A DNA stretch of 63,350 bases from an uncultured Dehalococcoidales bacterium (GTDB taxonomy: Bacteria; Chloroflexota; Dehalococcoidia; Dehalococcoidales; BS750m-G39). The translations under genes were made by a program, and so were the position numbers. The stretch lies in assembly GCA_964505425.1 (NCBI GenBank), contig CAZDHX010000001.1, forward strand, positions 55,452 through 118,801, in the 5' to 3' direction. Shown piece after piece: positions 1-63,350 of the stretch; position 1 is the first letter of the stretch; the number at the start of each line of letters is the position of its first letter. The notes below the pieces were generated by a model. It was not told the DNA's origin and did no database searches. It saw nothing but the letters and a program-made list of their open reading frames with translations.

Positions 1-67
1 TCTTAAAACCCATAGGCTGGGAACCGACTTGCGAGACTGCCTTCAGCTTATCTATAAACTTGCTCAT
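1..67 (-). CDS. 5' fragment of a hypothetical protein running off the left edge (MSKFIDKLKAVSQVGSQPMGFK...)
   Basis: ATG at 67 (minus strand) with an open frame to the window edge. Too short for the ORF track. Confidence 0.6.
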   Translation of the reverse strand, partial: MSKFIDKLKAVSQVGSQPMGFK

Positions 68-116
68 TTGCCGAACTCAATATTAACACTGTTCCTTAAG
101 TGCTTTCAACTTTCTC

Positions 117-204
117 AACCTCACCCCTTTATCTTCCCCCTCTCCATTCTTGGAGAGGGGGAAGATAAAATAAAAGAGGGGCTAGCGCCCCTCTTAAACA
201 CCCC
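117..204 (+). repeat. REP/BIME-like two-hairpin intergenic element, full copy 1
   Basis: AACCTCACCCCTTTATC-TTCCCCCTCTCCA-TTCT-TGGAGAGGGGGAA, A-rich spacer, AAGAGGGGC-TAGC-GCCCCTCTT-AAACACCCC. Same architecture at 37268, 56587, 61147 and 63274. Confidence 0.9.
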
Positions 205-234
205 GTTAAGTTAGCCTCTTTGGGGGGATGGGGT

Positions 235-1677
235 CTATGCTACAGAATCAAGATAGCGTCTGTACCATGCCAGGTGACTTAGCACCCTGGCCGCCCGGCG
301 TGGAGTTGGGTAGACCGGGATTCCTTCTCTGCGGAGGAGGGAGGCTATCTCGGGGTCGCTGGCGAATTCAACCGCCGGCTTCACCATAAGCACCGGCTTC
401 CCATACTCCCGTACCCGCTGCCGGAGCAAATCCAGGCTGTCCTTCTCCCTCTCCCGGAATGCCCGCACTTCCTCCCGGTTAAACACATCCGCTAGGCGCT
501 TGGTGCTGAACCCCACCGGCCCCTGAAGCAGGATAGCATCTACATTTTTATCCTCAATCAGTGCCCAGAGAGAGGAGAAGATTTTGGAATACTCAGTCAT
601 GCTTAAGCCAGCCATATCAACCGGATTGCCGTGAGACCATCTTGGCGGCAGGCAGGCGTTCAGTTTCTCTATGGTGGTCGGGGTGAGGTGGGCGACCTCA
701 AGCCCCTCCCTCTCGACGGCTTCAGCCGCCACCACCCCCAGCCCACCCCCGATGGTCAATATGCCTGTCCGGTTCGTGCGGGGTAATGGCTGATAGAGCA
801 GGGCAGTAACCACGTCGCAGAGGTCGTCGTCATCATCCACCCTTATCACCCCTGCCTGCTTGAATGCCGCCTCATAGACGGCGTCTGAACCGGCCAGGTT
901 GGCGGTATGAGACCTGATGGCTCGGGCAGACTCCTTGGTCCCACCCGCCTTTATGGCTACAATGGGCTTTTTAAGGGTGGTCTCCCTGGCTAGCTGGAGG
1001 AAGCGCCTCCCCTCCCTTAGCCCCTCAATGTAGGCGGCAATGATTCTGGTCTTCTCGTCCTGCGCCATATATTCCAGGTAGTCCTCCAGGTGCAGGTCGG
1101 CTTCATTACCGCCGCAGACAAACTTGCTGAAGCCAATCCCCAGGCTCATCCCGTTGCGCATTATGCGGTGCCCCATGTTGCCGCTCTGAGCTATTAAAGC
1201 TACCGGTCCCGGCGTGATTTTCTCCATCCAGGCGAGGGTGATGAGCTTGGAGTAGGTATTGGCATGTCCCATGCTGTTGGGCCCGATGAAGCGTATGCCT
1301 CCCTCCCGGGCAATCTTGACCAGCTCCGCCTCCAGCTTGCCGCCCTCCTTGCCGGTCTCGGCAAAGCCGCCGGAAACAACAACCGCCGTCTTCACCCCCT
1401 TCTGCACGCATTGCTGCATAATTTGGGGGACCTTGGGGGCGGAAACAGCGATGACGGCTAAATCAACCGCCCCCGGTATATTGACTACACTCTCGTAGGC
1501 GGGTATTCCCAGGATTTCTTTGGCGGTGGGGTTCACCGGGTAAATCTTTCGCTTGGTTGAGGCGAGGAGGTGACGCATGATGCCGTAGCCCCACGACCCC
1601 CTCGTATTAGAAGCGCCGATAACGGCTACGGAGTCGGGGGCAAATAGATACTTCCAGTGCTTGTCGCGTGTTGTCAT
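235..1677 (-). CDS. ADP-forming acyl-CoA/acetate-CoA ligase, alpha-type subunit (CoA-binding plus ligase domains)
   Basis: VAVIGAS CoA-binding fold, GPNSMG, QSG motif, phospho-His segment HTANLAGSD, NPVD. No fused ATP-grasp domain. Confidence 0.85.
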   Translation of the reverse strand: MTTRDKHWKYLFAPDSVAVIGASNTRGSWGYGIMRHLLASTKRKIYPVNPTAKEILGIPAYESVVNIPGAVDLAVIAVSAPKVPQIMQQCVQKGVKTAVVVSGGFAETGKEGGKLEAELVKIAREGGIRFIGPNSMGHANTYSKLITLAWMEKITPGPVALIAQSGNMGHRIMRNGMSLGIGFSKFVCGGNEADLHLEDYLEYMAQDEKTRIIAAYIEGLREGRRFLQLARETTLKKPIVAIKAGGTKESARAIRSHTANLAGSDAVYEAAFKQAGVIRVDDDDDLCDVVTALLYQPLPRTNRTGILTIGGGLGVVAAEAVEREGLEVAHLTPTTIEKLNACLPPRWSHGNPVDMAGLSMTEYSKIFSSLWALIEDKNVDAILLQGPVGFSTKRLADVFNREEVRAFREREKDSLDLLRQRVREYGKPVLMVKPAVEFASDPEIASLLRREGIPVYPTPRRAARVLSHLAWYRRYLDSVA

Positions 1678-1690
1678 ATTATTTGACCTT

Positions 1691-2338
1691 TTATTTGACC
1701 TTGACCAGAATCATAATATCCCCCGGCTGACCATCGGTTATGCGGCGGGCATTTCGCAGTCTTACCTTGGTTCCGGTCTTTACCCCGGCGGGGATTTTTA
1801 CCCGTAGCCTCTTACCCTTTCTGGTTAGGTCTTTCTCCGCCCCCCGGGCTGCCTGCTCTCTGGTGATGGTTATTTCGTAGCTAACCTCCCGCTGTCGGGG
1901 AGGTTGCGCCTGAGCGAATATTTCTTCAAGCCTCACCCCCCGTGGACCGCCAGCCCCCTGCCTATATACCTTGAAGGAAAAACTCCCCTTTCTCCCTTTG
2001 AGGACTTCGCCGAAGATTTCATCAAGGAAGCCAAGGCCAAGCCCGGAGCCGCCGAAGTCTTTCATTAAGTCCTCAAAGGTAGTCCGGGTATAAGGACTGC
2101 CGAAGATATCGCCGATATTGCCCGCCGTGCCGAACTGGTCGTACTGCTTTCTCTTTTCCGGGTCACCGAGGACGCCGAAGGCTTCGTTAATCTCCTTGAA
2201 CCTTTCGTTAGCCCATTGTTCCTTCCCCGGGTTGCGGTCGGGGTGGTATTGCATCGCCAGCTTGCGGTAAGCCTTCTTTATCTGCTCCTCGGTGGCGTTT
2301 TTGGGGACACCCAGAACCTGGTAGTAGTCCTTAGCCAT
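1691..2338 (-). CDS. Short DnaJ/CbpA-like J-domain protein without zinc finger
   Basis: KDYYQVLGV...YHPDRNP (HPD motif), G/F-rich linker, C-terminal VKIPAGV...KVRLR segment. Confidence 0.9.
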
Positions 2339-2439
2339 TACTATTCCTTATTCCGTAGTTTTATACTACAATTTACGCAGTCTTTCCGCAAGTTGACGAC
2401 ACGCTGCCCAGCATGCGATATGCTATAATTAGGTCGGTA

Positions 2440-3597
2440 ATGAGTAAAGCCGGAGTGAGACGCCACGTCAAGATAGTGTGCACCTTGGGTCCCGCCAGCA
2501 GTTCCCCCAAGGTTATGGAGAGGATGCTAAAGGCGGGCATGGATATTGCGCGCCTTAACCTGGCACACGGCACGCTTGAGGAACACAGCCGTCTCATTTC
2601 TGAAGTCCGCTCACTCAGCCGAAGGCTCGGGCTCCCTCTGGGCGTCCTTCTTGACCTTCCCGGTCTGAAATACCGCCAGGGGGGTATCCGGAGCGTTTTC
2701 GGTGAGCACCTTGATTTTGCCTTCTCACGGAAGGCTGATTTCGTTGCCCTCTCTTTCATTTCCTCGGTGCGGCAGGTGCGGGAGGTCAAGCAACTGCTCA
2801 GAAACATGAAGGCTGATATACCGGTCATTGTCAAGATAGAAGAGGGACGGGCTCTGGAAGAAATTGGCGCCCTGCTTGAGGTGGGGGAGGGTATCATGGT
2901 TGCTAGGGGAGACCTGGCACTTGACATAAGCATTGAGAAGGTGCCAACCGCCCAGAAGCGGCTGATAGGCGAAGCCAATCGCCGGGGAAAGCCGGTGATA
3001 ACTGCCACCCAGATGCTTGAGTCCATGGTCAGGTCGTCCAGCCCGACGAGGGCGGAGGCTACTGATGTCGCTAATGCCGTCCTTGATGGCAGTGATGCCC
3101 TGATGCTCTCTGAGGAAACAGCCACTGGCAGTTACCCCGTTGAAGCTACTGAAACAATGGTGAAGATAGCCCTTGAGGCTGAGGCGATACTTCCCTATGA
3201 AGAGATGCTCCGCAGCCGGTGGCAGGATGTCCCACCGGAAAGCAGTGATGCCACCGCCAGAGCCGCCTGCCAGATGGCTCACCAGGTGCAGGCTAAAGCC
3301 ATCGTTGCCTTTACCGCCAGCGGCACTACTGCCTTGAGGGTCTCAAAGTATAGACCGCGCCACCCGATTCTGGCGATAACCCCCTCCGAGTCTGTGGTGA
3401 GCCACCTTGCCTTATCCTGGGGGGTATTACCCGTTAGAAAAAATGAACCAGTAAACCTTGAGGAGGTCTTTGAGCTAGCTGGCGAAGCAGCACTGGAGAC
3501 AAAACTCGCTAGGAAGGGTGACCTTGTCGTGGTTACTGCCGGTATTCCGCTGACTGTTCCCGGAAGCACAAATCTGGTCAAGATACACAGTATCTAA
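2440..3597 (+). CDS. pyk: Pyruvate kinase lacking the B (lid) domain, 385 aa
   Basis: KIVCTLGPAS, RLNLAHG, VKIE, VARGDL, TATQMLESM, PTRAEATDVANAVLDGSDALMLSEETA. Start moved to ATG 2440, just after TGcTATAAT at 2421-2429. Confidence 0.9.
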   Translation: MSKAGVRRHVKIVCTLGPASSSPKVMERMLKAGMDIARLNLAHGTLEEHSRLISEVRSLSRRLGLPLGVLLDLPGLKYRQGGIRSVFGEHLDFAFSRKADFVALSFISSVRQVREVKQLLRNMKADIPVIVKIEEGRALEEIGALLEVGEGIMVARGDLALDISIEKVPTAQKRLIGEANRRGKPVITATQMLESMVRSSSPTRAEATDVANAVLDGSDALMLSEETATGSYPVEATETMVKIALEAEAILPYEEMLRSRWQDVPPESSDATARAACQMAHQVQAKAIVAFTASGTTALRVSKYRPRHPILAITPSESVVSHLALSWGVLPVRKNEPVNLEEVFELAGEAALETKLARKGDLVVVTAGIPLTVPGSTNLVKIHSI

Positions 3598-3611
3598 ACT
3601 ACCCGTCAAGG

Positions 3612-3640
3612 TTGACAGGTACTGTTCCCCAGTTTATAAT
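3612..3640 (+). promoter_or_regulatory. Perfect-consensus sigma70 promoter of degV
   Basis: TTGACA (3612-3617), 17 nt, TATAAT (3635-3640). Confidence 0.85.
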
Positions 3641-3710
3641 ACCTCGTTGTACTAGGTATATCTATCTCTTCTTGTGTTTACGAAGCTCGGTAGGGCGGTG
3701 AGATAAGAAT

Positions 3711-4568
3711 ATGACCGAGACTGCTGTTGTCGTCGACAGCATTGCCTGCATTCCCCGGGAGCTGACTGAGAAGTTTAGAATCAGAATCGTCCCGGCTAAC
3801 ATCTTCTTCAATGGCAAGCTTTACCGTGACCTGGCAGACTTGACCCCCGCCCAGGCTTATAAGTTTCTTAATGGAGCCCCTCAGTTCTGGAAGAGTTCGG
3901 CGGCTTCTCCTGAGGACTATGCTGGAGCTTACCGCGCCCTCGGCAATGCCCGCAATATCCTGGTAATTACCATATCGTCCAAAATCAGCATGTTCTACGA
4001 GAGTGCCCGGGCGGCTAAAGAAATAGTCAAAAGGGAACTGTCTGCAACGGCGATTGAGGTCCTTGATAGCCGGACTGCCGCTGCCGCCGAAGGGCTTATT
4101 GCCCTGGCAGCAGCGCGGGCGGCTAAGGAAGGCAAGACCTTCCGGGAAGTCATGAGCATAGCCAGGAAGGTCAAGAAACGGGTGAGGTTTCTCGGTCTGC
4201 TTGAGACCATTCGGCATGTCTATAGAACGGGACGCATACCCAAGCTGGCTTCCCAGCTAGGCTCGTTGCTTTCTCTCAGACCAATTCTCACCGGCACTGA
4301 CGGCGTTATCCGTTTTGCCGGTGCCGCCAGGACCAAGCGTAGTGGCATTGAAAAGATGCTCCGCATGATGAGAGAACAAATAGGCAATTCAGGGCAAGTC
4401 CACGTTGCCGTAATGCATGCCGATGCCGCTGAAGAAGCCCGGATGCTCAGGGAAAGGATAGCCGCCGAGTTCGACTGCGCCGAGCTTTTCGTTACCGACT
4501 TCACCCCGATTATGGCTTATGCTACGGGCAGAGGAACATTAGCCCTCGCCTTTTACAAGTCCATCTAG
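3711..4568 (+). CDS. DegV family fatty-acid-binding protein
   Basis: AVVVDS, ITISSKISMFYESA, EVLDSRTA, ETIRHVYRTGRI, VMHAD, G.GTLALAF. 285 aa. Confidence 0.9.
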   Translation: MTETAVVVDSIACIPRELTEKFRIRIVPANIFFNGKLYRDLADLTPAQAYKFLNGAPQFWKSSAASPEDYAGAYRALGNARNILVITISSKISMFYESARAAKEIVKRELSATAIEVLDSRTAAAAEGLIALAAARAAKEGKTFREVMSIARKVKKRVRFLGLLETIRHVYRTGRIPKLASQLGSLLSLRPILTGTDGVIRFAGAARTKRSGIEKMLRMMREQIGNSGQVHVAVMHADAAEEARMLRERIAAEFDCAELFVTDFTPIMAYATGRGTLALAFYKSI

Positions 4569-4685
4569 ATTTCCGCTTTTTTACCGCCAGCCTATGCGCC
4601 CACCGGGCAAAAGCTGTTATAATCTTGATGCCCACCACTCAATAGAAGCAGGAATAAAAGCATTTACCACTCAAAGAAGAAAAAG

Positions 4686-5069
4686 ATAAAGGCAACCGGA
4701 AACTGGGTTCGGATACTCCTGGTTATTGCCGGCACACTCTTTGTCGGGCTGGGAGTCCTGGGCATATTTATACCTGTTTTGCCGACTACCCCCTTCCTTC
4801 TATTGGCGGCTGTCTGCTACGCAAGAAGCTCACAGAGGTTTTACCATTGGCTCTTGTATAACAGGTGGTTCGGGAGTTATATCAGGAATTATCTACAAAA
4901 AAGGGGAATTCCGCTAAGGGTAAAGGTCCTGACCATTGCTTTGCTGTGGATAACAATCGGGTGTTCGGTGGCATTTGCCGTTGAGGTTTTTGTCGTCAGG
5001 CTAATCTTGATTCTAATAGCTATCGGCGTTTCTATACATGTCCTCTCACTTCGGACTTTAAAGGAGTGA
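4686..5069 (+). CDS. YbaN/DUF454 family membrane protein (start uncertain)
   Basis: LGVLGIFIPVLPTTPFLLLAAVCYARSSQRFYHWLLYNRWFGSYI. The frame is open back to 4629 with no ATG/GTG/TTG before 4779. Confidence 0.8.
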   Translation: MKATGNWVRILLVIAGTLFVGLGVLGIFIPVLPTTPFLLLAAVCYARSSQRFYHWLLYNRWFGSYIRNYLQKRGIPLRVKVLTIALLWITIGCSVAFAVEVFVVRLILILIAIGVSIHVLSLRTLKE

Positions 5070-5084
5070 AAGAGCGGTTACCAG

Positions 5085-5169
5085 TGGTGGGGAAGCGGGG
5101 ACTCGAACCCCGACGCCTTGCGACACATGATCCTAAGTCATGCCTGTCTGCCAATTCCAGCACTTCCCC
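5085..5169 (-). tRNA. tRNA-Leu (anticodon TAG), CCA encoded
   Basis: Reverse complement GGGGAAGTGCTGGAATTGGCAGACAGG-CATGA-CTTAGGA-TCATG-TGTCGCAAGGCGTC-GGGGTTCGAGTCCCC-GCTTCCCCACCA. 85 nt with long variable arm. Confidence 0.97.
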
Positions 5170-5234
5170 TCGTGGAGAATTTGAGTTAGCCCCGGCTAAA
5201 TTGGCATATGAAAGGGAGGGCGATTAGGGAAGAC

Positions 5235-5450
5235 CTAGCCCATAAACTGCCATAGGAACCCGAACACGGTTATGCCGAGAGTAGCCAGAAGAACATAAAG
5301 AACGACGCCGAAGAAACTGGCGACCATAGCCCACTTGGCAAGTTCCTTGTCCCCCCTGCCCCCCTTTGCGCTAAAGACCCAGAAGGTAACGAAGCCGAAT
5401 ATGGGGATAAAGAAAGACGCGATGTAGACTAACCAGTTGACCCAACCCAT
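5235..5450 (-). CDS. Small two-helix membrane protein, 71 aa
   Basis: Two hydrophobic segments around a basic loop; GAGGAGG RBS 6-7 nt upstream. Confidence 0.75.
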   Translation of the reverse strand: MGWVNWLVYIASFFIPIFGFVTFWVFSAKGGRGDKELAKWAMVASFFGVVLYVLLATLGITVFGFLWQFMG

Positions 5451-5515
5451 TTTGCACCTCCTCAGGTGTTCCTTATATGCTTGGATTTTATCACCGATTG
5501 CTTGCTATTACAATG

Positions 5516-7186
5516 CTATAATTCTACAATTCCCCGGTCGGTGAGCCTGATTTCGGGGATTACTGGCAGGGCTAGAAATGAGAGGGTGGCAAATGGTGAA
5601 ATTAGCTTCGTGCCCATCTCGGCGGCTGTCCTCTCCAGCCCCTCCAGCTTGCTCACCACCGCCTCCAGCGGCTCATCAGATAGTATGCCGGCGATGGGCA
5701 GAGGCAGGCTGGCTAAAACCCTGCTCCCGCCAGCAACCACCAGACCACCCTGTAGCCGTTCAATCTCCTTGATGGCAGTGAGTATATCCTCGTCGCTGGC
5801 GCCGACAGCGATAATGTTATGAGAGTCATGGGCAATAGATGAAGCCAGCGCCCCTTTCTTCAAGCCAAATCCGCTGACCAGCCCCACGCCAATGTTCCCC
5901 GTCGCCTTGTGCCTCTCCACCACCACCAGTTTTAGAATATCCCTACTCATATCGGGGACAGAGCTGATTTTCTCCATTCTCTTGCGGGTGATTATCTGGC
6001 CGGGGACAATCTCAATAACCGGCATGGCTTCCCCTGAAGCTGGTAGCCTTAGCGCCTCAATATTAAAGGGTTTTATACTTACCGTATTGGTGAGTCCTCT
6101 GCCGCCGGCTGGGGGGAGGGGAAATACGGGCTTACCCTCTTGAGCGACGATTTTACCCTGGTAGAAGACCATCTCAATCTCAAGGCGTCTGAGGTCACTG
6201 AGGACAATCAGGTCGGCCATATAGCCGGGGGCTATCCCTCCCAGCCCGTCCCGCCGGAAGTACTGTGCCGGGTTGATGGTGGCAAGCTGAATTGCCCGCA
6301 CCGGCTCAAGCCCGAGCTTTATCGCCTTTCTGACTACGGCGTCAATATCGCCGTCCCGCAGCAGGTCAGCGCAACTACGGTCATCAACGACAAACAGGCA
6401 TCTATGGTAGGTCTTATCCGTGACCAGGGGGAGCAATGCCTCCAGGTTTTTCTCGGCAGAGCCTTCCCGGATCATGACAAACATGCCCTGTTTCAGCTTC
6501 TCCCTGGCTTCATCAAGGGATACCGATTCGTGGTCGGAATAGATGCCGGCGGCAATATAGCCGCTTAAGTCTTTGCCGCCGACGCCGGGGGCATGGCCGT
6601 CAACAATCTTCCCCTCAGCCAGGCTGATTTTGCTCAAGACCGTCTCATCGCCGCCGAGCACTCCGGGGAAGTTCATCACCTCCCCCAGCCCGATGACCTC
6701 CTTCAGTTTTAGAAGCTGGCGGATTTCTTCGGCGTTGATGCTGGCGCCTGAGGTTTCAAGGTGGGTTGCTGGCACGCAGGAAGGAGCCATGAGAAACAGG
6801 TCGAAGGGGAGGCGGCGGGCGTAGTCAAGAACGTATTTTATGCCCTCAAGACCGCAGACGTTGGCTATCTCGTGGAGGTCAGTAATAATGGCAGTCGTCC
6901 CGCGGGGTATTACAGCTCGGGCGTATTGGCCGATATCGAGCATTGAGCTCTCGGGGTGAATATGACCGTTGATAAGTCCGGGGGCGATATATTTGCCATT
7001 TAAGTCCAGAATCCTCTTTGCCTGATGGTAGTTCCCCACCCCGGCTATCCTGTCCCCATGGATAGCCACGCTAGCCGCTTCAATCTCGCCGCTGAAGACG
7101 TTAATTACCCGGGCGTTAGCCAGAATCAGGTCGGCGGGAGTTTCCCCTTTAGCCACCGAGATTAGTTCGGCGAGCCCCTTGACCAT
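5516..7186 (-). CDS. ade: Adenine deaminase
   Basis: GHIHPESS, DLHEIANV, GLGEVMNFPG, VDGHAP, SDHES, IREGSA, HDSHNI. Confidence 0.95.
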   Translation of the reverse strand: MVKGLAELISVAKGETPADLILANARVINVFSGEIEAASVAIHGDRIAGVGNYHQAKRILDLNGKYIAPGLINGHIHPESSMLDIGQYARAVIPRGTTAIITDLHEIANVCGLEGIKYVLDYARRLPFDLFLMAPSCVPATHLETSGASINAEEIRQLLKLKEVIGLGEVMNFPGVLGGDETVLSKISLAEGKIVDGHAPGVGGKDLSGYIAAGIYSDHESVSLDEAREKLKQGMFVMIREGSAEKNLEALLPLVTDKTYHRCLFVVDDRSCADLLRDGDIDAVVRKAIKLGLEPVRAIQLATINPAQYFRRDGLGGIAPGYMADLIVLSDLRRLEIEMVFYQGKIVAQEGKPVFPLPPAGGRGLTNTVSIKPFNIEALRLPASGEAMPVIEIVPGQIITRKRMEKISSVPDMSRDILKLVVVERHKATGNIGVGLVSGFGLKKGALASSIAHDSHNIIAVGASDEDILTAIKEIERLQGGLVVAGGSRVLASLPLPIAGILSDEPLEAVVSKLEGLERTAAEMGTKLISPFATLSFLALPVIPEIRLTDRGIVEL

Positions 7187-7713
7187 CAGCTCTCCTCCAT
7201 GGCATATATGTCAGGGAGATAGCGGAACCTCTCATTCCAGTCTATGCCGTAGCCGACGATGAATTTATTGGGGACGGTTAAGCCCAGATAGTCAATGTTG
7301 ACTGCGGTCTTACGCCTTGAGGGCTTATCGGTCAGGGTGCAGAGTTTTAAAGAGGCTGGCTTTTTCTTGCCCAGGTGCTCTAAAACGAAGGCGGTGGTGA
7401 GGCCGGTATCTATAATGTCCTCAATGACCAGCACGTGCCGGTCTTTAATCTCAGACTGGACATCCTGCACCAGCTTAATCTTCCCCGGACTCTGGCCGCC
7501 GCCATAGCTGGACAGCCGTATAAAATCCACCTCAAGGGGGAAGTCAAGGAGGCGGATAAGGTCAGCCATGAACATGAACGAGCCCTTGAGGACGCCGATG
7601 AGAAGGGGGCGCTTATCGCGGTAGTCCCGCCCGATTTCAGCCGCCAGCCTCCTGACGGTGGCGGCAATCTCTTCCCCGGTGAAGAGGGGAGTGAGTTTAG
7701 GCTCAGAACCCAT
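7186..7713 (-). CDS. hpt: Hypoxanthine phosphoribosyltransferase
   Basis: GVLKGSFMFMADL, VLVIEDIIDTGLT, FIVGYGID. Stop overlaps the ade start. Confidence 0.95.
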   Translation of the reverse strand: MGSEPKLTPLFTGEEIAATVRRLAAEIGRDYRDKRPLLIGVLKGSFMFMADLIRLLDFPLEVDFIRLSSYGGGQSPGKIKLVQDVQSEIKDRHVLVIEDIIDTGLTTAFVLEHLGKKKPASLKLCTLTDKPSRRKTAVNIDYLGLTVPNKFIVGYGIDWNERFRYLPDIYAMEES

Positions 7714-7800
7714 AGCTACGAGTGATTATAATTCTTACCATTGGTCCTGTCCACCGGAGGTTTGTCTTTACCCTTACTTGAGGGTATAATTGGGCAACGC

Positions 7801-8451
7801 TTGGTTGGAGTTTGGAAATTGCCCTGGTTCTATTATGTGGGCAGGGTAATAGCGAGGGCGCTGTTTAGCCTGCTGACCCGCTTGGAGGTGGAGGGTAGGG
7901 AGAATATCCCCGCCGATGGACCGTTGCTGGTGGTGGCTAATCACCTTAATCTCACCGACCCCCCCTTGCTTGCCATAAGCCTGGGCAGAGAGACGATATT
8001 CATGGCTAAGGAGGAGCTGTTTCGCTCCCCCTTAACCGCCTACTTCGTGGGCAACTTTGGCGCCTTCCCGGTGCATAGGGGTAAGCTGGACAGGAAGGCG
8101 CTTCGCCAGGCACAGCAGGTCTTGACCGACGGTCGGGCGCTGATTATGTTCCCTGAGGCGACGAGGAGCAAGAGCGGCCGCCTTCAGCGGGCTTACCCCG
8201 GCTCGGCGCTGATTGCCATGCGCGGTGGGGTGCCCATCCTTCCGGTGGGCATTAGCGGCACGGAGAGGGTCAGGGGCATAGGCTGGATATTCCGCCGCCC
8301 CCGTATCACGGTCAACATCGGTCGCCCCTTTAATCTGCCGTCCAGCGGCAGATTGAGCAGGGCTGGGCTGGTGGATAATACTGATTTGATAATGGAGCGC
8401 ATCGCTGAGCTCCTGCCGCCAAAATATCATGGGGTTTATGGCAAGCGGTGA
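7801..8451 (+). CDS. plsC: 1-acyl-sn-glycerol-3-phosphate acyltransferase (PlsC family)
   Basis: NHLNLTDP (HX4D), FMAKEELF, MFPEATRS, PVGISGT. Start uncertain; TATAAT at 7785-7790 argues against the 7741 start. Confidence 0.85.
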   Translation: MVGVWKLPWFYYVGRVIARALFSLLTRLEVEGRENIPADGPLLVVANHLNLTDPPLLAISLGRETIFMAKEELFRSPLTAYFVGNFGAFPVHRGKLDRKALRQAQQVLTDGRALIMFPEATRSKSGRLQRAYPGSALIAMRGGVPILPVGISGTERVRGIGWIFRRPRITVNIGRPFNLPSSGRLSRAGLVDNTDLIMERIAELLPPKYHGVYGKR

Positions 8452-9290
8452 AGATTGAGAAGACCGGGGAAATTGGTTTTTGCTACGGGGTTAAGCGTGC
8501 CATCGATATTTTAGAGAAGGTTGCCCGTGAGCGTGGCAGCGTGGAAACGCTGGGGGCGGTGGTGCATAACCAGCAGGTACTGCAGAGACTGGCTGGGATT
8601 GGGGTCAGGGTAGTGCCGACGATAGATGATATACGGGGCAATATGGTGGCCATTAGCTCTCACGGCGCCAGTCCGCAAATGGAAGAAAAGCTTCGCACCC
8701 GGCGTATTGAGATAGTGGATACCACCTGCCCCTTCGTTCACCGGCTCCAGATTGCCGCCCGCAGATTGGCCAGAAACGGCTTTTTCGTTGTTATCTATGG
8801 TGATGCCGACCATACCGAGGTCAAGAGCGTCCTCGGTTGGGCTGGGGGGAAGGGGGTGGCAACCCTTGATGATAAGCTTGTCGCCAGGCTGGACCCTCTG
8901 CCCCGCCGCCTGGGTATCCTCTCTCAGACCACCCAGATACCAGCTCATTTTACCGAGTTTGTCAAGCGGCTCATTGACTCGGTCTTTACTCGGGATTCCG
9001 AGCTGCGCATTATTGACACCATATGTCATGATATTAGAAGACGGCAGGCGGAAGCCCTTGACCTGGCGGACAGGGTGGACCTGATGCTGGTTGTTGGTGG
9101 GCGGGGCAGCGCTAATACCAATCGTCTCGCCGAGTTATGCTCGGCGTTGACCGAGACTCATCTTATTGAGACGGCGGAGGAAATCAAACCCGCCTGGTTT
9201 CGGGGTAAGAAAAATATCGGTGTAACCTCCGGCGCTTCTACCTCGCAGCAAACTATAGACGAAGTCCTGGCCCGGCTGGAAGGCTTATAG
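8448..9290 (+). CDS. ispH: 4-hydroxy-3-methylbut-2-enyl diphosphate reductase
   Basis: GFCYGVKRA, SHG, DTTCPFV, HTEV, SQTT, TICHD, SANT, TSGAST. Confidence 0.95.
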   Translation: MKIEKTGEIGFCYGVKRAIDILEKVARERGSVETLGAVVHNQQVLQRLAGIGVRVVPTIDDIRGNMVAISSHGASPQMEEKLRTRRIEIVDTTCPFVHRLQIAARRLARNGFFVVIYGDADHTEVKSVLGWAGGKGVATLDDKLVARLDPLPRRLGILSQTTQIPAHFTEFVKRLIDSVFTRDSELRIIDTICHDIRRRQAEALDLADRVDLMLVVGGRGSANTNRLAELCSALTETHLIETAEEIKPAWFRGKKNIGVTSGASTSQQTIDEVLARLEGL

Positions 9291-10406
9291 CTTCATCTCC
9301 TGAGCCACCACCTCGCGGTAGAAATCGGCGTCACCGAAGGAGACCTCAGCCGCCTTAGCCCGCCGGGTGTAGTATTGTAAGTCGTGGTCTATGGTCACGC
9401 CGATGGCGCCGTGGATCTGGTGGGCTAAAGCCATTACCCGCTGGCAGGCTTCACCCGCCCACGCCTTGGCGATGGCTATTTCTTTGGTGGCGGGGAGACC
9501 CTCGCTCAGCATCCAGGCAGCTTGATAGGTAGAAAGCCTGGTGCCGTCAACATCGGTGGCCATATCGACGCAGTAGTGCTGGATAACCTGAAAGCTGCCG
9601 ATGGGGCGGCCATACTGCTTTCTTTCCTTGGCGTAACTGACCGTCATGTCCAGCGCCTCCTGGATACAGCCTACCATCTCACAGCACTTTGCCACCGCGG
9701 CTCGCTGGATTATCTTTTGCACCTCTTGCCACCCCTGGTCCAGCTCACCCAGGATATTTTCTTTAGGGACTTTAACTTCCTTAAAGACCACCTGGCACAG
9801 CTTGTCGTTGGCGATGGTGTTGAGCACGGTGGAGCTTATCCCCGCACTTTTAGCATCGACGATAAATATAGTTATTCCCTTATCGGTCCTGGCTACCACC
9901 AGCATGTAATCAGCAACATTAGCATCGGGGACAAAGAGTTTTGTCCCGTTTATAACATAGCCATCACTATCGGCGGTAGCCTTGGTCTTGATGGCGTCGG
10001 CGTCATAGCTGGCGCTAGCTTCGGTCAGGGCGAGGGTGAAGATTATCTCACCGCTGGTTATTTTGGGTAAATACGCCTGTTTCTGCTCCTCGCTGCCGAC
10101 ATCGGCGATGGCTAGCCCGCCGAGGATGACGGTGGAGAAGTAGGGACCGGGCAGGCAAGCCCGCCCCATTTCCTCGAGCAGAACTGCCAGGTCAAGGAAG
10201 CTCATGCCGCTGCCGCCGTACTTTTCGGGGAATGCCAGCCCCATCCAGCCCAGCCCCGCCATTTCCTGCCACAGCTCCGGTGAGTAGCCGGCTTCGCTCT
10301 GTTCAATTTCCTTGACCACCGTCTTGGGGAATTTATCGGTAAGAAAATCGCGAGCCATTTTCTTTAGCATTTCTTGTTCTTCAGAGAGAGCCAGATTCAT
10401 TATCAT
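9285..10406 (-). CDS. Acyl-CoA dehydrogenase family protein, beta-type partner of a split ACAD pair
   Basis: ACAD fold (LALTE, INGTKLFV, RKQYGRPIGSFQVIQH, QIHGAIG). No IYEGT-type catalytic loop. Downstream of a second ACAD gene. Confidence 0.85.
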   Translation of the reverse strand: MIMNLALSEEQEMLKKMARDFLTDKFPKTVVKEIEQSEAGYSPELWQEMAGLGWMGLAFPEKYGGSGMSFLDLAVLLEEMGRACLPGPYFSTVILGGLAIADVGSEEQKQAYLPKITSGEIIFTLALTEASASYDADAIKTKATADSDGYVINGTKLFVPDANVADYMLVVARTDKGITIFIVDAKSAGISSTVLNTIANDKLCQVVFKEVKVPKENILGELDQGWQEVQKIIQRAAVAKCCEMVGCIQEALDMTVSYAKERKQYGRPIGSFQVIQHYCVDMATDVDGTRLSTYQAAWMLSEGLPATKEIAIAKAWAGEACQRVMALAHQIHGAIGVTIDHDLQYYTRRAKAAEVSFGDADFYREVVAQEMKL

Positions 10407-10435
10407 GCCTCCTAGTTATCTACGTTATCTACTGG

Positions 10436-11608
10436 TTATTCGCTGGGTAATTCCAGCTTTCTTAAAGCCAGGATGTTCTTCAGCACCTCGGTGGTGCCAG
10501 CCTGAAGGCTATAGCCCTTTGATGACAGGTATGAGTGATAAGCCATGCCCTGCATCGGCGCCAGTTTGGACTGGGGTGATAGCTGTCCGTAGAGCCCCAG
10601 AATCTCTATCGCGGTGGCAGCTAGGCGCTGCTCAAAGGCAGTGCCGTATGCCTTGCTCATGGATGATTCCCAGTTTGGCGCCCGCCCCTCATCCATGACC
10701 GTCGCCACGCGGTACATATGCAGCCGCCCGATTTCAAATTCAATCTGGAGCTGAGCCAGCTTGGGTCGAATAGTCGGGTCTTCGGATAGGGGCTTGCCCT
10801 TTCTCTTGGTCTCCCTGGTGTATTTGATGAGGGTGTCAAAGAGGGGGTAGTTAGCCATCAGGCGCTCCATGCCGCTCCTCTCGTAGTCAAGCTGGTTCAG
10901 AATCTGATAAAAGCCCTTGTTTTTCTCCCCGATGAGGCTTTTCTTGGGGATGCGCACGTTTTCAAAGAAGACCTCGTTGAAGTGCACCCCACCGGTGATA
11001 TCGGCGATGGGCTGTACATCAACCCCGGGCAGGCTGGTCTCGAAAAAGAACTCGCTGATGCCCCGGTGCTTGGGGGCATCGGGGTCAGTCCTGGCGACCA
11101 GGTAAATCCAGTTCATGTGGCTGCCGCCGCTGGTCCATGTCTTCTGCCCGTCGATTATATAGTCGTCGCCGTCCTCAACGGCTCGGGTCTTAAGTGAGGC
11201 GAGGTCGCTGCCGGCGTCGGGCTCGCTCATGCCCAAGCCGACATAAGCTTCGCCCTTTAGTATCATAGGCAGCAGCTCTTTTTTCTGCTCCTCGGTCCCG
11301 TAGTGGACGATGGCGCCGCCAATCTGTCGGTCGGCGAACCAGTGGCAGGCGGCTGGTGCCCCGTAGCGGAGCATCTCTTCGGTCAGGATGAGCCGGTCAA
11401 TAAATGACCGCCCCTGCCCTCCAAGCTCCTTGGGCCAGGTGAGCCCAATCCAGCCCTGTTTTGCCACCCGCTTGCTGAACTCCGGGTTATGCCCCATTAT
11501 CCAGGCATCGCAGGTGGGCTGCCATAGTCCTTGCCTTATCTCCTCTTCCAGAAACTTACGAACCTCAAGTCTGAACTTCTCCTGCTCATCAGTTAATCTA
11601 AAGTCCAC
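10436..11608 (-). CDS. Acyl-CoA dehydrogenase, alpha-type subunit of a split ACAD pair
   Basis: LGMSEPDAGSDLASL, DGQKTWTS, FNEVFF, LDYER, LQAGTTEV. Confidence 0.9.
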   Translation of the reverse strand: MDFRLTDEQEKFRLEVRKFLEEEIRQGLWQPTCDAWIMGHNPEFSKRVAKQGWIGLTWPKELGGQGRSFIDRLILTEEMLRYGAPAACHWFADRQIGGAIVHYGTEEQKKELLPMILKGEAYVGLGMSEPDAGSDLASLKTRAVEDGDDYIIDGQKTWTSGGSHMNWIYLVARTDPDAPKHRGISEFFFETSLPGVDVQPIADITGGVHFNEVFFENVRIPKKSLIGEKNKGFYQILNQLDYERSGMERLMANYPLFDTLIKYTRETKRKGKPLSEDPTIRPKLAQLQIEFEIGRLHMYRVATVMDEGRAPNWESSMSKAYGTAFEQRLAATAIEILGLYGQLSPQSKLAPMQGMAYHSYLSSKGYSLQAGTTEVLKNILALRKLELPSE

Positions 11609-11663
11609 GCTTACTCTCTCCTTCTAATCGTTGGTCTGAGTCTCTAGTCTGGTGGTCTGAAGC

Positions 11664-11912
11664 CTAGGTGGTGTGTAGGGCGAGACAGGTCACAGTCCGG
11701 GAAATGCCGGGAATGGGGTGGATTTTTCCGGTGACCAGGTCACCAATATCGTTTAGAGTGGCTCCCTCCATTATGGCGATGATGTCATAGGGGCCGGTTA
11801 CAATGTCAACCGATTTTATCCCTTTCAACCTTTCCAGGGCGGCGGCTACTTCCTTGTTTTTGCCCACCTCTGTCTCAATCAGGACAAACGCTCTAGCTGC
11901 CATTAAACTCAC
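11664..11912 (-). CDS. Stand-alone Lrp/AsnC ligand-binding-domain protein
   Basis: AFVLIETEVG...VTGPYDIIA...IPGISRTVT. No HTH. Confidence 0.85.
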   Translation of the reverse strand: MSLMAARAFVLIETEVGKNKEVAAALERLKGIKSVDIVTGPYDIIAIMEGATLNDIGDLVTGKIHPIPGISRTVTCLALHTT

Positions 11913-12037
11913 TCCTCTATATCAGCTTAAAGGATTGTAATACTGAGCTTGCTCTACTGTCAAGGTCATCGCCTTGCAGTGAGTGTTTGGCTTGGCTTAT
12001 AATGAGCTACCTTGTAGCGAAATTCAAGGAGGACGAG

Positions 12038-13195
12038 TTGGAATACTTTTTAACCGAGCAGCAGAAGGAAATTAGGAAGCTGACGCGAACCATAGCTGAG
12101 GAGCAGGTATTGCCAGTGCGGGCAGCGCTTGATGAGAAGGAAGAGTTTCCCCTGGAGATTATGAAAATCCTCGCTGACGCTGGCTTGTTCGGTGTCTATA
12201 TCCCTGAGGAGTACGGTGGTCTGGGGGGTGGCATTTTTGAGCTCTGCCTGGTGGTGGAGGAGCTGAGCCGCGTGTGTAGTGGCGTGGCCGTTAGTTATGC
12301 CGCCAGCGGGCTGGGGACGTTGACCCTTTTACAGTTCGGCAGCGACGAGCAGAAACGCCGGTTCCTGCCTGATATCGCTGCTGGCAGGAGAATGGCTGCC
12401 TTCGGCTTAACCGAGGAGGGTGCCGGTAGCGATGCCGGTGGCATAAAGACGACGGCCCAGCGCACCGATAAGGGTTATATCCTTAACGGGACGAAACAGT
12501 TTATTACCAACGGCGGTGACGCTGAGGTATATACTATTATCGCCTTAACCGATAAGGAGAGGGGACCTCGCGGTGCCAGCGCTTTTCTGGTGGAGAAGGA
12601 CACGCCCGGCTTCACCTTCGGCAGGAAGGAGAAGAAGCTGGGCATCCGTGCTTCTTCAACCAGGGAGCTCGTTTTTGAGGATTGCCTCGTCCCCGCCGAG
12701 AATATAATCAGTCGGGAGGGGATGGGTTTTATTATGACCATGAAGCTGCTGGACTACTCCCGCCCCGGCTTGGGCGCCCAGGCGCTGGGGTTGGCTCAGG
12801 GGGCTCTGGAGGCGGCGGTGGACTATGCCAAGCAGCGTGTTCAATTTGGGCACCCCATTTTTGCCCAGCAGGCTGTCCAGCACCTGCTGGCGAATATGGC
12901 CATTCGGGTAGAGGCGGCTCGGGGGCTGGTCTATGCCGTCGCCAAGACGATAGATAGCGGCGCCAGGGATTTCACCAGAGATTCGGCGATGGCTAAGGTC
13001 TTTGCCTCAGACACGGCGATGAGGGTTACCACCGATGCCATGCAGGTCTTTGGCGGCGTCGGTTATATGCGGGATTATCCCATTGAGAAGATGTTCCGGG
13101 ACGCCAAGATTACCCAGATATACGAGGGTACCAATCAGGTGCTGAGGAATGAGATTGCCTTTGAGTTGAGGAAGCAGAAGTGGGTGCTGAAATAA
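12038..13195 (+). CDS. Acyl-CoA dehydrogenase (butyryl-CoA dehydrogenase-like)
   Basis: FGLTEEGAGSDAG, NGTKQFITNG, KLGIRASST, QIYEGTNQV with the catalytic Glu. TTG 12038 follows AGGAGG. Confidence 0.92.
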   Translation: MEYFLTEQQKEIRKLTRTIAEEQVLPVRAALDEKEEFPLEIMKILADAGLFGVYIPEEYGGLGGGIFELCLVVEELSRVCSGVAVSYAASGLGTLTLLQFGSDEQKRRFLPDIAAGRRMAAFGLTEEGAGSDAGGIKTTAQRTDKGYILNGTKQFITNGGDAEVYTIIALTDKERGPRGASAFLVEKDTPGFTFGRKEKKLGIRASSTRELVFEDCLVPAENIISREGMGFIMTMKLLDYSRPGLGAQALGLAQGALEAAVDYAKQRVQFGHPIFAQQAVQHLLANMAIRVEAARGLVYAVAKTIDSGARDFTRDSAMAKVFASDTAMRVTTDAMQVFGGVGYMRDYPIEKMFRDAKITQIYEGTNQVLRNEIAFELRKQKWVLK

Positions 13196-13277
13196 TTGAA
13201 GCTGACCAAGCTTGACAGTGATGACGAGGCTTGGCTTATAATAGGGGGCTTATCTTTGGGGGTGGAGGTGGGAAATA

Positions 13278-13781
13278 ATGCAGGTAAATGTAGCTCAGCT
13301 ACTTAAAGGAGATATCGGCTCGGTGCGGGACTATGAGGTGGATGGGGTTATTGATGTTACCGAGAACGGCAAGAGCAGCCCGGTTCGGGGCAAGCTCAGT
13401 TTGACCCGCACCGACCGTAGCATCTTGGCAAAGGGGGTAGTAGATTCTGAGGTTGAGCTTACCTGTAGCCGGTGCTTGAACCAGTTTCATTTCCCGCTAA
13501 CCCTGAATATTGAAGAGGAGTATTTCCCGACTACAGATATAATGAGTGGTGCTTCCCTGCCCACCTCTGATGAGCCTGACCGGTTCACTATTGATGAGCA
13601 CCATGTTCTGGATTTGACCGAGGCGCTGCGCCAGTGCGCTGTGCTGGCTATCCCGATGAAGCCCCTCTGCCGTGAAGACTGCGCCGGGTTATGTCCTAAT
13701 TGTGGTCACAATCTTAACCTGGGACCTTGCAGTTGTCCGCCGCAGGGAGCGGACTCTGCCGATAAGGAGAAAGGAAAATAA
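13278..13781 (+). CDS. DUF177/YceD family protein
   Basis: CSRCL and PMKPLCREDCAGLCPNCG; directly upstream of rpmF. Confidence 0.92.
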   Translation: MQVNVAQLLKGDIGSVRDYEVDGVIDVTENGKSSPVRGKLSLTRTDRSILAKGVVDSEVELTCSRCLNQFHFPLTLNIEEEYFPTTDIMSGASLPTSDEPDRFTIDEHHVLDLTEALRQCAVLAIPMKPLCREDCAGLCPNCGHNLNLGPCSCPPQGADSADKEKGK

Positions 13782-13784
13782 GCC

Positions 13785-13985
13785 GTGGGAGCTTTACCAA
13801 AGCGAAAATATGCCAAGGCGCGTCAGGGTAAGAGACGCCGCCATCTTGGTTTAGCGTCACCTCGTTTGGACTATTGCCCTCAGTGCCATAGTCCCAGGCT
13901 GCCTCATCATGTCTGTCCCGTCTGTGGGAGCTATGCTGGCAGGGAGGTCATCGAGGTCAAGAGCCCCAAAAAGAAGACCGAGTGA
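13785..13985 (+). CDS. rpmF: 50S ribosomal protein L32, Zn-binding (C+) form
   Basis: ALPKRK, CPQC...PHHVCPVCGSY. Confidence 0.95.
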   Translation: MGALPKRKYAKARQGKRRRHLGLASPRLDYCPQCHSPRLPHHVCPVCGSYAGREVIEVKSPKKKTE

Positions 13986-13991
13986 TGACCG

Positions 13992-14921
13992 ATGGCTGAA
14001 ACAATGAAGACAGCCTACGTCTTTCCCGGGCAGGGCGCTCAGTGGGTGGGGATGGGGCGTGACCTGTACCAGAATTTTGATTCGGCTAAAGCCGTCTTTG
14101 AGCAGGCTGACGAGGCGTTGAGCTTTCCCCTCTCTAAGCTGTGCTTTGACGGTCCGGAGGACGAGCTCCTCCAGACGGTAAACGCCCAGCCAGCGATAGT
14201 AACCGTTAGCTTCGCCTGCCTGGAGGCGATGCGGGGTGTGAGCGGGCTTGAGCCCGCCTTTGTTGCCGGGCACAGTCTGGGAGAATATACCGCGCTGGCG
14301 GCGGCGGGGGTGCTTGATTTCGCCACCACCGTCTATCTTGCCAGGGAGAGGGGGAGGCTGATGCATGAGGCGGGGCAGATAACGCCCGGCGGCATGGCGG
14401 CCGTAATCGGGCTTGATGAGCCAGCACTGGCTGAGGTCTGTTCCGAGACTGGCGCTTGCGTTGCTAATATCAACTGTCCTGGTCAGATAGTAATCAGCGG
14501 GGCTGAGGACAAGTTAGCCAAGGCCATGGATTCGGTTAAGGTGAGGGGGGCGCACCGCGTCATCCCTTTGCAGGTAAGCGGCGCCTTTCATACCCCCCTG
14601 ATGCAGCCGGCGGTTGACGGCATGGCTGAGATTATAGCCAAGCTTTCCTTTAATAAACCAGCCGTCCCCATTATCGGTAATACCACCGCCCAGCCGCTGA
14701 CCACGGCTGAGCTGGTCAAGGAGGAACTCCTCCGGCAGCTGTGCAATTGCGTCCAGTGGCAGCGTTCTGTTGAATATATGCTCGGCGATGGGGTATCCTC
14801 TTTTGTTGAGATTGGGCCGGGGAGAGTGCTGGCTGGTCTGATTAAGCGGATTGACAGGGATGTTAATATAGTTAATATCGGCGATGCCGAAGCGGTCGAG
14901 AATATAGGGGTTAAAAAATGA
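13992..14921 (+). CDS. fabD: Malonyl-CoA:ACP transacylase
   Basis: FPGQGAQ, GHSLGE, N.PGQIVISG, VSGAFH. Confidence 0.95.
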   Translation: MAETMKTAYVFPGQGAQWVGMGRDLYQNFDSAKAVFEQADEALSFPLSKLCFDGPEDELLQTVNAQPAIVTVSFACLEAMRGVSGLEPAFVAGHSLGEYTALAAAGVLDFATTVYLARERGRLMHEAGQITPGGMAAVIGLDEPALAEVCSETGACVANINCPGQIVISGAEDKLAKAMDSVKVRGAHRVIPLQVSGAFHTPLMQPAVDGMAEIIAKLSFNKPAVPIIGNTTAQPLTTAELVKEELLRQLCNCVQWQRSVEYMLGDGVSSFVEIGPGRVLAGLIKRIDRDVNIVNIGDAEAVENIGVKK

Positions 14922-15649
14922 ACCTTTCTGATAAAGTGGCTATCGTTACCGGTGGTGGGCGGGGGATAGGGAAGGCGATTGTCCTCAGGCTGGCTGAAGC
15001 CGGGGCTAATATTGTCGTCAATGACGTTGAGCCGGTTGACGCCGTAGTCGGGGAGATCGAGGCTATGGGCAGGCAGGCCTTGCCGGTTTTAGCCGATGTC
15101 AGCTCGGCGGCAGACGTCGATAAAATGGTGACGGAGGCTATTACCGCCTACGGGCGGATTGATATTCTGGTGAATAATGCCGGCATTGCCCGAGACCAGC
15201 TTCTGCTGCGGATGACGGAGGAGGAGTGGGACAGCGTGCTCGCCGTTGACCTGAAGAGCGTTTTTCTCTGCACCAGAGCCGTGCTAAAGCATATGGTCAA
15301 ACAGCGCAGGGGCAGGATTATCAGCATTTCCAGTATTACTGGCATCGTGGGCAACCCGGGGCAGGCTAACTATGCCGCCGCCAAGGCGGGTATTATTGGC
15401 TTTACCCGGACGATTGCCAGGGAGGTAGCCTCCCGCGGTATAACGGTCAATGCTATTGCCCCCGGCTTTATTGAGACTGAGATGACCAAGGGGTTGAAGA
15501 CGGAGTGGAGAGAGGAGCTTAAAAAGCGGATTCCCCTTGGTTGCTTTGGCACCCCCCGCGATGTGGCGGAGGCGGTCGCCTTTCTTGCTTCTGATGCGGC
15601 AGGCTATATCACCGGGCAGGTCTTGGGTGTGGACGGGGGTATGACATAG
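14918..15649 (+). CDS. fabG: 3-oxoacyl-ACP reductase
   Basis: TGGGRGIG, NNAGIARD, NYAAAK, VNAIAPGFI; follows fabD. Confidence 0.93.
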   Translation: MNLSDKVAIVTGGGRGIGKAIVLRLAEAGANIVVNDVEPVDAVVGEIEAMGRQALPVLADVSSAADVDKMVTEAITAYGRIDILVNNAGIARDQLLLRMTEEEWDSVLAVDLKSVFLCTRAVLKHMVKQRRGRIISISSITGIVGNPGQANYAAAKAGIIGFTRTIAREVASRGITVNAIAPGFIETEMTKGLKTEWREELKKRIPLGCFGTPRDVAEAVAFLASDAAGYITGQVLGVDGGMT

Positions 15650-15704
15650 CCTGGAATTTAGCGGTTGAAATGCTATAATGTTAGCTCAGGTTGGGTGATG
15701 CTCT

Positions 15705-16112
15705 ATGGGAGTACGGCACAAGGCGAGGGCGATAGCCCTGCAGGCATTATACGAGGTCAACTCGGTGGGGCATGACGTGGAGAAGGTCTTGCCCCGCCTT
15801 CTGGAGGAGAGCGGGCTGTCCGAGGAGAACGCTGCCTTCGCCCGAGGGCTGGTGGGGGGCGTTATTAAGAACAAGAAGGAGATTGACCAGCATATTGAGA
15901 ACTTTGCCCCGGCCTGGCCGGTGGAGCAGATACCAACCGTGGATAGGAATATTTTGAGGCTTGCAATATTTGAGATTTTGCTTGATAATAGTGTCCCAGT
16001 TAAGGTAGCCATAAATGAGGCGGTCGAGTTAGCCAAGACGTTTGGCAGCGATAGCTCGCCAAGGTTTGTTAACGGAGTCCTTGGTTCAGTTAGTGCCCTT
16101 GCTAGTCGGTAG
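15705..16112 (+). CDS. nusB: Transcription antitermination factor NusB
   Basis: [42 protein letters not shown]. Confidence 0.96.
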
Positions 16113-16130
16113 AAAAGAGGGAGGTAAATA

Positions 16131-16391
16131 ATGCCCAGAGTTTTTGAGCGGATAAAGAAGATAGTTGTTGAACAGCTCGGCGTGGATGAAGCCGAGGTGA
16201 CGCCGTCGTCCAACTTTGTTGACGATTTAGGCGCCGACTCTCTGGATTTGGTCGAGCTGATTATGGCTCTGGAGGAAGAGTTCAGTAAATCAGGCCAGAA
16301 GATGGAGATACCGGATGAGGATGCGGAGAAGATACAGACTATTCAGGATGCCATTGATTATATTAAGGACCGCGGCATTGAGGATGGTTAA
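16131..16391 (+). CDS. acpP: Acyl carrier protein
   Basis: [20 protein letters not shown] phosphopantetheine site. Confidence 0.97.
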
Positions 16392-16416
16392 ATAAATTAG
16401 CCCCGTTGCGCTAAGG

Positions 16417-17334
16417 TCAGGACTTTAGATGCCTGATTGCCCTTTCTCTGCCAACTAGGAAAAACGGGGGGCTGTGCACTTTCGTTTTATGCGTTCCAAG
16501 GTCCAGGCTCTGTTTGTTATTGTAGAAGAGCGAGAGGCGAAGCTCGTAGTCGGCATACTTTAGCTCCCCGTATCCCGATAGCTGACCAATAATGATGATG
16601 AACCTGCCAGTTTGACCTGCCTCTATCGCCTGGGATAGGTTGACGCTCTTTTTGGCTCCCGGCTCGTGGGGATTGAGTAGTACGTTATATTCCCATGCCA
16701 TCGGGGGAGTGTGGTAGGTGGTGGAGTCGTAGGTGATGCGGACTGCCCTGACATCTATCTCCAGCCATTTCAGGGGGATAGCCTCGTTGCTGCTGTTTCT
16801 AAGCTTTACGTCCATGATGGGGAAGACGCCCTTCTTGCGAGGCGGTCCCTCGCTCTCAGGAAGCCACTCTTTTCTGAACTTTACAATAGCCGCCGGGTCA
16901 TCAATTAGGGCTACCTTAACCACCTCTAACGGTTCGTTTAGGGTAACCGGCTTTTCTCTGACGCGTTGGCTGGCGGCGGCGGCGGGTCGGTTACTCCAGT
17001 ACATCTGGGCTGGTTTCAGCGGCTCGGCCAGGGTGGGCCGGGCTAGCTTTTTTCGGGTACGCCGGCTGGCAACTATATCGAGCCAGTCGTCTCGGTAGAG
17101 CTTGACCTGGTTAGCGTCGAGCTTGCGGTAGAACCCTCCGTAGATCATGGTCTGCATGTGGCACTCAAGGCAGAGGACAGCCAGGTTGTCAATGTTGTTG
17201 TTGGCGGGGTTGCTGTCGATGTGGTGAATCTGGACGGGCTTTCCCTGCCGGCGGCAGACGCAGCAGGTGCGGTTGGAGAGGAATTGTATCTTGGCGGCGA
17301 CATCGGGGGGGATAATGGACGTTCTTCTCTTCAT
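16417..17334 (-). CDS. N-terminal HNH/zinc-finger endonuclease-signature protein with an unknown C-terminal domain
   Basis: CCVC...IHHID.NPANN.IDNL.VLCLECH. TATAAT promoter upstream. Convergent with acpP. Confidence 0.75.
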   Translation of the reverse strand: MKRRTSIIPPDVAAKIQFLSNRTCCVCRRQGKPVQIHHIDSNPANNNIDNLAVLCLECHMQTMIYGGFYRKLDANQVKLYRDDWLDIVASRRTRKKLARPTLAEPLKPAQMYWSNRPAAAASQRVREKPVTLNEPLEVVKVALIDDPAAIVKFRKEWLPESEGPPRKKGVFPIMDVKLRNSSNEAIPLKWLEIDVRAVRITYDSTTYHTPPMAWEYNVLLNPHEPGAKKSVNLSQAIEAGQTGRFIIIIGQLSGYGELKYADYELRLSLFYNNKQSLDLGTHKTKVHSPPFFLVGRERAIRHLKS

Positions 17335-17542
17335 GGTGCCACCGCCTATGTTAAGTTAATATGTTGAGTTAGTTGGATTTTCGGGAGACAAAGTCATTAT
17401 AGCTCTAAGCAGTTGCTAAAACAATAGTTTTTTGAGAACTTGGGGAAATTTTTTTGCCAAGTGGGGAAGAAATCTTTTACCTTATTGTTGACCTCCCCCC
17501 CCTCTTAGACTGCCTTAAACTTGAAACTGTTTGGGAGAAGGC

Positions 17543-17571
17543 TTGACAATTGATTGAAACAGATGTACTAT
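17543..17571 (+). promoter_or_regulatory. Strong sigma70 promoter of the AT-rich gene at 17596
   Basis: TTGACA (17543-17548), 17 nt, TACTAT (17566-17571), directly preceded by TG. Confidence 0.75.
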
Positions 17572-17595
17572 TAAGGAAGTGAAGGGTAGTCAAGC

Positions 17596-18396
17596 ATGTT
17601 AAAGGAATGCCACGGAAACCAAAGTCTAAATTATGTAGGAACAATTATTGACATTGAAACTATAGGTGACTTCTGCCGCGGCTACCCTAAAAATGACTCT
17701 AGGGAATATCAAGAGCACAAGTTGGTAATCTTCGGATATATCAACAGACAAGGATTTCATATTTATTGTGCTCAAGGAATTGAAGATATTCCAGAATTGG
17801 AAGAAAAGGCAAGTAAACTTCTAGAAACAATAGACAAAGAAAGACCTCTTTATGCTTTCCAATGTCACCATGAAATGAGCGTACTCCTTTATCGTCTAAA
17901 ATCAAAGACTCTTTTTGACAAGGAATTACAAGCTAGAGAGTATGAACCAAAGGAAGAGGCTCTTAGAAATCTAGGGATTCCCAACAGTTTTGGCGACCCT
18001 TTTCAAAATGAACGGAAGCCAGGTTATGCATGTCAAATAGCTTGGTTGAATAGTCGTTATGATGATGCTATTCAACATAATCGCGCTTGTCTCTTAAAAG
18101 AACAAGCGCTCTTGTTAAAAGGACGTGGAATAACGCCTATACCACTCGATTTCAAAGAAATGGATAGCTCATATATAAGTCCCGATTCATCGCAATCGTT
18201 CCAGCCATGGACAAGAGAACAAAAGAATTATGTTATTAAAGCGTGGAGTGAAGGGAAAACGATAAAATCAATATCACAAGACTGCAAAAGAAAGCCCAGA
18301 GCAATTTGGATGCGCTTACAAAGACTTGGTAAGATACCTTCTGACATTCCTTATACCGTCGAAAAGGAATCTTGGGCATTAAGAGATTTACCTTGA
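17596..18396 (+). CDS. Hypothetical protein: RNase H-like/DEDD exonuclease-like domain plus C-terminal HTH
   Basis: IIDIET (ExoI D-x-E); C-terminal PWTREQK..V..AWSEGKTI..I.....R.PRAI..RL.RLG. AT-rich relative to flanks. Confidence 0.55.
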   Translation: MLKECHGNQSLNYVGTIIDIETIGDFCRGYPKNDSREYQEHKLVIFGYINRQGFHIYCAQGIEDIPELEEKASKLLETIDKERPLYAFQCHHEMSVLLYRLKSKTLFDKELQAREYEPKEEALRNLGIPNSFGDPFQNERKPGYACQIAWLNSRYDDAIQHNRACLLKEQALLLKGRGITPIPLDFKEMDSSYISPDSSQSFQPWTREQKNYVIKAWSEGKTIKSISQDCKRKPRAIWMRLQRLGKIPSDIPYTVEKESWALRDLP

Positions 18397-18414
18397 AGGA
18401 TTATTATTAAGTAG

Positions 18415-21400
18415 TTATATCACCCCTTTTAATATACCCTCTAGCGTCTGTTCCCACCCCTTAACTCTCTCATAGCTCACCTTTATCTGGCTGGTGCCCA
18501 TCTTGACGCCATCGGGGAGGGGGAGCGCCCGCTGGTGGGGGGTGAATTTCATGCCGTTAAAGAGGCGGAGGATAATCTGCCCTTCCTCAGTGGATATAGA
18601 CTCAACGCCCGCCTTTGCCGCCAGAATCTTGACCTTGACGGCATAGAGCAGGTTTTTTACTTCCGCCGGCAGAGCGCCAAACCTATCGTTTAATTCTTCA
18701 GCTATAGCCTCTATCTGCTCAACTTTGTCCAGCTTGGCTAAGCTTTGATACAGGCTCAGTCTGGTGTCAAGGTCGGCGACATATTCCTCGGGGATAAAGG
18801 CTCTTAGGGGCAGGTCGATGGTCGGGGAGGGGAGGCGGCGTGGGGGTTCTTCTTTCCCGGCAATGCGGGCTTTCCTCTCCTCAACGGCGTCGGCGAGCAG
18901 TCGGCAGTAGAGGTTAAAGCCGACGGCGGTGATGAAGCCGCTCTGCCTCTGTCCCAGCAGAGTTCCCGCCCCCCTTATTTCCAGGTCTCTCATGGCGATG
19001 CCAAAGCCAGCTCCGAGCTCGGTGGCTTCAAAGATGGTCTTTAGCCTCTTCTCGGCGTTGGGCGTGAGGTACCTTCCCTTCTCGTAGAGAAAGTAGGCGT
19101 AGGCGTGGTTGGCGCCGCGCCCGACCCTGCCCCTTAGCTGATAGAGCTGGGTTAAGCCGAACCTGTCGGCTCGGTTGACAATGAGGGTGTTGACATTGGG
19201 CATATCAAGCCCCGACTCAATGATGGTGGTGCAGACCAGGAGGTCGCTTTTGCCGCGGGCGAAGTCAGCCATCACCACCTCCAGCTCGGCTTCGGGCATT
19301 TGACCGTGGGCGGTGGCGATTCTTGCCTCCGGTATAAGCTCGCGGAGCTTATCGGCGACATAGTTAATGCCCTGGACCCGATTATGGACGAAGAAGACCT
19401 GCCCGTTGCGCTCCAGCTCCCTTAGAATAGCCTCCCGGATTAGCCGCTCGTTATATTCAGCGACATAAGTCTTGATGGGGAGGCGCTGCTCGGGAGGGGT
19501 CTCCATGGTGCTCATGTCCCTCACCCCGACGAGGGACATGTGAAGGGTGCGGGGGATGGGGGTGGCGCTCAGGGTGAGGACATCAACCTCCTGCCTCAGT
19601 TTCTTAAGGTGCTCCTTGTGAGCGACGCCGAAGCGCTGCTCTTCATCAATAATGAGCAGCCCCATATTCTTGAAGACGACATCCTTTTGCAGCAGGCGGT
19701 GGGTACCGATGCAGATGTCAACGCTGCCCTCGGCTAGCCCCTTAACGATAGCCTCCTGCTCGCTGGGGGTCTTAAAGCGGCTCAGGACCTCAATTCTTAC
19801 CGGGAAGGCGTCCAGCCTCTGGCTGAAGGTGGCGAAGTGCTGCTGGGCGAGCACGGTGGTCGGCACCAGCACCGCTACCTGCTTGCCATCCGTCACTGCC
19901 TTAAAGGCGGCTCTGATGGCGACCTCGGTCTTGCCGTAGCCGACATCCCCGCACACCAGCCGGTCCATGGGCTTGGCTTTTTCCATATCCCCCTTCACTT
20001 CTTCCTGGACCTTTATCTGGTCCGGTGTCTCCACGTAGGGAAATGAAGCCTCAAGCTCCTGTTGCCACAGGCTGTCGGTGGAGAAGGCAAAACCGGGGAT
20101 AACCTCCCGGCTGGCATAGAGGGCAAGTAGTTCCTGGGCGACATCCTCAGCGGCTTCCTTCGCCCGCTGTTTGGTCTTGGTCCATTCTTGGGTGCCGAGG
20201 CGGTTCAGCAGCGGGGGGCGGTCGCTGGCGCCGATATAGCGGTTTATACGGTCTATCTGGTCGGTGGGGACATAGAGCTTATCGCCGGCGCCGTATTGCA
20301 GCCAGAGGTATTCCTTCTCGCTGTCCTCGGTGCTCATCCGGGTAACACCGGCAAATTTGCCAATCCCGTGCTCAACATGGACGACATAGTCGCCGGGGGC
20401 AAACTCAATAGCCAGTTTGTGGTGGGGTACAGCCCTTCTCTTGACCAGTCGGCGTTGCTTAATGAAGCCGAAGATTTCGGCATCGGTGAAAAGGGTGGTG
20501 TTATCCATCGCCCACCCCTCAGCCAGCAACCCCTGGACTAGTGCCAGCGAGCCGGGTGGGGGTATTTGCTTTATATCAGTGGTGAGGGAGGCAATAATAT
20601 CCTCCTGCTCAAGTAGCTCAGACAGTCGGCTGGCCTGGTGGCTGACGATGATGATTCTTTGTTTTTGCTTTAGTAGCTGTTTTACCTTGTTGACGAAAGC
20701 CGGTAGCTGCCCGCCGTAGCTGGGGGCGGTGCTAAAATTCAGGCGGTGGGCTTTTTCGCCAACACCCCAACTGGCGAGCATGAGGTGCGGCTTTTCTTTT
20801 ATCCCTGGCTCAAGCTCTTCCCAGGTGAAGTATGGTCTGGGAGTCTTCTCCGCCCGCAGCTCGCTGGCCTGGGCATCAAGCTCGTCTATTGCCTGCTTGA
20901 CAAGCCGGGGCTCATCAAGCACCAGCCGGCAGGGTGGATGTATGAAGCCGAAGATGCTGTCCTCTGGGGTGGTCAGCCGTTCGGTGGCGGGACCAATGGC
21001 AACGGACGATAGCTGACTCAGCGAGCGCTGGCTTGCCGGGTCAAAGCTCCGGATGCTTTCTATGGTGTTGCCGAGGAAATCAAGCCTGAACGGCAGGTCG
21101 CTGGTGGGGGGATAGATGTCAACAATGCCGCCGCGACGAGCCATCGTCCCCGGCATTTCCACCAGTTTTTCTAGCCTGTAGCCGATGGCTTGCCATTTTT
21201 CTATTAGCTCAAGCGGCTCAATAGTCGTCCCCGCTTTTAAGCTGTGGCCGGCGGCGGTGAAATCGCGGTAGGACGTTGTCTTCGGCATTATGGCGGGTGC
21301 CGAGGCAACAACGAGAGGGTTTTGGTCTCCATTTATATCGGCCAGCGCCGATAGCACCTGTACCCTTTCCTGCTCAGTAGAAGCGTCTGAGGCAATGCGC

Positions 21401-21672
21401 TCGTAGGGGAAGGCATCTGGCTCGGGGAGAATTTTTATCTGGCTTGAGTTGCTCCAGGCGAGTAGCTGCTCATAGAGCCTTCTTGATTTTTCCGGCTGCG
21501 CCGTGATTACTACCATCGGCAGTGGCATAGACTTATATAGGGCAGCGATAAGATACGGCTTGGCGGCATCAATGACTATTACTCCGGTGCTGGCATTATC
21601 TCGCAGCTCATCTAAAAGCTGGCGGTAGGCGGGCATCTCAGTTATAAGATTGAGTAGCTTGGTTAAATCCAT
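18415..21672 (-). CDS. mfd: Transcription-repair coupling factor
   Basis: CarD-like GDYVVHVEHGIG, GDVGYGKTEVA, IIDEEQRFG, SATPIPRT, QLRGRVGR, DLEIRGAG, TRCF tail. The ORF-track start GTGCTAAAAT is itself an extended -10, so the start was moved to ATG 21672. Confidence 0.97.
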   Translation of the reverse strand: MDLTKLLNLITEMPAYRQLLDELRDNASTGVIVIDAAKPYLIAALYKSMPLPMVVITAQPEKSRRLYEQLLAWSNSSQIKILPEPDAFPYERIASDASTEQERVQVLSALADINGDQNPLVVASAPAIMPKTTSYRDFTAAGHSLKAGTTIEPLELIEKWQAIGYRLEKLVEMPGTMARRGGIVDIYPPTSDLPFRLDFLGNTIESIRSFDPASQRSLSQLSSVAIGPATERLTTPEDSIFGFIHPPCRLVLDEPRLVKQAIDELDAQASELRAEKTPRPYFTWEELEPGIKEKPHLMLASWGVGEKAHRLNFSTAPSYGGQLPAFVNKVKQLLKQKQRIIIVSHQASRLSELLEQEDIIASLTTDIKQIPPPGSLALVQGLLAEGWAMDNTTLFTDAEIFGFIKQRRLVKRRAVPHHKLAIEFAPGDYVVHVEHGIGKFAGVTRMSTEDSEKEYLWLQYGAGDKLYVPTDQIDRINRYIGASDRPPLLNRLGTQEWTKTKQRAKEAAEDVAQELLALYASREVIPGFAFSTDSLWQQELEASFPYVETPDQIKVQEEVKGDMEKAKPMDRLVCGDVGYGKTEVAIRAAFKAVTDGKQVAVLVPTTVLAQQHFATFSQRLDAFPVRIEVLSRFKTPSEQEAIVKGLAEGSVDICIGTHRLLQKDVVFKNMGLLIIDEEQRFGVAHKEHLKKLRQEVDVLTLSATPIPRTLHMSLVGVRDMSTMETPPEQRLPIKTYVAEYNERLIREAILRELERNGQVFFVHNRVQGINYVADKLRELIPEARIATAHGQMPEAELEVVMADFARGKSDLLVCTTIIESGLDMPNVNTLIVNRADRFGLTQLYQLRGRVGRGANHAYAYFLYEKGRYLTPNAEKRLKTIFEATELGAGFGIAMRDLEIRGAGTLLGQRQSGFITAVGFNLYCRLLADAVEERKARIAGKEEPPRRLPSPTIDLPLRAFIPEEYVADLDTRLSLYQSLAKLDKVEQIEAIAEELNDRFGALPAEVKNLLYAVKVKILAAKAGVESISTEEGQIILRLFNGMKFTPHQRALPLPDGVKMGTSQIKVSYERVKGWEQTLEGILKGVI

Positions 21673-21863
21673 ATTTTCTTCCCCAAACACCTCTAGGGCT
21701 AGCCGATACGGCCTAGCCCTCCAGAAAAATTTTAGCACAGGCGGGGGTAGGGGGCAATTAAGCTTGTTCGGAAACCTATCTGTGGGGGAAAACGCTCGTG
21801 TGTGATTGCAGGTATCAAGTCAAGGCAAAACACGAAGATTTGCTGAAGGTGTGGTATCTGGAA

Positions 21864-22520
21864 TTAACTGAATTCCATGCTTAGTAAAAACTGATTATTA
21901 CCAATGCGTTTTAGATTGTTGAACAAATCCTGCGAATTTAATGCCAGCCCGAAATTCTCTCTGGTTTCGGCTACCGTTGTCGTATAGAAGTCATCACGCA
22001 ACGAGGCGGTGGCATCATGCAGAAGTATCACATCCCAGCCCCTGTTAAAGGCATCCCGTAGCGAAGACTCGACGCATATAGAAGTGTCAATGCCGGTAAA
22101 TATAATTGTGTCAATACCCAGTGACCTTAGCCAGAGTTCGAACTCAGTATCCTGAAAGATCGAATCGCGTCTCTTCTGAACAACAAGGTCATCGCCTTGA
22201 GGCTGGAGGGCATCAATGAATTCGCTATCCCACGTTCCACGGACACACAAGGGCAGCTTCCTGATACGCTCACGCCGTTTGCTTGGCAGGATTTTATGTG
22301 ACCTATCAAGCATATCTATACCGGATTTCTCGCGTAACGCCTGTGAAAAGAACACTGGTATCTTTAACGACTTTGCTTTGTGGTAAACGTCTTGTATCAC
22401 AGGCACCACCTTCTGATACCTGGATATATCAAAGCCGAGTTTATCAAACGAGCCTCCGGTAGCCACAAACCCATTCTGAATATCTGTGATTGTCAGCGCT
22501 GGTCTGATTTTGTACGCCAT
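21864..22520 (-). CDS. Isochorismatase-family cysteine amidohydrolase, RutB-like
   Basis: D-K-C triad (TDIQNGF / VQKRR / cis-peptide loop TGIDTSICVESSLRDA). GGSFDKLGFDIS resembles the RutB GGYLDLAGFDVS segment. Confidence 0.85.
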   Translation of the reverse strand: MAYKIRPALTITDIQNGFVATGGSFDKLGFDISRYQKVVPVIQDVYHKAKSLKIPVFFSQALREKSGIDMLDRSHKILPSKRRERIRKLPLCVRGTWDSEFIDALQPQGDDLVVQKRRDSIFQDTEFELWLRSLGIDTIIFTGIDTSICVESSLRDAFNRGWDVILLHDATASLRDDFYTTTVAETRENFGLALNSQDLFNNLKRIGNNQFLLSMEFS

Positions 22521-22578
22521 GGCATTCTCCTCAGCATTGTAGCAGAAAGCACGTGGAAACCAAAGCGTGATTACTTCC

Positions 22579-24255
22579 TCAGATTCCAGCTTTTTGCAAG
22601 AATCGGCTTATGGTCGACCTCTCATCTTTATTCAGCAGCCCATTTTCATAGGCGACTGAGTCGAGGAAGAACTGAATATGAGGGGGGGCTTGCCATAATT
22701 CACGATTGGCATAGCGATACCCGTAGCGGGTAGAGCTGGCCAGCGTCTCTTTGCAGACTTCCTCACTATCGTAGTCAGCATTAGCCGTTAGCTCGGGAGT
22801 AAAACCATTCCTACGCGCTATAGCGTCAAGGGTATCATGAACTCCCGTGCTGTGCTGAGCCGCATTCTTGGCTCGGTAGGCGAATTCCTCCGACACTCCG
22901 ATTTTTACGGCTGCTTCTCGATGGGGATGCTTGCCCATGCTATCTTCGGCAGATTTTATCTTCAAATGTGGTGAGACGCTCATCGCCAGTCTAACCACCT
23001 CAGTATCGCAATAGGGAAACAATTGCTCTGAGCCATGTGCCAGCGCAATCTTGTTTTCTCTATCGAAGGTTTCTATATCACCCCTCTGTAAATCATCCCA
23101 CATTCTTCTTTGCAGACCCTCATAACCCTCGGCAGCGATGACCTTGGGGTACCAGGTATAACCGCCCCATAATTCGTCTGGGCCCTGACCGGATAAGACT
23201 GTGTGTATGTCATCCTGGCTGGCTAACTCCAGTGCGGCATAGATTCCGACGCCGGCTTCTATCTGCACCATGTCCCTCTCTTCAACGGCTTGAGCTACCT
23301 TAGGGATGTAAGATTCAATCTCGTCCGGGTTTATTGTCCGCACTTTGTGACTGAGACCGACTTCCCGGGTGAAGTGTTTCGCATATTCAATATCGTCGGC
23401 ACCATCTAGGCCGACTGTATATGCTGTCACCTTAGTGCCTCCCTCAGCCGCTACTTCAGCAACCAGTTTAGCCATCAGACAACTATCTACCCCTCCTGAA
23501 ATAAGTACCCCCACATTTTTAAGGTTATGCATCCTTTTTCTGACCGCACTACCCATCAAATCGCAGTATCCGTCAACGGCGGCAGTCATGTCATCTATTT
23601 CAACCTCAATTCCCATCTGTTGCAGGGAGCATACATCCTCAAACTTAATACCGTTCTTATCAAGTGAAGCGAGTATTCCTGCCCGTAATGGTTTTACATC
23701 GTGCAGACCTATATCCCAGAGCGCCTTTTTCAGCGGGGAAAAAGCCGTCAGCTTACCATTTTCAGCATAGAAAGCTGGCCTGAGACCAGCCGTGTCTCTT
23801 ATCATAATGGTTTGGGTGCCGTCGCTCGCTACCAGGAAGTAGGCCCCATCTAGAATCGGTAGTATCTGTTTCACGGCTAGACTCAGGTCGCCCTGATATT
23901 TTTCCTCTAAGAGGTGGGCAACTACCTCAGATGCGCTTCCCAGATGAATGTCATGCCTTGTTTCCAGGTTCGCTCTCAACTCCTGAATATTGTATAAATT
24001 ACCTTCGTATAGCACCACCAAACTACGGCTGCAATCAAAGGCTGGGTCTTCTGGGGACTCTTTTGCGGCAAATGATATCTTCCCCAGTGCCTGACCGTAT
24101 ATAGACTCATGGTCATTATGCCAGGCTTTTATTGCTCCATTGCTGATAATCCAAGACTTACCATGACCGTTGTAGCCCAGCTTATTCATCATGGAATGTA
24201 CTTGCTCGGTAACTTCGTCTCCATCTCGGTTAATAACACCGAATACAGGACTCAT
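22579..24255 (-). CDS. Asparagine synthase-like ATP-dependent amide ligase with a degenerate glutaminase domain
   Basis: Intact SGGVDS PP-loop and SGQGPDELWGGY. N-terminus MSPVFG lacks Cys1, and the HRGPD, NGEIYN and SDTEV equivalents are altered. Confidence 0.8.
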   Translation of the reverse strand: MSPVFGVINRDGDEVTEQVHSMMNKLGYNGHGKSWIISNGAIKAWHNDHESIYGQALGKISFAAKESPEDPAFDCSRSLVVLYEGNLYNIQELRANLETRHDIHLGSASEVVAHLLEEKYQGDLSLAVKQILPILDGAYFLVASDGTQTIMIRDTAGLRPAFYAENGKLTAFSPLKKALWDIGLHDVKPLRAGILASLDKNGIKFEDVCSLQQMGIEVEIDDMTAAVDGYCDLMGSAVRKRMHNLKNVGVLISGGVDSCLMAKLVAEVAAEGGTKVTAYTVGLDGADDIEYAKHFTREVGLSHKVRTINPDEIESYIPKVAQAVEERDMVQIEAGVGIYAALELASQDDIHTVLSGQGPDELWGGYTWYPKVIAAEGYEGLQRRMWDDLQRGDIETFDRENKIALAHGSEQLFPYCDTEVVRLAMSVSPHLKIKSAEDSMGKHPHREAAVKIGVSEEFAYRAKNAAQHSTGVHDTLDAIARRNGFTPELTANADYDSEEVCKETLASSTRYGYRYANRELWQAPPHIQFFLDSVAYENGLLNKDERSTISRFLQKAGI

Positions 24256-24591
24256 ACAAAATTCCTCCTACTATACAATTTCTGTGCTCAGGTTTGTGTA
24301 ATAACGACCTTTCTTAATCATTCTCTCCAATAATAAAAAGCATGCTATGATGCAGCTTGACGTTATTCGGGGATAGAAAATTACGAGGGGAGAATCTTTG
24401 GTTGTGGACTGAGGTGTTGAGAAGTTAATTACACCACGGGTTTTTAAACCATTATGCATACTATATTAGCATTTTATTTCTGTAGAGTCAACAGGGGTGG
24501 TTTATGGCGCGCTCCGGAATGTCCGGAGAGGGGGTTTCCCAAAATCTGTTACAATGCATATAATTTACGAAGAGGAGCGAGTGATACCCCA

Positions 24592-25242
24592 ATGCAGGAA
24601 AAGATAAGGCAAATTCTTGACCTCTTGAAGAGAGAATATGGTGTTCCTGAGCAGCAACATCGCCCTGACCCCGTTTCAGTCTTGGTCCGAACCATCCTTT
24701 CTCAAAATACCTCGGATACAAACTCCAGGGCTGCCTTTCAGTCATTACTGGCTTCCTTTGATAGTTGGGAGGACATTGGTACTGCCGACATTAGTACTAT
24801 TGCCAATTGCATTAGGTGTGGTGGGTTGGGAACGATAAAGGCACAGCGGCTCAAACAGGCGCTCGAGGAGATTATACGGGAGCGAGGGCGGCTTGAACTG
24901 GATTTCCTGACTCAGCTTACCCCGTCTGGTGCCGAGGACTGGCTTCAGAGACTACCCGGAGTGGGACCGAAAACGGCACGTTGCGTATTACTTTTTTCAC
25001 TGGGGACTCCGGTTCTGCCCGTGGATACACACATCCTGCGGGTGACCAAGCGATTAGGGCTAATCGGACCCAAAGCCTCACCACGTGAGGCGCATTATGC
25101 GCTGGGGGGAGCTGTCTCGCCGGAGGATATCTATCCGTTTCACATCCTTGTAATAGAACATGGGAGAACGACGTGTCGGGCGCGGTACCCTGACTGCCAG
25201 GCTTGCGTCCTGAGAAAGATGTGCCCGAGCTACGGCCTTTGA
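24592..25242 (+). CDS. nth: Endonuclease III family HhH-GPD glycosylase with a 4Fe-4S motif
   Basis: ILSQNTSD, LPGVGPKTA, PVDTHI.RV..RLG, C-x6-C-x2-C-x5-C. Confidence 0.85.
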   Translation: MQEKIRQILDLLKREYGVPEQQHRPDPVSVLVRTILSQNTSDTNSRAAFQSLLASFDSWEDIGTADISTIANCIRCGGLGTIKAQRLKQALEEIIRERGRLELDFLTQLTPSGAEDWLQRLPGVGPKTARCVLLFSLGTPVLPVDTHILRVTKRLGLIGPKASPREAHYALGGAVSPEDIYPFHILVIEHGRTTCRARYPDCQACVLRKMCPSYGL

Positions 25243-25272
25243 ACAGGCAAACACTGGTTGGTAAGCCAGCCT

Positions 25273-26514
25273 CTACTCAGCTCTTAGCGCTTCAATCGGG
25301 TTCAGGCGGGAGGCATTCCACGCCGGATAGAAGCCAAAGAACAGACCAATGCCAATCGATACCGAGACGGCAAGGATAACTATATCAGCGGTAACTACCG
25401 TCGTCATTAGTCCCATGCTGGAGACAAACCAGGCAACTAGCCAGCCCAGGATAACCCCGATAATACCCCCGGCAAAGGTCAGGAAGGCGGCCTCAATGAG
25501 AAACTGGGTCCATATGTCTCGCTCTCTGGCGCCAAGTGCCTTGCGGATGCCTATCTCCCTGGTTCTTTCCAGCACCGAGACCAGCATGATGTTCATCACG
25601 CCGATGCCCCCCACCAGCAGCGAGATGGCAGCAATAGCTCCCAGCAGAAGGGTCATGGTGCCAATCGTTTCGGAGAGGGCGCTGGCTATCTCCTCCGTGG
25701 ACATGATATTGAAATCGTTATCAGCGGAGGCGGCAAGCTTATGGCGGGTGCGGAGCAGGCTGGTGATATTATCAATGACATTCTGCGTCTGCGACTGGTC
25801 GCTTACCGTCAGGGATATGGAGGACACGATGCGACCGCCCTGGGGAGTCCGCGGCTGGGCTACCGCCTGCTGCATGGCAGCCAGCGGGATATAGACGGCC
25901 TCATCTGGGGAGTTAAACCTCGTCCCCTTGCTCTCCAGAACACCGATGACATGCACGATGATATTACCCATACGCATCTGTTGCCCTATAGGATTAGTGC
26001 TGCCAAACAGGGTTTCAGCCACACTGGCACCGAGCACGGCTACCTTGGTACCGCGCTGATAATCCTGCTCCGAGAAGGAAGCGCCGGTGCCAACCTTCAA
26101 GTTGTTTATCTGCATATATTCAGAGGTTATCCCGGTGACCGTAGCACTCGTATTCTCACCGCCCACCACCAGTTGCAGGCTGCTTGAGTAAGAAGACGCC
26201 ACCGCGGAAACATAGGGGACCTGTTCTGATATTGCCTCGGCATCCTCCATGGTCAGTGTTTCCGAGGCGCTACTTCTAACACCGCCAAAGGTGAACGAGC
26301 CGGGGCGGATGCTTACCAGGTTTGACCCCATTGCTTCAATGTTGGAGATAATCTGTGCCTCGGCACCCCGGCCAACGGACATGAGGCTAATCACGGCGGC
26401 GACGCCAATGACAATCCCCAGCATGGTTAGGAAGCTACGGAGTTTATGAGTGACCACGCCAACCCAGGCCGTCTCTAGGGGCTCTAGCCACTTTTTCAGT
26501 TGCTCTTTTTTCAT
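25273..26514 (-). CDS. MacB/FtsX-family ABC transporter permease
   Basis: LRSFLTMLGIVIGV, GGIGVMNIML.SV.ERTREIGIRKALGA, GFYPA..ASRLNPIEALR.E. Confidence 0.95.
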   Translation of the reverse strand: MKKEQLKKWLEPLETAWVGVVTHKLRSFLTMLGIVIGVAAVISLMSVGRGAEAQIISNIEAMGSNLVSIRPGSFTFGGVRSSASETLTMEDAEAISEQVPYVSAVASSYSSSLQLVVGGENTSATVTGITSEYMQINNLKVGTGASFSEQDYQRGTKVAVLGASVAETLFGSTNPIGQQMRMGNIIVHVIGVLESKGTRFNSPDEAVYIPLAAMQQAVAQPRTPQGGRIVSSISLTVSDQSQTQNVIDNITSLLRTRHKLAASADNDFNIMSTEEIASALSETIGTMTLLLGAIAAISLLVGGIGVMNIMLVSVLERTREIGIRKALGARERDIWTQFLIEAAFLTFAGGIIGVILGWLVAWFVSSMGLMTTVVTADIVILAVSVSIGIGLFFGFYPAWNASRLNPIEALRAE

Positions 26515-27179
26515 ACCGTCTCCTCCGACACCACCTCCCCATCCTTGATATGGATGATACGCTGGCAGTGGTGAGCAATGTTGGCGTCATGAGTTATCAT
26601 GACCAGCGTAATACCCTGCTCGGCGTGCAAAGAGGTGAGGATGGAGATTATCTCCTCACCAGAATGGCTGTCCAGGTTGCCGGTAGGTTCATCAGCCAGG
26701 AGGAGGGGAGGGTTCTTTACCAGAGCCCGGGCGATAGCAACCCTTTGCTGCTCTCCACCGGAAAGCTCGGTAGGGCGGTGGTCGGCTCGCTCAGAGAGTC
26801 CCACCTCAGCCAGTGCCCCCAGAGCCCGTGAACGGTCACTTCCGCCAGCATATCTCATACCAAGCTCAACATTAGCCACTGCCGAGAGCCTCGGCAGCAG
26901 GTTAAAAGTCTGAAAGACGAAGCCAATCTTCTGAGCCCTGACTTGAGCCAGTTCACCACTGTTGAGTTGGCTGACTTCTTTGCCCTCCAGATAGTAGCTA
27001 CCGGATGTTGGCTTGTCCAGGCAACCAATCAGGTTGAGCAGGGTTGTCTTGCCCGAGCCGGAGGGACCCATAATTGCCACCAGTTCGCCCTTTTTAATGT
27101 TGAGGCTTACCCCTCTGAGCACGGTCAGCTCTCTCTCACCCATGGGATAGACCTTGGTTATATCTTGTAATCGAATCAC
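26511..27179 (-). CDS. MacB/LolD-type ABC transporter ATP-binding protein
   Basis: [38 protein letters not shown]. Confidence 0.96.
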
Positions 27180-28531
27180 TACCGCGGCCCTCCCATTCCC
27201 GGTATTATTACTCTAGTTGGTCCTCCTTGTTGCTCGTTTGTTGTCGTGGTGGTAGTTGTCCCCTCGGGAACGACTATCGTCTCGCCCTCGCTGAGTCCCC
27301 CGGTTACCTCGGTATATTGCCAGTTGCTGATGCCCGTCTGTATTTCGCGATCTTCGGTAGCACCCTCCAGCAACATGACCTGGACGTATGTCTTTCCTCC
27401 TTGACTGGTAATCGCCGTATTGGGGACCAGCAGAACATCGCTCCGCTGTTGCACTATTATGCTAACAGTTACCGTTAGCCCTTCCCTGAGTTGAAAGTCT
27501 TCGAGCGACTCTATTTCAACCTTGACTTTGTAATTCACTACGCCCGAGGTAATGGTAGCCGTTGGCGAGATGAAGGTGACCTTAGCTGGCAGGGTGAGTG
27601 TTGGCATGGCATCTATCTGCACCGTGGCGTCTCCCCCCAGCTTTAGCTGAAAGATATCCATCTCATTGACCATGAGCTCGGCTTCAAACTTGGTGGGGTC
27701 AACAAGGCGCACCGCCACTACGCCCCTCTGTACCTCATCGCCACCACTGACGTTTACAATGGTAATGAAACCGGCAAATGGAGCAACTATTACCGCCTCT
27801 TGTAGTTTTGCTTGAGCTTGAGCCAGGTTATCATTAGCCGTATCTAGAGCTACTTGGGCTGTCTCCATATCCAGCTGGGCGGCTCTCAGTGTCCAGAAGT
27901 CGCCAATACTAAGAATCTCTGTCCCAAATAAGTCCACCCCCTGTCCCAGATCTAGCCTCTGTGTGGCCTCGGTCAATTTGTCCCCGGCTTGAGTCAGCCC
28001 CTTCCACACATCCCAGTATTGCTCAGAACTCAATCCTATCTCCAGTGCTTCAAGAGCCTTGTTTAACTCCCGTTTGGCATCAAGAATGGACTCCAAGGCA
28101 TAAGGAACATCAAAAGCTAAGGTTTTATAGCTATAGGGATAGGTTATCTTTCTATAGCTGTTCGCCGCCTTTTCCAGGGCAATCTCACTCGTTTTGACCT
28201 CTCGCTCGGCTGTCGTTACTGCTTGCTCCAGATAGACAGTGTCGGCTTTAACCAGCACCTGCCCCGCTTCAACAGAATCGCCCTCTTCCACCAGCACTTC
28301 CGCCACCGTCAGTGGTTCTTGCGTCGAGGTTCCGGATATCTGAAAAGCGAGGTCTTGGTAATTGGCATATGCCAGATTACCGCTGGCAGTAATGTCTACT
28401 GTCAGGTCTCCTCGCTGCACCGTTACCAGTTGGTCCTCTGAAATCGTGGCCGTCTTTTTAGCACAGCTTAGCGGGGGAATAACGATAACGCACAGGATAA
28501 GAGCTATTAGACCGAGCTTTAAGATTTTCAT
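27179..28531 (-). CDS. MacA/HlyD-type periplasmic adaptor, probable lipoprotein
   Basis: Signal peptide ending LSC, barrel-sandwich V.EGDSV.AGQVL, coiled coil, APF.G, DVLLVPN.AI. ATG 28531 follows AGGAGAGG. Confidence 0.9.
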   Translation of the reverse strand: MKILKLGLIALILCVIVIPPLSCAKKTATISEDQLVTVQRGDLTVDITASGNLAYANYQDLAFQISGTSTQEPLTVAEVLVEEGDSVEAGQVLVKADTVYLEQAVTTAEREVKTSEIALEKAANSYRKITYPYSYKTLAFDVPYALESILDAKRELNKALEALEIGLSSEQYWDVWKGLTQAGDKLTEATQRLDLGQGVDLFGTEILSIGDFWTLRAAQLDMETAQVALDTANDNLAQAQAKLQEAVIVAPFAGFITIVNVSGGDEVQRGVVAVRLVDPTKFEAELMVNEMDIFQLKLGGDATVQIDAMPTLTLPAKVTFISPTATITSGVVNYKVKVEIESLEDFQLREGLTVTVSIIVQQRSDVLLVPNTAITSQGGKTYVQVMLLEGATEDREIQTGISNWQYTEVTGGLSEGETIVVPEGTTTTTTTNEQQGGPTRVIIPGMGGPR

Positions 28532-28611
28532 TTTATGTCCACCTCTCCTTTTCCTCTCCTTTACCACTGATAGGACGGAAGACATCGTTTTCCTGATTAG
28601 TATGACAGGGG

Positions 28612-28631
28612 ATTATTAAGAAATTATTAAG
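28612..28631 (-). promoter_or_regulatory. OmpR-type direct-repeat operator upstream of the exporter operon
   Basis: ATTATTAAG at 28612 and 28623 (11-bp period); minus-strand TGtCATACT -10 lies 11 nt downstream. Confidence 0.65.
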
Positions 28632-28650
28632 ATTGACAGTGCCCTAAGAG

Positions 28651-29994
28651 CTATTCTGACAGGGGGAGAGTAAAGGTAAAGCGGCTGCCCTTTCTCAGCT
28701 TGCTCTGGACTTCAATCCTGCCACCATGGGCTTCCACCAGGCGTTTGGCGATGGTAAGCCCCAGGCCACTGCCGCCGGTGGCTCTGGCGCGGGACTTGTC
28801 CACACGGTAGAAGCGCTCAAATATGTTGGGCAAGTCCTTAGCTGGAATGCCCTCGCCCGTATCAACCACGCTGACCCTTATCTGGCTACCCTGTTGCCAT
28901 GCCTCTACCGTTACGCTGCCTCCCTGGCTGGTGTGAGCCATGGCATTCTCCAGGAGGTTGCGCAGGACCTGCTTGATGCGGTGTGAATCAATATTTACCG
29001 ACGGGAGTTTTTCGGCTAGCTTAACCGTCAGCGTTAAACCCTTAGCCGCTGCCTGAGATTGCAGGGTAGCTACTGCCCCATCGATTAGCCTGGAGATGTT
29101 TTCCTTGCGGCAGGCCAGTTTTAGCTCGCCGGCGTCAGCCAGGCTCAGTTCCTGGAGGTCGTCAACGAGCCGTGACAGTGAGGAGACTTCTTCATTGAGG
29201 GAGCGAATAGTATCCGAATCCGGCTTCTTTATACCGTCACGAATTGCTTCCAGATAGCCCCTGATGTTGGACAGGGGAGTCCTGAGTTCATGCGCGGCGT
29301 CGGCTACCATATTTCGCCGCAGCTGCTCAGCGCGTTCCAGGTCACTAGCCATGGAGTTAAAGGACTGAGCAAGCTCGCCTACCTCGCCCTTGTCCCTGAC
29401 ACGGACCCTCTGTGAAAGGTCGCCTTTACCTAAACGCCGGGCAGCCTGAGTAAGGGCTTTGACCGGGGCTAATATGCGCCGTGATAGGAAAAAGGTAAGC
29501 AAAAGGGCAATGGCAACTGCCACCAGTCCTCCCCAGATGAAGAAGCGGCCTATGGCTCCATACACGATGTGTAGTGAAGCAATGTCTACCTCCGGTGATA
29601 GTCCAGGGTCAAGGTAAAGCATGCCAATAGCACCTTTTTCCCACGGAGGAGACATTGGTATTCCCGGTGTATCGGCTTCATATGGCTTTCCTGAAAGCTC
29701 TCCCTCAGAATCAGCGACCACTGTGCCCTCGCTGTCGGTCAGTATAATCCGCCGTCCGTAGAGGTTGCCCCACTGAGCCACCAAGGGCTGAATGCCCTCC
29801 CAGCCCCCCTGCTGGTAGTAATAAGTGGACAGCTCAGCTTCTACTCTTCTGGCCTGCATCAGTTCCATTCGTTCCCCGAACTGGCTGATTTCACTTCGGG
29901 TAGTCCAGTAAGTGAAGAAAAACACGGAGCCGATGGTTACAACTATCACCAGGGCAAAGGCTAATAGGAGACGGAAGTTCAGGTTATGTATCAC
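28651..29994 (-). CDS. Two-TM HAMP sensor histidine kinase (BaeS-like)
   Basis: [20 protein letters not shown]-box AHELRTPL, N-box NLLENA, G-boxes DTGEGI, FYRVD, GSGLGL. Confidence 0.96.
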
Positions 29995-30679
29995 TCTTCA
30001 CCTCCAGTAGCTTGTAGCCGGCTCCGTAAACTGTCTTTATGTATCTGGGGTGGCGGGGGTCAGGTTCAATCTTGCGGCGCAGCTTGAGGATATGAACATC
30101 AATAGTGCGGTCAAAGCCATCAAAATCATAGCTAAAGGCTTTCTCAATAATCTGCGCCCGGCTGAAAACTCGCCCCGGTTCCTTAGCCAGAACTCCCAAT
30201 AGCTTGAATTCAATCGGGGTAAGGTTTAGAGGCTTGCCGGCAAGAGAGGCTTCATGTCTAAGGAAGTCTAAGCTAAGCTCCCCATGTTCAATCCTTTCCG
30301 GAAGGCGCTCTCCAGGAAGGCGTCGGAGCACCACCCGCACTCTGGCCGCCAGTTCCCTGGGGCTGAAGGGCTTGGTCACGTAATCATCTGCCCCTAAGCC
30401 CAGGCCTATTAGCTTGTCCCGGTCAGTGGTCCTGGCGGTAAGCATGATGATAGGCACATCGGATTCATCCCTGAGAATGCGGCAGACCTCAAGACCATCA
30501 ATACCAGGTAGCATGAGGTCCAGAACAATAAGGTCAGGATGGCTCTCGCGAGCTAATCGCAGGGCTTCGGTGCCATCATCAGCAGTGAGAACCCGGTAGC
30601 CATCCCGGTTCAGATAGAGCTTGACCAGCTCTACCGTTTTGGCATCATCGTCAACCACCAGAATCTTTTTTCCCGCCAT
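29984..30679 (-). CDS. OmpR/PhoB-family response regulator
   Basis: [20 protein letters not shown], winged helix [18 protein letters not shown]. Confidence 0.97.
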
Positions 30680-30726
30680 CTCAAAGCCCCCTGCAATTGG
30701 CTATCTTTCCTTAATGTTATACCATA

Positions 30727-30746
30727 AATGTTAAGAAATTGTTAAA
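30727..30746 (-). promoter_or_regulatory. OmpR-type direct repeat at the response-regulator promoter
   Basis: AATGTTAAG (30727) and ATTGTTAAA (30738), 11-bp period; minus-strand TGgTATAAC 9 nt downstream. Confidence 0.6.
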
Positions 30747-30778
30747 AGAAGAGGAGGGGGTATTCCCCCTCCTCTTCT
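30747..30778 (-). terminator. Intrinsic terminator after the secreted-protein gene
   Basis: Perfect 14-bp stem AGAAGAGGAGGGGG-TATT-CCCCCTCCTCTTCT followed by a T tract on the minus strand. Confidence 0.85.
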
Positions 30779-30803
30779 AAAATCTGGCATAGAGCCTTTC
30801 TGG

Positions 30804-31244
30804 TTATTCTGTGGGTTGTGGTGCCTCCCCACCGGGGAAGCCACCGGGTCCGCCGAAGCCGCGATGCATACCAAGACCAGGAAATCCAGGAGCCGATGGG
30901 ATATCTACCTCCGGTTTTGACTCCAACCACGTTTTGTACTGGTCAGCCTGTTCCTGGGTTATCTTGCCCTCGTCTACCAAGCCCTGAAGATAGCTATTCA
31001 GGGCTTCGTCCTGCATCTCGCTTCTAGCCTGGGCAAAGGCTTTTTGCAGCTCCTCAGAGTTGATGGCTGTGCCGGTGTTCTCCTCATAGATAGTGCAGAC
31101 TTTATCCAGCATAGCCTGGTGTTGAGCTACCGGCTGGCCATTATCCCCGTCTCCACTCTGGGCGAGAGCTACCCCGCCTATGCCCCCAAGTAGTACCACT
31201 ACCGTCAAGACTGCGACCAGAAGAAACTTCTTACTCCGCCACAT
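30804..31244 (-). CDS. Secreted helical protein with a G/P-rich tail, associated with the exporter/two-component locus
   Basis: Signal peptide MWRSKKFLLVAVLTVVVLLGGIGGVALA; GGAGGTGA RBS; L..LV.EGKITQEQAD helix motif. Confidence 0.8.
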   Translation of the reverse strand: MWRSKKFLLVAVLTVVVLLGGIGGVALAQSGDGDNGQPVAQHQAMLDKVCTIYEENTGTAINSEELQKAFAQARSEMQDEALNSYLQGLVDEGKITQEQADQYKTWLESKPEVDIPSAPGFPGLGMHRGFGGPGGFPGGEAPQPTE

Positions 31245-31296
31245 TTTTGTTCACCTCCCTTCAGTTATTTGATAGTTCAATCATAGCAATTGAATA

Positions 31297-31312
31297 TTAA
31301 GTTCTGGTTAAG
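31297..31312 (-). promoter_or_regulatory. OmpR-type direct repeat upstream of the secreted-protein gene
   Basis: TTAAG at 31297 and 31308; minus-strand TGcTATGAT 11 nt downstream. Confidence 0.65.
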
Positions 31313-31336
31313 ATATCAACTGAATTCCACCGCTTA

Positions 31337-31429
31337 TCAGACGTGTGAAAAGGCGAAAATCAAGCCGACGGTGACCATAAGGATGCCCAGCCCCAGTAAG
31401 GCATAGAGTAGAACACGTCGTTTAGGCAC
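31337..31429 (-). CDS. Unannotated 30-aa single-TM peptide MPKRRVLLYALLGLGILMVTVGLIFAFSHV
   Basis: GTG start with AAAGGGG RBS, basic N-terminus, hydrophobic helix, TGA TAA stops; own operator and -10 upstream. Confidence 0.6.
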   Translation of the reverse strand: MPKRRVLLYALLGLGILMVTVGLIFAFSHV

Positions 31430-31481
31430 AATGCTACCCCTTTCAACTCGTCGTTATTCTTTGGATAATAGCATCTGAATA

Positions 31482-31497
31482 TTAAATTACGGTTAAG
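31482..31497 (-). promoter_or_regulatory. OmpR-type direct repeat upstream of the 30-aa peptide gene
   Basis: TTAAA at 31482 and TTAAG at 31493; minus-strand TGcTATTAT 11 nt downstream. Confidence 0.6.
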
Positions 31498-31583
31498 GTT
31501 TCGGGGGGTTAATAAATAATCCGCTCTCCTTGTCTGGCATGCTTTAGCTTGCTATAATTAAGCAAGTTTAGCGGGGTAGATAG

Positions 31584-32699
31584 ATGGCATATCGGCGGAT
31601 AGTGGCTAAGTTCGGCACCAGTCTGCTTACCGGCGGCAGCGACCGCCTTGAGCAGGCTATAATGTCCAGCCTGGTGAAGCAGGTGGCGCAGCTGCATAAA
31701 CAGGGGCTGGAGGTAATTATCGTCTCCTCGGGGGCGATAGCCTCGGGGAGGCACCAGCTTGGGTTGGGCAAGAAGGTTAAGGGCGTACCCTTCAAGCAGG
31801 TGCTGGCTTCGGTGGGGCAGCACCGCTTGATGAGCTTATATGAGCAGCTCTTTCGCGAGTATGATATTACGGTGGCGCAGGCGTTGCTGGCTAAGGTTGA
31901 CCTCCTTGACCGCGCCGGCTATCTTAATGCCCGCAATACCCTCCTCGCCCTGCTGGAGCTGGGGGTAATATGCATCGTCAACGAGAACGATGTCGTTGCC
32001 GTTGACGAGCTTCACGAAGCCATGTTTGGCGATAACGATAACCTTTCGGCGATGGTGGCTAACCTTATTGACGCCGACCTGCTGATGATTCTGACCGATA
32101 CCGGCGGGCTCTATACCGCTGACCCTCACCTTGACCCCAAAGCCCGCCTTATTCCTCGGGTGGAGAGGATAGATGCGGAGATTGAGCGCCTGGCGGCGGG
32201 CACGTCCAGCAAGCTTGGCACCGGGGGCATGCTCACCAAGATAGAGGCGGCCAGACTGGCTACATCCTCGGGGGTGGTGGTGGTCATCGCCAATGGCAGG
32301 GAAAAGGATATTATCTTGCGGCTGGCAAAGGGCGAGGCTCTGGGCACTCACTTTTTGCCCGCCGCCAGCAAGCTTGAGAGCCGCCGGCGCTGGATGCTCA
32401 GCGGTCTGGCTGTTAAGGGCAAGCTGGTGGTGGACTCGGGGGCGGCGATAGCCCTCAGGAAGCAGAAAAAAAGTCTGCTCGCCGCCGGTATAGAGGGCGT
32501 TGATGGCGAGTTCCAGCGGGGGGACATAGTGAATATCTATGACCCCGAGGGGTCTCGGCTTGGCTGCGGCATAACCAACTATAGCTCGGCTGACATTGCC
32601 GTAATTAAGGGAACGCACTCGGAGAAGATTACCAGCCTCCTTGGCTACGACTACGGCTCTGAGATAGTGCATAGAAATAATCTGGTAGTATTAGGGTAA
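31584..32699 (+). CDS. proB: Glutamate 5-kinase with PUA domain
   Basis: VAKFGTS, VSSGAIA, NENDVV, FGDND.LSA, GTGGM.TKI, PUA tail VHRNNL. Confidence 0.97.
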
Positions 32700-32708
32700 G
32701 GAGCAAGC

Positions 32709-32996
32709 ATGGATATTAAAGAGGGTATGGGTAAACTCTACCTCGTTGGGAGCGAGCAATTTATCTCGGATATTGACTATAAGTTTTACCAGGACCTGGA
32801 CGCTGAGCCACCTCGGTGGTGGGGGGAGTTTTACCTTGATAGGAGTAAAAAGCTTGACGAGGAAGATCGGTATATTATAGAGCTGAATGACGGTTGCAAG
32901 GGCAACTGCTTTGTGAAGAAGCTGGTCAACCGAGTGTTTCCTGGTATTCCCGCCAAGTCCGTATATCGCGTTAACGGCTTGGGACTGCTTAAGTAG
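32709..32996 (+). CDS. Hypothetical 95-aa protein between proB and proA
   Basis: ATG with AAGGAG RBS; fills the proB-proA gap in the same orientation. Confidence 0.75.
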   Translation: MDIKEGMGKLYLVGSEQFISDIDYKFYQDLDAEPPRWWGEFYLDRSKKLDEEDRYIIELNDGCKGNCFVKKLVNRVFPGIPAKSVYRVNGLGLLK

Positions 32997-33020
32997 GGTG
33001 TAAGAGGGGGGTAGATAAAA

Positions 33021-34295
33021 ATGCAATCCCCAACAAAGGAACTGGAAGAAAAGGCTAAAGCGGCTAAAGCCGCTTCCCGGCGGATGGCATATCTTTCGTC
33101 TGAGGTCAAGGATAAAGCTTTACATAATGTTGCCAAAGACCTCATAGCCAAGAAGGACGAAATACTCTCCGCCAATAAGCTTGACTACCACGCCGCTCAT
33201 AGCTCAGGGATGAATGCCGCCATGTTGGACAGGCTGATGCTTGACTCCAGCCGCCTTGAGGCGATAGCCGATGATGTGCTGGCGGTGGCGGCACTGCCTG
33301 ACCCGGTGGGGGAGGTGTTTGACATGCGCACCCTGCCCAACGGCTTGCAGCTCAGCCGGAAGCGGGTGCCCTTGGGGGTGGTTGGTGCTATCTACGAGAG
33401 CCGGCCCAATGTTACCATTGATATCTCCGTCCTCTGCCTGAAATCGGGCAACGCCATTATCCTGAGGGGGGGCAAAGAGGCAATTCACTCCAATAGTGCC
33501 TTAGCTAAGGTAGTCCAGGATGCGGCAACCAGGGCTGGCATCCCCGATGGGGCGGTCCAGTTCATTGAGAATACCGACCGCGCCCTGGTCGATAAGATGC
33601 TCAAGATGCGTGATTTCATTGACCTCATGATCCCCCGGGGTGGGGCTGGTCTGATAAAGCTGGTAAGGGATAATGCCGCCATGCCGGTGGTAGCCGGTGG
33701 CATTGGTGTCTGCCATACCTATGTTGATAAAAGCGCCGATGTAAATAAGGCGGTGGCTATCGCTTTTAATGCCAAGGTGCAGCGCCCCACCGTTTGTAAC
33801 GCCCTTGACTGTCTGCTGGTCCATACTGATATTGCCCGGCGCTTTCTCCCGCTGGTGGCGGCGGAGTGGGCGAAGGCGGGGGTGGAGATGCACTGTGATG
33901 AGCGGGCGATGGCTATCCTCAAAGCCAATTCTTCCTTGAAACTCAAGCCAGCTACTGAAGGGGACTGGGGCAAGGAGTTTCTCTCTCTGGTGGCGGCGGT
34001 CAGGGTGGTGGACTCCCTTGATGAGGCGCTGGAGCATATTGAGCGCTATGGCTCAGGGCATTCTGAAGCGATTATCACCGAGGAAGATAGCGCCGCCGTG
34101 CGCTTCCTTGACGAGGTGGACGCCGCCTGCGTCTATGTCAATGCCAGCACCCGTTTCACCGATGGTGGTCAGTTTGGGTTGGGGGCTGAGGTCGGCATCA
34201 GCACCCAGAAGATGCATGCCCGCGGTCCATTGGGGGTTAGAGAACTGACCAGCTACAAGTGGATTATCTTGGGCAGCGGGCAGGTAAGAGCGTAA
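33021..34295 (+). CDS. proA: Gamma-glutamyl phosphate reductase
   Basis: VPLGVVGAIYESRPNVT, LRGGKEA, PRGG, VCNALD, GHSEAI, NASTRFTDG, EVGISTQKMHARGP. Confidence 0.97.
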   Translation: MQSPTKELEEKAKAAKAASRRMAYLSSEVKDKALHNVAKDLIAKKDEILSANKLDYHAAHSSGMNAAMLDRLMLDSSRLEAIADDVLAVAALPDPVGEVFDMRTLPNGLQLSRKRVPLGVVGAIYESRPNVTIDISVLCLKSGNAIILRGGKEAIHSNSALAKVVQDAATRAGIPDGAVQFIENTDRALVDKMLKMRDFIDLMIPRGGAGLIKLVRDNAAMPVVAGGIGVCHTYVDKSADVNKAVAIAFNAKVQRPTVCNALDCLLVHTDIARRFLPLVAAEWAKAGVEMHCDERAMAILKANSSLKLKPATEGDWGKEFLSLVAAVRVVDSLDEALEHIERYGSGHSEAIITEEDSAAVRFLDEVDAACVYVNASTRFTDGGQFGLGAEVGISTQKMHARGPLGVRELTSYKWIILGSGQVRA

Positions 34296-34299
34296 CTGG

Positions 34300-35022
34300 C
34301 TATAGCTTCTCTAGGGCAGCCTGCTGGGTTTCAAATAGCTGCTTGATACCCTTTTCCGCCAGGGCGAGCAGGGAATCAACAGTCTCTCTGGGGAAGGGTT
34401 TTGCCTCCGCTGTGCCCTGGACCTCGACGAACTCGCTCTTGCTCGTCATCACCACGTTAAAGTCAACGGCGGCGTGGCAGTCTTCATCATAGCACAGGTC
34501 CAGTAGCTGGTTACCATGCGCGATGCCGACGCTGGTGGCGGCGACGGCGCTGTTCAGTGGTATGGACGATATTACCCCCATGTTAGCCAGGGTTTGAAGT
34601 GCCTGGTGCAGGGCGACGTAGGCGCCGGTAATGGCGGCTGTTCTGGTGCCGCCGTCTGCCTGCAGGACATCGCAGTCTATAATCAGGGTTCTTTCCCCGA
34701 GCATGGTGAGGTCGGTTACTGCCCGCAGGGAGCGCCCTATTATACGTTGAATCTCCTGGCTTCTACCCGCCACCCTGCCCAGTGATGCTTCGCGGGGGGT
34801 GCGGGTGCTGGTGGAGCGGGGGAGCATACCGTATTCGGCGGTAATCCAGCCGCTGCCCTTGTCCCTGAGGAAGAGGGGCACCTTCTCGTCAGCGCTGACC
34901 GAGCATAGCACTACCGTCTTTCCCAGTTCTATCAGTGCCGAGCCTTCGGCAAAGCTCTGAAAACCGGGGGTTATCTTTACCGGTCTTAGCTCATCCCAGG
35001 CACGCCCGTCAGCCCTTTTCAC
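34300..35022 (-). CDS. rph: Ribonuclease PH
   Basis: RADGR..DELRP, GSALIELG.T.VLC, AEYGMLP, EIQRIIGRSLR, DVLQADGGTRTA. GTG 35022 follows AAGGAG. Confidence 0.97.
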   Translation of the reverse strand: MKRADGRAWDELRPVKITPGFQSFAEGSALIELGKTVVLCSVSADEKVPLFLRDKGSGWITAEYGMLPRSTSTRTPREASLGRVAGRSQEIQRIIGRSLRAVTDLTMLGERTLIIDCDVLQADGGTRTAAITGAYVALHQALQTLANMGVISSIPLNSAVAATSVGIAHGNQLLDLCYDEDCHAAVDFNVVMTSKSEFVEVQGTAEAKPFPRETVDSLLALAEKGIKQLFETQQAALEKL

Positions 35023-35145
35023 CTGACTCTCCTTATTGAGGTATGTCAGAGTATAGCACTGCTCGGTGATATTGGCAATCAAAGGGGCTTGACAGCCTTT
35101 GATGGAGCATACTATTCTATATATTATGAGTCCCGAGGGGGAGAA

Positions 35146-37194
35146 ATGCGTATAGAAAGCATAGGCACTACTGAGCACCTGGGCTCGGTGAAGATTTACG
35201 GCGTGCGCCGGGTCCTTGAGTTAGACTCGGGGGTGAAACCCCTTCAAGATGACATTCCGGAAGTCCAGAGAATCGAGAAGGAGGCTCTTGAAGATATTGA
35301 GCGGCGGATGGTGGTTGTGCTCCCCATCAAAAACGAAAACCTTAAGGTCTTTGAGGGTGTGCTCAGTGGCGTACCTCACGACTGCCTGATGATAGTAGTC
35401 TCCAATAGCCGGAGGGGGGAAGTGGATACCTTTGGCAATGAGCGGGATATCTTAGCTCGGTTTTGCCACGCTACCAAACGCCAGGCTTTGATTGTTCATC
35501 AAAAAGACCCTGCCCTGGCTGAGGCTCTCAGACAAGCCGATTATGGTGAGGTCCTGGCTGAGGATGGGTTGGTGAGGAATGGGAAGAGCGAGGGGATGAT
35601 GATAGGGATTTTATTGACTATGCTGCATGGCAAGGATTACGTGGGGTTTATTGATACCGATAATTACATACCAGGTGCCGTCTGGGAGTATGTGAAGCAC
35701 TACGCCATCAGCTTTAGCCTAGCCCAATCCCCCTATGTTATGGCCAGGATTTTATGGCATTATAAGCCTAAGATTGCCGGGGAGATATTTTTTAAGAAGT
35801 GGGGGAGGGTCTCGGAAATAAGCAATAAATACATAAATCACCTCTTATCGACAAAGAAAAGATTTGAAACCGAGATTATAAAGACAGCCAATGCCGGAGA
35901 GCACGCCATGAGCATAGAGCTGGCCAAGATGCTCACCTACGGCTCCGGCTATGCTGTTGAAGTGCAGGAACTGATGTCCATCTTTGAGCAGTTTGCCGAG
36001 ATACTGCCTATAAGCGACAAGACGGCGGCGGAGAAGGGGGTAGAGCTAATTCAAACCGAGACGATAAACCCCCACCTTCATGAGGAAAGGGGTGGCGAGC
36101 ATCTGGTGCAGGACATGTTATTGCCCAGCCTTTCCGTCATCTACCATAGTCCCCTTTGCGAATTATCCACCAAGCACCTCATCTTTAACCAGTTGCTGGA
36201 GCAGGAGTGTTTGAAGCCAACGGATGAGGTCCCCAAGATGAGGCTTATCCCCCCGCCTCAAAAAGCAGATATGCAGAAGTTCGCCCGGGCAATTGAGGCG
36301 CAGCTCCCCGGGTATTCAGTGCCCAAGGGACGAGTATTACGCGAGAGGTTAATCAATGCTGAATTTGGTCGGTCAGAGGCGGCGGTGCGAAAGGTGGTGT
36401 TTACCGATTTGGACGGCAGTCTGCTTCACCCCCTCACCTATTCCTATACCCAGGCGCTGGATGCCTTAAGACTGCTGCAGGAAAAGGGGATACCAATCGT
36501 ATTCTGCTCGGCAAAGACAAGGGCTGAGCAGGAGGTTTATAGAAGGGAGCTGGGGGTAAAAGACCCATTTATAGTTGAAAATGGGGGGGCTATCTTTATT
36601 CCACGGGATTATTTCCGTCTCAATTTTGCCTATGACAAGGCGACCACGGATTATCTTGTGATTGAGCTGGGCACTCCCTACCCGGAAGTGAGACGAAAAC
36701 TAAAGAAGGCTGTTGAGGGGGAGACTGGCTGCCGTGTTATCGGTTTTGGCGATATGAGTGTAGAGGAGGTGGCTCGCCAGACCGGTCTAAGTTTGACTCT
36801 TGCCGAGTTTGCTAAGCAAAGGGAGTACAGCGAGACGGTCAAGATTGAAGGTAATAAGAAGGATATAGACCGCGTGGTAAAGAAGATTGAGCAGGCAGGG
36901 CTTAACTGTGTCTTCGGGGGAAGGTTTTACGGGGTGACGGAAGGGAGCGATAAGGGTAAGGCAGTCAAGGTCCTGTCCGAGCTTTTCAAGCTAAATATGG
37001 GCAAGATAAAGACCATCGGTATCGGGGATACTGATAGTGATTTGCCGATGCTGGCGGTGATGGACCTGCCAATATTGGTGCAGGAGCAGCGCAATCGGTG
37101 GCGAAAGCTGAAGCTGCGGAATGTACGTAAGGTTAAAGGGGTGGGACCGGAGGGGTGGAGTGCAGCGGTTAGAGGGCTGGTGGTCGTCGACTAG
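35146..37194 (+). CDS. mgsD: Bifunctional mannosyl-3-phosphoglycerate synthase/phosphatase
   Basis: N-terminal MPGS (VLPIKNE, FIDTDNYIPGAV.EY, YKPK, WGRVSE, NAGEHA) fused to a HAD-IIB phosphatase (FTDLDGSLL, ENGG, IGD..SD). ATG 35146 follows GAGGGGGAG. Confidence 0.9.
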   Translation: MRIESIGTTEHLGSVKIYGVRRVLELDSGVKPLQDDIPEVQRIEKEALEDIERRMVVVLPIKNENLKVFEGVLSGVPHDCLMIVVSNSRRGEVDTFGNERDILARFCHATKRQALIVHQKDPALAEALRQADYGEVLAEDGLVRNGKSEGMMIGILLTMLHGKDYVGFIDTDNYIPGAVWEYVKHYAISFSLAQSPYVMARILWHYKPKIAGEIFFKKWGRVSEISNKYINHLLSTKKRFETEIIKTANAGEHAMSIELAKMLTYGSGYAVEVQELMSIFEQFAEILPISDKTAAEKGVELIQTETINPHLHEERGGEHLVQDMLLPSLSVIYHSPLCELSTKHLIFNQLLEQECLKPTDEVPKMRLIPPPQKADMQKFARAIEAQLPGYSVPKGRVLRERLINAEFGRSEAAVRKVVFTDLDGSLLHPLTYSYTQALDALRLLQEKGIPIVFCSAKTRAEQEVYRRELGVKDPFIVENGGAIFIPRDYFRLNFAYDKATTDYLVIELGTPYPEVRRKLKKAVEGETGCRVIGFGDMSVEEVARQTGLSLTLAEFAKQREYSETVKIEGNKKDIDRVVKKIEQAGLNCVFGGRFYGVTEGSDKGKAVKVLSELFKLNMGKIKTIGIGDTDSDLPMLAVMDLPILVQEQRNRWRKLKLRNVRKVKGVGPEGWSAAVRGLVVVD

Positions 37195-37267
37195 GCTTTT
37201 TTCTACCTCACCCCCTCTTTACCCTAAAAAATCTGTGATTTTTCAGGGAACCCGAATTTAATATGGT

Positions 37268-37353
37268 AACCTCACCCCCTGTATCCCCCTCTCCTTCTCA
37301 AGGAGAGGGGGAATTTAATTAAAAGAGGGGCGTTAGCCCCTCTTAAACACCCC
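37268..37353 (+). repeat. REP/BIME-like two-hairpin element, full copy 2 (extra partial leader at about 37205-37250)
   Basis: AACCTCACCCCCTGTAT-CCCCCTCTCCTT-CTC-AAGGAGAGGGGG, spacer, AAGAGGGGC-GTTA-GCCCCTCTT-AAACACCCC. Confidence 0.9.
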
Positions 37354-37409
37354 AGTTAACATAAAAGGTTGTGGTATAATATAAAGAGCAAAGAAAGTTT
37401 GCAAGAAGT

Positions 37410-37796
37410 ATGAAGCTTAAAATCTATCTTCTATACTACGGCGGGTGGCTTCTGGTTTTATTGGGGGCACTATTGCTTTTGGGCTCTTTTGTTCTGCCAA
37501 TTTTGCACTTTTCGGGTGTAAGGTGGGAGTGGTTTGGTAATCCGTCACCGGGTTTTGTTTTTGCTATGTCTATTAGGATGTTTGTTTCGGGTGGCATAGC
37601 GGAGGGGTTAGGGGTGTGGTTGGTTCGGTTGGCGCACAAGAAGGCGTGGGAGGAACAGCTACCAAAAGAGACAAGAGAGATAGTAGAGCGCGAAGCTAAG
37701 GATTTTTGGCAAAAGGTTAAAGATAAAGAGGAGCACAAAATCGCACAAGACAAGGGCGACGAGGCACGACGCTGGTTTGACACTACTAAGAGATAA
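37410..37796 (+). CDS. Hypothetical membrane protein: two N-terminal helices and a charged C-terminal tail
   Basis: ORF with its own TGtGGTATAAT promoter; hydrophobic N-half; AT-richer than flanks. Confidence 0.7.
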   Translation: MKLKIYLLYYGGWLLVLLGALLLLGSFVLPILHFSGVRWEWFGNPSPGFVFAMSIRMFVSGGIAEGLGVWLVRLAHKKAWEEQLPKETREIVEREAKDFWQKVKDKEEHKIAQDKGDEARRWFDTTKR

Positions 37797-37812
37797 AGAA
37801 GGTGATTAAGGC

Positions 37813-38025
37813 GTGAAAAGAGGACGGCTTCTGTTTGAGTTCTATATCAGAGTTATCGCGTGGGTTGGTGTAGTTCTCTTTGGATTATCCAATGCTCTGC
37901 GATGGATACAAATCTCCCCCGCTGACACTGTTTGGACAGTTCTCGTATGGATATTTTTCTTTGCTATACTCATAACAGGGTTCTTTGATTTGCGGCGATT
38001 CGTTGATAGGATTAAGGCAAGCTGA
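37813..38025 (+). CDS. Small two-TM hypothetical protein
   Basis: GTG start after AAGGTG; two hydrophobic segments. Confidence 0.65.
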   Translation: MKRGRLLFEFYIRVIAWVGVVLFGLSNALRWIQISPADTVWTVLVWIFFFAILITGFFDLRRFVDRIKAS

Positions 38026-38034
38026 AAAATTCTA

Positions 38035-38083
38035 TTCCCCCTTCCCCTTGTCAAGGGGAAGGGGGATAAAGGGGGATAGGGTC
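38035..38083 (-). repeat. REP-like element, hairpin-A-only copy
   Basis: TTCCCCCTTCCCCTTG-T-CAAGGGGAAGGGGG-ATAAAGGGGGATAGGGT. Confidence 0.85.
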
Positions 38084-38111
38084 AATTAAGTAATGTAAGG
38101 GGAAAGAAGAA

Positions 38112-38249
38112 ATGCGTAAAAAGAGGAAGATAAATCCTGTACGGACGGATTACCAGAAAGGGTACGACAGAGGATACAAAGCAGGTAGAAAAGCCAAGAG
38201 TAGAATTTACACTCTATCGGGGCATCTTGGGAAACCACCGAAGGTTTAG
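38112..38249 (+). CDS. Possible 45-aa basic small protein MRKKRKINPVRTDYQKGYDRGYKAGRKAKSRIYTLSGHLGKPPKV
   Basis: ATG after AAGGGG; TAG at 38247-38249, abutting the pncC stop. Below the ORF-track cutoff. Confidence 0.45.
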   Translation: MRKKRKINPVRTDYQKGYDRGYKAGRKAKSRIYTLSGHLGKPPKV

Positions 38250-38250
38250 G

Positions 38251-38736
38251 TTATAAGCTCAAAAGGTATTCTTTCAGCCAGCCTAGGGCCGCCTCGGCGG
38301 CGCTTTTTTTATTCTGCTCCCGGTCTCCCTTGAAGTTGTATTTACGGGTGAGAGTTTTTGCCCCGTGCGCCAGCCCGACAAAGAACAGCCCCACCGGCTT
38401 CCCCGCTGCCGCCCCACCGGGCCCGGCGATGCCGGTATCAGCCAGGCAGATATCAACGCCCAGTATTTTTCTGCCACCCTGCGCCATCTCTTTGGCTACT
38501 TCAGGACTGACCGCACCGTATTGGTAGAGGGTCTCCTCTTTTACCCCCACCACCCGGACCTTGACCTCGTTGCTGTAGGCGGTTACCGAGCCTTTATAGT
38601 AGTCCGAGCTGCCGGGGACATTGGTGATGAGGTGTGAGACTAGCCCGCCGCTGGCGGACTCAACCACCCCCAGGGTTAACCCCTTCTTGAGGAGCAGGGC
38701 GCCGACCTCTTCCTCTACATTTACCTCCGGGCTCAT
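38251..38736 (-). CDS. pncC: CinA C-terminal domain / nicotinamide-nucleotide amidohydrolase
   Basis: VESASGG, PGSS.YY.G....YSNE.K, GAVS.EVA..MA.G, TGIAGPGG, KPVG. Confidence 0.9.
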   Translation of the reverse strand: MSPEVNVEEEVGALLLKKGLTLGVVESASGGLVSHLITNVPGSSDYYKGSVTAYSNEVKVRVVGVKEETLYQYGAVSPEVAKEMAQGGRKILGVDICLADTGIAGPGGAAAGKPVGLFFVGLAHGAKTLTRKYNFKGDREQNKKSAAEAALGWLKEYLLSL

Positions 38737-39869
38737 ATGAACCTCTCCATCAGGGAGTATATCGTCTCTTCGTCAACCTGCTTGCCGTTGCCGCTAAGCC
38801 TTTGCCTTGCCTGCTCCACGCTGTCATGCTTGAGGGAATTATCCAGGTCAGCCAGCCCCTCGTATATACCCAATCTTCGCCCGAGCTTGAAATTTTGCTG
38901 CTCTTCCGGCGATAGGGACTGGAATCTGGCGATGGTAGCCAGCATCTTCCCCTTGTCTTCGGGCAGTTTCCCCTCAATCTCCTGGAGCAAATTGGTAATA
39001 TGGTCGCTAACAAGGTTTGACTGGCAGTTGAGGTTTTCAATCAGTAGTTTCTCCTCTTCTATAATCTCCTCATCTGTTGCCCGAACGAAATTGCCGTTTT
39101 TGACCTCGTCGTATAAGGGCATGCCCGCCTTGACGGTCAGGGTCCTGATGCGGATAAAGTCCGGGTTTATCTCGTTTAATACCCTTGCCGTTTCGGTGGC
39201 ATGCTCCCGCCACATCTTCTTTCCCCCCAGCCCGAGGAGGACATATTCACATAGCGAGATGCCCGATTTCACTATGTTTTTGCCGCCTTTAATGTGCTCG
39301 GCGGCGGTAACCCCCTTGTCCATGTATTCGAGCAGGGGGTCATAGCCTGATTCCAGCCCGATGTGGAGTCGGGAAAGCCCGGCCTCATGGAGCTGTACTA
39401 GTTCCTCAAGTTTCTTTTTGGCGGCTGTCTTGGAGCGGCCGTAGCTGGTCACCCGGGTGATGGTGGGCAGGGTCTGCTTCAGGAATTTTATTACCTCAAC
39501 CAGCTCAGGAGTCCTCATAATCAGGGTATTGGCGTCCTGGAGGAAGGCGCTGGTGCCGCCGTTATAAAGCCAGAGGGCAACATTAAAGGAGGCTTCGTTT
39601 GGCGGGTTGTTGAGAATAGCCGCCGCCACCGCCTTCACCTTCTCCCCGTAGCCGGACTTCCACGAAGTCTCCTTCAGCCTGTCCTGTATTGCCTTGACGG
39701 CCAGTATATCCTGCTTTATTTCCTCCACTGGCCTCAGCTCAAATTTTTGCCCCTTGTAAACATGGCAGAACTTACACCGGTTCCAGGGGCAGTTCCTGGT
39801 TACTCTGAGGAGCAGGGAATAAGCCTCGCTTGGCGGTCTGATTGGTCCCAGTTCAAAGGAGTCAGTCAT
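38733..39869 (-). CDS. Radical SAM protein (IRPPSE family, C-x4-C-x2-C)
   Basis: IRPPSEA.SLLLRVTRNCPWNRCKFC, FLQDAN, IGLESG. Confidence 0.85.
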   Translation of the reverse strand: MTDSFELGPIRPPSEAYSLLLRVTRNCPWNRCKFCHVYKGQKFELRPVEEIKQDILAVKAIQDRLKETSWKSGYGEKVKAVAAAILNNPPNEASFNVALWLYNGGTSAFLQDANTLIMRTPELVEVIKFLKQTLPTITRVTSYGRSKTAAKKKLEELVQLHEAGLSRLHIGLESGYDPLLEYMDKGVTAAEHIKGGKNIVKSGISLCEYVLLGLGGKKMWREHATETARVLNEINPDFIRIRTLTVKAGMPLYDEVKNGNFVRATDEEIIEEEKLLIENLNCQSNLVSDHITNLLQEIEGKLPEDKGKMLATIARFQSLSPEEQQNFKLGRRLGIYEGLADLDNSLKHDSVEQARQRLSGNGKQVDEETIYSLMERFI

Positions 39870-39878
39870 TTTTCCTCT

Positions 39879-40541
39879 TTACAGGTAGCCGAGCACATAT
39901 TGCTTGATGAACTCAAAGTTGCGCTTTACCTTCTCCTCGCCAACGATAATATCCATATGTCCGGGAAGCAGGTACTCTATCTCCAGCTGGGATAACCTCT
40001 CTATGGACTGCTTGAGGGCGCTGGCACTGCCGCCGGGCAGGTCAACCCGCCCCGTATTCTGGTTGAAGATGACATCCCCGCAAATCAGGATTTTCTCACT
40101 CTGTGAGTAGAAGCAGACGCTGTCCGGGGAATGCCCCGGGGAGGGGATGAGCTCGAATTCCATTTCTCCGGTGTTGAGCTTGTTATTCTTAAATAGTTCA
40201 TCCGGGGTGAACTCCACGATGGGAGCGCTGAAGAATTTTGAAGTCTGGATAACACTCGCTTCCCAGGAAGCCTTTTGTACGGGGTGGATGATTATCTTGG
40301 CTCCGGAGATTTTCTTGAAGGCTTCATTCGACCAGCTGTGGTCGCCGTGGAGGTGGGTATTGGTGATAATATCTATCTCCTTGGGGTCAATGCCGTCCTG
40401 CTGCAGGTCTTGGAACAGAGCCGGCAGGAATTGGGTAAGACCGGGGTCAATGATGACGCTGGTCTTGTCCTTAATTACATAGGTATTGCAGTCCATCATT
40501 CCCTTTTCCGGGTAGAAGTATAGATTTTTCGTCAGCCTCAT
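39879..40541 (-). CDS. Metallo-beta-lactamase-fold hydrolase (glyoxalase II-like)
   Basis: THLHGDHS, SPGHSPDS, GDVIF, GRVDLPGG, LPGH. Confidence 0.9.
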   Translation of the reverse strand: MRLTKNLYFYPEKGMMDCNTYVIKDKTSVIIDPGLTQFLPALFQDLQQDGIDPKEIDIITNTHLHGDHSWSNEAFKKISGAKIIIHPVQKASWEASVIQTSKFFSAPIVEFTPDELFKNNKLNTGEMEFELIPSPGHSPDSVCFYSQSEKILICGDVIFNQNTGRVDLPGGSASALKQSIERLSQLEIEYLLPGHMDIIVGEEKVKRNFEFIKQYVLGYL

Positions 40542-40562
40542 GTTATTATTCCTTCTGTTATA

Positions 40563-40580
40563 TTGACTTGCACAAGTCAA
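40563..40580. promoter_or_regulatory. Perfect 8-2-8 palindrome between divergent genes, candidate operator
   Basis: TTGACTTG-CA-CAAGTCAA. Confidence 0.55.
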
Positions 40581-40643
40581 CTTTACATTATATAGTAACC
40601 GTGGGCTAAAATAAAATGCAATGGCTATAAAAGGAGGTTTTAC

Positions 40644-40856
40644 GTGAAGAGCATAGGTATGTTGGCTGGTATAATTGCCTTCCTTTGTATGATAATGGGT
40701 GTTCTCACCCTGGTGGGGGCGTTTCCTGAACTTGAGTCACTTCCTGAGGAGTTTACCTGGAACGTTTGGTTCTGGCTCTCCGCCCTGCTATTTTTAGCCA
40801 ATATTGCCTGTATCGCCGGTGGTGGTCGCCGGGGTGGCGGTGGTGAGGAGTTTTAG
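40644..40856 (+). CDS. Small two-TM membrane protein
   Basis: GTG after AAGGAGG; two hydrophobic helices. Confidence 0.75.
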   Translation: MKSIGMLAGIIAFLCMIMGVLTLVGAFPELESLPEEFTWNVWFWLSALLFLANIACIAGGGRRGGGGEEF

Positions 40857-40881
40857 CCGGCTTGATTAGGCAAGCGTAATT

Positions 40882-41163
40882 GTGTCTATTTCCGGAAGGG
40901 TGACAAGGATTTCACTGCATGTTCAGCCCGGTGCCTCCAGGAATGAGGTGCTGGGCTTTACCGGTGGTGTATTGAGGGTAAAGGTAGCGGCACCACCGGT
41001 TAGGGGTAAAGCCAATAAAGAACTGGTTGCTTTTCTCAGCCAGATATTGGGTGTGAGCCAGGGAGCTTTAACCATTATACATGGTCGTGCTTCCAGAAAT
41101 AAGGTCCTGGCTATTGATGGCTTGAGCGAGGAGCAAGTTGTGAAACGGCTCCTCCCCGGCTAA
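40882..41163 (+). CDS. DUF167/YggU family protein
   Basis: VQPGASRNEV, LRVKVAAPPV.GKAN.EL, I.HG..SRNK. Confidence 0.92.
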   Translation: MSISGRVTRISLHVQPGASRNEVLGFTGGVLRVKVAAPPVRGKANKELVAFLSQILGVSQGALTIIHGRASRNKVLAIDGLSEEQVVKRLLPG

Positions 41164-42017
41164 GCCCTATTCTTCTTACCCTTCTTTCGGCGCCAGTAGA
41201 TAATGCCGAGTACGGTTCCCCAGACGGGGATGAATATTATCAGCCAGATGACTAGAATGGCAAGCCACTGCCCGAAGGTAACAATCCCTCTGACTGCGGA
41301 CTTGAGTGCTTCCAGGGCACTCCAGCCGGCATGAACCAACGGTTTTTCTGAGGCCTCTGGCTTCAGGTAAACCGAAATCAGGCTCATTGATGCCGTTCGC
41401 TCCAGATATTGCATTTGCCCCTTGATTTGCTCTATCTCCTGACGCACGCGGGAGAGGCTGTCATAGATTTTGAGGATGTCCTCAACATCGGTGGCTTCTT
41501 CCAGGAGGGCGAGGTACTGTTTTTCCGTTGCCTCGGCGTTGTTGAGCCTTGCCTGGAGGTCGGTATACTCTTGGGTGACATCCTGGCTATTGGTGTTCTC
41601 CGATGTTACCCTTACTGCCAGCGCTCTGAGTTCGGCGAGCGCCTGGTCAAACTTTTCGTCGACCACCCGGATGGAAATCCACCCCCTCATCTCATCTTCC
41701 TCCCCCGAAATCTGTGATGATACCACATAGCCGTCAAACCTCGCCGCAAGCTGGGCGATATCATCACGGGCATTGATTACGTCTTTTACTATCAGCGACA
41801 TATCTCCGGCGCGGACTATCATCCGGTCTTCATAAGTCGCCGTTACAGTCGTAGTCGTATATTCCTCGTCCCCCTTCACCACCGTTGGCGGCACTGATGT
41901 GGGATATGGTGCTTCTTGTGGCATCATTGCCCCTTCCTCTGGGGATGGCGCCGCGGCACATGAGACCGCTCCCAGCAGTAGCGACACTAAAACAAGTCCA
42001 ATTATCAGCCTTTTCAT
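41160..42017 (-). CDS. DUF4349 family lipoprotein with a C-terminal TM anchor
   Basis: Lipobox AVSC, RMIVR.GDM, DVT.EY.DL.ARL, IEQIKGQ..YL, C-terminal TM and basic tail. Confidence 0.88.
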   Translation of the reverse strand: MKRLIIGLVLVSLLLGAVSCAAAPSPEEGAMMPQEAPYPTSVPPTVVKGDEEYTTTTVTATYEDRMIVRAGDMSLIVKDVINARDDIAQLAARFDGYVVSSQISGEEDEMRGWISIRVVDEKFDQALAELRALAVRVTSENTNSQDVTQEYTDLQARLNNAEATEKQYLALLEEATDVEDILKIYDSLSRVRQEIEQIKGQMQYLERTASMSLISVYLKPEASEKPLVHAGWSALEALKSAVRGIVTFGQWLAILVIWLIIFIPVWGTVLGIIYWRRKKGKKNRA

Positions 42018-42100
42018 AACAAAATCCTTCCTGTTAGCCGTAGTCTACTATACTATAACGCAGAGGGAATGAAAAGGTTAGGACGCTGAGAGGTCTCTGT

Positions 42101-43120
42101 CTAAGATAATGTATTAATAGGATTAAGCTCAGTCGCTTCATTTAATAAACCAGCGAAACGAAATGTATCAATTACAAGCGTTTGTGCCTCATCTTGACGG
42201 ATTTGTCTCTTTCCCTTTGACCCTTTATTATATATGGGGTTTACCAATGCTTTGGCTTCGTCAAGTAGAGCTTGCTTAGCAGGAGGCACTTTCTTAGAAT
42301 AAGCGTCTATGTAAGCAAGGAGCCTATTCTTCTCCTTATTCGCTGATACATCTAGCGGTTGCCCATTTTGTGTTACATAGGTTTGCTTAGGAACTTTCCA
42401 GAGTAGCGTACCTAGTTTGATAACTACATTTCGGCAAGTGAGAGCGCAAGCATTCCAGCTAGCTGGGCTACTGGAACTAAGGTTATCAACAGCTACTATC
42501 AGTTCACCCCCCACAGGGGTTTCAAGAGCATCAAGTTTGTCAGTTATCAATTTGTAATTTGGGCCCAATAGGTCTACCCTGTCCTTCTCTCTAGTTGCTT
42601 CAATCCAAATGCTACTTACATAGTCATAAATATAGGCTCTTAGTGTTATTAGGATAGACTTGATTCTACTTTGGAATATGTTTGTTTGAAGTATTAGATT
42701 GGTAATCTCTCGGCTGTCCAAAGCGCTAGTTGGAGGGGGTGGTAGCTGGTTTTCCATTTCATAGACGCTTAGTGTTACTAATTTATTCTTTACAGGTGTT
42801 CTTTCGCCCTGAGGTTCTTTCAGTAATTCGTTAATTACATCGTCAATATTTAGCTTTTTCACATCTTCCACGGCACACAATTTTGTGTACATTAGCCCAG
42901 CTTCCCTATATGCTGGGTCAGTAAAGGGTTTTCCTTGATAAGGTAAATTGCGCAAGCCGTGGGTCAATATATCTATCAGGGCGGCCATTGCCATGTCACC
43001 TCTCATATTCGCCAGCAGCCGCGCTTGACTGAGCACGCTACTGAGGGGTTCGGCGCCATTTAGTCGCTCTATTATCGCTTGCGCCACTGTGATTTTTCTG
43101 TCTAAATCGCGGCTAATCAT
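42101..43120 (-). CDS. Hypothetical protein with an AbiTii-like N-terminal domain
   Basis: IIERLNGAEPLSSVLSQARLLANMRGD...ALIDILTHG resembles the AbiTii pattern (LS.LL.KA..LA..LG......WI..EL.GY). AT-rich, with own extended -10. Confidence 0.5.
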   Translation of the reverse strand: MISRDLDRKITVAQAIIERLNGAEPLSSVLSQARLLANMRGDMAMAALIDILTHGLRNLPYQGKPFTDPAYREAGLMYTKLCAVEDVKKLNIDDVINELLKEPQGERTPVKNKLVTLSVYEMENQLPPPPTSALDSREITNLILQTNIFQSRIKSILITLRAYIYDYVSSIWIEATREKDRVDLLGPNYKLITDKLDALETPVGGELIVAVDNLSSSSPASWNACALTCRNVVIKLGTLLWKVPKQTYVTQNGQPLDVSANKEKNRLLAYIDAYSKKVPPAKQALLDEAKALVNPIYNKGSKGKRQIRQDEAQTLVIDTFRFAGLLNEATELNPINTLS

Positions 43121-43175
43121 TGTAAATCTATTTTATCACATCCCATTGATTGTAAATAGGATAAAAGATTGTCTC

Positions 43176-45566
43176 TTACTTCTCCACCCTAACCCAGAGC
43201 CTCTCGCCATCGGTGGTGAATTCTATAGTTCCCTGCTCATCGGTGCGGAATGTGTTTTCTGAGCCTAGAGCCTGCTCAAGTCTTGTCATGACCTCATCGC
43301 TGGGGTGACCGTAGCTGTTCTCCCCCACCGATATGACCGCCACCTCCGGGTTAGCCGCCGCCAGAAATTCGGCGGTGGTGGAGGTTTTTGAGCCGTGGTG
43401 GGCAACCTTGAGCACGGTGCTGGCTAATTCAGCCCCGCGGCTGATAAGCTCAAACTCTGCCTCCCACATAATATCGGCGGCGAGCAAAAAGCTCGCCCTG
43501 CCCCGTCTCAGGCGCAATACCACCCCGTTGTTGTCTATATCGGACTCGGTGCCGGTTAAGAGGGGAGTTTGGGGGTTGAGCACGCTTATCGTTACCCCAT
43601 CGCCCAGGTCAACCTCCTGTCCCGCTTGCGCCAGTGTATATTCAATGTCCTTTCCCTCAATAAGGTTTAGCCATTCTTCATATAGAGGCGAGTCATCATC
43701 TAAATCGGGGTAGAGCACCTGCTCCACCTGATATCGTTGCAGGACCGCCACCAGCCCGCCGATGTGGTCGGCGTGGGGGTGGGTCAGTACCACCAGCTCT
43801 ATAGTCCTGTCCCAGAAGGGCATCTTATCCCCCAGCCCCAGGGTCAGGGCTTGGGGGCTGGGCCCGCCGTCAACCAGAACCTGCTGATTTCCCTTTTGAA
43901 TCAGGACGGCGTCACCCTCGCCGACGTCAAGGAAGCTTACGTGGAGCTCGTCATCGGGCATAGAGGCGGCGGCTACCGATGCCAGGATAGCCATTATTAA
44001 CAGCGGCGGTATAACCCACTTAATGGGCAGTCGTGAAACGAGGCTGGTGGTCCTTGTTGCCCCCGACCTCAGCCAGTTTTTGAGTCTCTGGCTGCTGATA
44101 AGCCAGATAGCAGCGGCTAGGGCGGAATAGTAGACCACTATCGCCGCGGTGCCAAACGAGCCCACCTTGATAGATGAGGGAAGAGAGGCGAAGCCGGTTA
44201 CTATCAGCAGCATATAGGATAAGAACAGCCAGGCAAGCCAGCCCAGAGCCTGGGCGACAAGCGGGACAAAAAGCCCGATTAGCCCCACCAGAGCCCCGCT
44301 GGCAATAACGAGGGGCATTGCCGGCAGGGCAAGAAAGGTAGCCAGGGGACCAGCCAGGGAAACGATACCGAAGTAGTGGGCAACGAGCGGCCAGACGGCG
44401 ATGGTTGCCGCCAGGGTGACACCAAAACTGTCGGTAACGATGTTGGCCAGGGATACGCCTATCCCCTCCTCGCCAATGGCTTTGTTAACCGCCCTTCTCC
44501 CCAAATTCATGAGGGGTGGGGCGAGGAAGATTAAGCCCGCCATGGCCAGGAAGCTGAGCTGAAAAGAAGCATCCCACAGGATTGTGGGGTTAATGCCCAC
44601 CATTATGGCGGCGGCGAAGGCAAGCGAGGTGATGGCGGTGCGCTGCCTGCCCAGAAGCTCGGCGGCGAGGAAGACACTGGCCATAATCGCTCCCCTTATT
44701 ACCGGGGTGTGCATGCCGGTAATCAGGGCAAAGAGCCAGATTGCACCCAGCGCCAGCCAGATGTATATATAGCGTCTCCTGCCGAAGAGCCATATGCCGA
44801 TGCTGAGCAGCATGCCTGCCATGATAGCCAGGTGGAGCCCGGAGATAGCCAGCAGGTGAGCGGTGCCGGTGTGAACGAAATCGTCCTTAATATCCGGGGG
44901 GATATTATACCTGATGCCCAAAACAATCCCCTGGGCTAGAGATGCCTGCGGCTCGGGGAGGACCTGAGCCAGGGTGTTAGATAGGCTGTTTCTCAGTGAG
45001 TAGAGCCATGCCAGCGGCTTAAAACCCTTGCCGGTGTCCAAAGTTTCTATTTTGGGGTAGAGCATGGTGGCATAGATTCCCTGGCGTTCCAGGTAGCCTT
45101 CATAGTCAAATTCGCCAAGCTGGGGTGGTGTCTCCAGCTTTCCCACCACCTGAAGCTCATCGCTGTAGTGATAGGTGGGGTAGCGGGGGGCAAATAACAG
45201 GGCATCACCGGATATTTCCTGCCACCCCTCACCCCCTTTTATTTCGATATCTGACAGGCGGATATGGGTCGTCTTATCCCCTACCTCGGGGTCGGCGTCG
45301 ATAACGCCCCTGATTTCAACCTGCTGGCTGTTGTAGTACTGTATATGGCTTTCGTCATCGGGGGGCAAAGACGCCGGAAAGAGTAGAGCGCCGCCAAAGA
45401 AGGCGATAAGGCAGACTGCGGCCAGGATTATTGCCCGGCGATGTTTAGAAAAGAAAAGCAGGGGGAGTGGGGCAAGCCCGATAAAGATTAAGGCCCAGGG
45501 CAGGGCGAACTTTGACCCCAGATAAATCCCCGCCACCCAGGCACAACTTAGATAGATAAGCGCCAC
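43176..45566 (-). CDS. comEC: DNA uptake channel ComEC/Rec2
   Basis: OB domain, HLLAISGLH, RGAIMA, SFQLSF.A, MBL domain DVGEGDA, THPHADHIGG, KVAHHGS, YGHP. Confidence 0.96.
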   Translation of the reverse strand: MALIYLSCAWVAGIYLGSKFALPWALIFIGLAPLPLLFFSKHRRAIILAAVCLIAFFGGALLFPASLPPDDESHIQYYNSQQVEIRGVIDADPEVGDKTTHIRLSDIEIKGGEGWQEISGDALLFAPRYPTYHYSDELQVVGKLETPPQLGEFDYEGYLERQGIYATMLYPKIETLDTGKGFKPLAWLYSLRNSLSNTLAQVLPEPQASLAQGIVLGIRYNIPPDIKDDFVHTGTAHLLAISGLHLAIMAGMLLSIGIWLFGRRRYIYIWLALGAIWLFALITGMHTPVIRGAIMASVFLAAELLGRQRTAITSLAFAAAIMVGINPTILWDASFQLSFLAMAGLIFLAPPLMNLGRRAVNKAIGEEGIGVSLANIVTDSFGVTLAATIAVWPLVAHYFGIVSLAGPLATFLALPAMPLVIASGALVGLIGLFVPLVAQALGWLAWLFLSYMLLIVTGFASLPSSIKVGSFGTAAIVVYYSALAAAIWLISSQRLKNWLRSGATRTTSLVSRLPIKWVIPPLLIMAILASVAAASMPDDELHVSFLDVGEGDAVLIQKGNQQVLVDGGPSPQALTLGLGDKMPFWDRTIELVVLTHPHADHIGGLVAVLQRYQVEQVLYPDLDDDSPLYEEWLNLIEGKDIEYTLAQAGQEVDLGDGVTISVLNPQTPLLTGTESDIDNNGVVLRLRRGRASFLLAADIMWEAEFELISRGAELASTVLKVAHHGSKTSTTAEFLAAANPEVAVISVGENSYGHPSDEVMTRLEQALGSENTFRTDEQGTIEFTTDGERLWVRVEK

Positions 45567-45578
45567 TATTCACCACCA

Positions 45579-46076
45579 TTAGTCGGCGACAGTAATCAGC
45601 TCTTTAATCTGCTCGTAGGTTGAGGGTCCTATCCCGTCAACATTGGTTATTTCGGTGATATTGCGGAAGCCGCCATTTGTCTGGCGATAGCTGATGATTG
45701 CTTGAGCCCGACTTTCGCCGATGTCGGGCAGGGCTTCTAAGAGCCAGGCTTCAGCCCGGTTAAGGTCAATCTTTTGTGGTCCTTCCTTCTCCCCGATACT
45801 GGGGATATAGAGCTCAAGCCGGTCAGGGTCGGCGTTATCAGTGGTGCCCCCGGCGGCTTGAATCAGGGCTTCAAGGCTATCCCCGGATTGCAGGGGATAA
45901 AAACCAGGGTTACTTACGGCACCACCGAGGTAAATCTCGCCCTCCAGTTCTTGGCTTGGTGGTGGGGAAATCTCTATGTGGTGGGCGGGGCTATACCTTG
46001 ACCAGATTACTGCGCCCCCGATGATAATAACGGCTATCAGCAGGATGATGCTCAGCGTCCAGTATTTCTTGGTCAT
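45579..46076 (-). CDS. comEA: ComEA DNA receptor (TM, SLBB and HhH domains)
   Basis: GAVSNPGFY, IDLNRA....LEALPDIG..RAQAII.YR...GGF...E.ITNVDGIG. Start moved to ATG 46076. Confidence 0.93.
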   Translation of the reverse strand: MTKKYWTLSIILLIAVIIIGGAVIWSRYSPAHHIEISPPPSQELEGEIYLGGAVSNPGFYPLQSGDSLEALIQAAGGTTDNADPDRLELYIPSIGEKEGPQKIDLNRAEAWLLEALPDIGESRAQAIISYRQTNGGFRNITEITNVDGIGPSTYEQIKELITVAD

Positions 46077-46147
46077 GGCAAGCCTCCGTAATGTTAGCTT
46101 CACCCAGTATAGCAGAATAAGAGTGGGCAATGAATATGTTTCGGGGG

Positions 46148-46184
46148 TCTGGACAGGGGGTGGGGACTGGGGTATAATAGCGCC
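46148..46184 (+). promoter_or_regulatory. Sigma70 promoter, copy 1 of a 37-bp duplicated sequence
   Basis: TGGACA-17-TATAAT; 33/37 identical to 46720-46756. Confidence 0.8.
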
Positions 46185-46206
46185 AATATTATTATGGAGG
46201 TGAATC

Positions 46207-46611
46207 TTGTTAAAAGCTCTAAAGATCTTGATAATCATCTGGTCGGCGTTTGGGATTTTGATTGGTCTGGGCATGATATTTGCTCCTCAACAAATGGGTA
46301 ACATGCAGGGTTACGCAACGGAGGGACCCGCCTACATACCCTATATGCTGGCTTCGATTGGCGCCATGCTCGTGGTGAGTTCATCCTTTATCATAGCCGC
46401 CGTGTCACGGGACCTGCTGAAGAACATTCTCTGGGTACAGTTTGCCATAGCGGGGGCTATTATTTCTGTAGCCGTCGCTGTGTACGCAATGCTGATGGGT
46501 TTCGTTAACTTCCAGCAGGTGGGAATGAGCGTTATCATGGATGGCGCCTTCGCTGTGGCTTTCCTGGCGCTGTATCCCTGGGGTGGTGCGGCACGCAGTC
46601 GCAAGAAGTAA
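46207..46611 (+). CDS. Four-helix hypothetical membrane protein
   Basis: TTG after GGAGGTGA; four hydrophobic segments. Confidence 0.75.
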   Translation: MLKALKILIIIWSAFGILIGLGMIFAPQQMGNMQGYATEGPAYIPYMLASIGAMLVVSSSFIIAAVSRDLLKNILWVQFAIAGAIISVAVAVYAMLMGFVNFQQVGMSVIMDGAFAVAFLALYPWGGAARSRKK

Positions 46612-46669
46612 GTAAGTTTAGATTTTTATAATTGGTCTGCTTGTAGGTCGTACTTTCCGTAGGAGACTT

Positions 46670-46694
46670 GAGAGGGGGCTTTAGCCCCCTCTTT
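46670..46694. repeat. REP-like element, hairpin-B-only copy (possible terminator)
   Basis: GAGAGGGGGC-TTTA-GCCCCCTCTTTT. Confidence 0.75.
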
Positions 46695-46719
46695 TCTTTT
46701 GCTCCTTGCCTTCCGGCGG

Positions 46720-46756
46720 TCTAGACAGGGGGCGAGGGCTGGGGTATAATAGCGCC
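46720..46756 (+). promoter_or_regulatory. Sigma70 promoter, copy 2 of the 37-bp duplicated sequence
   Basis: TAGACA-17-TATAAT. Confidence 0.8.
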
Positions 46757-46783
46757 GGTTTCATGCCTTATTGAGGAGGGCTT

Positions 46784-47716
46784 ATGCAATCGGGCACTGT
46801 TTTGGCTACCTCCATAACATCGCTCATTGGTTTCCTCCTCAATAGCACCATTCTGGCTCTTGTCCTCTCGCGGGGAAGAAAACTTTATCATTACCTTTTC
46901 AGCGGCTTTCTTTTCATCTGTGCCCTGTGGGACCTCGGCATATTTCTGTCCATGATACGGAACACCCATGTCAACGAGCTGCCCATCTATGGCAAAATAA
47001 TCTGGTGGCCGTGCGTTTTCATGTTCGCTATTATCTTTCACTTCACCTGCTCCTACCTCAACCAGCCGAGGAAGAAGAGGATAATTTTTATCTGGGCCGC
47101 TTCTGCCCTTATCTTTATTCTCGGCGTCACCGGCTTGGGGGGAAAGATTGTAGGCGTTTACAACTATAGCTGGGGGAACATCTACCGGCCCGATTCCATG
47201 CTACTTATGGGTAACCTCGCGGGGTTACCACTTGCGTACTTCTTCGGCGTGTCGGCGCTTTACTTCCTGTTCCGTGCTTACAAGAGGGAACGCTCGTCAC
47301 TAAAAAAGCGCCACATTCTCTACATCCTTATCAGCTTTTTTATAGTCCATCTGGCCGTGTCGAAGGTGGCTATACTTTACGGTATTGACAATCGTTACTT
47401 GATGCCGACCTGCATGTTCTTAAACGACATTGCCGCCGCCTTGGTAGGCATCGCCATTATAAAGTATCGGCTCTTTGACATCACCGTTATCATAAAGAAG
47501 ACGACCATATATTCGGCGCTGGCGGCAATCGTTATCTTTGTCTTTAGTATGTCCGAGCACCTGCTGTCTACTTATGTGGGGCAGCTGCTGGGCGAGGAAT
47601 CAATGTATATTCACCTCATCTCAATAGCCGCTGTGGTTGGTGTTTTCATGCCGGTTAGGGGGAGGCTGGAGCGTGCTATCGAGCGCGCCTTTGCCCAAAA
47701 GAAGGTGAAGTTCTAG
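46784..47716 (+). CDS. HisKA_7TM-like multi-pass sensor domain with no output domain
   Basis: About 9-10 hydrophobic segments with KYRLFDI...TTIYS. The ORF ends right after the last helix; no kinase or cyclase domain. Confidence 0.6.
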   Translation: MQSGTVLATSITSLIGFLLNSTILALVLSRGRKLYHYLFSGFLFICALWDLGIFLSMIRNTHVNELPIYGKIIWWPCVFMFAIIFHFTCSYLNQPRKKRIIFIWAASALIFILGVTGLGGKIVGVYNYSWGNIYRPDSMLLMGNLAGLPLAYFFGVSALYFLFRAYKRERSSLKKRHILYILISFFIVHLAVSKVAILYGIDNRYLMPTCMFLNDIAAALVGIAIIKYRLFDITVIIKKTTIYSALAAIVIFVFSMSEHLLSTYVGQLLGEESMYIHLISIAAVVGVFMPVRGRLERAIERAFAQKKVKF

Positions 47717-47729
47717 CCGCCGAGGGTGG

Positions 47730-48392
47730 TCAGAGACCTCTGAGCACAGTCCTTAGTGCCTCTTCCGTCTCAGGGGCGGTAACCGCTATTATCTGGTCTC
47801 CAGCCTGAAGGGTAGTGTTGGCGGTAGGCACCTTTGGCTTTTCTTTCTGGCGAATAATTAGCGTCAGGATGCTTCCCTCTGGTAGCGAAAGCTCCTTTAC
47901 CTTTTTGCCGATAGTCGGTGATTTGGGCGGAATCTTTACCTCCACCACCTCCAGTCCCTTCTCCCTGATATCTAAGAGGTGGGTAAGGGGGTGGGTTGGC
48001 ACCTCTTCTTCTATATCTTCAAGAATAACGTTGGTGCTGCTTACGGTAACATCAATGCCCAGCTTCTTAAAGATAGCTTCGTTCTTGGGGTTGCTGATTC
48101 GGGCTATAGTGCGGGGCACGTTGAATTTGTGCTTGGCTATCTGGCAGGCAACCAGGTTATCATCATCATCGCCGCTTACGGCAATGAACATATTAGCCCG
48201 CCCCGTGCCCACTTCGGTCAGGGTAGTTACCTCGGAGCCGTCGCCGCGGATGCAGACACTGCCCAGTTCGTTATTGATAAACTCGGTTTTGAGGGGGTCC
48301 TTTTCTATGATTAAAACCTCATGCCCTTCATTAAGCAGGGCTTTAGCCAGGTAAAAGCCCACCTTGCCCCCGCCGATGACAATGATATACAT
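47730..48392 (-). CDS. trkA: TrkA/KtrA-family protein (RCK-N plus RCK-C)
   Basis: IGGGKVG, GDGS....L...G, DDDNLVACQ.AK, ARISNP, TrkA_C domain. Confidence 0.9.
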   Translation of the reverse strand: MYIIVIGGGKVGFYLAKALLNEGHEVLIIEKDPLKTEFINNELGSVCIRGDGSEVTTLTEVGTGRANMFIAVSGDDDDNLVACQIAKHKFNVPRTIARISNPKNEAIFKKLGIDVTVSSTNVILEDIEEEVPTHPLTHLLDIREKGLEVVEVKIPPKSPTIGKKVKELSLPEGSILTLIIRQKEKPKVPTANTTLQAGDQIIAVTAPETEEALRTVLRGL

Positions 48393-48400
48393 GTTTTAAG

Positions 48401-48814
48401 CTATTCCTCCACTCCCTCTATTTTGTCCTTTAGCATCTGGGCGAAGGTCGTGGTCGGGGTGAGGGCTTCTATTCCCAGAGAGCTGAACAGCTCCCGGCGC
48501 AGAGGGTCATAGATGCGGCAGACTACCTTGGGCACATTGAAGATGTGCTTGGCGATTTGAGCCGCCATAATGTTGTGATTATCTACATCGGTTACGGTGA
48601 TGAAGGCATCGGCTTTCTCTATATTTGCCTTCTTGAGCACTTCCTCATCCATGCCGTCACCCGCCAGTGCTGTGCCGGTAAACTCGGGGGAAAGCCGGTG
48701 GAAGCTGTAAGTGTCAGTGTCGAGGATGGTGACGCTATGCCCCTCAATGTCTAAAAGCCCGGCTAGCCAGGCCCCCACTCGACCACAGCCCATAATTACT
48801 ATATTCATAAGCAA
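48401..48814 (-). CDS. TrkA-N-only (RCK-N) protein
   Basis: GCGRVG, GDGMD..VL..A.I, D..NIMAAQ.AK, RIYDP.R. Confidence 0.9.
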   Translation of the reverse strand: MLMNIVIMGCGRVGAWLAGLLDIEGHSVTILDTDTYSFHRLSPEFTGTALAGDGMDEEVLKKANIEKADAFITVTDVDNHNIMAAQIAKHIFNVPKVVCRIYDPLRRELFSSLGIEALTPTTTFAQMLKDKIEGVEE

Positions 48815-48817
48815 ACT

Positions 48818-49246
48818 CTAACTGGTACCACGTTCGTGATACAATATAATACGGCAGGGGGCGTTGGTCAGCACATAAGGCACCACTGTGCCCAGGCTAA
48901 ACTGCCCGAAGCGCCGCTTGTGGGGGACGCCCATCAGGATTAGGTCAACCCCCCGCTCCACTGCCTCATCAACGATAGCCGGACCTGCTTCACGGGCTTG
49001 AAGCACATCGCTCTCCGCCTCATAGTTCTCCTCCTCAGCCACAATTTCGGCTTGGTCTAGTATTTCTTCCGCCTTTCTAATTTCAGGCTCAATCTCTGCC
49101 TCCAGTGGCAGGGAACGTTTTAGGGTAATAACGCAAATTGCCCGGACCTTAGCCTTATCCTTTTTGCCTAGCTGGCAGGCTAGCCTCATTGCCTCGCTGT
49201 CAACCGGGGTGCCGGTTACCGGTACTAGAATCTTCTTGAACTTCAT
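48818..49246 (-). CDS. Universal stress protein
   Basis: KKILVPV.G, AIVDEA...GVDLILMG, G.VV.YVL.NAPC. Confidence 0.92.
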   Translation of the reverse strand: MKFKKILVPVTGTPVDSEAMRLACQLGKKDKAKVRAICVITLKRSLPLEAEIEPEIRKAEEILDQAEIVAEEENYEAESDVLQAREAGPAIVDEAVERGVDLILMGVPHKRRFGQFSLGTVVPYVLTNAPCRIILYHERGTS

Positions 49247-49302
49247 TGCCCTCTATTCCTGTTTAGGGGGGCGTTTGGTATTATAACCTTCTGCTTTAAA
49301 AT

Positions 49303-50781
49303 CTACAACACCTTTCCCCCGGGCTTCTTGGGTAGGTGGGTTAATGGCAGATGCGCCCTCCAGCGGTAGACGACGTAAATGATTAAGCCGATAGCCATCC
49401 AGCCCATCCCCACCCAGCGGCTGTAAGGCTGGATGATTATCACTACTAGCCATATTACTACAGTGGCAATTAAGCCGAGGACGGTAGTGGTTGGTAATTC
49501 ACGTCCCTTAAGCCTGATATTCCCGCCAATCTTGAATGGGCGTGGCAGCTTAGGTTTTCTCAGCCGCAGAGCTAGAACTGCGGCATGAGCCAGGGCGAAG
49601 CAAAGCAGGGAGCCGAAGACATATAGCCCGCCTAAATCGGCAAAAAAGTTGGTAACGAAGAAGCCGGGGGTTAACACACCGATGGCTATCAGGCAAAACA
49701 GGATAATGGCAAGATAGGGCGTCCGGAAGCGGTGATGCACCTGACTTAAGGTTGCCGGTAGCTGGTGATGTGAAGACAGGTTGAAGGCAAGCCGGGAGAT
49801 ACCCATTAGTCCGGCGTTGGTCGCGGTAAGCAGGATGGTGGCTGCCAGTATGGCAACCAGTGGGGCGAAGATAGCTTGCAGTGTTGCCGAAGGTAGATTA
49901 GCGGCGATGCCAGCCACCGGGTCTCTTGCCCAGCCGTTCACCGGGTCGCCAAGGAGCTGGGGGGTCATGGCTGACAGGGCGACAATTGAAATGCCGGCAA
50001 ATAGAATGAGAACGGCGACAATCATCACGACATACGCCTGGGGCACCTTCTTCGCTGGCTGGCGTGTCTCTTCGGCTAATTGAGATACAGTTTCTACCCC
50101 GGTAAAACACAGGGCGGCAATGGCAATGCCAAAGACCAGATTTTGCATTGATGGCCAGTTGCCGTGACCAAACATATGTTGAAACAGAATCCCCGGGTTG
50201 GGCATGAGTATTAATATAATACCCAGGACTACCAGCGTAACTTGGGTAACAATATCTATGGCGATGAAGAATATATTTACCCTTGTCGACTCTCTTACCC
50301 CCAGAACATTTAGCAGCATGAGAAATACAATAATTCCCATGGATGCCGAGGTGCCAATTACTGGCTCTCTTAATATTGGCCAGAAGTGACTGAGATAAGG
50401 GGGGATGGTGTAAGCCGAGATTGACATGGTAACCACGTAGCTTAGCATCAGTGCCCAGCCAGCGATAAAGCCGCCAAGGTCATTAAAGCCATGCCGGGCG
50501 AAGCTGGCTGAGCCCCCAGCCTCAGGTATCATTGCTGAGCCCTCAGCATAGGTAAGGGCGTTAAAGATATAAATAATGCCAGCTATAGCCAGGACAATTG
50601 GGGTGGCTCCCAGAGCTACCAGGGCGACGACACCCAGGGCATAGTAAATAGAGGAGCCAACATCTCCATAGCCAGCACTGAATAGAGCCGGGACGCCCAG
50701 CACCCTTCTTAAGCGGTAGCCCTTAATTCGGCGGGGGCGAAAGACCTTATCCCCTGGTTTGGGTTGCCAGCCATCTTCCAT
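49303..50781 (-). CDS. APC-superfamily permease
   Basis: TM1 GDVGSSIYY, PEAGGS..FA, FTGVET.SQLAEE; about 12 TM segments. Confidence 0.9.
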   Translation of the reverse strand: MEDGWQPKPGDKVFRPRRIKGYRLRRVLGVPALFSAGYGDVGSSIYYALGVVALVALGATPIVLAIAGIIYIFNALTYAEGSAMIPEAGGSASFARHGFNDLGGFIAGWALMLSYVVTMSISAYTIPPYLSHFWPILREPVIGTSASMGIIVFLMLLNVLGVRESTRVNIFFIAIDIVTQVTLVVLGIILILMPNPGILFQHMFGHGNWPSMQNLVFGIAIAALCFTGVETVSQLAEETRQPAKKVPQAYVVMIVAVLILFAGISIVALSAMTPQLLGDPVNGWARDPVAGIAANLPSATLQAIFAPLVAILAATILLTATNAGLMGISRLAFNLSSHHQLPATLSQVHHRFRTPYLAIILFCLIAIGVLTPGFFVTNFFADLGGLYVFGSLLCFALAHAAVLALRLRKPKLPRPFKIGGNIRLKGRELPTTTVLGLIATVVIWLVVIIIQPYSRWVGMGWMAIGLIIYVVYRWRAHLPLTHLPKKPGGKVL

Positions 50782-50889
50782 AGTCCGTTTGCCGAATTTT
50801 ATGCTTCTTGGTGCTGGCTGTCAACAGTTTTGGCTTGACAATCGGTCTAACTCTCCACTAAACTCAAAATGACGAAGGAGGGTTGGAGC

Positions 50890-51516
50890 GTGAAGCTTCC
50901 CTTCATCCCCCGTGAAGAGGGCTTTTTCGACCTTTTTGAGGAGGGCGCTTGTAATGTAGTCAAAGCAGCCCATTGCCTGAAAGAGCTGGTTGATACCTGG
51001 CAGGATGTTGAAAAGAAGGTAAATGAGATAACCGAGCTTGAGCACCAGGGGGATATTATTACCCACAAGATTGCGGCCCAACTGCACCGCACCTTTGTCA
51101 CCCCATTTGACCGCGAGGACATAGCCAATCTGGCTCATACCATGGATGATGTCATCGATTTTATCCACGCTGCCAGCGATGCCATGCTTCTTTACAAGGT
51201 AGACCCGCCGGGCGATAGGGCTAAGGAGCTTGCCGATATAATAGTGCAGGGGGCAACCGAGATAGAAAAGGCGATGCCCCAGCTGAGACGCCGCGGCGAT
51301 TTGAAGCATATTCTCAAACGGTGTGTGGAGCTTAACCGCGTGGAGAATGCGGCTGACCGGGTATATCGCTCAGCATTGGCTGAGCTTTTTAGTGATTCCA
51401 CAGATATTGCTCATATTATTAAGTGGCGCGAGATTTACGCTCATATGGAGAGCGCCACGGATAGGTGTGAGGATGTGGCTAACGTCCTAGAAGGGGTAGC
51501 CATTAAGAATGCCTGA
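50890..51516 (+). CDS. DUF47/PhoU-like Pit accessory protein
   Basis: LEHQGD.IT, F.TPFDREDI..L...MDD.ID, E..AD, KWREIY..ME...D.CEDVA. GTG 50890 follows AAGGAGG. Confidence 0.93.
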   Translation: MKLPFIPREEGFFDLFEEGACNVVKAAHCLKELVDTWQDVEKKVNEITELEHQGDIITHKIAAQLHRTFVTPFDREDIANLAHTMDDVIDFIHAASDAMLLYKVDPPGDRAKELADIIVQGATEIEKAMPQLRRRGDLKHILKRCVELNRVENAADRVYRSALAELFSDSTDIAHIIKWREIYAHMESATDRCEDVANVLEGVAIKNA

Positions 51517-52504
51517 AGGTATCCTCCTTCTGACGCCTATTTTACTGTTAATATTAGGGGCAGAATTTGTCAACGGGTGGACGGATGCTCCTAATGCCAT
51601 TGCCACCGTAGTTTCCACTCGCGTCCTTTCCCCATCTAAAGCAGTGATTATGGCTGCCGTGCTTAATGTCGTTGGTGCCATGGCAACGGGCACGGCTGTA
51701 GCCGCCACCATCGGCAAGGGTATCGTGAGCCCGGAGATTATCACTCTCCCTGTAATCGCGGCGGCAATGCTGGCCATTATTATCTGGAGTTCAGTATGCT
51801 GGGTCTACGGGATACCCACCAGCGAAAGCCACGAGCTAGTTGCCGGGCTTACCGGAGCCGGACTGGCTGTTGCCGGTCCGTCGGTTTTACTCTGGGGTGG
51901 GTGGCTGAAGGTAATCATCGGTCTCGGCATCTCCACCTTTCTTGGTTTTTTCTTGGGTGTAGGAATGATGACCGGTCTCTACTGGTTACTCCGGAGAATT
52001 AGACCATCGTTTATCCGTAGAATCTTCAGCCGGCTTCAGATACTCTCGGCGGCTTTCATGGCTTTTAGCCACGGCAGCAACGACGGGCAGAAGTTTATGG
52101 GGGTCTTTGCCCTGACGTTGATGCTGGGTGGGGTAATGACGGAGTTTTCGATTCCCATATGGATAATGCTGCTCTGCGGCGCGGTAATGGCAGTTGGAAC
52201 AGCTATCGGCGGGTGGCGCATCATCAACACCATGGGTTTCAAGCTGACCAGACTGGAACCGGTGAACGGCTTTGCCGCTGAGACTGCGGGTGGGGTGTCT
52301 ATTATGCTGGCTTCCGCTTTCGGCATACCCCTGAGCACCACCCATTGCATAAATACGTCTATTATGGGCGTTGGTGCTACCAGGCGGTTTTCAGCAGTGC
52401 GCTGGGGGGTAGCGGGCAACATTGTTCTGGCCTGGATAATAACCTTCCCTGTCTGCGGGATACTGGGTTATGTCTTTGCCTGGCTTTTGGCGTTTGTATT
52501 CTAA
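51509..52504 (+). CDS. pit: Inorganic phosphate transporter (PiT)
   Basis: NGWTDAPNAIATVVSTR, PTSESH, HGSNDGQK, PLSTTH. Confidence 0.95.
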   Translation: MPEGILLLTPILLLILGAEFVNGWTDAPNAIATVVSTRVLSPSKAVIMAAVLNVVGAMATGTAVAATIGKGIVSPEIITLPVIAAAMLAIIIWSSVCWVYGIPTSESHELVAGLTGAGLAVAGPSVLLWGGWLKVIIGLGISTFLGFFLGVGMMTGLYWLLRRIRPSFIRRIFSRLQILSAAFMAFSHGSNDGQKFMGVFALTLMLGGVMTEFSIPIWIMLLCGAVMAVGTAIGGWRIINTMGFKLTRLEPVNGFAAETAGGVSIMLASAFGIPLSTTHCINTSIMGVGATRRFSAVRWGVAGNIVLAWIITFPVCGILGYVFAWLLAFVF

Positions 52505-52509
52505 TCGGC

Positions 52510-53145
52510 TTATAAGCTGATTTCTCTGGGCTTCACCCGCTGCTTTTCGGCTATAATAATCGCCTCAATAGCTGAGACCGCCAGGCCAATTTTACCTTGC
52601 TTGTTAACCACTACATAGTCAAACAGGGGTAGCTTTTTCATTTCCTCCTCGGCGGTCTTTAGCCGCAGGGCTAGGTCAAGGGACGACTCAGTGCGGCGCT
52701 GGCTAAGCCTTCTTTCCAGTTCCTCCTTTGATGGGGGGGCAAGAAAGATAAATACCGCCTGAGGTATGATTTTCTTTATGGTGGCTGCCCCCTGAATATC
52801 AACCTTTACTATGGTGTCCTTTCCCTTATTGAGCGCTCGCTGGAGCGGTTTTTTGGGCACTCCGTACCAGTTGCCGTAGACATTTGCCCACTCCACCAGC
52901 TCATTATTTTTAATCATCTTCTGGAAACTTTCCGCAGAGACAAAGTGGTAGTCGACATTATTTTTTTCTCTGGCTCGCCGGGGGCGTGTGGTTACGGTGG
53001 TGATAACCTCAAAAGGGTAAGCCGATTTTTTCATTCGGCTGAGGATAGCGTCCTTCCCCGTCCCTGAGGGACCGGAGAGGACTATGAGTAGTGGCTTTGA
53101 GGGAAGGTTAAACGGGGCTTCACTTTTCAGGCTCGACCTTTTCAT
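52510..53145 (-). CDS. gmk: Guanylate kinase
   Basis: SGPSGTGK, TTRPRR..E...VDYHF, EWA.VYGNWYG, RRTES. Exact start uncertain. Confidence 0.95.
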   Translation of the reverse strand: MKRSSLKSEAPFNLPSKPLLIVLSGPSGTGKDAILSRMKKSAYPFEVITTVTTRPRRAREKNNVDYHFVSAESFQKMIKNNELVEWANVYGNWYGVPKKPLQRALNKGKDTIVKVDIQGAATIKKIIPQAVFIFLAPPSKEELERRLSQRRTESSLDLALRLKTAEEEMKKLPLFDYVVVNKQGKIGLAVSAIEAIIIAEKQRVKPREISL

Positions 53146-53416
53146 CACTCTGCTCAAGTTTTAGCACTGAGCCTCGGCCGGTTTGTAGTCTGCCAGCGAT
53201 TGTTTCCGGGGCAAGGGAGGTCTGAATAATGTGCCCGTCATCGGTAATGATAACCGCTTTGGTCTTTCTGCCATTGGTCATGTCAATGAGTAATCCCTTG
53301 TTTTTCCCTTCCTGGACAGTGCGTTTGGTCGGCGCTGAATTTGGTGAAGCGATGGCAATAACTCTATTTATGGCTACGAAATTATTAAATCCAACGTGAA
53401 CCAATTCGGTGACCAT
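53120..53416 (-). CDS. remA: RemA/DUF370 family regulator
   Basis: VHVGFNN, SAPTKR, IDMTNGRKTKAVI..DDGHI..SL.PETI..RL; upstream of gmk. Confidence 0.9.
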   Translation of the reverse strand: MVTELVHVGFNNFVAINRVIAIASPNSAPTKRTVQEGKNKGLLIDMTNGRKTKAVIITDDGHIIQTSLAPETIAGRLQTGRGSVLKLEQSDEKVEPEK

Positions 53417-53505
53417 GGTTATCACCTCTTCCCTCTTTAATCGCGGCGCTTATTATCATATACCTTTAATAATAATTAGGCAATGGGTTTTGAGCGGAAA
53501 ATGAC

Positions 53506-53534
53506 TTGAATTATAAAACATTTGGTGATATCCT
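53506..53534 (+). promoter_or_regulatory. Promoter of nfnAB
   Basis: TTGAAT-17-TATCCT with an extended TGn; leaves a structured leader of about 108 nt. Confidence 0.6.
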
Positions 53535-53648
53535 GTTTTTACGGATTGAGGACACGTCTTTACCGAAGAAGGGGCTGTCTCCGGGAGGGTTAACCTTGGG
53601 ATAGCCTTTCTGTTATCTGACGGATGAGACAGAGTGAGGGGGCAGTAG

Positions 53649-54485
53649 TTGTATAAGGTATTGTTAAGGGAGGACCTGGTACCGACTATCCATCTCTTTA
53701 AGGTGGCGGCACCGGCGGTAGCCAGGAAGGCTCAAGCGGGGCAGTTTGTCGTTATCAGGATTGACGAAAAGGGCGAGCGTATTCCCCTGACCATTGCTGA
53801 TTGGGACCGGGACGAGGGCACTGTTACCATCGTCTTTATGGAGGTGGGGACAACCACCGCCAGATTGGCCTTGCTGAAAGCCGGGGACGCTATCGCTGAC
53901 TTTGTTGGCCCGCTTGGCGTGCCGACACATGTTGAGAAATTCGGCACCGTAGTCTGTGCCGCGGGGGGGGTTGGGGTGGCTCCCATATCACCTGTGGCGC
54001 GGGAATTAAAAAATGCCGGCAATAAAATTATCTCAATTCTGGGGGCGCGGAGCAAAGACCTCATTTTCTGGGAGGACCACCTGCGCCGTTTCAGCGACCA
54101 GCTGATAGTTACCACCGACGATGGCACTTACGGTCGTAAGGGGGTGGTGACGGAACCGCTAAAAGAATTACTTGAGTCCGATGAGAAGATTGACCGGGTC
54201 GTTGCCATTGGACCGGGCGTCATGATGAAGTTCTGTTGTAAGACTACTGAACCCTTCGGCGTCAAGACCATCGTCAGCCTGAACTCAATAATGGTTGACG
54301 GCACGGGGATGTGCGGCTGCTGTCGGGTGGAGGTTGGCGGCGCGACCAAGTTTGCCTGTGTTGATGGGCCTGAGTTTGACGGGCATCGGGTGGACTGGGA
54401 CTTGCTCCTTGCCCGCCAGCGCATCTACCTTGACGAGGAGAAGCGTTCTTTTGAGCGCTGGCAGTGCCAGTGTGGCGCTGGTTAG
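53649..54485 (+). CDS. nfnA: Electron-bifurcating transhydrogenase small subunit
   Basis: GQFVVIR...GERIPLT, GPLG, GGVG.AP, TDDG..G, MVDGTGMCGCCR...CVDGPEF ([2Fe-2S] with Asp ligand). TTG start. Confidence 0.9.
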   Translation: MYKVLLREDLVPTIHLFKVAAPAVARKAQAGQFVVIRIDEKGERIPLTIADWDRDEGTVTIVFMEVGTTTARLALLKAGDAIADFVGPLGVPTHVEKFGTVVCAAGGVGVAPISPVARELKNAGNKIISILGARSKDLIFWEDHLRRFSDQLIVTTDDGTYGRKGVVTEPLKELLESDEKIDRVVAIGPGVMMKFCCKTTEPFGVKTIVSLNSIMVDGTGMCGCCRVEVGGATKFACVDGPEFDGHRVDWDLLLARQRIYLDEEKRSFERWQCQCGAG

Positions 54486-54501
54486 TTAGGAGGACTGGTA
54501 T

Positions 54502-55899
54502 ATGGCGAAGCTGAATCTGAACCGGCTGCCAATGCCGAGGCAGGACCCAAAAGCTCGGGGTAAGAATTTTAATGAGGTCGCCCTGGGCTATAATCTCAAG
54601 CAGGCTCAGGAAGAGGCAAGCCGCTGTATTCAGTGTAAGAAGCGTAATTGCGTTGAGGGCTGCCCGGTGGGGGTGGATATCCCTGATTTTATCCAGGCGC
54701 TCCGCGACGGCAATATGCCGGAGGCGGTGAGAATACTGAAGAGCAAGAACGCCCTGCCCGGCATCTGCGGGCGGGTCTGCCCCCAGGAGACCCAGTGCGA
54801 GGCTACCTGCTCGCTGGCAAAGAAGGGGGCGCCGATTGCCATCGGTCGGCTGGAGAGGTTTGTCGCCGACTGGGAGCGGGCTAATATGCCGAAAGAAAGC
54901 TCGCCCCCGCCAAAGCCAACACCCAGTGGTAAGCGGGTGGCTATTGTCGGCTCGGGACCGGCGGGACTAACCGCCGCCGCTGATTTGGCTAAGCTCGGGC
55001 ATGACGTCACCATCTTTGAGGCGTTGCATGTCGCCGGCGGGGTCTTGATGTATGGCATCCCGGAGTTCAGGTTGCCTAAGGAAATCGTCCAGAACGAGGT
55101 TGACTACGTGGCTTCCCTGGGGGTGAAGATTGAGCTGGACTCGGTGGTCGGCAAGCTCCTTACCATAGACGAGCTGCTCGGTAACGGCTATCAGGCGGTA
55201 TTTTTGGGCACCGGCGCCGGACTGCCCATGTTTTTGGGCGTCCCCGGTGAGAACCTCAACGGCATCTATTCGGCGAATGAATTTCTGACCCGCGTCAATC
55301 TGATGAAGGCGTATCTATTCCCTGAGTACGATACCCCGGTAAAGCTGGGTAAGAAGGTGGCGGTCATTGGCGGCGGCAATGTCGCCATGGACTCCGCCCG
55401 CTGCGCCCTCAGGCTCGGCGCCGACGAGGTCTATATCATCTATCGTCGTTCCGAGGTGGAGATGCCCGCCCGCCGAGAAGAAGTTGAGAATGCCCAGGAG
55501 GAGGGCATCCAGTTCAAGCTGTTGACCACCCCCAAGAGATTTCTGGGCGATGAGAAGAACTGGGTGGTCGGTGCCGAATGCTACCAGATGGAGCTCGGCG
55601 AGCCTGACGATAGCGGGCGGCGTCGTCCGGTGGTCAAAGAGGGGAGCGAATTTGTTATTGACGTTGACGAGGTGATAGTTGCTTTGGGCACCACCCCCAA
55701 CCCCCTCATCGCCTCAACCACCCCCGGTCTGGAGACGGGCAAGCGGGGGACGGTGGTGGCTTCTGAAGCGACGGGTAAGACGGTTAAGGACAGGGTGTGG
55801 GCAGGTGGCGATATCGTTACCGGCGCAGCGACGGTGATTTCTGCCATGGGGGCGGGCAAGCTCGCCGCCGCCGATATTGATAGGTTTTTGAGGGGGTAG
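54502..55899 (+). CDS. nfnB: Electron-bifurcating transhydrogenase large subunit (GltD-like)
   Basis: CIQCKKRNCVEGCP, CGRVCPQE.QC...C, GSGPAG, YGIPEFRL, GGGNVAMD, YRR, GGDIVTG. No gltB nearby. Confidence 0.88.
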   Translation: MAKLNLNRLPMPRQDPKARGKNFNEVALGYNLKQAQEEASRCIQCKKRNCVEGCPVGVDIPDFIQALRDGNMPEAVRILKSKNALPGICGRVCPQETQCEATCSLAKKGAPIAIGRLERFVADWERANMPKESSPPPKPTPSGKRVAIVGSGPAGLTAAADLAKLGHDVTIFEALHVAGGVLMYGIPEFRLPKEIVQNEVDYVASLGVKIELDSVVGKLLTIDELLGNGYQAVFLGTGAGLPMFLGVPGENLNGIYSANEFLTRVNLMKAYLFPEYDTPVKLGKKVAVIGGGNVAMDSARCALRLGADEVYIIYRRSEVEMPARREEVENAQEEGIQFKLLTTPKRFLGDEKNWVVGAECYQMELGEPDDSGRRRPVVKEGSEFVIDVDEVIVALGTTPNPLIASTTPGLETGKRGTVVASEATGKTVKDRVWAGGDIVTGAATVISAMGAGKLAAADIDRFLRG

Positions 55900-55921
55900 G
55901 TTGAGGGGTGTCTAATGCCCC

Positions 55922-56527
55922 TTACTCTCTTTTCATTAAGAGCGCTATACTTTTGGCTGTGAAATTCTCGGGTGGCGGAAACGGGAAAGCAGCTTCATTT
56001 TTCCGACTTAGCACTTGTGCCGGCGTCTTTGCATGGCGCGCCACTCTCAGCAGTATTCGAGATTTTTTAGTGTACTCATTGGTTGCTACAGTGATGTCAA
56101 TGGTGAATGTTTGAGTTGTGTGTGGGTCTAAACTATAGATGACGAAAAAGATACATTTGTTACCTATGCTGTCAACCCCGTCCATTCTAATAAAATCATA
56201 GCTTATAGATATGTTTGATATTTTTGCCGATAAGTTTGCTGATGAGAATGGTTTCCCATCTTTAGGATTAATTTTGATATCACCGGTTCTTAAATCACAG
56301 TTCTCCCCGTAGAGTTTTACCCAGATATCAAACAGTACTTCTTCAGTCCTATTTTGAACATGAAAAGTAGTCTTTATATTCCATGGTTGCGCTTTCAGAC
56401 TAATCCGCTTAGGAGAGATTATTACAGGGGCTCGAAATTTCTTACAGACGAAAGGAATAGCTACAACAAGTATTGTAACTATTATACCGACTACACCAAT
56501 TATTATGCCAATAGTAAGGGCAGTCAA
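55922..56527 (-). CDS. AT-rich hypothetical protein with an N-terminal TM anchor and a beta-rich soluble domain
   Basis: TTG after AAGGAG; TGgTAGAAT promoter; GIIIGVVGIIVTILVVAIPF helix. Confidence 0.7.
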   Translation of the reverse strand: MTALTIGIIIGVVGIIVTILVVAIPFVCKKFRAPVIISPKRISLKAQPWNIKTTFHVQNRTEEVLFDIWVKLYGENCDLRTGDIKINPKDGKPFSSANLSAKISNISISYDFIRMDGVDSIGNKCIFFVIYSLDPHTTQTFTIDITVATNEYTKKSRILLRVARHAKTPAQVLSRKNEAAFPFPPPENFTAKSIALLMKRE

Positions 56528-56586
56528 AATCCGATACTCCTTATTCTTTCTATACTTATTCTACCACCAGTTTACTTATTAAGTAA

Positions 56587-56669
56587 GGGTATTTAAGAGG
56601 GGCTTTAGCCCCTCTTTTTAATTTTCTCCCCCTCTCCTTTGAAGGAGAGGGGGATTAAGGGGGAGAGGT
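56587..56669 (-). repeat. REP/BIME-like two-hairpin element, full copy
   Basis: Reverse complement ACCTCTCCCCCTTAAT-CCCCCTCTCCTTC-A-AAGGAGAGGGGG, spacer, AAGAGGGGC-TAAA-GCCCCTCTT-AAATACCC. Confidence 0.9.
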
Positions 56670-56715
56670 AGCTATTTCCCTTTGGGCGGGATTTTTAGTA
56701 GAATTAAAGCCGATT

Positions 56716-57606
56716 ATGGCTGAAGTTGAGCCGGTTACTGACGAAATCTACCGCTTGGGAGTGCAAATTCCCGGGGCAAACGCCGTCTTTGCCGTTTACT
56801 TTATCAAGGACGGCGACGGCGCCATCATAGAGCCGGGTCCGGCGGTGGTTGTCCCCGAAATCCAGGGGGCGGTGGTGGAGCTGGGGCTGTCCGAGCCGAC
56901 ATATATCATCCCCACCCATATCCATCTTGACCACGCCGGTGGGGTGGGGAGGCTGGCGGAGGTCTTCCCCGAAACAAAAATCGTGGTCAATCAGCGGGGG
57001 GTGAAGCATGTAATTGAGCCGTCGCGGCTGATTGAGAGCACCCGCATGGCTTTTGGCGATGACTTTGAGACCATCTACGGCCCCATTCTGCCCGTGCCCG
57101 AGTCGCGGCTCAAGGTGGTGGCGGATGGGGAGCAGCTGGCGGTGGGGGGGCGGGAGCTGGTCGTCATCTACACCCCCGGTCATGCCCCGCACCACATATC
57201 CGTCTTTGATACCAAAACGAGGGGGCTGTTTTGCGGGGAGGCGCTCGGTCTTATCTATAGCCCGGGCTATCCGCCGCTGCCGGCGGTAGCGCCGCCGAGC
57301 TTTGATATGGAGCTATACCTCAATGATATGGAACGGCTGAGGGCGCTGAAGCCCAAGCTTTTATTCTACTCTCACGGCAGTGTCGCCAGCGAGCCGGAGA
57401 AGCTGATTACCACTGCTATGGAGAACACCAGGCTGGTCGGCGATTTCATCCTGCGCGATTTGAAGGCGGGGGAGGGTGAGGAGGCAATAATCAGCCATGT
57501 CGGGGACTACCTCCGTGACCACCTCGGCGTTACTCTGGACGAGTATGAGCTGTGGAGCAACGTCAGCGGCTATATCCATTACTTCCGGAAAAAGGGTCTG
57601 GTATAG
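56716..57606 (+). CDS. Metallo-beta-lactamase-fold hydrolase (YtnP/YflN-like)
   Basis: THIHLDHAGG, TPGHAPHH, GEALG, YSHG. Confidence 0.9.
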   Translation: MAEVEPVTDEIYRLGVQIPGANAVFAVYFIKDGDGAIIEPGPAVVVPEIQGAVVELGLSEPTYIIPTHIHLDHAGGVGRLAEVFPETKIVVNQRGVKHVIEPSRLIESTRMAFGDDFETIYGPILPVPESRLKVVADGEQLAVGGRELVVIYTPGHAPHHISVFDTKTRGLFCGEALGLIYSPGYPPLPAVAPPSFDMELYLNDMERLRALKPKLLFYSHGSVASEPEKLITTAMENTRLVGDFILRDLKAGEGEEAIISHVGDYLRDHLGVTLDEYELWSNVSGYIHYFRKKGLV

Positions 57607-57691
57607 TTTTCCTCCCGCTCATTATGGTCAGTTCTTAAATATCCTTATAAAATCCCTTCTTTTTAGACGGAAATTCTAGTAGAATAATCTC

Positions 57692-60250
57692 GTGGCAAGT
57701 GAAGGCGTAACCCCCATCAGGCGGCAGTACCTCAGAATTAAGCGCCGCTATCCCGAGGCGATTGTCCTCTTTCGTCTCGGCGATTTCTACGAGACCTTTG
57801 ACGAGGATGCTCGTATTACCTCGCGGGAGTTGGAGATTGTCCTGACCTCAAGGGAGATGGGGAAGGGGCACCGCGTCCCGATGGCGGGCATCCCCTATCA
57901 TGCCCTTGATAACTACCTGGCAAAATTAATCAATCGCGGCTATAAGGTGGCTATCTGTGAGCAGCTCACCAGGCCCGGCGAGACCAAGGGCTTGGTCCAG
58001 CGCGAGGTCATCCGGCTGGTAACACCGGGCACGGTGGTTGAGCCGAGTCTGCTTGATAGCAAGAGCAACAACTATCTGGTCAGCGTAGTTCCGGGTGGGG
58101 AGGAGGTGGGCATCGCCTACGTTGACATCACCACCAGCGAGTTTGCCACCACCCAGCTTCCCTTTCACCGCGCCATTCCCGAGCTGGAGCGGCTCAAGCC
58201 ATCTGAAATTATTGCCGGCAAGGGCGCCGATTTATCAGCAGTCAAGCTAACTGCCCCGGTAACCCGCCTTGAAGACTACTGGTTTGAGCCTGAAATCGCT
58301 GAGAAGACTCTGCTTGACCACTTCGGCGTGGCTACCCTTGACGGCTATGGTTGTGCCCACTTGCCTCTGGCAACGCAAGCCGCCGGGGCTATCATTCACT
58401 ATATTCAGGAGACGCAGAAGGGGGTTCTGGGGCAGCTAGGACGTCTTTCTACTTACTCCACTGACCTGTTTATGGCGCTGGACGAACAGACCCAGAGAAA
58501 CCTTGAGCTTTTCTCTGGCAGCCGCTCGGGGAGTGTTGGCGGCTCGCTGCTGGGGGTGATTGACCTGACCCGGACGGCGATGGGGGGTAGATTACTGAAG
58601 CGGTGGCTTGGTCAGCCCCTGCTTGATATCGCCGAGCTGAACAAGAGACAGGACGCCATCGGCTGGTTTTATCACAATACCCTCGCCCGCGGTCAGACCG
58701 TATCACTGCTCGGGGAGGTGGCTGACCCGGAGCGCTTGATTAACCGCATAAAGGGTGGTATTGCCGCCCCCCGCGAGTTGACCAGTCTTCGCCGCAGCCT
58801 GGAGGTAATACCGAAGCTCAGGCAGGTGCTTGAGCCAGCAGACTGGCTCAAAGACGAGCTGAAGCCCTGCCCTGAGGTGGTGGATTTGATTTCCCGGGCA
58901 CTTGTTGAATCACCGGGAAGCCTGGAGGAGGGTGGGGTGGTGAGGCAGGGTTTCTCCGAGGAACTGGACAAGCTCCGTGAATCGTCCAAGAATGCCAAGC
59001 AGTACCTGGCTGACCTTGAGCGCCAGGAGAGGGAGAAAACCGGCATCAAGTCGCTGAAGGTGGGCTTTAACAAGGTCTTCGGCTACTATATTGAGGTCTC
59101 CAAGCCAAATCTGCCCCAGGTGCCCCAGGACTATATCCGGAAGCAGACGCTGGTCAACGGCGAGCGCTTCTTTACCCCGGAGCTGAAGGAGTATGAGTCG
59201 TTAATTCTAAACGCCGAGGGCAGGATTGCCGAGCTTGAGGGGCAAATATTCCGTCAGGTGTGTAGCCAGGTGGGGGCGGAAAGCGAGCGCATCTCGGCTT
59301 CAAGCCTCGCCTTAGCCAATATAGATGTCCTCTCCAGTCTGGCTGAGGTCGCCGTGCGCTATAACTATGTCCGACCCAAATTGACCACGGACAGCGAGAT
59401 AGTTATCTCTGACGGGCGCCACCCGGTGGTGGAGAGGAGCCTGCCTGAAGGCAGCTTTGTCCCCAACGATGTTTATCTCTCAAACGGTGACGCCCAGCTT
59501 ATCGTCCTTACCGGCCCCAACATGTCGGGCAAGTCAACCTACTTGAGGCAGGTAGCCTTGATTGTGCTCCTGGCTCAGGTAGGCAGCTTTGTCCCGGCGG
59601 AATCGGTAACTATGGGCATCGTTGACCGCATCTTCACCCGCATCGGCGCTCGTGAAGACCTCCCCGCCGGTCAGTCAACCTTTATGGTGGAGATGGTGGA
59701 GACGGCCAATATCCTGAATAACGCCACCCCCCGCTCACTGATTATTCTCGATGAAATCGGACGTGGAACCAGCACCTACGACGGACTTTCCATTGCCCGC
59801 GCCGTCGCTGAGTATATTCATAGTTATCCCCGGCTGGGCGCCAAGACCCTCTTTGCCACCCATTACCACGAATTAGTTGGGCTGGCCGCCTTTTTGTCCC
59901 GCGTCAAGAACTTTAATGTTGCCGTGAGCGAGGAGGGAGGGGAGGTTACCTTTTTATATAAGATTGTCCCCGGCGGCGTTGACAAGAGCTACGGCATTCA
60001 TGTCGCCAAGCTCGCCGGTCTGCCCAAGTCTGTGGTGCACCGCGCCCGCGAGGTTCTGGAGGAACTGGAGGGGGACAGCCGCACCGCCGCCCCCCAGAAA
60101 CGGCGAAAAGAGATAGCCCAGCAGTTGCCATTATTGGGGCAAAAATCGCCGCTTTTTGATGAACTTGAGAAGCTGGACATTGATTCTCTAACCCCGCTTG
60201 AAGCCATCACCAAGCTCTACGAGCTGCAGAAGAAGGCGAGGGAGGGGTGA
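57692..60250 (+). CDS. mutS: DNA mismatch repair protein MutS
   Basis: RLGDFYETF, MAGIP, GPNMSGKSTY, DRIFTRIG, STFMVEM, DEIGRGTST, FATHYHEL. Confidence 0.98.
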   Translation: MASEGVTPIRRQYLRIKRRYPEAIVLFRLGDFYETFDEDARITSRELEIVLTSREMGKGHRVPMAGIPYHALDNYLAKLINRGYKVAICEQLTRPGETKGLVQREVIRLVTPGTVVEPSLLDSKSNNYLVSVVPGGEEVGIAYVDITTSEFATTQLPFHRAIPELERLKPSEIIAGKGADLSAVKLTAPVTRLEDYWFEPEIAEKTLLDHFGVATLDGYGCAHLPLATQAAGAIIHYIQETQKGVLGQLGRLSTYSTDLFMALDEQTQRNLELFSGSRSGSVGGSLLGVIDLTRTAMGGRLLKRWLGQPLLDIAELNKRQDAIGWFYHNTLARGQTVSLLGEVADPERLINRIKGGIAAPRELTSLRRSLEVIPKLRQVLEPADWLKDELKPCPEVVDLISRALVESPGSLEEGGVVRQGFSEELDKLRESSKNAKQYLADLERQEREKTGIKSLKVGFNKVFGYYIEVSKPNLPQVPQDYIRKQTLVNGERFFTPELKEYESLILNAEGRIAELEGQIFRQVCSQVGAESERISASSLALANIDVLSSLAEVAVRYNYVRPKLTTDSEIVISDGRHPVVERSLPEGSFVPNDVYLSNGDAQLIVLTGPNMSGKSTYLRQVALIVLLAQVGSFVPAESVTMGIVDRIFTRIGAREDLPAGQSTFMVEMVETANILNNATPRSLIILDEIGRGTSTYDGLSIARAVAEYIHSYPRLGAKTLFATHYHELVGLAAFLSRVKNFNVAVSEEGGEVTFLYKIVPGGVDKSYGIHVAKLAGLPKSVVHRAREVLEELEGDSRTAAPQKRRKEIAQQLPLLGQKSPLFDELEKLDIDSLTPLEAITKLYELQKKAREG

Positions 60251-61053
60251 GGGTGAATAGCTCTAATAGCTCCATTAGCCCTATTCCATTGTCAAGATAC
60301 ATTGGTAAATGTATATACTGCGGGTCTACTGATGACTTAACCGATGAACACATTGTGCCACGTGGTCTTGGTGGTCCTTGGCTATTGCTTGAGGCAAGTT
60401 GTAAAAAATGTGCCAAGGTTACCTCGGGTTTTGAACGGGGTGTACTGAGAAAATTCTTTATTCTGGTGCGTACGAAGTTGGGCTTACCGACCTATCACCC
60501 TAAAAATAGGCCAAAAACCTTTCCCTTCCTTGTCACAATAGGCGGGAAAGAAAAGGTCTTGGAAGTTCCAGTGTCTGATTGTCCCACCTTGTTCATGATG
60601 CCGTTGCTTGGGAAACCGGGTTATATTCGTAAAGATACTCAGGTTAAGGGCATGGTGGTGTCAGGGATGAGTTTACACGGAAAAGAAAGCGAACTTCGAG
60701 AATTTAAGGCTAAATACAATATTGAGAGCATATCTTATACTAGAGAGCTACGCACAAGTTTTGCGCGTGTTCTTGCCAAAATCGCGTATGGAATGGCTGT
60801 AGCTAAATATGGCCTTGACATGATTGAAGAAGCCTATGTGCTTCCATGTATACTGGACCCCAAAAATGATGTTGGTCAATGGGTTGGGTGCGAGGCCCCC
60901 CATGAGTCCCCTGCCCTTCTTCAGCGAGAACAATACTTTCATAGGATAGATATCCTTATAAATAAGAGCGAAGTAGGGGCCCGAGTAAGGCTATTTGCTA
61001 ATTACCAGACACCTGAATATCTGGTTATTGTAGGCCGACTAAAGGGGCACTAA
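60247..61053 (+). CDS. HNH-type (HNH_5-like) endonuclease-domain protein
   Basis: CIYCG...LTDEHIVP.GLGG...SCKKC. GTG overlaps the mutS TGA. AT-richer than mutS. Confidence 0.75.
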   Translation: MRVNSSNSSISPIPLSRYIGKCIYCGSTDDLTDEHIVPRGLGGPWLLLEASCKKCAKVTSGFERGVLRKFFILVRTKLGLPTYHPKNRPKTFPFLVTIGGKEKVLEVPVSDCPTLFMMPLLGKPGYIRKDTQVKGMVVSGMSLHGKESELREFKAKYNIESISYTRELRTSFARVLAKIAYGMAVAKYGLDMIEEAYVLPCILDPKNDVGQWVGCEAPHESPALLQREQYFHRIDILINKSEVGARVRLFANYQTPEYLVIVGRLKGH

Positions 61054-61146
61054 CCCCTCCCCCCACACCCGTGTTTTCTTTTTCCAAACCCACCCGCCCT
61101 CAAAGCCTTCACGGTTTATTCCTTCGTTTTATCCCCACCCCCCACA

Positions 61147-61237
61147 GGGGTTAAAGGGGCGTAAGCCCCCTTAAAAAACAAATTCCCCCTCTCCTTCACC
61201 AATTCCCAAAGGAGAGGGGGATAAAGGGGGTGAGGTT
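61147..61237 (-). repeat. REP/BIME-like two-hairpin element, full copy with a longer loop
   Basis: Reverse complement AACCTCACCCCCTTTAT-CCCCCTCTCCTT-(12 nt)-AAGGAGAGGGGG, spacer, AAGGGGGC-TTAC-GCCCCTTT-AACCCC. Confidence 0.88.
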
Positions 61238-61286
61238 ACAAATAATCTCGTTGCTATACATAAGCTAGTGTGCTATATTTTGGGTA

Positions 61287-62486
61287 ATGAAAGCCGGGAT
61301 TGAGGCTATTCCTGAGGGCACGGTTACCTCGCCTGAGGGTTTTTTTGCCGGTGCTACCTCCGCCGGCATAAACAAAAAAGCCGAAGATAAGCCAGACCTC
61401 GGCGTTTTGTTTTCCGAGGCGCCATGTGTGGCTGCGGCTTTATTTACTACTAACCGGATTAAGGCAGCCCCGGTGGTCCTCTCTCAGCAGAAGCTAAAAA
61501 AGGGGAGGGCAGGGGCGGTGGTGGTGAATAGCGGTTGCGCCAACGCTTGCACGGGGGAGCGGGGCATTAAGGACGCGGCCGAGATGGCAGAGCTAACCGC
61601 CGAGGGCATTGGCATGTCGCCGGAGGACGTGCTGGTCGCCAGCACCGGCGTTATTGGCGTGCCCCTGCCGATGAAGCAGATAGCCCCTGCCATTGAGCAG
61701 GTTATCCTCTCCCGGGACGGCGGTCATGAGCTGGCAAGGGCGATAATGACCACCGATACCGTTGCCAAGGAAACGGCGGTCAGGGTCAGTGTGGGCAGTA
61801 GCCAGTTTACCGTTGGCGGGGTAGCCAAGGGGTCGGGGATGATTCACCCTGACCTGGCGACCTTGCTCTGCTTCCTGACTACCGATGCCGCCGTAGAGCT
61901 TGATTTTGCTAAGGCGGCTTTGAAAAAGGCGGTGGACGTCTCGTTTAACATGGTTTCTATTGACGGGGACACCAGCCCCAACGATATGGTATTGCTGCTG
62001 GCTAACGGTCGGGCGGGGGGCAGTACGCCGCCTGATGCCTTTGAGCAGGCTCTGGAAAAGGTCTGCCTTTATCTGGCGAAGCGCATTGCCGCTGATGGGG
62101 AGGGGGCGAGTAAGCTTATTGAGGTAACGGTCGGCGGTGCTCGCAGTCTGGCTGAGGCGAGACTGGCGGCAAGGACGATTGTAAGTTCGCCCCTGGTGAA
62201 GGCGGCGGTTCACGGCGCCGACCCCAACTGGGGGCGGATTATGGCGGCCCTGGGTCGGAGTGGGGTGGAGGTTGAAGAAGTCAAGACCGACCTTTATATT
62301 GGCGATATACGGGTGGTGAATGCAGGCGCGCCCTCACCCTTCGATGAGCGGGGGGTAATCAGGCTACTGGAGGCAAAAGAGGTGGCGATAAGCTTAAGTC
62401 TTAACCTCGGCTCAGCGAGCGCCACCGCCTGGGGTTGCGACCTGTCTGAGGAATATGTCACTATTAATAGTCAATATATGACATAA
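61287..62486 (+). CDS. argJ: Bifunctional ornithine acetyltransferase/N-acetylglutamate synthase
   Basis: [64 protein letters not shown]. Confidence 0.96.
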
Positions 62487-62487
62487 A

Positions 62488-63264
62488 ATGAGCAAGGTTA
62501 TTGTTGTTAAAATCGGTGGGGCTACTTTGGGCAGTCAGGACACCACCATTGAGGACGTCGTCTCCCTCCAGGAGCAGGGTAAGTCGCTGGTTATCGTCCA
62601 CGGCGGTGGCAAGATAATAACCGACTGGCTGGAGAAGAGGGGGATTGCCACCAGGTTTGTCAACGGCGAGCGGGTAACCGATGAGCCGACCCTTGAGGTG
62701 GTGGTCTCGGCGCTGGCGGGGCTGGTCAATAAGGAGATTGTCGCCGATATAAATGCCCTGGGAGGAATGGCAATAGGTATTAGCGGCGTGGACGGAGGCT
62801 TGATTCAGGGCAAAATTAAGGACAGGGAACTGGGTTATGTTGGTGAGGTGGCTAAGGTAAATCCGGCGCCGCTTGAGGCGCTACTAAAGTCCGGCTATAT
62901 CCCGGTGGTGGCTCCGGTGAGCCTTTATGCCGGTAAGCCGGATAAACCAAAGGTGCTTAATATCAACGCCGATGCTGTCGCTGGGGAGGTTGCGGCGGCG
63001 ATTGGCGCTGAGAGGCTTGTCATCCTGACTGATGTCGTTGGCGTCTGCGACCAGTCGGGCAATTTGCTGCCCGATATATCCCCCGATGAAGCCGAGGCTC
63101 TACTGGCTTCGGGGGTGGCTTCAGGGGGGATGATTCCCAAGATTAAGGCGTGTCTGAGGGCGCTCTCCGGAACCCGAGTTACCCGCATCATAGACGGTAG
63201 GAAGCCACACGTCTTGCTCGACGAGATTGAGGGCAAAGGCGGCGGCACAACTATAAATAAGTAA
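62488..63264 (+). CDS. argB: Acetylglutamate kinase
   Basis: VKIGGA, VHGGGK.I, GERVT, NINADAVA, LTDV.GV, GGMIPKI, IIDGR. Confidence 0.96.
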   Translation: MSKVIVVKIGGATLGSQDTTIEDVVSLQEQGKSLVIVHGGGKIITDWLEKRGIATRFVNGERVTDEPTLEVVVSALAGLVNKEIVADINALGGMAIGISGVDGGLIQGKIKDRELGYVGEVAKVNPAPLEALLKSGYIPVVAPVSLYAGKPDKPKVLNINADAVAGEVAAAIGAERLVILTDVVGVCDQSGNLLPDISPDEAEALLASGVASGGMIPKIKACLRALSGTRVTRIIDGRKPHVLLDEIEGKGGGTTINK

Positions 63265-63273
63265 ATATATAAG

Positions 63274-63350
63274 GAGAGTTAAAGAGAGGCGAAGCCTCTC
63301 TTAAGAAAAACCTTCCCCCTTCCCCTTGGTAAGGGGAAGGGGGATAAAGG
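63274..63350 (-). repeat. REP/BIME-like two-hairpin element, variant copy cut by the window edge
   Basis: Reverse complement CCTTTAT-CCCCCTTCCCCTT-ACC-AAGGGGAAGGGGG, spacer, AAGAGAGGC-TTC-GCCTCTCTT-TAACTCTCC. Confidence 0.88.

Follow-up and report, generated by a model that had tools for sequence, protein, structure and literature searches.

A putative Dehalococcoidia variant of BoxC/PIT intrastrand triplex repeats, dispersed between genes in a Dehalococcoidales contig

We analyzed a 63,350-nucleotide stretch of DNA from an uncultured Dehalococcoidales bacterium (the window) and found a dispersed intergenic DNA repeat in which the feature that has been kept is probably a pair of back-to-back intrastrand purine-motif triplex motifs on one G-rich strand. 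Judging from sequence features, these repeats appear to represent, in Dehalococcoidia, the BoxC/PIT kind of "intrastrand triplex" repeat found in E. coli and cyanobacteria; they do not appear to be REP elements that a RAYT transposase mobilizes.

Results

On the G-rich strand, module A follows the class II order (pyrimidine arm, loop, purine arm, 3-nt loop, and a third strand of G/T/A), while module B follows the opposite, class I order (third strand, purine arm, pyrimidine arm), and an A/T spacer separates modules B and A. Read with the code for purine-motif triplexes (G.G-C, T.A-T, A.A-T), the third strand of module A is a mirror image of its purine arm. The initial annotation had described a fixed architecture in which a leader (ACCTCACCCCC) and a tail (AAACACCCC) accompanied two hairpins. 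These segments are indeed conserved, but they are not unstructured flanks: they covary with the stems, and each is complementary to one of the two third strands (reverse-Hoogsteen, RH).

All seven related sites listed by that annotation exist where it placed them (Table 1), and its plus and minus labels refer to the C-rich strand. The site at 38035-38083 had been taken for hairpin A alone; the leader (GGGGGATAGGGT, 38070-38082) is also there, and the strand is the opposite of the one implied. A leader without a hairpin, absent from the original list, is probably a decayed copy beside E2. E7, previously assigned to the family as hairpin B alone (46670-46694), looks like hairpin B plus spacer (81% to 56599-56629), and its membership is doubtful because it is a plain G+C hairpin and T-run without a third-strand segment, best taken as an ordinary terminator-like hairpin.

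Table 1. Copies of the repeat and associated segments in the window (Y, pyrimidine arm; R, purine arm; RH, third strand).
Feature	Position	Strand	Details
E1 module A, class II	119..163	-	Y 152-163, loop 146-151, R 134-145, loop GAT 131-133, RH 119-130 (AAAGGGGTGAGG); 12 triplets, 1 mismatch (triplex finder); DNA fold
E1 module B, class I	174..204	-	RH GGGGTGTT 197-204, T 196, R AAGAGGGG 188-195, loop 182-187, Y 174-181; 8/8 triplets
Orphan RH-like segment, no hairpin	37204..37216	-	GGGGGTGAGGT on minus strand; motif match
E2 module A, class II	37268..37312	-	RH 37268-37280, loop 37281-37283, R 37284-37296, loop 37297-37299, Y 37300-37312; 13/13 triplets, no mismatch; fold
E2 module B, class I	37323..37353	-	GGGGTGTT-T-AAGAGGGG-CTAACG-CCCCTCTT; 8/8 triplets
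E6, solo module A, class II	38036..38082	+	Variant TCCCCCTTCCCCT / AGGGGAAGGGGGA / TAA / AGGGGGATAGGGT; 13 triplets, 1 mismatch
E7, hairpin and T-run	46670..46693	+	GAGAGGGGGC-TTTA-GCCCCCTCTT; no RH segment; no match by triplex finder
E3 module B, class I	56587..56616	+	GGGTATT-T-AAGAGGG...; 7 triplets, 1 mismatch
E3 module A, class II	56627..56669	+	TCCCCCTCTCCT / AGGAGAGGGGGA / TTA / AGGGGGAGAGGT; 12/12 triplets
E4 module B, class I, short variant	61147..61172	+	GGGGTT-A-AAGGGG C gtaa G CCCCCTT; 6 compatible triplets, read directly; fold
E4 module A, class II, long loop (ACCAATTCCC)	61184..61238	+	14 triplets, 1 Watson-Crick mismatch
E5 module B, class I variant	63273..63302	+	GGAGAGTT-A-AAGAGAGG-CGAAG-CCTCTCTT; 8/8 triplets; directly after argB stop
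E5 module A, class II variant	63313..63350	+	CCCCCTTCCCCTT / AAGGGGAAGGGGG; RH strand cut by window end

In the ITxF definition, a triplex motif is Y-R-RH or RH-R-Y, consecutive on one strand, with R and Y Watson-Crick complementary and RH antiparallel to R, forming G.G-C, A.A-T or T.A-T triplets over a stem of 6-15 nt with at most one mismatch and short loops (first loop at most 6 nt). Module A of E1, E2, E3, and E6 falls within these bounds (12-13 triplets, 0-1 mismatch, loops of 3-6 and 3 nt), as does module B of E1, E2, and E5 with every triplet compatible (8/8) and of E3 with seven triplets and one mismatch. Module A of E4 obeys the triplet rule, yet its 10-nt first loop exceeds the limit of 6. 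Every copy was picked up by a generic triplex finder, which counted 12-14 triplets and 0-1 mismatches in module A and 6-8 triplets in module B. Over the whole window it found 10 candidates whose stem is 8 or longer, where dinucleotide shuffles gave 0.03, and five with a stem of 12, where shuffles gave none. The hairpin-A pattern CCCCCTYYCC-N5-20-GGRRAGGGGG had six exact matches in the window (136, 37285, 38037, 56628, 61185, and 63315) and none in 100 dinucleotide shuffles.

Over 94 distinct copies from the window and its relatives, 95.9% of cells pair, and both sides have changed in 14 of the 22 stem pairs (119 cells versus 28.7 in shuffles; none of 500 shuffles came up to the observed value), although shared descent among the copies means that counting cells exaggerates how many independent events there were. 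The earlier proposal that structure rather than sequence is maintained in a dispersed intergenic repeat is supported by this stem covariation. Both hairpins are present in the minimum-energy fold as single-stranded DNA (z-scores -3.2 to -10.6), and the third strands are left unpaired by ViennaRNA, which has no triplet model.

The third strand covaries with the duplex as well, which suggests that the triplet relation has been maintained and is not accidental. When hairpins were collected by a scan of genome contigs with the hairpin alone constrained, 102 of 149 had an adjoining segment at least 9/10 triplex-compatible at a distance of 2-5 nt, on one side only in 100 cases; shuffled flanks reached this compatibility in 0.65% of trials. 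At position 7, A in the purine arm goes with T (19/19) and G with G (78/78). At position 11, which was free in the search pattern, a purine-arm G is matched by G in 22/28, and no G is present there otherwise (p=5e-15). For module B, mean compatibility across 135 distinct copies was 0.829, versus 0.737 +/- 0.008 with partners permuted, and the third strands are class-specific (AAGAGGGG with GGGGTGTY, GAAGGGG with RGGGWAG, and AAGAGAGG with RGAGAGTY). All three strands also differ in step between orthologues, E6 having runs of five (CCCCC/GGGGG/GGGGG) and its counterpart in the related locus L122 runs of four. Opposite A, the third strand carries T (148) or A (86), and within the conserved core C never stands opposite a purine; these bases agree with a purine motif on the G-rich strand, not with a pyrimidine motif on the C-rich strand.

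Two observations run counter to a pure triplet code. A common subclass, GGGAAGGGGG with GGGGGTTAGG, keeps one systematic mismatched triplet (19/27), and the third strand strongly prefers T at the first A and A at the second, preferences that the code does not demand, so that another constraint or shared descent also acts. As these preferences hold from E. coli to Chloroflexota, and four runs of G4-5 lie on one strand, the copies might instead be binding sites of a conserved host protein reading G-rich mirror repeats or hairpins (cf. IHF in some BIMEs), or G-quadruplex sites. However, three mutually covarying segments are not needed by a single protein site, and quadruplexes are hard to reconcile with G-runs spaced 9, about 35, and 5 nt apart, with pyrimidine arms competing for those runs, and with A/T covariation that is irrelevant to them; we regard this explanation as very improbable.

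The copies are preferentially intergenic (114/126 lie outside ORFs of at least 100 aa), every flank configuration is represented, and a G+C-rich hairpin followed by a T-rich spacer in each full copy recalls Rho-independent terminators. That the sites are ordinary (bidirectional) intrinsic transcription terminators, alike through shared constraints, would agree with T-runs that face sense to the upstream gene in E1, where the T-rich spacer next to module B on the minus strand is terminator-like for gene 235-1677, and weakly in E2, as well as with the positions of E6, 170 nt downstream of cinA (minus strand), and of the E4 orthologue in the related locus L125, 12 nt after a minus-strand gene. 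Sense T-runs just downstream of a gene are found for E1 and E7, weakly for E2, and not for E3, E4, or E5: E3 lies between divergent genes (55922-56527, minus; 56716-57606, plus), the T-runs of E4 and E5 are antisense to arg genes, and E5, like copies in L125 and L213, is inside an operon. By rough ORF calls, only 20 of 56 classified copies (9/26 and 11/30) have a T-run in the sense direction of the neighbouring gene, and 12 copies sit between divergent genes. Neither do terminators need a mirror-image third strand, which has no role in termination, and PIT elements are without terminator activity in E. coli (PMC4666352). Gene-relative orientation is wrong for termination in most copies and does not fit a general terminator role, in line with the initial annotation's reading that the elements are not simply terminators, and we find this explanation very unlikely.

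Comparison of empty and filled sites revealed presence or absence of copies at orthologous positions among close relatives, arg operon included, with other copies at the edges of synteny blocks. E3 has an orthologue at L125 4891-4973, and synteny identifies the copy after cinA in L122 as the orthologue of E6. E4, whose module A ends 49 nt upstream of the argJ start, recurs with the same loop at L125 9278-9332, while the L123 site is empty. The intergenic spacer that holds E5 is absent from L122 and L125, where argB and argD overlap. Given that no target-site duplication or mobiliser was found, such gain and loss could reflect deletion or recombination and not insertion.

Discussion

The E. coli BoxC repeat is reportedly the PIT (potential intrastrand triplex) element of Hoyne et al. 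(2000). BoxC/PIT is also the TM_ECO of Holder et al. (2015; PMC4666352), and module A is the same kind of element; the novelty assumed by the initial annotation falls with this match to a catalogued repeat family. Both have a class II purine-motif design with a C-rich arm, a loop, a G-rich arm, a 3-nt loop (TTA/TAA), and a G/T/A third strand, and they share an AGA/TGA core (GGGAGAGGG-TTA-GGGTGAGGG in E. coli and GGAGAGGGGG-ATWAA-GGGGGTGAGG in the window family). A BoxC-like 36-mer with this core was present in 5410 of 5426 E. coli genomes, at a median of 17 places. Both families are (nearly) always intergenic, occur in both orientations, often have one mismatched triplet, vary among close relatives, and are without known mobiliser or function. 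In contrast to E. coli, G-run lengths are shifted here, stems measure 12-14 instead of 9, and module A is joined to a class I module on the same strand, whereas E. coli pairs consist of two class II modules on opposite strands. The exact TM_ECO pattern (CCCTCNCCC-N3-6-GGGNGAGGG-N3-GGGNGAGGG) had no match in the window and only three across 245 loci, each of the three in a proteobacterial MAG, which makes the window elements a sister variant and not TM_ECO itself.

The same hairpin and third strand (CCCCCTTCCC...GGGAAGGGGG..GGGGGGTTAGGT) occur in Nostoc, Dolichospermum, Tolypothrix, Oscillatoria, Aerosakkonema, and Leptolyngbyaceae records, although the partner module there is on the opposite strand or in tandem. 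With at least 12 phyla carrying module A, this core module is not lineage-specific, as had been suggested for the element. Only Dehalococcoidia-type contigs showed the composite with A and B on one strand, and class I (R-first) partners accompanied 5 of 95 third-strand-bearing modules, all in Dehalococcoidia-type contigs or one MAG labelled Deltaproteobacteria. The purine arm and third strand together also resemble H-DNA, forming a mirror repeat with reverse-Hoogsteen G.G-C, A.A-T, and T.A-T triplets. Unlike in homopurine/homopyrimidine H-DNA repeats, however, the purine arm has its pyrimidine partner on its own strand and covaries with it, which suggests one single strand folded back twice and not supercoiled duplex DNA.

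The initial annotation had placed the repeat with REP/BIME/REPIN elements and their RAYT transposases. Some features agree: these are also short, dispersed, hairpin-forming intergenic palindromes with mosaic assembly, compensatory stem changes, and presence/absence polymorphism among relatives, and inverted A'-B-A composites in some relatives resemble REPIN doublets. However, what defines the window family beyond this is that its purine arm is repeated as a mirror image and not in inverted form, so that the conserved flanks are third strands and not cleavage motifs; no invariant GTAG-like tetranucleotide occurs in the 94-copy alignment, where invariance is confined to the G and C runs in the arms and in the third strand. 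As predicted, no mobiliser was encoded in the window, none of its ~55 genes having a transposase-family match (Pfam; Y1_Tnp, PF01797 included). Beyond the window, a phmmer search with E. coli RayT, insensitive as a single-sequence search, had no match at E<=10 among 6558 ORF segments from 1.56 Mb of copy-bearing DNA, and the E. coli counterpart showed no association with mobile elements (PMC4666352). That a RAYT (Y1 HUH) transposase from another part of the genome mobilizes the copies in trans seems very unlikely to us.

An element acting at the RNA level could be a structured RNA with a regulatory or stabilising role in cis, perhaps a triple helix, or else a sequence resembling a Shine-Dalgarno site (AAGGAG, GGGGTGA) beside a stable hairpin. 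Such an element could account for the SD-like strings on the G-rich strand and for the L125 copy whose module A third strand lies 6 nt before the argG GTG, replacing the GGGAGAG of the empty site. Against this stand the occurrence of copies in both orientations relative to flanking genes, some between divergent genes, and the absence of Rfam matches in the window at the gathering score (E-value mode gave chance level only; the best sub-threshold match, PyrR, scored 26.5 bits where the gathering score is 54). RNA reportedly does not form purine-motif triplexes (PMC4666352), and since third-strand T becomes A, the pyrimidine motif is not matched by the C-rich transcript. We give this explanation very little credence.

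We therefore return to the intrastrand DNA triplex as the probable object of conservation. When replication, repair, or transcription leaves the G-rich strand single-stranded, each hairpin would form, and the third strand could then sit in its major groove through G.G-C, T.A-T, and A.A-T triplets. Stable triplex formation by an isolated strand in vitro (CD, NMR, and melting) has been demonstrated solely for TM_ECO, and neither the double-stranded form nor in vivo DMS footprinting in E. coli gave a triplex signal (PMC4666352). Such folds might stall polymerases and promote local rearrangement, and the element may persist and spread as a structure-dependent, non-coding, probably selfish repeat, single copies of which could now and then be co-opted as terminators or ribosome-binding sites. 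The module itself is of the already known BoxC/PIT/TM kind; what would distinguish the Dehalococcoidia version is the joining of modules A and B on the same strand.

Architecture of the composite repeat

The seven repeat sites that had been marked in the window were all present, and the hairpin A pattern CCCCCTYYCC-N5-20-GGRRAGGGGG had six matches there vs. none in 100 dinucleotide-preserving shuffles. In every full copy, the minimum-energy single-stranded DNA fold consisted of two hairpins (z-scores −3.2 to −10.6) and left the outer segments unpaired. These segments, called "leader" and "tail" in the initial annotation, whose strand labels refer to the C-rich strand, are the complements of two putative reverse-Hoogsteen third strands (RH). 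Two sites needed correction: 38035-38083, listed as hairpin A only, carried the leader as well, and the hairpin B copy E7 was without the flanking motif and resembled a plain terminator. The window also held an orphan leader.

Repeat copies and neighboring features in the window
Feature	Position	Description
E1	117-204	composite copy
E2	37268-37353	composite copy
E3	56587-56669	composite copy
E4	61147-61238	composite copy
E5	63273-63350	composite copy
E6	38036-38082	solo module A
E7	46670	hairpin
Orphan leader	37204-37216	
Empty site	7165-7195	adenine deaminase/phosphoribosyltransferase junction
Fusion gene	35089-37194	701 aa, mannosyl-3-phosphoglycerate synthase and HAD phosphatase
Inserted segment	46121-47724	1.6 kb, between comEA and trkA
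Promoter-like copy 1	46139-46184	46 nt
Small ORF 1	46207-46611	
Promoter-like copy 2	46711-46756	46 nt
Small ORF 2	46784-47716	
HNH_5 ORF	60247-61053	268 aa
argJ promoter-like stretch	61251-61287	

Along the G-rich strand, module A follows a class II order (Y arm, loop, R arm, 3-nt loop, RH). In E2 it runs TCCCCCTCTCCTT-GAG-AAGGAGAGGGGGA-TAC-AGGGGGTGAGGTT, where RH mirrors R by the rules of the purine-motif triplet code (G facing G, and either A or T facing A) and 13/13 positions fit. Module B repeats this design in reversed, class I order (RH, R, Y), with 8/8 positions fitting in E1 and E2 (GGGGTGTT-T-AAGAGGGG-loop-CCCCTCTT). A generic triplex-motif finder recovered all copies, yielding 10 candidates in the window with a stem of at least 8 (0.03 in shuffles) and five with a stem of 12 (none in shuffles). 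Given that RH mostly had T opposite A (148 vs. 86 A), the complementary C-rich strand does not match a pyrimidine motif, and the consistent reading is a purine motif on the G-rich strand. If the leader instead formed Watson-Crick pairs with the pyrimidine arm, R would have to be repeated directly; we rejected this alternative because, among the matches listed, direct-orientation scoring gave 24 flanks at ≥9/10, whereas mirror scoring gave 104.

Covariation of the three strands

We aligned the stems of 94 distinct composites drawn from the window, three close relatives, and metagenome contigs. Standard pairs filled 95.9% of alignment cells, and 14 of the 22 stem pairs had both-side changes, in 119 cells vs. 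28.7 in shuffles. Given that two-sided changes exceeded shuffles as well as slid controls, which were all far lower, the proposal that the stems change in a compensatory manner was correct.

A scan of 185,579 species genomes in which the module A hairpin alone was constrained returned at least 120 loci. Among the matches listed, 102/149 hairpins had an RH compatible at ≥9/10, usually 3–5 nt from R and on one side only in 100 of these 102, a level that shuffled flanks reached in 0.65% of trials. At position 7, again among the matches listed, A in R was always accompanied by T in RH (19/19) and G by G (78/78). At position 11, free in the search pattern, G in R came with G in RH in 22/28 of these matches, and RH was never G otherwise (p = 5e-15). 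In the core, RH almost always had T across from the first A and A across from the second, and the GGGAAGGGGG / GGGGGTTAGG subclass had a systematic mismatch.

Mean compatibility of module B was 0.829 across 135 distinct copies vs. 0.737 ± 0.008 with permuted partners, and each stem class had its own third strand: R AAGAGGGG with RH GGGGTGTY, GAAGGGG with RGGGWAG, AAGAGAGG with RGAGAGTY, and AAGAGGGA with AGGGAGTT. Within the window, GGAGAGTT is the RH paired with AAGAGAGG in module B of E5, GGGGTT is paired with AAGGGG in module B of E4, and GGGGGATAGGGT with AGGGGAAGGGGGA in E6. Orthologous copies showed coordinated differences across all three strands: the copy after cinA has C5/G5/G5 runs in the window vs. 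runs of four in the close relative L122, and the copy after argB is of the CCCCCTTCCCC type in the window vs. CCCCCTCCC / GGGAGGGGG / GGGGGAGGG in a second relative, L123. This covariation of the third strand with the hairpin is comparative evidence of a maintained three-stranded relation.

Position relative to genes

One face of every full copy resembles a terminator. This face is sense to the upstream gene in E1 and weakly so in E2, and irrelevant or antisense in E3 (between divergent genes), E4, and E5. We surveyed the flanks of 126 copies, found with the purine arm and third strand as anchor, using rough ORF calls. The great majority were intergenic (114/126), and all four flank configurations occurred, 12 copies lying between divergent genes. 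Given that the T-run was sense to an adjacent gene in only 9/26 copies with a T-rich spacer and 11/30 with an A-rich spacer, termination is no more than an occasional, secondary use. Short distances from the third strand to a start codon clustered, but the ORF caller takes the first ATG/GTG/TTG after a stop, and we set this cluster aside as evidence because the element itself contains TAA, TGA, and GTG.

Distribution and composite forms

Module A with a third strand was present at 78/120 loci among the matches listed. By record titles, module A occurred in Chloroflexota, Cyanobacteria, Planctomycetota, Gemmatimonadota, Armatimonadota, and Acidobacteriota, as well as in Myxococcota, Desulfobacterota, several Proteobacteria classes, Ignavibacteriae, Bacteroidota, and Clostridia. 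A class I partner upstream on the same strand accompanied 5/95 third-strand-bearing modules among these matches, all in Dehalococcoidia-type contigs; in the others the partner was missing, tandem, or on the opposite strand. Composite copies among the matches listed from the species-level collection came from Dehalococcoidia/Dehalococcoidales MAGs and one MAG labelled Deltaproteobacteria. In a metagenome scan anchored on R-loop-RH of module A alone, 75/87 distinct copies with a canonical Y arm were composite. The triplex design with its AGA/TGA core recurs in at least a dozen phyla, and one Dehalococcoidia clade carries a fixed two-module unit, class I plus class II on one strand.

Two elaborations were found. 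In three-module composites (L142, L163, L179, L188, L207, L229, and L238), a single palindromic hairpin B is shared by an inverted A' (CCCCCTTCCC type) on one side and a standard A on the other, an inverted arrangement like that of REPINs. In a hairpin A subfamily (L137, L152, L173, L174, L175, L181, L194, L215, L225, and L239), the loop holds an A/T-rich imperfect palindrome of ~27 nt (CCCCCTC-ATGATAGGAATATATATCCATATCAT-GGAGAGGGGG), and the purine arm and third strand are intact.

Filled and empty sites in relatives

Across three relatives whose ArgJ is 83–86% identical to that of the window, together with loci L213 and L245, copies were polymorphic, with filled and empty sites at four orthologous positions. 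Upstream of argJ, the site was filled in the window (E4) and L122 and empty in L123. The argB–argD junction was filled in the window (E5) and L123 and empty in L122 and the third relative, L125 (argB and argD overlap), and the argD–argG junction was filled in L125, where 6 nt separate the module A third strand from the downstream argG GTG, and empty in L122 and L123. Between the adenine deaminase and phosphoribosyltransferase genes, the metagenome contig L213 had a full composite exactly at the junction that was empty in the window and locus L245. The E4 orthologue in L125 had an identical loop and was displaced by an extra gene, and the gene upstream of argJ differed in all four genomes. In L125 (ena:ERZ25039515 contig_71484), gltD-like, mutS, and argG were each split into two or three called ORFs, which suggests assembly frameshift errors, so that gene calls there need care.

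No clear target-site duplication was found at argD–argG, upstream of argJ, or at the deaminase junction; local sequence replacement blurred the junctions. Alignment blocks stopped at the E3, E4, and E5 boundaries and at the stop codon of cinA, which lies 170 nt from E6; this coincidence is only partly informative because intergenic DNA aligns poorly anyway. The element ends resemble Shine-Dalgarno spacers at empty sites; the module B third strand might be pre-existing target sequence, as GGAGAGTCA resembles the Shine-Dalgarno sequence there. The empty site in L123 clearly lacks the module A third strand.

Gene content and search for a mobilizer

The window encodes housekeeping functions, among them a bifunctional mannosyl-3-phosphoglycerate synthase/phosphatase, mfd, mutS, comEC/comEA, argJ/argB, proB/proA-type genes, and acyl-CoA dehydrogenases. 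The synthase–phosphatase fusion resembles a bifunctional mannosylglycerate synthase known from Dehalococcoides, in keeping with the taxonomic placement. ArgJ had many relatives at 76–88% identity, the named ones from Dehalococcoidia MAGs, and exact-protein look-up of the synthase and ArgJ returned no record.

As the initial annotation held, the window contains no mobilizer: none of its genes matched a transposase family. A phmmer search with E. coli RayT (from NC_000913) gave no match at E≤10 in 6558 ORF segments drawn from 1.56 Mb (the window plus 243 copy-bearing loci), a weak negative for a single-sequence query over copy-bearing loci only. An HNH_5 endonuclease-domain ORF beside E4 overlaps the mutS stop codon. 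It was absent from L125, where the repeat and a different gene come after mutS, and it is not a candidate mobilizer because no homologue lay near any other copy in 1.5 Mb of related loci.

Two promoter-like copies, 87% identical (TGGACA/TAGACA-17-TATAAT, 11/12 match), lie ahead of two small ORFs whose N-termini are hydrophobic and which have no Pfam match; the whole segment between comEA and trkA was absent from L122 and L123. Separately, argJ is seemingly near-leaderless: a promoter-like site (TTGCTA-17-TATATT) with an upstream TG ends 8 nt before its ATG, in a stretch conserved in L122, L123, and L125.

Kinship with BoxC, PIT, and TM_ECO repeats

In E. coli, knowledge of BoxC/PIT repeats dates back to the 1990s. 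The BoxC-like 36-mer CCCCTCTCCCTTTGGGGAGAGGGTTAGGGTGAGGGG was found in 5410/5426 complete E. coli genomes at a median of 17 places per genome; it has the AGA/TGA core in common with the window copies, and its TTA loop is found here too. Rfam gave no match to the window at gathering score and chance-level matches only in E-value mode, and a full-text literature search with repeat strings returned unrelated eukaryotic papers only. The module architecture is not new: it has been described as BoxC in E. coli, rediscovered as PIT ("potential intrastrand triplex"), and later studied as TM_ECO (PMC4666352). The published TM_ECO pattern did not match the window copies because their G-runs are shifted; they are therefore a sister variant and not TM_ECO itself.

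The isolated TM_ECO strand forms a stable triplex in vitro, with no triplex signal in duplex DNA or in vivo footprinting (PMC4666352). TM_ECO is strictly intergenic, has no orientation or functional bias and no link to mobile elements, and is surrounded by raised sequence variability among strains; earlier work found neither promoter nor terminator activity for the E. coli motif (PMC4666352). Similar G/C-rich motifs are abundant in cyanobacteria, and Chloroflexota are not mentioned (PMC4666352). Our search of later literature on TM_ECO/BoxC found no paper assigning a function.

Implications

At the sequence level, the composite repeat is built from one class I and one class II purine-motif triplex motif on a single strand, and it belongs to the BoxC/PIT/TM kind. 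Its three strands covary, and it is polymorphic among relatives. When single-stranded, the G-rich strand would fold into two triplexes, and this two-triplex fold is probably what selection or a copying process preserves. We consider it rather unlikely that the composite is truly mobile, with its own doubly folded single-stranded DNA recognized for copying or insertion, and that it preferentially enters G-rich Shine-Dalgarno-like intergenic spacers, where its third strand supplies a new ribosome-binding site. The recognition idea would be comparable to that of folded attC or IS200/IS605 ends, with the composite read via a triple helix. If true, this would suggest that BoxC-type repeats share one mechanism across E. 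coli, Chloroflexota, and cyanobacteria.

In annotation, REP, terminator, and small RNA are all inappropriate labels for these elements. Given its dense metagenome sampling and filled and empty sites inside conserved operons, the Dehalococcoidia clade offers a practical system for studying the movement of such repeats and their cost and benefit.

What the first reader, a model, noticed from the sequence alone, without database searches (positions are those of the whole stretch)
2440..3597. Pyruvate kinase with a clean in-frame loss of the entire B (lid) domain
Seen: the segment DLPGLKYR is followed after only about 12 residues (QGGIRSVFGEHL) by DFAFSRKADFVALSF. In canonical PK the roughly 100-residue beta-barrel B domain lies between D-T/L-x-G-P-E/K-I-R and the ..D..F......DF(I/V)A.SF helix. 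The protein is 385 aa. The A-domain catalytic motifs (KIE, ARGDL, TATQMLESM, PTRAE.TDVANA..DG.D..MLS.ETA) and the C domain are intact, with no frameshift or stop, and there is a dedicated extended -10. DLPGLK carries the Leu/Lys pair associated with K+-independent PKs. Established: the lid closes over the active site and contacts the nucleotide. Inference: a natural lidless PK with altered kinetics or nucleotide specificity, or a PK-fold protein with a new role.
Basis: partly seen in the sequence, partly recalled or inferred. Interest (0 to 1): 0.66.

Follow-up and report, generated by a model that had tools for sequence, protein, structure and literature searches.

The report
Natural pyruvate kinase without its lid
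An uncultured sediment bacterium, probably of the Dehalococcoidia, encodes a pyruvate kinase that has cleanly lost its 91-residue lid domain; more than 100 related metagenome sequences keep the same lidless form under purifying selection, so it is a working protein rather than an error, and how it handles ADP without the lid has not been tested.

Summary
The gene at 2440-3597 (+) encodes a 385-aa pyruvate kinase (PK) homologue with an intact A-domain TIM barrel and C domain. Against its nearest full-length relative (478 aa, 51% identity) it has one in-frame 91-residue gap, and that gap is the B (lid) domain.

It is not an artefact. An independent assembly of a public run gives the identical sequence. 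About 160 relatives (67-91% identity) from independent metagenomes and MAGs keep the same junction length. dN/dS is 0.09-0.19. The clade is monophyletic and sister to a full-length Dehalococcoidia PK clade that sits in a PFK-aldolase-PK operon.

Residues for PEP, Mg2+ and proton transfer, Lys117 (the K+-independent type) and the effector phosphate loop are invariant. The nucleotide contacts are deleted (K206, D177), relaxed (R119 kept in 33%, H77 H/Y) or replaced (S76A).

Best reading: a functional, regulated PEP-to-pyruvate enzyme with an open, remodelled nucleotide half-site. Whether ADP is still the acceptor is inferred, not shown. Engineered lidless PKs exist (E. coli PykF; human PKL, PDB 7qdn), but I found no description of a natural clade. 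I could not establish whether the same genomes also carry a full-length pyk. Verdict: new variant of a known kind, moderately high interest.

The parts
2421..2429 (+). Extended -10 promoter element TGCTATAAT. It ends 10 nt before the ATG, which implies a very short or leaderless mRNA. No -35 lies at consensus spacing.
   Evidence: Read directly from the sequence. The same TG(C/T)TATAAT lies 10-11 nt before the start codon in 8 of 8 relatives whose upstream regions are otherwise divergent. That it functions as a promoter is inferred.
2440..3597 (+). Coding sequence of the lidless pyruvate kinase homologue: 385 aa, A domain plus C domain, no B domain.
   Evidence: AF2 model with pLDDT 87.7 and pTM 0.89. 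Foldseek TM 0.87-0.92 to solved PKs. dN/dS 0.09-0.19.
2653..2736 (+). Junction where the B domain would be (residues D72-A99): strand beta3 ends at D72, a 10-residue loop LPGLKYRQGG (73-82) follows, then helix alpha3 (83-96). Clade motif: LLDLPGLK-xxx-GD[IVM][KR][AS]VFG[QE]HL[DE]FA.
   Evidence: One 91-aa gap against P0123. The 30-residue spacing is invariant in 116 of 121 homologues tested by pattern. Secondary structure comes from the model. K77 (K117) is 100% conserved, R79 (R119) only 33%, and K/R84 97%.
2464..3189 (+). A-domain TIM barrel (about residues 9-250) carrying the PEP/Mg2+/proton-transfer residues R38, N40, D72, K77, K132, E134, R156-G157-D158, T190, S224 and E226. These correspond to rabbit-muscle R72, N74, D112, K117, K269, E271, R293-G294-D295, T327, S361 and E363.
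   Evidence: All are 100% conserved in 118 lidless sequences. The mapping to rabbit numbering goes by motif and rests on my own knowledge of the family together with PMC8835810 and PMC4374775.
3247..3588 (+). C (regulatory) domain, residues 270-383, with the effector phosphate-binding loop T292-x-x-G295-x-T297.
   Evidence: Pfam PK_C matches 1-114 of 114, E 1.3e-37. T292, G295 and T297 are invariant across the lidless clade and the nearest full-length clade. That this loop binds an effector phosphate here is inferred from family knowledge.

Best explanation
Shown: this is a real member of the pyruvate kinase superfamily, maintained by selection, in which the whole B (lid) domain was removed by one ancient in-frame deletion. 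A 10-residue beta3-alpha3 loop now closes the TIM barrel. The gene stands alone behind its own conserved extended -10 promoter. It defines a monophyletic clade of uncultured sediment and marsh bacteria (Dehalococcoidia-like) that is sister to a full-length Dehalococcoidia PK clade.

Inferred mechanism: the protein still binds PEP and Mg2+ in the barrel. Lys117 supplies the positive charge that K+ provides in other PKs. The phosphoryl group is transferred, and enolpyruvate is protonated through the Thr327/Ser361/Glu363 network to give pyruvate. The C domain still responds to a phosphorylated effector.

The acceptor is most likely still a nucleoside diphosphate, held mainly by its Mg2+ and phosphates and by A-domain residues in a permanently open site. 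On this reading the enzyme is slower and less nucleotide-selective than a lidded PK. A slow-growing, small-genome anaerobe could tolerate that.
For: - Architecture and family membership.
- Not an artefact: identical sequence in an independent assembly.
- About 160 lidless relatives with an invariant junction length.
- Purifying selection: dN/dS 0.09-0.19 over dS 0.2-1.5.
- Every PEP/Mg/catalytic residue, K117 and the effector loop are 100% conserved.
- The clade's distance to other PKs (1.01) is only about 10% greater than that of its full-length sister clade (0.91), so the barrel and C domain remain under PK-like constraint.
- A PFK gene lies next to the lidless gene in two loci, and no alternative partner is conserved.
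- Nine NCBI assemblies with the lidless gene and five with the sister full-length gene do not overlap. This is weak support for one PK type per lineage.
[quoted passage not shown] 2020, cited in PMC10176505). A B-deleted human PKL was crystallised as 7qdn.
Against: - The contacts that hold the nucleotide in the closed enzyme are missing or unconstrained. K206 and D177 are deleted. R119 is 100% conserved in 129 full-length representatives but kept in only 39 of 117 lidless sequences, and 30 of 117 have no Arg or Lys at positions 78-80. H77 is H or Y in roughly equal shares. The K+ ligand S76 is Ala in 97% (residue roles from PMC8835810 and PMC4374775).
- From memory of the Sugrue abstract, which I could not read here, the engineered lidless enzyme keeps only low activity.
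- No activity or expression data exist; no RNA run was found.
- I could not check whether the same genomes carry a full-length PK, PPDK or PEP synthase that would do the glycolytic job.
Confidence: 0.5

Rival explanations
1. Neofunctionalised PEP/pyruvate-site enzyme that no longer uses a nucleotide. Candidates are an oxaloacetate decarboxylase or a PEP phosphatase (both resemble known side reactions of PK that need only the metal/enolate site), or a phosphotransferase that passes the PEP phosphate to a larger non-nucleotide acceptor able to reach the open site.
For: Constraint is lost selectively on the nucleotide side (R119, H77, S76, plus the deleted K206 and D177), while the PEP/Mg side is invariant. 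Changes derived in the lidless clade and then fixed sit on the catalytic-face loops and on the former A/B contact patch: S42A, P76L, G160A, P164S (the I298 patch contacts are listed in PMC4374775). The gene is not in the glycolytic operon that holds the sister full-length PK.
Against: R72, K117 and K269, which handle the transferred phosphate, are 100% conserved, and a plain decarboxylase would not need them (their roles are family knowledge). No conserved neighbour suggests another substrate or partner across 45 or more loci. Overall divergence from PKs is not accelerated. The effector loop is retained.
Confidence: 0.27
2. The lid function is supplied in trans: a separate protein, or a neighbouring subunit surface, caps the active site and provides the missing nucleotide contacts.
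For: The former A/B interface patch (residues 160-167, ALDISIEK) is invariant within the lidless clade and differs from other PKs, as a new interface might.
Against: No B-domain-like ORF appears in 202 kb of window plus loci, apart from the full-length control. No neighbour gene is conserved in 45 or more loci. The gene is monocistronic with its own promoter, and degV downstream has its own consensus promoter.
Confidence: 0.05
3. Catalytically dead remnant kept for a structural or regulatory (moonlighting) role, or a gene in slow decay.
For: Loss of a domain regarded as central to catalysis. One relative (L052) carries a deletion plus frameshift in the C domain.
Against: dN/dS is 0.09-0.19. 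All catalytic residues are invariant across the clade. The length is fixed at 385 aa in 104 of 120 sequences. The promoter is conserved. A non-catalytic protein would not hold K269, E271, D295 and T327 fixed.
Confidence: 0.05
4. Assembly or binning artefact: a collapsed contig or chimera.
For: None was found. Only assembler contigs, not raw reads, were available for the run that holds the sequence.
Against: The sequence is identical in an independent Logan assembly. The same architecture appears in JGI, ENA, NCBI and Logan assemblies from many samples.
Confidence: 0.01

Closest known systems
Full-length K+-independent PK clade of Dehalococcoidia MAGs (P0123 and relatives, 478-490 aa)
   Same: It is the nearest relative: 51% identity, colinear over the whole A and C domains, with the same DLPG-K-YR hinge start, the same MLSEETA motif and the same effector loop. 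It is the sister group in the NJ tree, with 35 of 50 bootstraps.
   Different: It has the 91-residue B domain. It keeps S76, P116, R119 and G297. It sits in a (ROK)-PFK-DeoC aldolase-PK operon beside dnaN, whereas the lidless gene stands alone in variable contexts.
Engineered lidless PKs: E. coli PykF 'PK TIM+Reg' (Sugrue et al. 2020, Eur Biophys J 49:761) and human liver PK with the B domain deleted (PDB 7qdn)
   Same: The architecture is the same (A plus C, with a short linker in place of B). 7qdn chains match the model at TM 0.87-0.91. [quoted passage not shown]
   Different: Those are laboratory constructs. This is a natural clade shaped by selection, with additional fixed substitutions around the open site (S76A, P116L, G297A, P301S-equivalent) and a conserved new loop motif. 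I could not read the E. coli paper here, so its kinetic details are from memory only.
Canonical bacterial PKs with solved structures (S. aureus 3t05, G. stearothermophilus 2e28, Z. mobilis 7ueh, M. tuberculosis 5wrp)
   Same: 35-41% identity. The barrel, the C domain and the catalytic residues are the same.
   Different: All of them have the B domain, and some have an extra C-terminal PEP-utiliser domain.
Second natural lidless PK: P0243 and P0390 (385 aa), nested in Clostridium PKs
   Same: The B domain is also missing, and the length is also 385 aa.
   Different: It is an independent event. It nests within Clostridium full-length PKs in 50 of 50 bootstraps. It is of the E117/K+ type with a different junction (LDIKSSNNEPEIYRKGNLSEKD). 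It is known from only two Logan-assembly clusters on short contigs, and its closest relatives at 69-70% identity are full-length. It may therefore be recent, decaying or an artefact.
Short PKs lacking the C domain (NCBIfam PRK06739, 352-aa model)
   Same: This is another natural domain-loss variant of PK. [quoted passage not shown]
   Different: A different domain is lost. The window protein scores 191.5 bits against that model, whose cut-off is 564.

Membership tests
Pyruvate kinase (Pfam PF00224 + PF02887; NCBIfam TIGR01064) | Profile score above the curated cut-off | tested here: met
   PF00224 scores 241.1 bits (cut-off 30), PF02887 128.8 bits (cut-off 28) and TIGR01064 390.7 bits (cut-off 306.4). 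Databases name the relatives 'pyruvate kinase'.
Pyruvate kinase | A-domain (beta/alpha)8 barrel with the PEP, Mg2+ and proton-transfer residues (R72, N74, D112, K269, E271, D295, T327, S361, E363) | tested here: met
   All are present and 100% conserved in 118 clade members. The barrel is predicted with confidence and matches solved PKs at TM about 0.9.
Pyruvate kinase | B (lid) domain inserted between beta3 and alpha3 of the barrel | tested here: not met
   Profile positions about 75-180 are unmatched. There is a single 91-aa gap against P0123. The model shows a 10-residue loop in its place. No B domain is encoded elsewhere in the available DNA.
Pyruvate kinase | Nucleotide contacts of the closed state (R119, K206, D177, H77) | tested here: not met
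   K206 and D177 lie in the deleted segment. R119 is kept in 39 of 117 sequences. H77 is H in 63 and Y in 54 of 117. Residue roles are taken from PMC8835810.
Pyruvate kinase | C domain with the effector phosphate-binding loop | tested here: met
   PK_C matches 1-114 of 114. T292, G295 and T297 are invariant. Which effector binds is unknown.
Pyruvate kinase | Catalysis of PEP + ADP -> pyruvate + ATP | not testable with these tools
   This needs the purified enzyme or a complementation test.
K+-independent PK subgroup (K117 with L113/Q114/(L,I,V)120; PMC8835810) | Lys at 117 together with the co-varying signature | tested here: inconclusive
   K117 is 100% and L113 97% conserved, but position 114 is Pro (99%) rather than Gln, and position 120 is variable (H/R/V/Q) (signature). 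The sister full-length clade has the same DLPG-K start.

The most novel reading that the evidence does not exclude
The lidless protein is either the only PEP-to-pyruvate enzyme of its lineage, or a neofunctionalised PEP-dependent enzyme. In the first case a PK can sustain glycolytic flux in vivo with no lid closure and without R119, K206 or D177. In the second case the open site would be used for a non-nucleotide acceptor, or for oxaloacetate decarboxylation. Either outcome would revise the textbook view that lid closure over the nucleotide is integral to PK catalysis.
Probability: 0.3. Interest if true: 0.8.

Novelty: new variant of a known kind. Interest (0 to 1): 0.6.

Why it matters
The B domain is treated as a universal and mechanistically central part of pyruvate kinase. 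It closes over the substrates and supplies R119, K206 and D177 to the nucleotide (PMC8835810). [quoted passage not shown]

This clade is an experiment already run by evolution. The lid has been gone for a long time (dS above 1 within the clade). The rest of the enzyme, including every catalytic residue and the allosteric loop, is frozen. The rim of the open site carries a small set of fixed compensatory-looking substitutions.

Expressing the protein beside its 51%-identical lidded sister enzyme would test directly how much of PK catalysis, nucleotide selectivity and allostery depends on lid closure. It would also show whether the substitutions rescue the low activity of engineered lidless PKs. 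Separately, automated pipelines call these proteins plain 'pyruvate kinase', so metabolic reconstructions of sediment Dehalococcoidia that rely on them should be treated with some caution.

Tried and rejected
- **Assembly collapse.** Rejected. An independent Logan contig is identical, and the same form occurs in many assemblies. Only contigs, not raw reads, were available.
- **Recent decay.** Rejected by dN/dS and invariant catalytic residues.
- **DegV downstream as a functional partner** (an idea of PEP-dependent fatty-acid phosphorylation). Rejected. The DegV adjacency occurs only in the window's closest relatives (L005, L018, L019), and degV has its own consensus promoter.
- **Any conserved neighbour.** None was found among 364 flanking ORFs from 45 or more loci. 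The most frequent families were a generic ABC ATPase (6 loci) and an acetyl-CoA synthetase-like protein (5 loci).
- **B domain encoded separately.** Not found.
- **A second PK or a glycolytic operon near the lidless gene.** No second PK occurs in 578 kb. PFK is adjacent in only two loci.
- **Co-occurrence with a full-length pyk in the same genome.** Not resolved. Protein accession ranges and assembly accessions showed no shared assembly, but the sample is small.
- **Expression evidence.** No RNA run holds the gene.
- **Rfam.** Nothing in the window.
- **Literature.** Searches for a natural B-domain-less PK found nothing. Sugrue et al. 2020 and the Schormann review are not held.
- **First tree script.** It timed out and was redone with a faster distance calculation.

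Full report
**1. What is in the sequence**

The ORF 2440..3597 on the + strand (ATG to TAA) encodes 385 residues. An upstream in-frame ATG at 2413 would add nine residues. I reject it for two reasons: 104 of the 120 best database relatives are exactly 385 aa, and a conserved -10 box lies between the two ATGs.

Three independent comparisons show a missing segment:

- Pfam's PK barrel domain matches in two pieces, the second linking protein 99-245 (394-aa numbering) to profile 181-327 of 328. PK_C is matched end to end.
- TIGR01064 (pyruvate kinase, equivalog) scores 390.7 bits against a cut-off of 306.4, again in two pieces.
- S. aureus PK (3t05) aligns as query 15-91 to chain 21-97, then query 80-393 to chain 179-492.

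Against the closest full-length relative in a library of 1.84 billion representatives (P0123, 478 aa, 51% identity) the alignment is colinear apart from one 91-residue gap, P0123 residues 86-176. That gap is the B domain.

**2. It is not an artefact and not decay**

The exact protein, with the same neighbours, is on a 4942-bp contig assembled independently by Logan from a public sediment-metagenome run. That contig covers 2300-3700 with no differences and no gaps at depth about 10. Raw reads were not available.

The 120 best hits in the 5.8-billion-protein collection come from JGI, ENA, NCBI and Logan at 74-100% identity. All lack the domain, and 116 of 121 tested by pattern have exactly the same 30-residue spacing between L-x-D-x-x-G-x-K and DF[VI]ALSF. 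Four MAG loci and 40 further metagenome loci (67-90% identity) show the same gap.

Pairwise dN/dS among five genes is 0.09-0.19, with dS from 0.19 to 1.47. One relative (L052) is broken by a deletion and frameshift. It is the exception.

**3. Evolutionary position**

At 50% clustering the whole clade collapses to one representative (P0121, 388 aa, 68% identity, a single matched stretch). Every other close representative is 460-600 aa and matches in two stretches.

In a neighbour-joining tree built on the shared columns:

- The lidless sequences are monophyletic (50 of 50 bootstraps).
- They are sister to the P0123 clade (35 of 50). Sources label members of that clade 'Dehalococcoidia bacterium'.
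- The clade's mean distance to other PKs (1.01) is only about 10% above that of its sister clade (0.91).

Labelled lidless members are called Chloroflexota or Dehalococcoidales, or in three MAGs Deltaproteobacteria or Desulfobacterales. The window also carries a fused mannosyl-3-phosphoglycerate synthase/phosphatase. From memory, that fusion is known from Dehalococcoides. I take the organism to be a Dehalococcoidia-like bacterium from sediment or marsh. The taxonomy is not proven here.

A second lidless PK (P0243 and P0390, 385 aa) nests inside Clostridium PKs (50 of 50 bootstraps) and has a different junction. It is known from only two Logan clusters. Lid loss has therefore happened at least twice, but only the clade studied here is old and diversified.

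**4. Anatomy**

The AF2 model is confident (pLDDT 87.7, pTM 0.89). It shows strand beta3 at 68-72, a loop at 73-82 and helix alpha3 at 83-96, which is an ordinary beta-alpha connection where the lid excursion would be. Foldseek returns only pyruvate kinases (TM 0.87-0.92 on the query). Among them are chains of 7qdn, 'human liver pyruvate kinase from which the B domain has been deleted'.

I compared 118 lidless sequences with 129 full-length representatives. In the lidless set the following are all 100% conserved:

- R38, N40, D72, K132, E134, R156-G157-D158, T190, S224 and E226 (rabbit-muscle R72, N74, D112, K269, E271, R293-G294-D295, T327, S361, E363).
- K77 (K117), the residue that makes PKs K+-independent (PMC8835810).

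The effector loop T292/G295/T297 is invariant.

The nucleotide side looks different. PMC8835810 states that in the closed enzyme R119 binds the beta-phosphate, K206 the ribose hydroxyls and D177 a water on the ATP-bound Mg2+, and that His77 bounds the adenine pocket. PMC4374775 lists Ser76 O-gamma as a K+ ligand and I298 as the A-domain residue contacting D177, G178 and N209. In the lidless clade:

- K206 and D177 are deleted.
- R119 is 100% conserved in full-length PKs but kept in only 39 of 117 lidless sequences. Thirty of 117 have no Arg or Lys at positions 78-80.
- H77 is H or Y in roughly equal shares.
- S76 is Ala in 97%.

A fairer comparison uses the equally shallow sister clade. It shows that the changes derived in the lidless clade and then fixed, at sites conserved across the family, are S76A, P116L, G297A, a Pro-to-Ser change in the old A/B contact patch, D112Q (385-aa numbering), T10V and V107I. 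A new conserved motif, GD[IVM][KR], starts helix alpha3; its basic residue at position 84 is K or R in 113 of 117.

**5. Genomic setting**

The gene is monocistronic. TGCTATAAT (2421-2429) ends 10 nt before the ATG. The same box lies 10-11 nt before the start codon in eight of eight relatives whose upstream DNA is otherwise unrelated. This suggests a near-leaderless transcript, which is an inference. degV downstream has its own perfect TTGACA-17-TATAAT promoter.

Neighbours differ from locus to locus. Among 364 flanking ORFs no family recurs in more than six loci. No second PK and no separate B domain appear in 578 kb and 202 kb respectively of window plus loci. A PFK lies convergently beside the lidless gene in two loci.

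The sister full-length PK, by contrast, is always the last gene of a (ROK)-PFK-DeoC-type aldolase-PK cluster near dnaN. The nine NCBI assemblies with the lidless gene and the five with the sister gene do not overlap. This hints weakly at one PK type per lineage. The sample is too small to settle the matter, and I could not rescan whole genomes.

**6. How it most likely works**

Shown: a PK-fold protein under strong constraint, with an intact PEP/Mg2+/proton-relay site, an internal Lys in place of K+, an intact regulatory domain, no lid, and a degenerate or remodelled nucleotide half-site.

Inferred (confidence about 0.5): it still converts PEP to pyruvate by phosphoryl transfer to a nucleoside diphosphate bound loosely in an open site. 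On this view it is regulated by a phosphorylated effector and is slower and less selective than lidded PKs. The invariance of the phosphate-handling residues R72, K117 and K269 favours retained phosphoryl transfer over a mere decarboxylase.

The engineered E. coli enzyme provides precedent that catalysis survives lid removal. I saw the title through its citation; the kinetic details are from memory, because the paper is not held.

The main rival (about 0.27) is that the nucleotide half-reaction has been abandoned in favour of oxaloacetate decarboxylation, PEP hydrolysis or a different acceptor. Minor rivals are a lid supplied in trans, a non-catalytic role, and an artefact.

**7. Comparison with what is known, and novelty**

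By profile score and fold it is a member of the PK family, and databases already label it 'pyruvate kinase'. It fails one architectural feature of the family (the B domain) and lacks the lid-borne nucleotide contacts. It is therefore best described as a new natural variant of a known kind.

Reviews mention PKs that lack the C domain or carry an extra one, but not PKs that lack the lid (PMC10176505). Five literature searches found no natural lidless PK. These searches covered only open-access text, so an earlier mention elsewhere cannot be excluded.

**8. Verdict**

This is a real, conserved, natural lidless pyruvate kinase clade. I score interest at 0.6. A specialist would be surprised, and the clade gives a directly testable handle on the role of lid closure. 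The function is unmeasured, however, and the decisive genome census and enzymology remain to be done.

Noticed in passing
window 35089-37194 (+): A 701-aa fusion of mannosyl-3-phosphoglycerate synthase (Osmo_MPGsynth, E 2e-143) with an HAD phosphatase (Hydrolase_3), that is, a bifunctional mannosylglycerate (compatible solute) synthase. From memory, such a fusion is known from Dehalococcoides, which would fit the proposed taxonomy.
   Followed up: no
window 3612-3640 (+), upstream of degV 3711-4568: A perfect sigma-70 consensus promoter (TTGACA, 17 nt, TATAAT; 12 of 12 matches) lies in the 113-bp gap between the PK stop codon and degV. degV is therefore probably transcribed on its own.
   Followed up: partly
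P0243 and P0390 (Logan assemblies; not in the window): A second, independent B-domain-less PK of 385 aa nests within Clostridium PKs and has a different junction (LDIKSSNNEPEIYRKGNLSEKD). Only two clusters on short contigs are known, so it could be recent, decaying or an assembly artefact.
   Followed up: partly
L010, L013-L016, L059 (full-length sister PK loci): In Dehalococcoidia MAGs the full-length PK is the last gene of a compact cluster (ROK kinase, then PFK, then a DeoC-family putative class I aldolase, then PK), usually next to dnaN and to glycogen/trehalose genes.
   Followed up: partly
L052 2910-3925: One lidless PK copy is disrupted after about residue 276 by a deletion with a frameshift (the C domain continues in another frame). 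A PFK homologue (47% identity to the L014 PFK) lies convergently just downstream.
   Followed up: partly
L001, L002, L003 versus L004, L009: MAGs that carry lidless PK genes 77-80% identical to the window's are labelled Deltaproteobacteria or Desulfobacterales in three NCBI records and Dehalococcoidales or Chloroflexota in others. This is either mislabelled bins or horizontal transfer, and I did not resolve it.
   Followed up: no
L001, L002, L007, L008, L011: about 50 nt upstream of the PK start: Beyond the -10 box, a longer upstream block (…cacggttcttcataattgcgta…ttccgatatgctataat…) is conserved among several relatives. It contains a second TATAAT-like box about 30 nt upstream and may be a regulatory site.
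   Followed up: no
window 9285-13195: Three acyl-CoA dehydrogenase paralogues lie in a row (two on the - strand, one on the + strand), followed by FabD and FabG homologues at 13992-15649. At 235-1677 there is a 480-aa CoA_binding/Succ_CoA_lig protein resembling the alpha subunit of an ADP-forming acyl-CoA synthetase.
   Followed up: no

Follow-up and report, generated by a model that had tools for sequence, protein, structure and literature searches.

An AsnB-like synthetase and a RutB-like hydrolase of an uncultured Dehalococcoidales bacterium as candidate enzymes for the formation and cleavage of mannosylglyceramide

A gene pair of an uncultured Dehalococcoidales bacterium encodes an AsnB-like synthetase (ASNL) and a RutB-like hydrolase (ISO). 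Judged from the sequences, ASNL may form mannosylglyceramide from mannosylglycerate in an ATP-dependent reaction, and ISO may be an amidase acting on the same solute and reversing the amidation. We consider the chances of this reading to be even. Amidation of mannosylglycerate is the most likely activity of ASNL because its protein family travels with the mannosylglycerate genes. Mannosylglycerate is a stress-protectant sugar; its salt-stress form in Rhodothermus marinus, mannosylglyceramide, has been known since 1999. The gene pair is located in a window of 63,350 nucleotides, the whole stretch of DNA that was analysed. Related loci and contigs carry L-numbers, WIN is the ASNL of the window and G000 its genome.

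Gene Locus

Re-reading of the open reading frames agreed with an earlier, sequence-only reading of this DNA: ASNL and ISO are two genes on a common strand, separated by 58 nt (Table 1). A terminator scan detected none on the minus strand, the spacer has no terminator-like hairpin, and both genes are probably co-transcribed. ASNL has a Shine-Dalgarno sequence, AGGAGG, 7 nt ahead of the ATG. The arrangement TTGAC(T/G)...TGnTA..AT of the promoter-like site recurs, in alignment, ahead of ASNL in L007 and L048. The ASNL leader had no match to an Rfam family. ISO has ASNL and mfd as neighbours in the window. The AT-richer block described for the gene pair is present but mild: the GC content is 47.2%, compared with a genome mean of 52.8% (sd 3.2), and lies at the 7th percentile among the 2.7-kb windows of the genome.

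The mpgS/mpgP fusion, located 11 kb from ASNL, presumably provides the ASNL substrate. PF09488 matched with 480 bits at window positions 35170–36291, within a 734-aa open frame. In tblastn, the fusion showed 52% identity to the MpgS and 51% identity to the HAD phosphatase of L003.

Table 1. Coordinates and annotation of the features in the window.
Feature	Position	Strand	Description
ASNL	22579..24255	minus	Open reading frame; 558-aa two-domain protein of the AsnB family, candidate ATP-dependent amide synthetase
ISO	21864..22520	minus	218-aa cysteine amidohydrolase of the isochorismatase superfamily; RutB-like, not a RutB equivalog
ASNL–ISO spacer	22521..22578	minus	58 nt; GAGGAG before the ISO ATG
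Promoter-like site	24463..24491	minus	TTGACT-17-TAATAT with extended −10 TG, about 200 nt upstream of ASNL
mpgS/mpgP fusion	35089..37194	plus	MgsD-like; mannosyl-3-phosphoglycerate synthase and phosphatase; start codon uncertain

Linkage to Mannosylglycerate Genes

The ASNL family, represented by a comparison set of 169 sequences mostly from Dehalococcoidia, is linked to mannosylglycerate synthesis. At 55 species-level loci, the adjacent genes include mpgS (29 loci), mpgP (21), a GDP-mannose pyrophosphorylase (GMPP)-type gene (17) and a GH38 gene (11). A frequent gene order is mpgS, GMPP, AsnB-like gene and mpgP. Anywhere in the genome, mpgS is present in 45 of 49 carriers of the synthetase. 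Across the class, 301 evenly sampled genomes comprised 14 carriers, one of them the genome of the window; mpgS is present in 13 of the 14 carriers versus 17 of 287 non-carriers (Fisher p = 8e-14). Distant family members with 28–37% identity and the same sequence signature (see below) also abut mpgS or mpgP. In a subclade of 15 loci, a DAO-type flavoprotein gene adjoins the synthetase in place of mpgS; these genomes mostly carry mpgS elsewhere. No amine-supplying gene is conserved in the gene clusters of the family.

Adjacency of ASNL to mpgS or mpgP is absent in the window and in L007. Besides the mpgS/mpgP fusion, which is intact, the genome of the window carries a GMPP homologue. The phylogenetic tree pairs WIN with L007 as its sister (100/100 support) and places both within the operon members.

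Synthetase Domain

ASNL consists of the Pfam domains Asn_synthase and GATase_7. The AF2 model (pLDDT 83.5) has the two-domain fold of E. coli AsnB (1ct9) and human ASNS (6gq3), its top fold matches, with Foldseek TM values of 0.73–0.84. The ATP pyrophosphatase domain had been described as intact. This holds for ATP and pyrophosphate binding: ASNL has the PP-loop SGGVDS and the SGQGPDELWGGY segment, and also SG(x)GxDE..GGY and the equivalent of AsnB Arg387. SGGVDS at 253–258 and Lys442, the equivalent of AsnB Lys449, are invariant in all 169 sequences, and ASNL has kept all invariants of the synthetase domain. It does not hold for aspartate. In the alignment, Thr322, Thr323, Arg325 and Glu348 of AsnB correspond to Val330, Gln331, Glu333 and Gln357 of ASNL. 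According to mutagenesis of the E. coli enzyme, these AsnB residues belong to the aspartate and acyl-adenylate sites. The replacements Gln, Glu and Gln at the positions of Thr323, Arg325 and Glu348 were found in 169, 167 and 169 of the 169 family sequences.

A proposed C-terminal extension does not exist, as ASNL with its 558 amino acids is as long as E. coli AsnB. Positions 50–507 of 554 of the NCBIfam AsnB model align to ASNL residues 59–522. The segment in question, SSTRYGY...W...H.Q, is a C-terminal module that is specific to the family and nearly invariant in it. Together with Q331/E333/Q357, its R-Y-G-Y...W motif forms a signature that is near-invariant in the 169 sequences and common to the distant members P0130, P0127, P0126 and P0161 (RYGS in P0161). 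The scores of ASNL were below the cut-offs of AsnB models, with 189.3 versus 267.1 bits for TIGR01536 and 183.2 versus 499 bits for NF006949.

ASNL is the sole AsnB-family gene in the 92%-complete genome of the window. GatB was detected with 564 bits and an AsnRS was not found above the cut-off in this genome, which indicates that Asn-tRNA is made on the tRNA. By its active-site residues, ASNL is not an asparagine synthetase. The label 'asparagine synthase (glutamine-hydrolysing)' is almost certainly wrong for the compared Dehalococcoidia clade.

Glutaminase Domain

The altered glutaminase motifs described for ASNL were all recovered. The protein starts with MSPVFG, a canonical AsnB with MCGI; Cys1 is absent from the Ntn-type N-terminal domain. 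HMMER alignments with PurF, GlmS and AsnB structures showed EGNLYN in place of NGEIYN and GSASEV in place of SDxEV. YNGHG lies opposite HRGPD in an alignment with a canonical AsnB from a related genome. The changes are real, but they are not special to ASNL: they are common to all 169 compared sequences, including members that keep Cys1. Arg49, Asn74, Glu76 and Asp98 of E. coli AsnB align with Ser61, Glu84, Asn86 and Ala108 of ASNL, the Arg49 equivalent being uncertain by about 2 residues. Among the 169 sequences, the Arg49 position is serine in 156, the Asn74 position glutamate or aspartate in 165, the Glu76 position asparagine in 118 and the Asp98 position alanine or threonine in 146.

Residue 2 is variable (C 93, S 54, T 8, A 5 and G 3; Y also occurs), with Cys1 kept in 55% of the family members. 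It switches between cysteine and serine among very close relatives. Most members have an N-terminal C-P-I-C motif. In WIN and L007, both N-terminal cysteines are gone, and so is the operon linkage. A fully canonical glutaminase site is present in P0130 and P0161, two distant members in mannosylglycerate operons. The N-terminal domain is the least conserved part of ASNL, with 46% mean identity to the family, and has many residues that are invariant across the family. As the domain is still conserved and Cys1 is kept in 55% of the members, it may have a function other than those recognised.

Hydrolase and Gene Pairing

The description of ISO as an Asp-Lys-Cys cysteine hydrolase resembling RutB was correct. 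ISO matched Pfam Isochorismatase with 134 bits, and among solved structures E. coli RutB comes closest (87 bits). Asp13, Lys116 and Cys149 align to the catalytic triad of RutB (8bkd), and the structures of RutB variants align likewise. Known isochorismatase-type cysteine hydrolases cleave small amides (nicotinamide, maleamate, biuret and ureidoacrylate). Such enzymes usually have a small pocket, and that of ISO may leave too little room for a mannosylated amide.

ISO orthologues with 60–89% identity adjoin ASNL in L007, L018, L048, L053, L066, L070, L071, L074, L076 and L080. The adjacency was thus observed on at least ten contigs, with ASNL identities of 37–86%. Three gene arrangements occur (ASNL-ISO, ISO-ASNL and divergent) with otherwise unrelated flanks, and fusions of the two genes were not seen. 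The pair is kept in the sister L007 (63% identity for ASNL and 72% for ISO) and in the metagenome contig L066 (86% and 89%). L018 has the gene order ISO, glycerate kinase, GMPP, ASNL, mpgS/mpgP and GH38. This cluster and the link of the family to mannosylglycerate genes fit the earlier idea of a pair that forms and cleaves one particular amide, for instance an osmolyte. Co-occurrence across genomes, suggested as a check in the sequence-only reading, gave a divided answer: the linkage is conserved but confined to a minority. Of the 49 species genomes that carry the synthetase, only 5 have an ISO orthologue anywhere. ISO is an optional partner of ASNL.

Proposed Function

ASNL would act not on aspartate but on another carboxylate, either that of mannosylglycerate or that of the phosphorylated precursor. 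The presumed chemistry is that of AsnB, a carboxylate adenylation followed by ammonia attack. On the intact PP-loop site, ASNL would use ATP to adenylate the carboxyl group of the glycerate, with formation of acyl-AMP and release of PPi. A nitrogen nucleophile would then displace AMP and yield the neutral mannosylglyceramide. In the ancestral form, which seems to persist in distant operon members, the nitrogen would originate from glutamine hydrolysed in the N-terminal domain. Members of the Dehalococcoidia clade have a remodelled glutamine pocket, and the ASNL of the window lacks the nucleophile as well. This loss, together with the intact site in distant mannosylglycerate-operon members, makes free ammonia the likely donor. 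AsnB-type synthetases accept free ammonia after removal of Cys1, as in the C1A and C1S mutants of E. coli AsnB, and a donor enzyme is therefore not needed. ISO, with its Cys-Asp-Lys triad, would cleave the carboxamide of mannosylglyceramide, or of glyceramide derived from it, into the acid and ammonia. With both enzymes, the cell could shift between an anionic and a neutral solute or recycle the amide.

Several points stand against this reading. ASNL lies 11 kb from the mannosylglycerate genes in this genome, a subclade of 15 loci adjoins a DAO-type flavoprotein gene instead of mpgS, and mannosylglyceramide is not known from Dehalococcoidia. A co-transcribed synthetase and amidase would run an ATP-wasting cycle unless regulated after translation. 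The nearest characterised relative of ISO is a hydrolase of ureido amides.

A product other than a primary amide is a rather unlikely alternative. ASNL would still belong to the mannosylglycerate pathway, but its remodelled N-terminal domain would bind an amine or an amino acid, to which mannosylglycerate, glycerate or glucosylglycerate is joined. In this case, ISO would trim or recycle the product or act on glyceramide only. The conservation of the changed pocket (Ser in 156, Glu/Asp in 165 and Ala/Thr in 146 of 169) does not look like plain decay and would suit such a binding role, as would the C-P-I-C motif of most members. Cys-less N-terminal domains of β-lactam and carbapenam synthetases have roles other than glutamine hydrolysis. 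However, the canonical glutaminase sites of P0130 and P0161 point to ammonia transfer as the ancestral chemistry. The cysteine–serine flips of residue 2 in close relatives resemble relaxed selection rather than new catalysis, and the clusters lack a conserved gene for amine supply.

The sequence-only reading had favoured a hydrolase that replaces the glutaminase: ISO would hydrolyse a ureide or carbamoyl amide and hand the ammonia to the Cys-less ASNL in a two-gene nitrogen-transfer system. Such a system would be in line with a RutB-like ISO with intact triad and with co-directional genes that are separated by a 58-nt gap without terminator. The pairing recurs over deep divergence, and Cys1 is absent in 4 of 5 ISO-adjacent ASNL of species-genome loci (WIN, L007, L048 and L053). 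The distribution of ISO speaks against this role, with orthologues in 5 of 49 carriers and without association between ISO presence and cysteine loss (Fisher p = 0.66). Among 36 genomes with a Cys-less synthetase, the genome of the window included, 31 have no ISO orthologue, and ISO does occur in L018, where Cys1 is kept. On L080, ISO lies 3 nt downstream of a synthetase with a canonical glutaminase N-terminus; this point is weak because its synthetase gene has a frameshift and a deletion. Gene order and orientation are variable, fusions were not seen and RutA had no match in the genome of the window at E <= 0.001. Nitrogen transfer from ISO to ASNL is improbable.

It is very improbable that ASNL is a decaying, non-functional relic that became detached from the mannosylglycerate operon, with ISO as a neighbour by descent only. 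The loss of operon linkage and of both cysteines in WIN and L007 and the low conservation of the N-terminal domain (46% mean identity) would agree with decay. The 558-codon frame is nevertheless intact and has a strong Shine-Dalgarno sequence and its own promoter-like site; the invariants of the synthetase domain are all retained, and the pair is kept in L007 and L066. A plain ammonia-dependent asparagine synthetase beside an unrelated hydrolase is hardly credible: the AsnB-like fold and PP-loop, the lack of another AsnB-family gene in the 92%-complete genome and the label asparagine synthase of ASNL relatives in source databases are in its favour, but it is contradicted by the family-wide Gln, Glu and Gln in the aspartate site, AsnB model scores far below cut-off, the tRNA-dependent asparagine route indicated by GatB without an AsnRS above cut-off and the rarity of the family in the class (only 14 of 301 sampled genomes, 13 with mpgS).

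Implications

A gene for mannosylglyceramide formation or breakdown was not found in the literature searched. To our knowledge, the compound has been reported so far only from Rhodothermus and never from Dehalococcoidia. The ASNL family is a concrete candidate for the mannosylglyceramide synthase, and the window adds a candidate amidase. The family also offers a natural series from intact to lost glutaminase sites. If mannosylglyceramide formation is confirmed, the genomes of the abundant, uncultured Dehalococcoidia of marine sediments could be used to predict a second solute derived from mannosylglycerate, and a gene would be at hand for the production of the neutral amide in mannosylglycerate-producing host strains.

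More speculatively, ASNL and ISO could be a dedicated solute switch: ASNL would amidate mannosylglycerate with ATP and ammonia, ISO would revert the reaction, and Dehalococcoidia of sediments could tune solute charge and the accompanying K+ to salinity. We regard this as possible, though doubtful. If true, mannosylglyceramide would for the first time have genes assigned to its synthesis and to its breakdown. The compound would be widespread in subsurface Chloroflexota, and the synthetase would exemplify how a glutamine amidotransferase drifts towards dependence on ammonia where sediments are rich in ammonium.

Comparison With Known Enzymes

ASNL differs from AsnB by an identity of only about 20%, the missing Cys1, the Q-E-Q aspartate site and the RYGY..W C-terminal module. 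The genomic partner of its family is the mannosylglycerate pathway and not amino acid metabolism. A functional parallel is AsnO/PA3459 of the pathway for the osmolyte N-acetylglutaminylglutamine amide (NAGGN), also a member of the AsnB superfamily. It amidates a compatible solute, and its gene is part of the cluster for that solute. Unlike AsnO, ASNL has lost the glutaminase site, would use a sugar acid instead of a dipeptide and has no adjoining Ngg-type GNAT/ligase partner. Its TIGR03104 score was 110.3 bits versus a cut-off of 570.1 bits.

β-Lactam and carbapenam synthetases (1jgt, 1q15) were the next-best fold matches of ASNL, after AsnB and TsnB9. They share with ASNL the lack of the N-terminal nucleophile and the retained acyl-adenylating C-terminal domain. 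Their product is an intramolecular amide, the β-lactam, with the amine provided by the substrate itself. ASNL is nearer to AsnB (E = 1.6e-19) than to CarA (E = 2e-5), and clavam or carbapenem genes are absent near ASNL.

The presumed ASNL substrate is supplied by the MpgS/MpgP pathway, which in Dehalococcoides mccartyi resides in a fusion protein, MgsD; a fusion of this kind is encoded in the window. The described pathway stops at mannosylglycerate, without an amidating or deamidating enzyme. According to a secondary source, the MgsD fusion makes mannosylglycerate in yeast (Empadinhas 2004, cited in PMC6240254). The amide is a known solute of R. marinus (PMC1224877).

ISO belongs to the isochorismatase fold family, as do RutB, BiuH, CSHase, PncA and NicF, and has the same Asp-Lys-Cys triad. 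Unlike RutB and BiuH, it scored below the equivalog cut-offs (113.2 versus 377.95 bits for the RutB model TIGR03614; 79 versus 370 bits for BiuH). Its conserved neighbour is an AsnB-like synthetase, in contrast to the genes for pyrimidine or s-triazine catabolism. ISO homologues at about 50% identity are located in unrelated MttB/corrinoid methyltransferase clusters.

Organisation of the locus

Two genes on the minus strand encode the AsnB-like protein ASNL and the RutB-like cysteine hydrolase ISO. The open reading frames and the 58-nt spacer between them are as claimed by the sequence-only reading. The spacer lacks a terminator and carries the ribosome-binding site GAGGAG. A promoter-like sequence, TTGACT-17-TAATAT with an extended -10, precedes ASNL by about 200 nt; two homologues have comparable upstream sites that align with it. 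A riboswitch in this leader of 200 nt was rejected: Rfam gave no match at E <= 1, and the leader is not conserved past the promoter. The block had been described as AT-richer. This holds in direction (47.2% GC versus 52.8 ± 3.2% for the genome), but the difference is mild (7th percentile within the genome) and uninformative on horizontal transfer. A strongly AT-rich islet lies elsewhere in the window; its 266-aa gene had no Pfam or NCBIfam match.

Features of the window around the ASNL and ISO genes
Feature	Position	Strand	Remarks
ASNL	22579-24255	minus	558-codon ORF; Pfam Asn_synthase (155 bits) and GATase_7
N-terminal MSPVF of ASNL	24241-24255		variant of the family start M-C-P-I-C-G
ISO	21864-22520	minus	218-codon ORF; isochorismatase domain (134 bits)
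HhH-GPD glycosylase	24454-25242	plus	Nth / DR2438-like; divergent, upstream of ASNL
mpgS/mpgP fusion	35089-37194		MgsD-like, intact; 11 kb from ASNL
AT-rich islet	17000-18500		38% GC; 266-aa gene beside a solo HNH protein

A family linked to mannosylglycerate synthesis

A protein search returned more than 500 ASNL relatives in Dehalococcoidia and other Chloroflexota, nearly all unnamed or called asparagine synthase. In the first two neighbourhoods examined, a mannosyl-3-phosphoglycerate synthase gene (mpgS, PF09488) directly precedes the ASNL homologue; in one of them the homologue also precedes a HAD phosphatase, with a GH38 gene near. A scan of species genomes (tblastn and neighbour clustering) provided 55 loci, nearly all in Dehalococcoidia MAGs and one in Latescibacterota. 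The homologue adjoins mpgS at 29 loci, a HAD gene of the mannosyl-3-phosphoglycerate phosphatase type (mpgP) at 21, a GDP-mannose pyrophosphorylase-type gene (GMPP, with NTP_transferase and LbH domains) at 17 and GH38 at 11. The usual order is mpgS, GMPP, ASNL, mpgP. Anywhere in the genome, mpgS was present in 45 of 49 carriers. In an even sample of the class (301 genomes), 13 of the 14 carriers of the family had mpgS, compared with 17 of the 287 genomes lacking the family (Fisher p = 8e-14, uncorrected for phylogeny). A profile search of 1.84 billion protein representatives revealed distant members with 28-37% identity that share the Q-E-Q signature and the RYGY..W module at the C-terminus. 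All four distant members placed (P0130, P0161, P0127 and P0126) adjoin mpgS or mpgP.

In the window, ASNL and ISO are detached from the mannosylglycerate operon; the GMPP homologue of the host genome is on another contig. The window ASNL is sister to that of locus L007 in the phylogenetic tree (100/100 support), and the two branch from within the operon members. The HhH-GPD glycosylase gene also borders the mannosylglycerate cluster of L011 and of L050, and in L001 it is found about 6 kb upstream of ASNL. This shared flank suggests that the window locus is what remained of an operon after mpgS and GMPP had left.

Some neighbourhoods deviate. Within a subclade starting M[TSA]WIGGIF (L032-L041, L043, L047, L049, L051, L055 and L056; e.g., L047:125-1273), a DAO-type FAD oxidoreductase is always directly upstream and mpgS is not nearby, being encoded elsewhere in most of these genomes; the function may have shifted. 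In eight mannosylglycerate clusters a gene with CN_hydrolase and NAD_synthase domains, of the glutamine-dependent NadE type, follows mpgP or GH38 (L011:12541-14402, L031:4717-5457 and six further loci). The synteny may be coincidental, or the gene may have another amide-related function.

ASNL is not a plain asparagine synthetase

AlphaFold2 predicts the two-domain fold of AsnB for ASNL (pLDDT 83.5, pTM 0.83). AsnB and ASNS matched the model best (TM 0.73-0.84); TsnB9, β-lactam synthetase and carbapenam synthetase came next. A family profile of 169 sequences was compared with E. coli AsnB (1ct9) and human ASNS. SGGxDS, SGxGxDE..GGY and the equivalents of Arg387 and Lys449 are invariant (169/169), and the family retains the ATP and pyrophosphate machinery. 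The aspartate site, in contrast, is replaced: Thr323 by Gln (169/169), Arg325 by Glu (167/169) and Glu348 by Gln (169/169). In AsnB, mutagenesis identified these three residues as required for β-aspartyl-AMP formation. ASNL scored 189 and 183 bits against curated NCBI AsnB models with cut-offs of 267 and 499. It is the sole AsnB-family gene of the host genome (92% complete), in which GatB was detected with 564 bits and no AsnRS above the cut-off (best 132 bits versus 343). Asn-tRNA is thus formed by transamidation, and the cell does not need a synthetase for free asparagine. A plain asparagine synthetase was rejected on substrate-site residues, model scores and this tRNA pattern. There is no C-terminal extension of the kind noted earlier: ASNL is as long as AsnB, and its tail is a conserved module specific to the family.

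The carboxylates of the pathway are only 3-phosphoglycerate, mannosyl-3-phosphoglycerate and mannosylglycerate. As AsnB chemistry transforms a carboxylate into an amide, the fitting product is mannosylglyceramide, and ASNL would amidate a carboxylate of this pathway. Mannosylglyceramide is a neutral solute accumulated by Rhodothermus marinus under salt stress (PMC1224877). In the literature searched, no gene was found named for its synthesis, and a paper naming both mannosylglycerate and asparagine synthase gives none. A 25-year-old reaction without an assigned gene becomes directly testable. ASNL is predicted to extend a known enzyme superfamily to a new substrate.

The altered glutaminase domain

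HMMER alignments to PurF, GlmS and AsnB structures, and a MAFFT alignment with the canonical AsnB of a related genome, bore out all glutaminase changes described from the sequence: the MSPVFG start, EGNLYN for NGEIYN, GSASEV for SDxEV and YNGHG for HRGPD. Residue counts over the 169 sequences, mostly from Dehalococcoidia, indicate that the loss is a property of the clade and not peculiar to the window gene. The equivalent of AsnB Arg49 is Ser in 156/169, Asn74 is Glu or Asp in 165/169, Glu76 is Asn in 118/169 and Asp98 is Ala or Thr in 146/169. At residue 2, the position of the catalytic Cys1, Cys is the most frequent (93 sequences), followed by Ser (54), Thr (8), Ala (5) and Gly (3). Even close relatives differ in having Cys or Ser there, as if selection had been relaxed. 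The distant operon members P0130, P0161 and P0146 have intact Cys1, Arg, Asn-Gly-Glu and Asp; hence the ancestor was probably a genuine glutamine amidotransferase.

An AsnB without Cys1 can still use ammonia. Free ammonia is therefore the likely nitrogen donor of the window ASNL, and the relaxed selection may be tied to ammonium-rich sediment. Mean identity to the family is 46% in the N-domain versus 63% in the C-domain; a residual structural or regulatory role of the N-domain is likely. Most family N-termini read M-C-P-I-C-G, in which Cys2 and Cys5 form a CxxC-like motif. Cys5 is kept in 121/169 sequences, even where residue 2 is Ser; both cysteines are lost in the window ASNL and its sister L007.

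ISO is an optional partner

The Asp-Lys-Cys triad proposed for ISO was confirmed, with Asp13, Lys116 and Cys149 aligning with the RutB triad. RutB is also the best NCBIfam match, but the score of 113 bits is far under the cut-off of 378. A true RutB was rejected on this score and on the absence of RutA from the host genome.

Linkage of ISO and ASNL across genomes, which the sequence-only reading had proposed to test, recurs over deep divergence but is infrequent. ISO orthologues (60-89% identity) adjoin ASNL in four other species genomes (L007, L048, L053 and, at 3 kb, L018) and in six metagenome contigs (L066, L070, L071, L074, L076 and L080). Their ASNL partners share 37-86% identity with the window ASNL. 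The pair occurs in three gene arrangements with otherwise unrelated flanks, which argues for a selected link; further conserved partners were not found, as the flanks differ at every locus. As to strict co-evolution of the pair, ISO identities are flat (59-74%) and track those of ASNL only moderately (Spearman 0.48, over non-independent pairs). Only 5 of 49 carriers have an ISO orthologue anywhere in the genome, and in the class sample of 301 genomes the two occur together only in the window's own genome. ISO is an optional partner of ASNL.

This pattern fits an accessory enzyme on the ASNL product, and ISO would act as a previously unreported amidase partner. The locus L018 has the order ISO, glycerate kinase, GMPP, ASNL, mpgS/mpgP, with GH38 opposite, which groups ISO with recycling genes. 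ISO could hydrolyse mannosylglyceramide directly, or glyceramide once GH38 has removed the mannose. As the host genome has no GH38 or glycerate kinase homologue, the direct reaction is favoured there. Weak points of the overall reading are the detachment of the window genes from the operon, an ISO pocket that may not accommodate a glycoside, and the co-transcription of a reversing amidase with the synthetase, which implies a futile cycle unless regulated. That the pair makes and breaks an osmolyte amide, an earlier suggestion, is the best-supported reading, owing to the mannosylglycerate context, although we infer its substrate and reaction. Mannosylglycerate amidation by ASNL combined with an ISO amidase has about an even chance of being correct; the assignment of ASNL is more secure than that of ISO.

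The lead suggestion, ISO as a ureide nitrogen donor in place of the lost glutaminase, is not supported, given the RutB score, the missing RutA and the lack of association with Cys loss. With the window genome added, ISO was present in 1 of 14 genomes with Cys1 versus 5 of 36 without it (p = 0.66), and L018 has both Cys1 and ISO. Taken as a whole, the distribution of ISO does not fit an obligatory donor. The ASNL-type gene L080:1036-2638 has a fully canonical glutaminase N-terminus and ISO 3 nt downstream. A frameshift and a deletion of roughly 100 nt weaken it as proof of ISO beside an intact glutaminase; the gene may be a pseudogene or wrongly assembled.

ISO homologues of about 50% identity form a separate group, found in clusters with MttB, a corrinoid protein and a pterin methyltransferase and often with a canonical AsnB, and their function may differ. 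In L062:1164-8689, L063, L064, L065 and L087, the homologue accompanies two MttB-family methyltransferases, a corrinoid protein and a pterin-binding methyltransferase; three genomes also have a canonical Cys1 AsnB in the cluster. This conserved arrangement resembles an uncharacterised cluster for quaternary-amine demethylation that has its own amidase. Two more contexts are of the osmolyte type: a GT20 (OtsA-like) solute glycosyltransferase precedes one ISO orthologue (L077:1985-3370), and at the Latescibacterota locus (L050:4162-5802) a sodium:solute symporter separates mpgS from mpgP.
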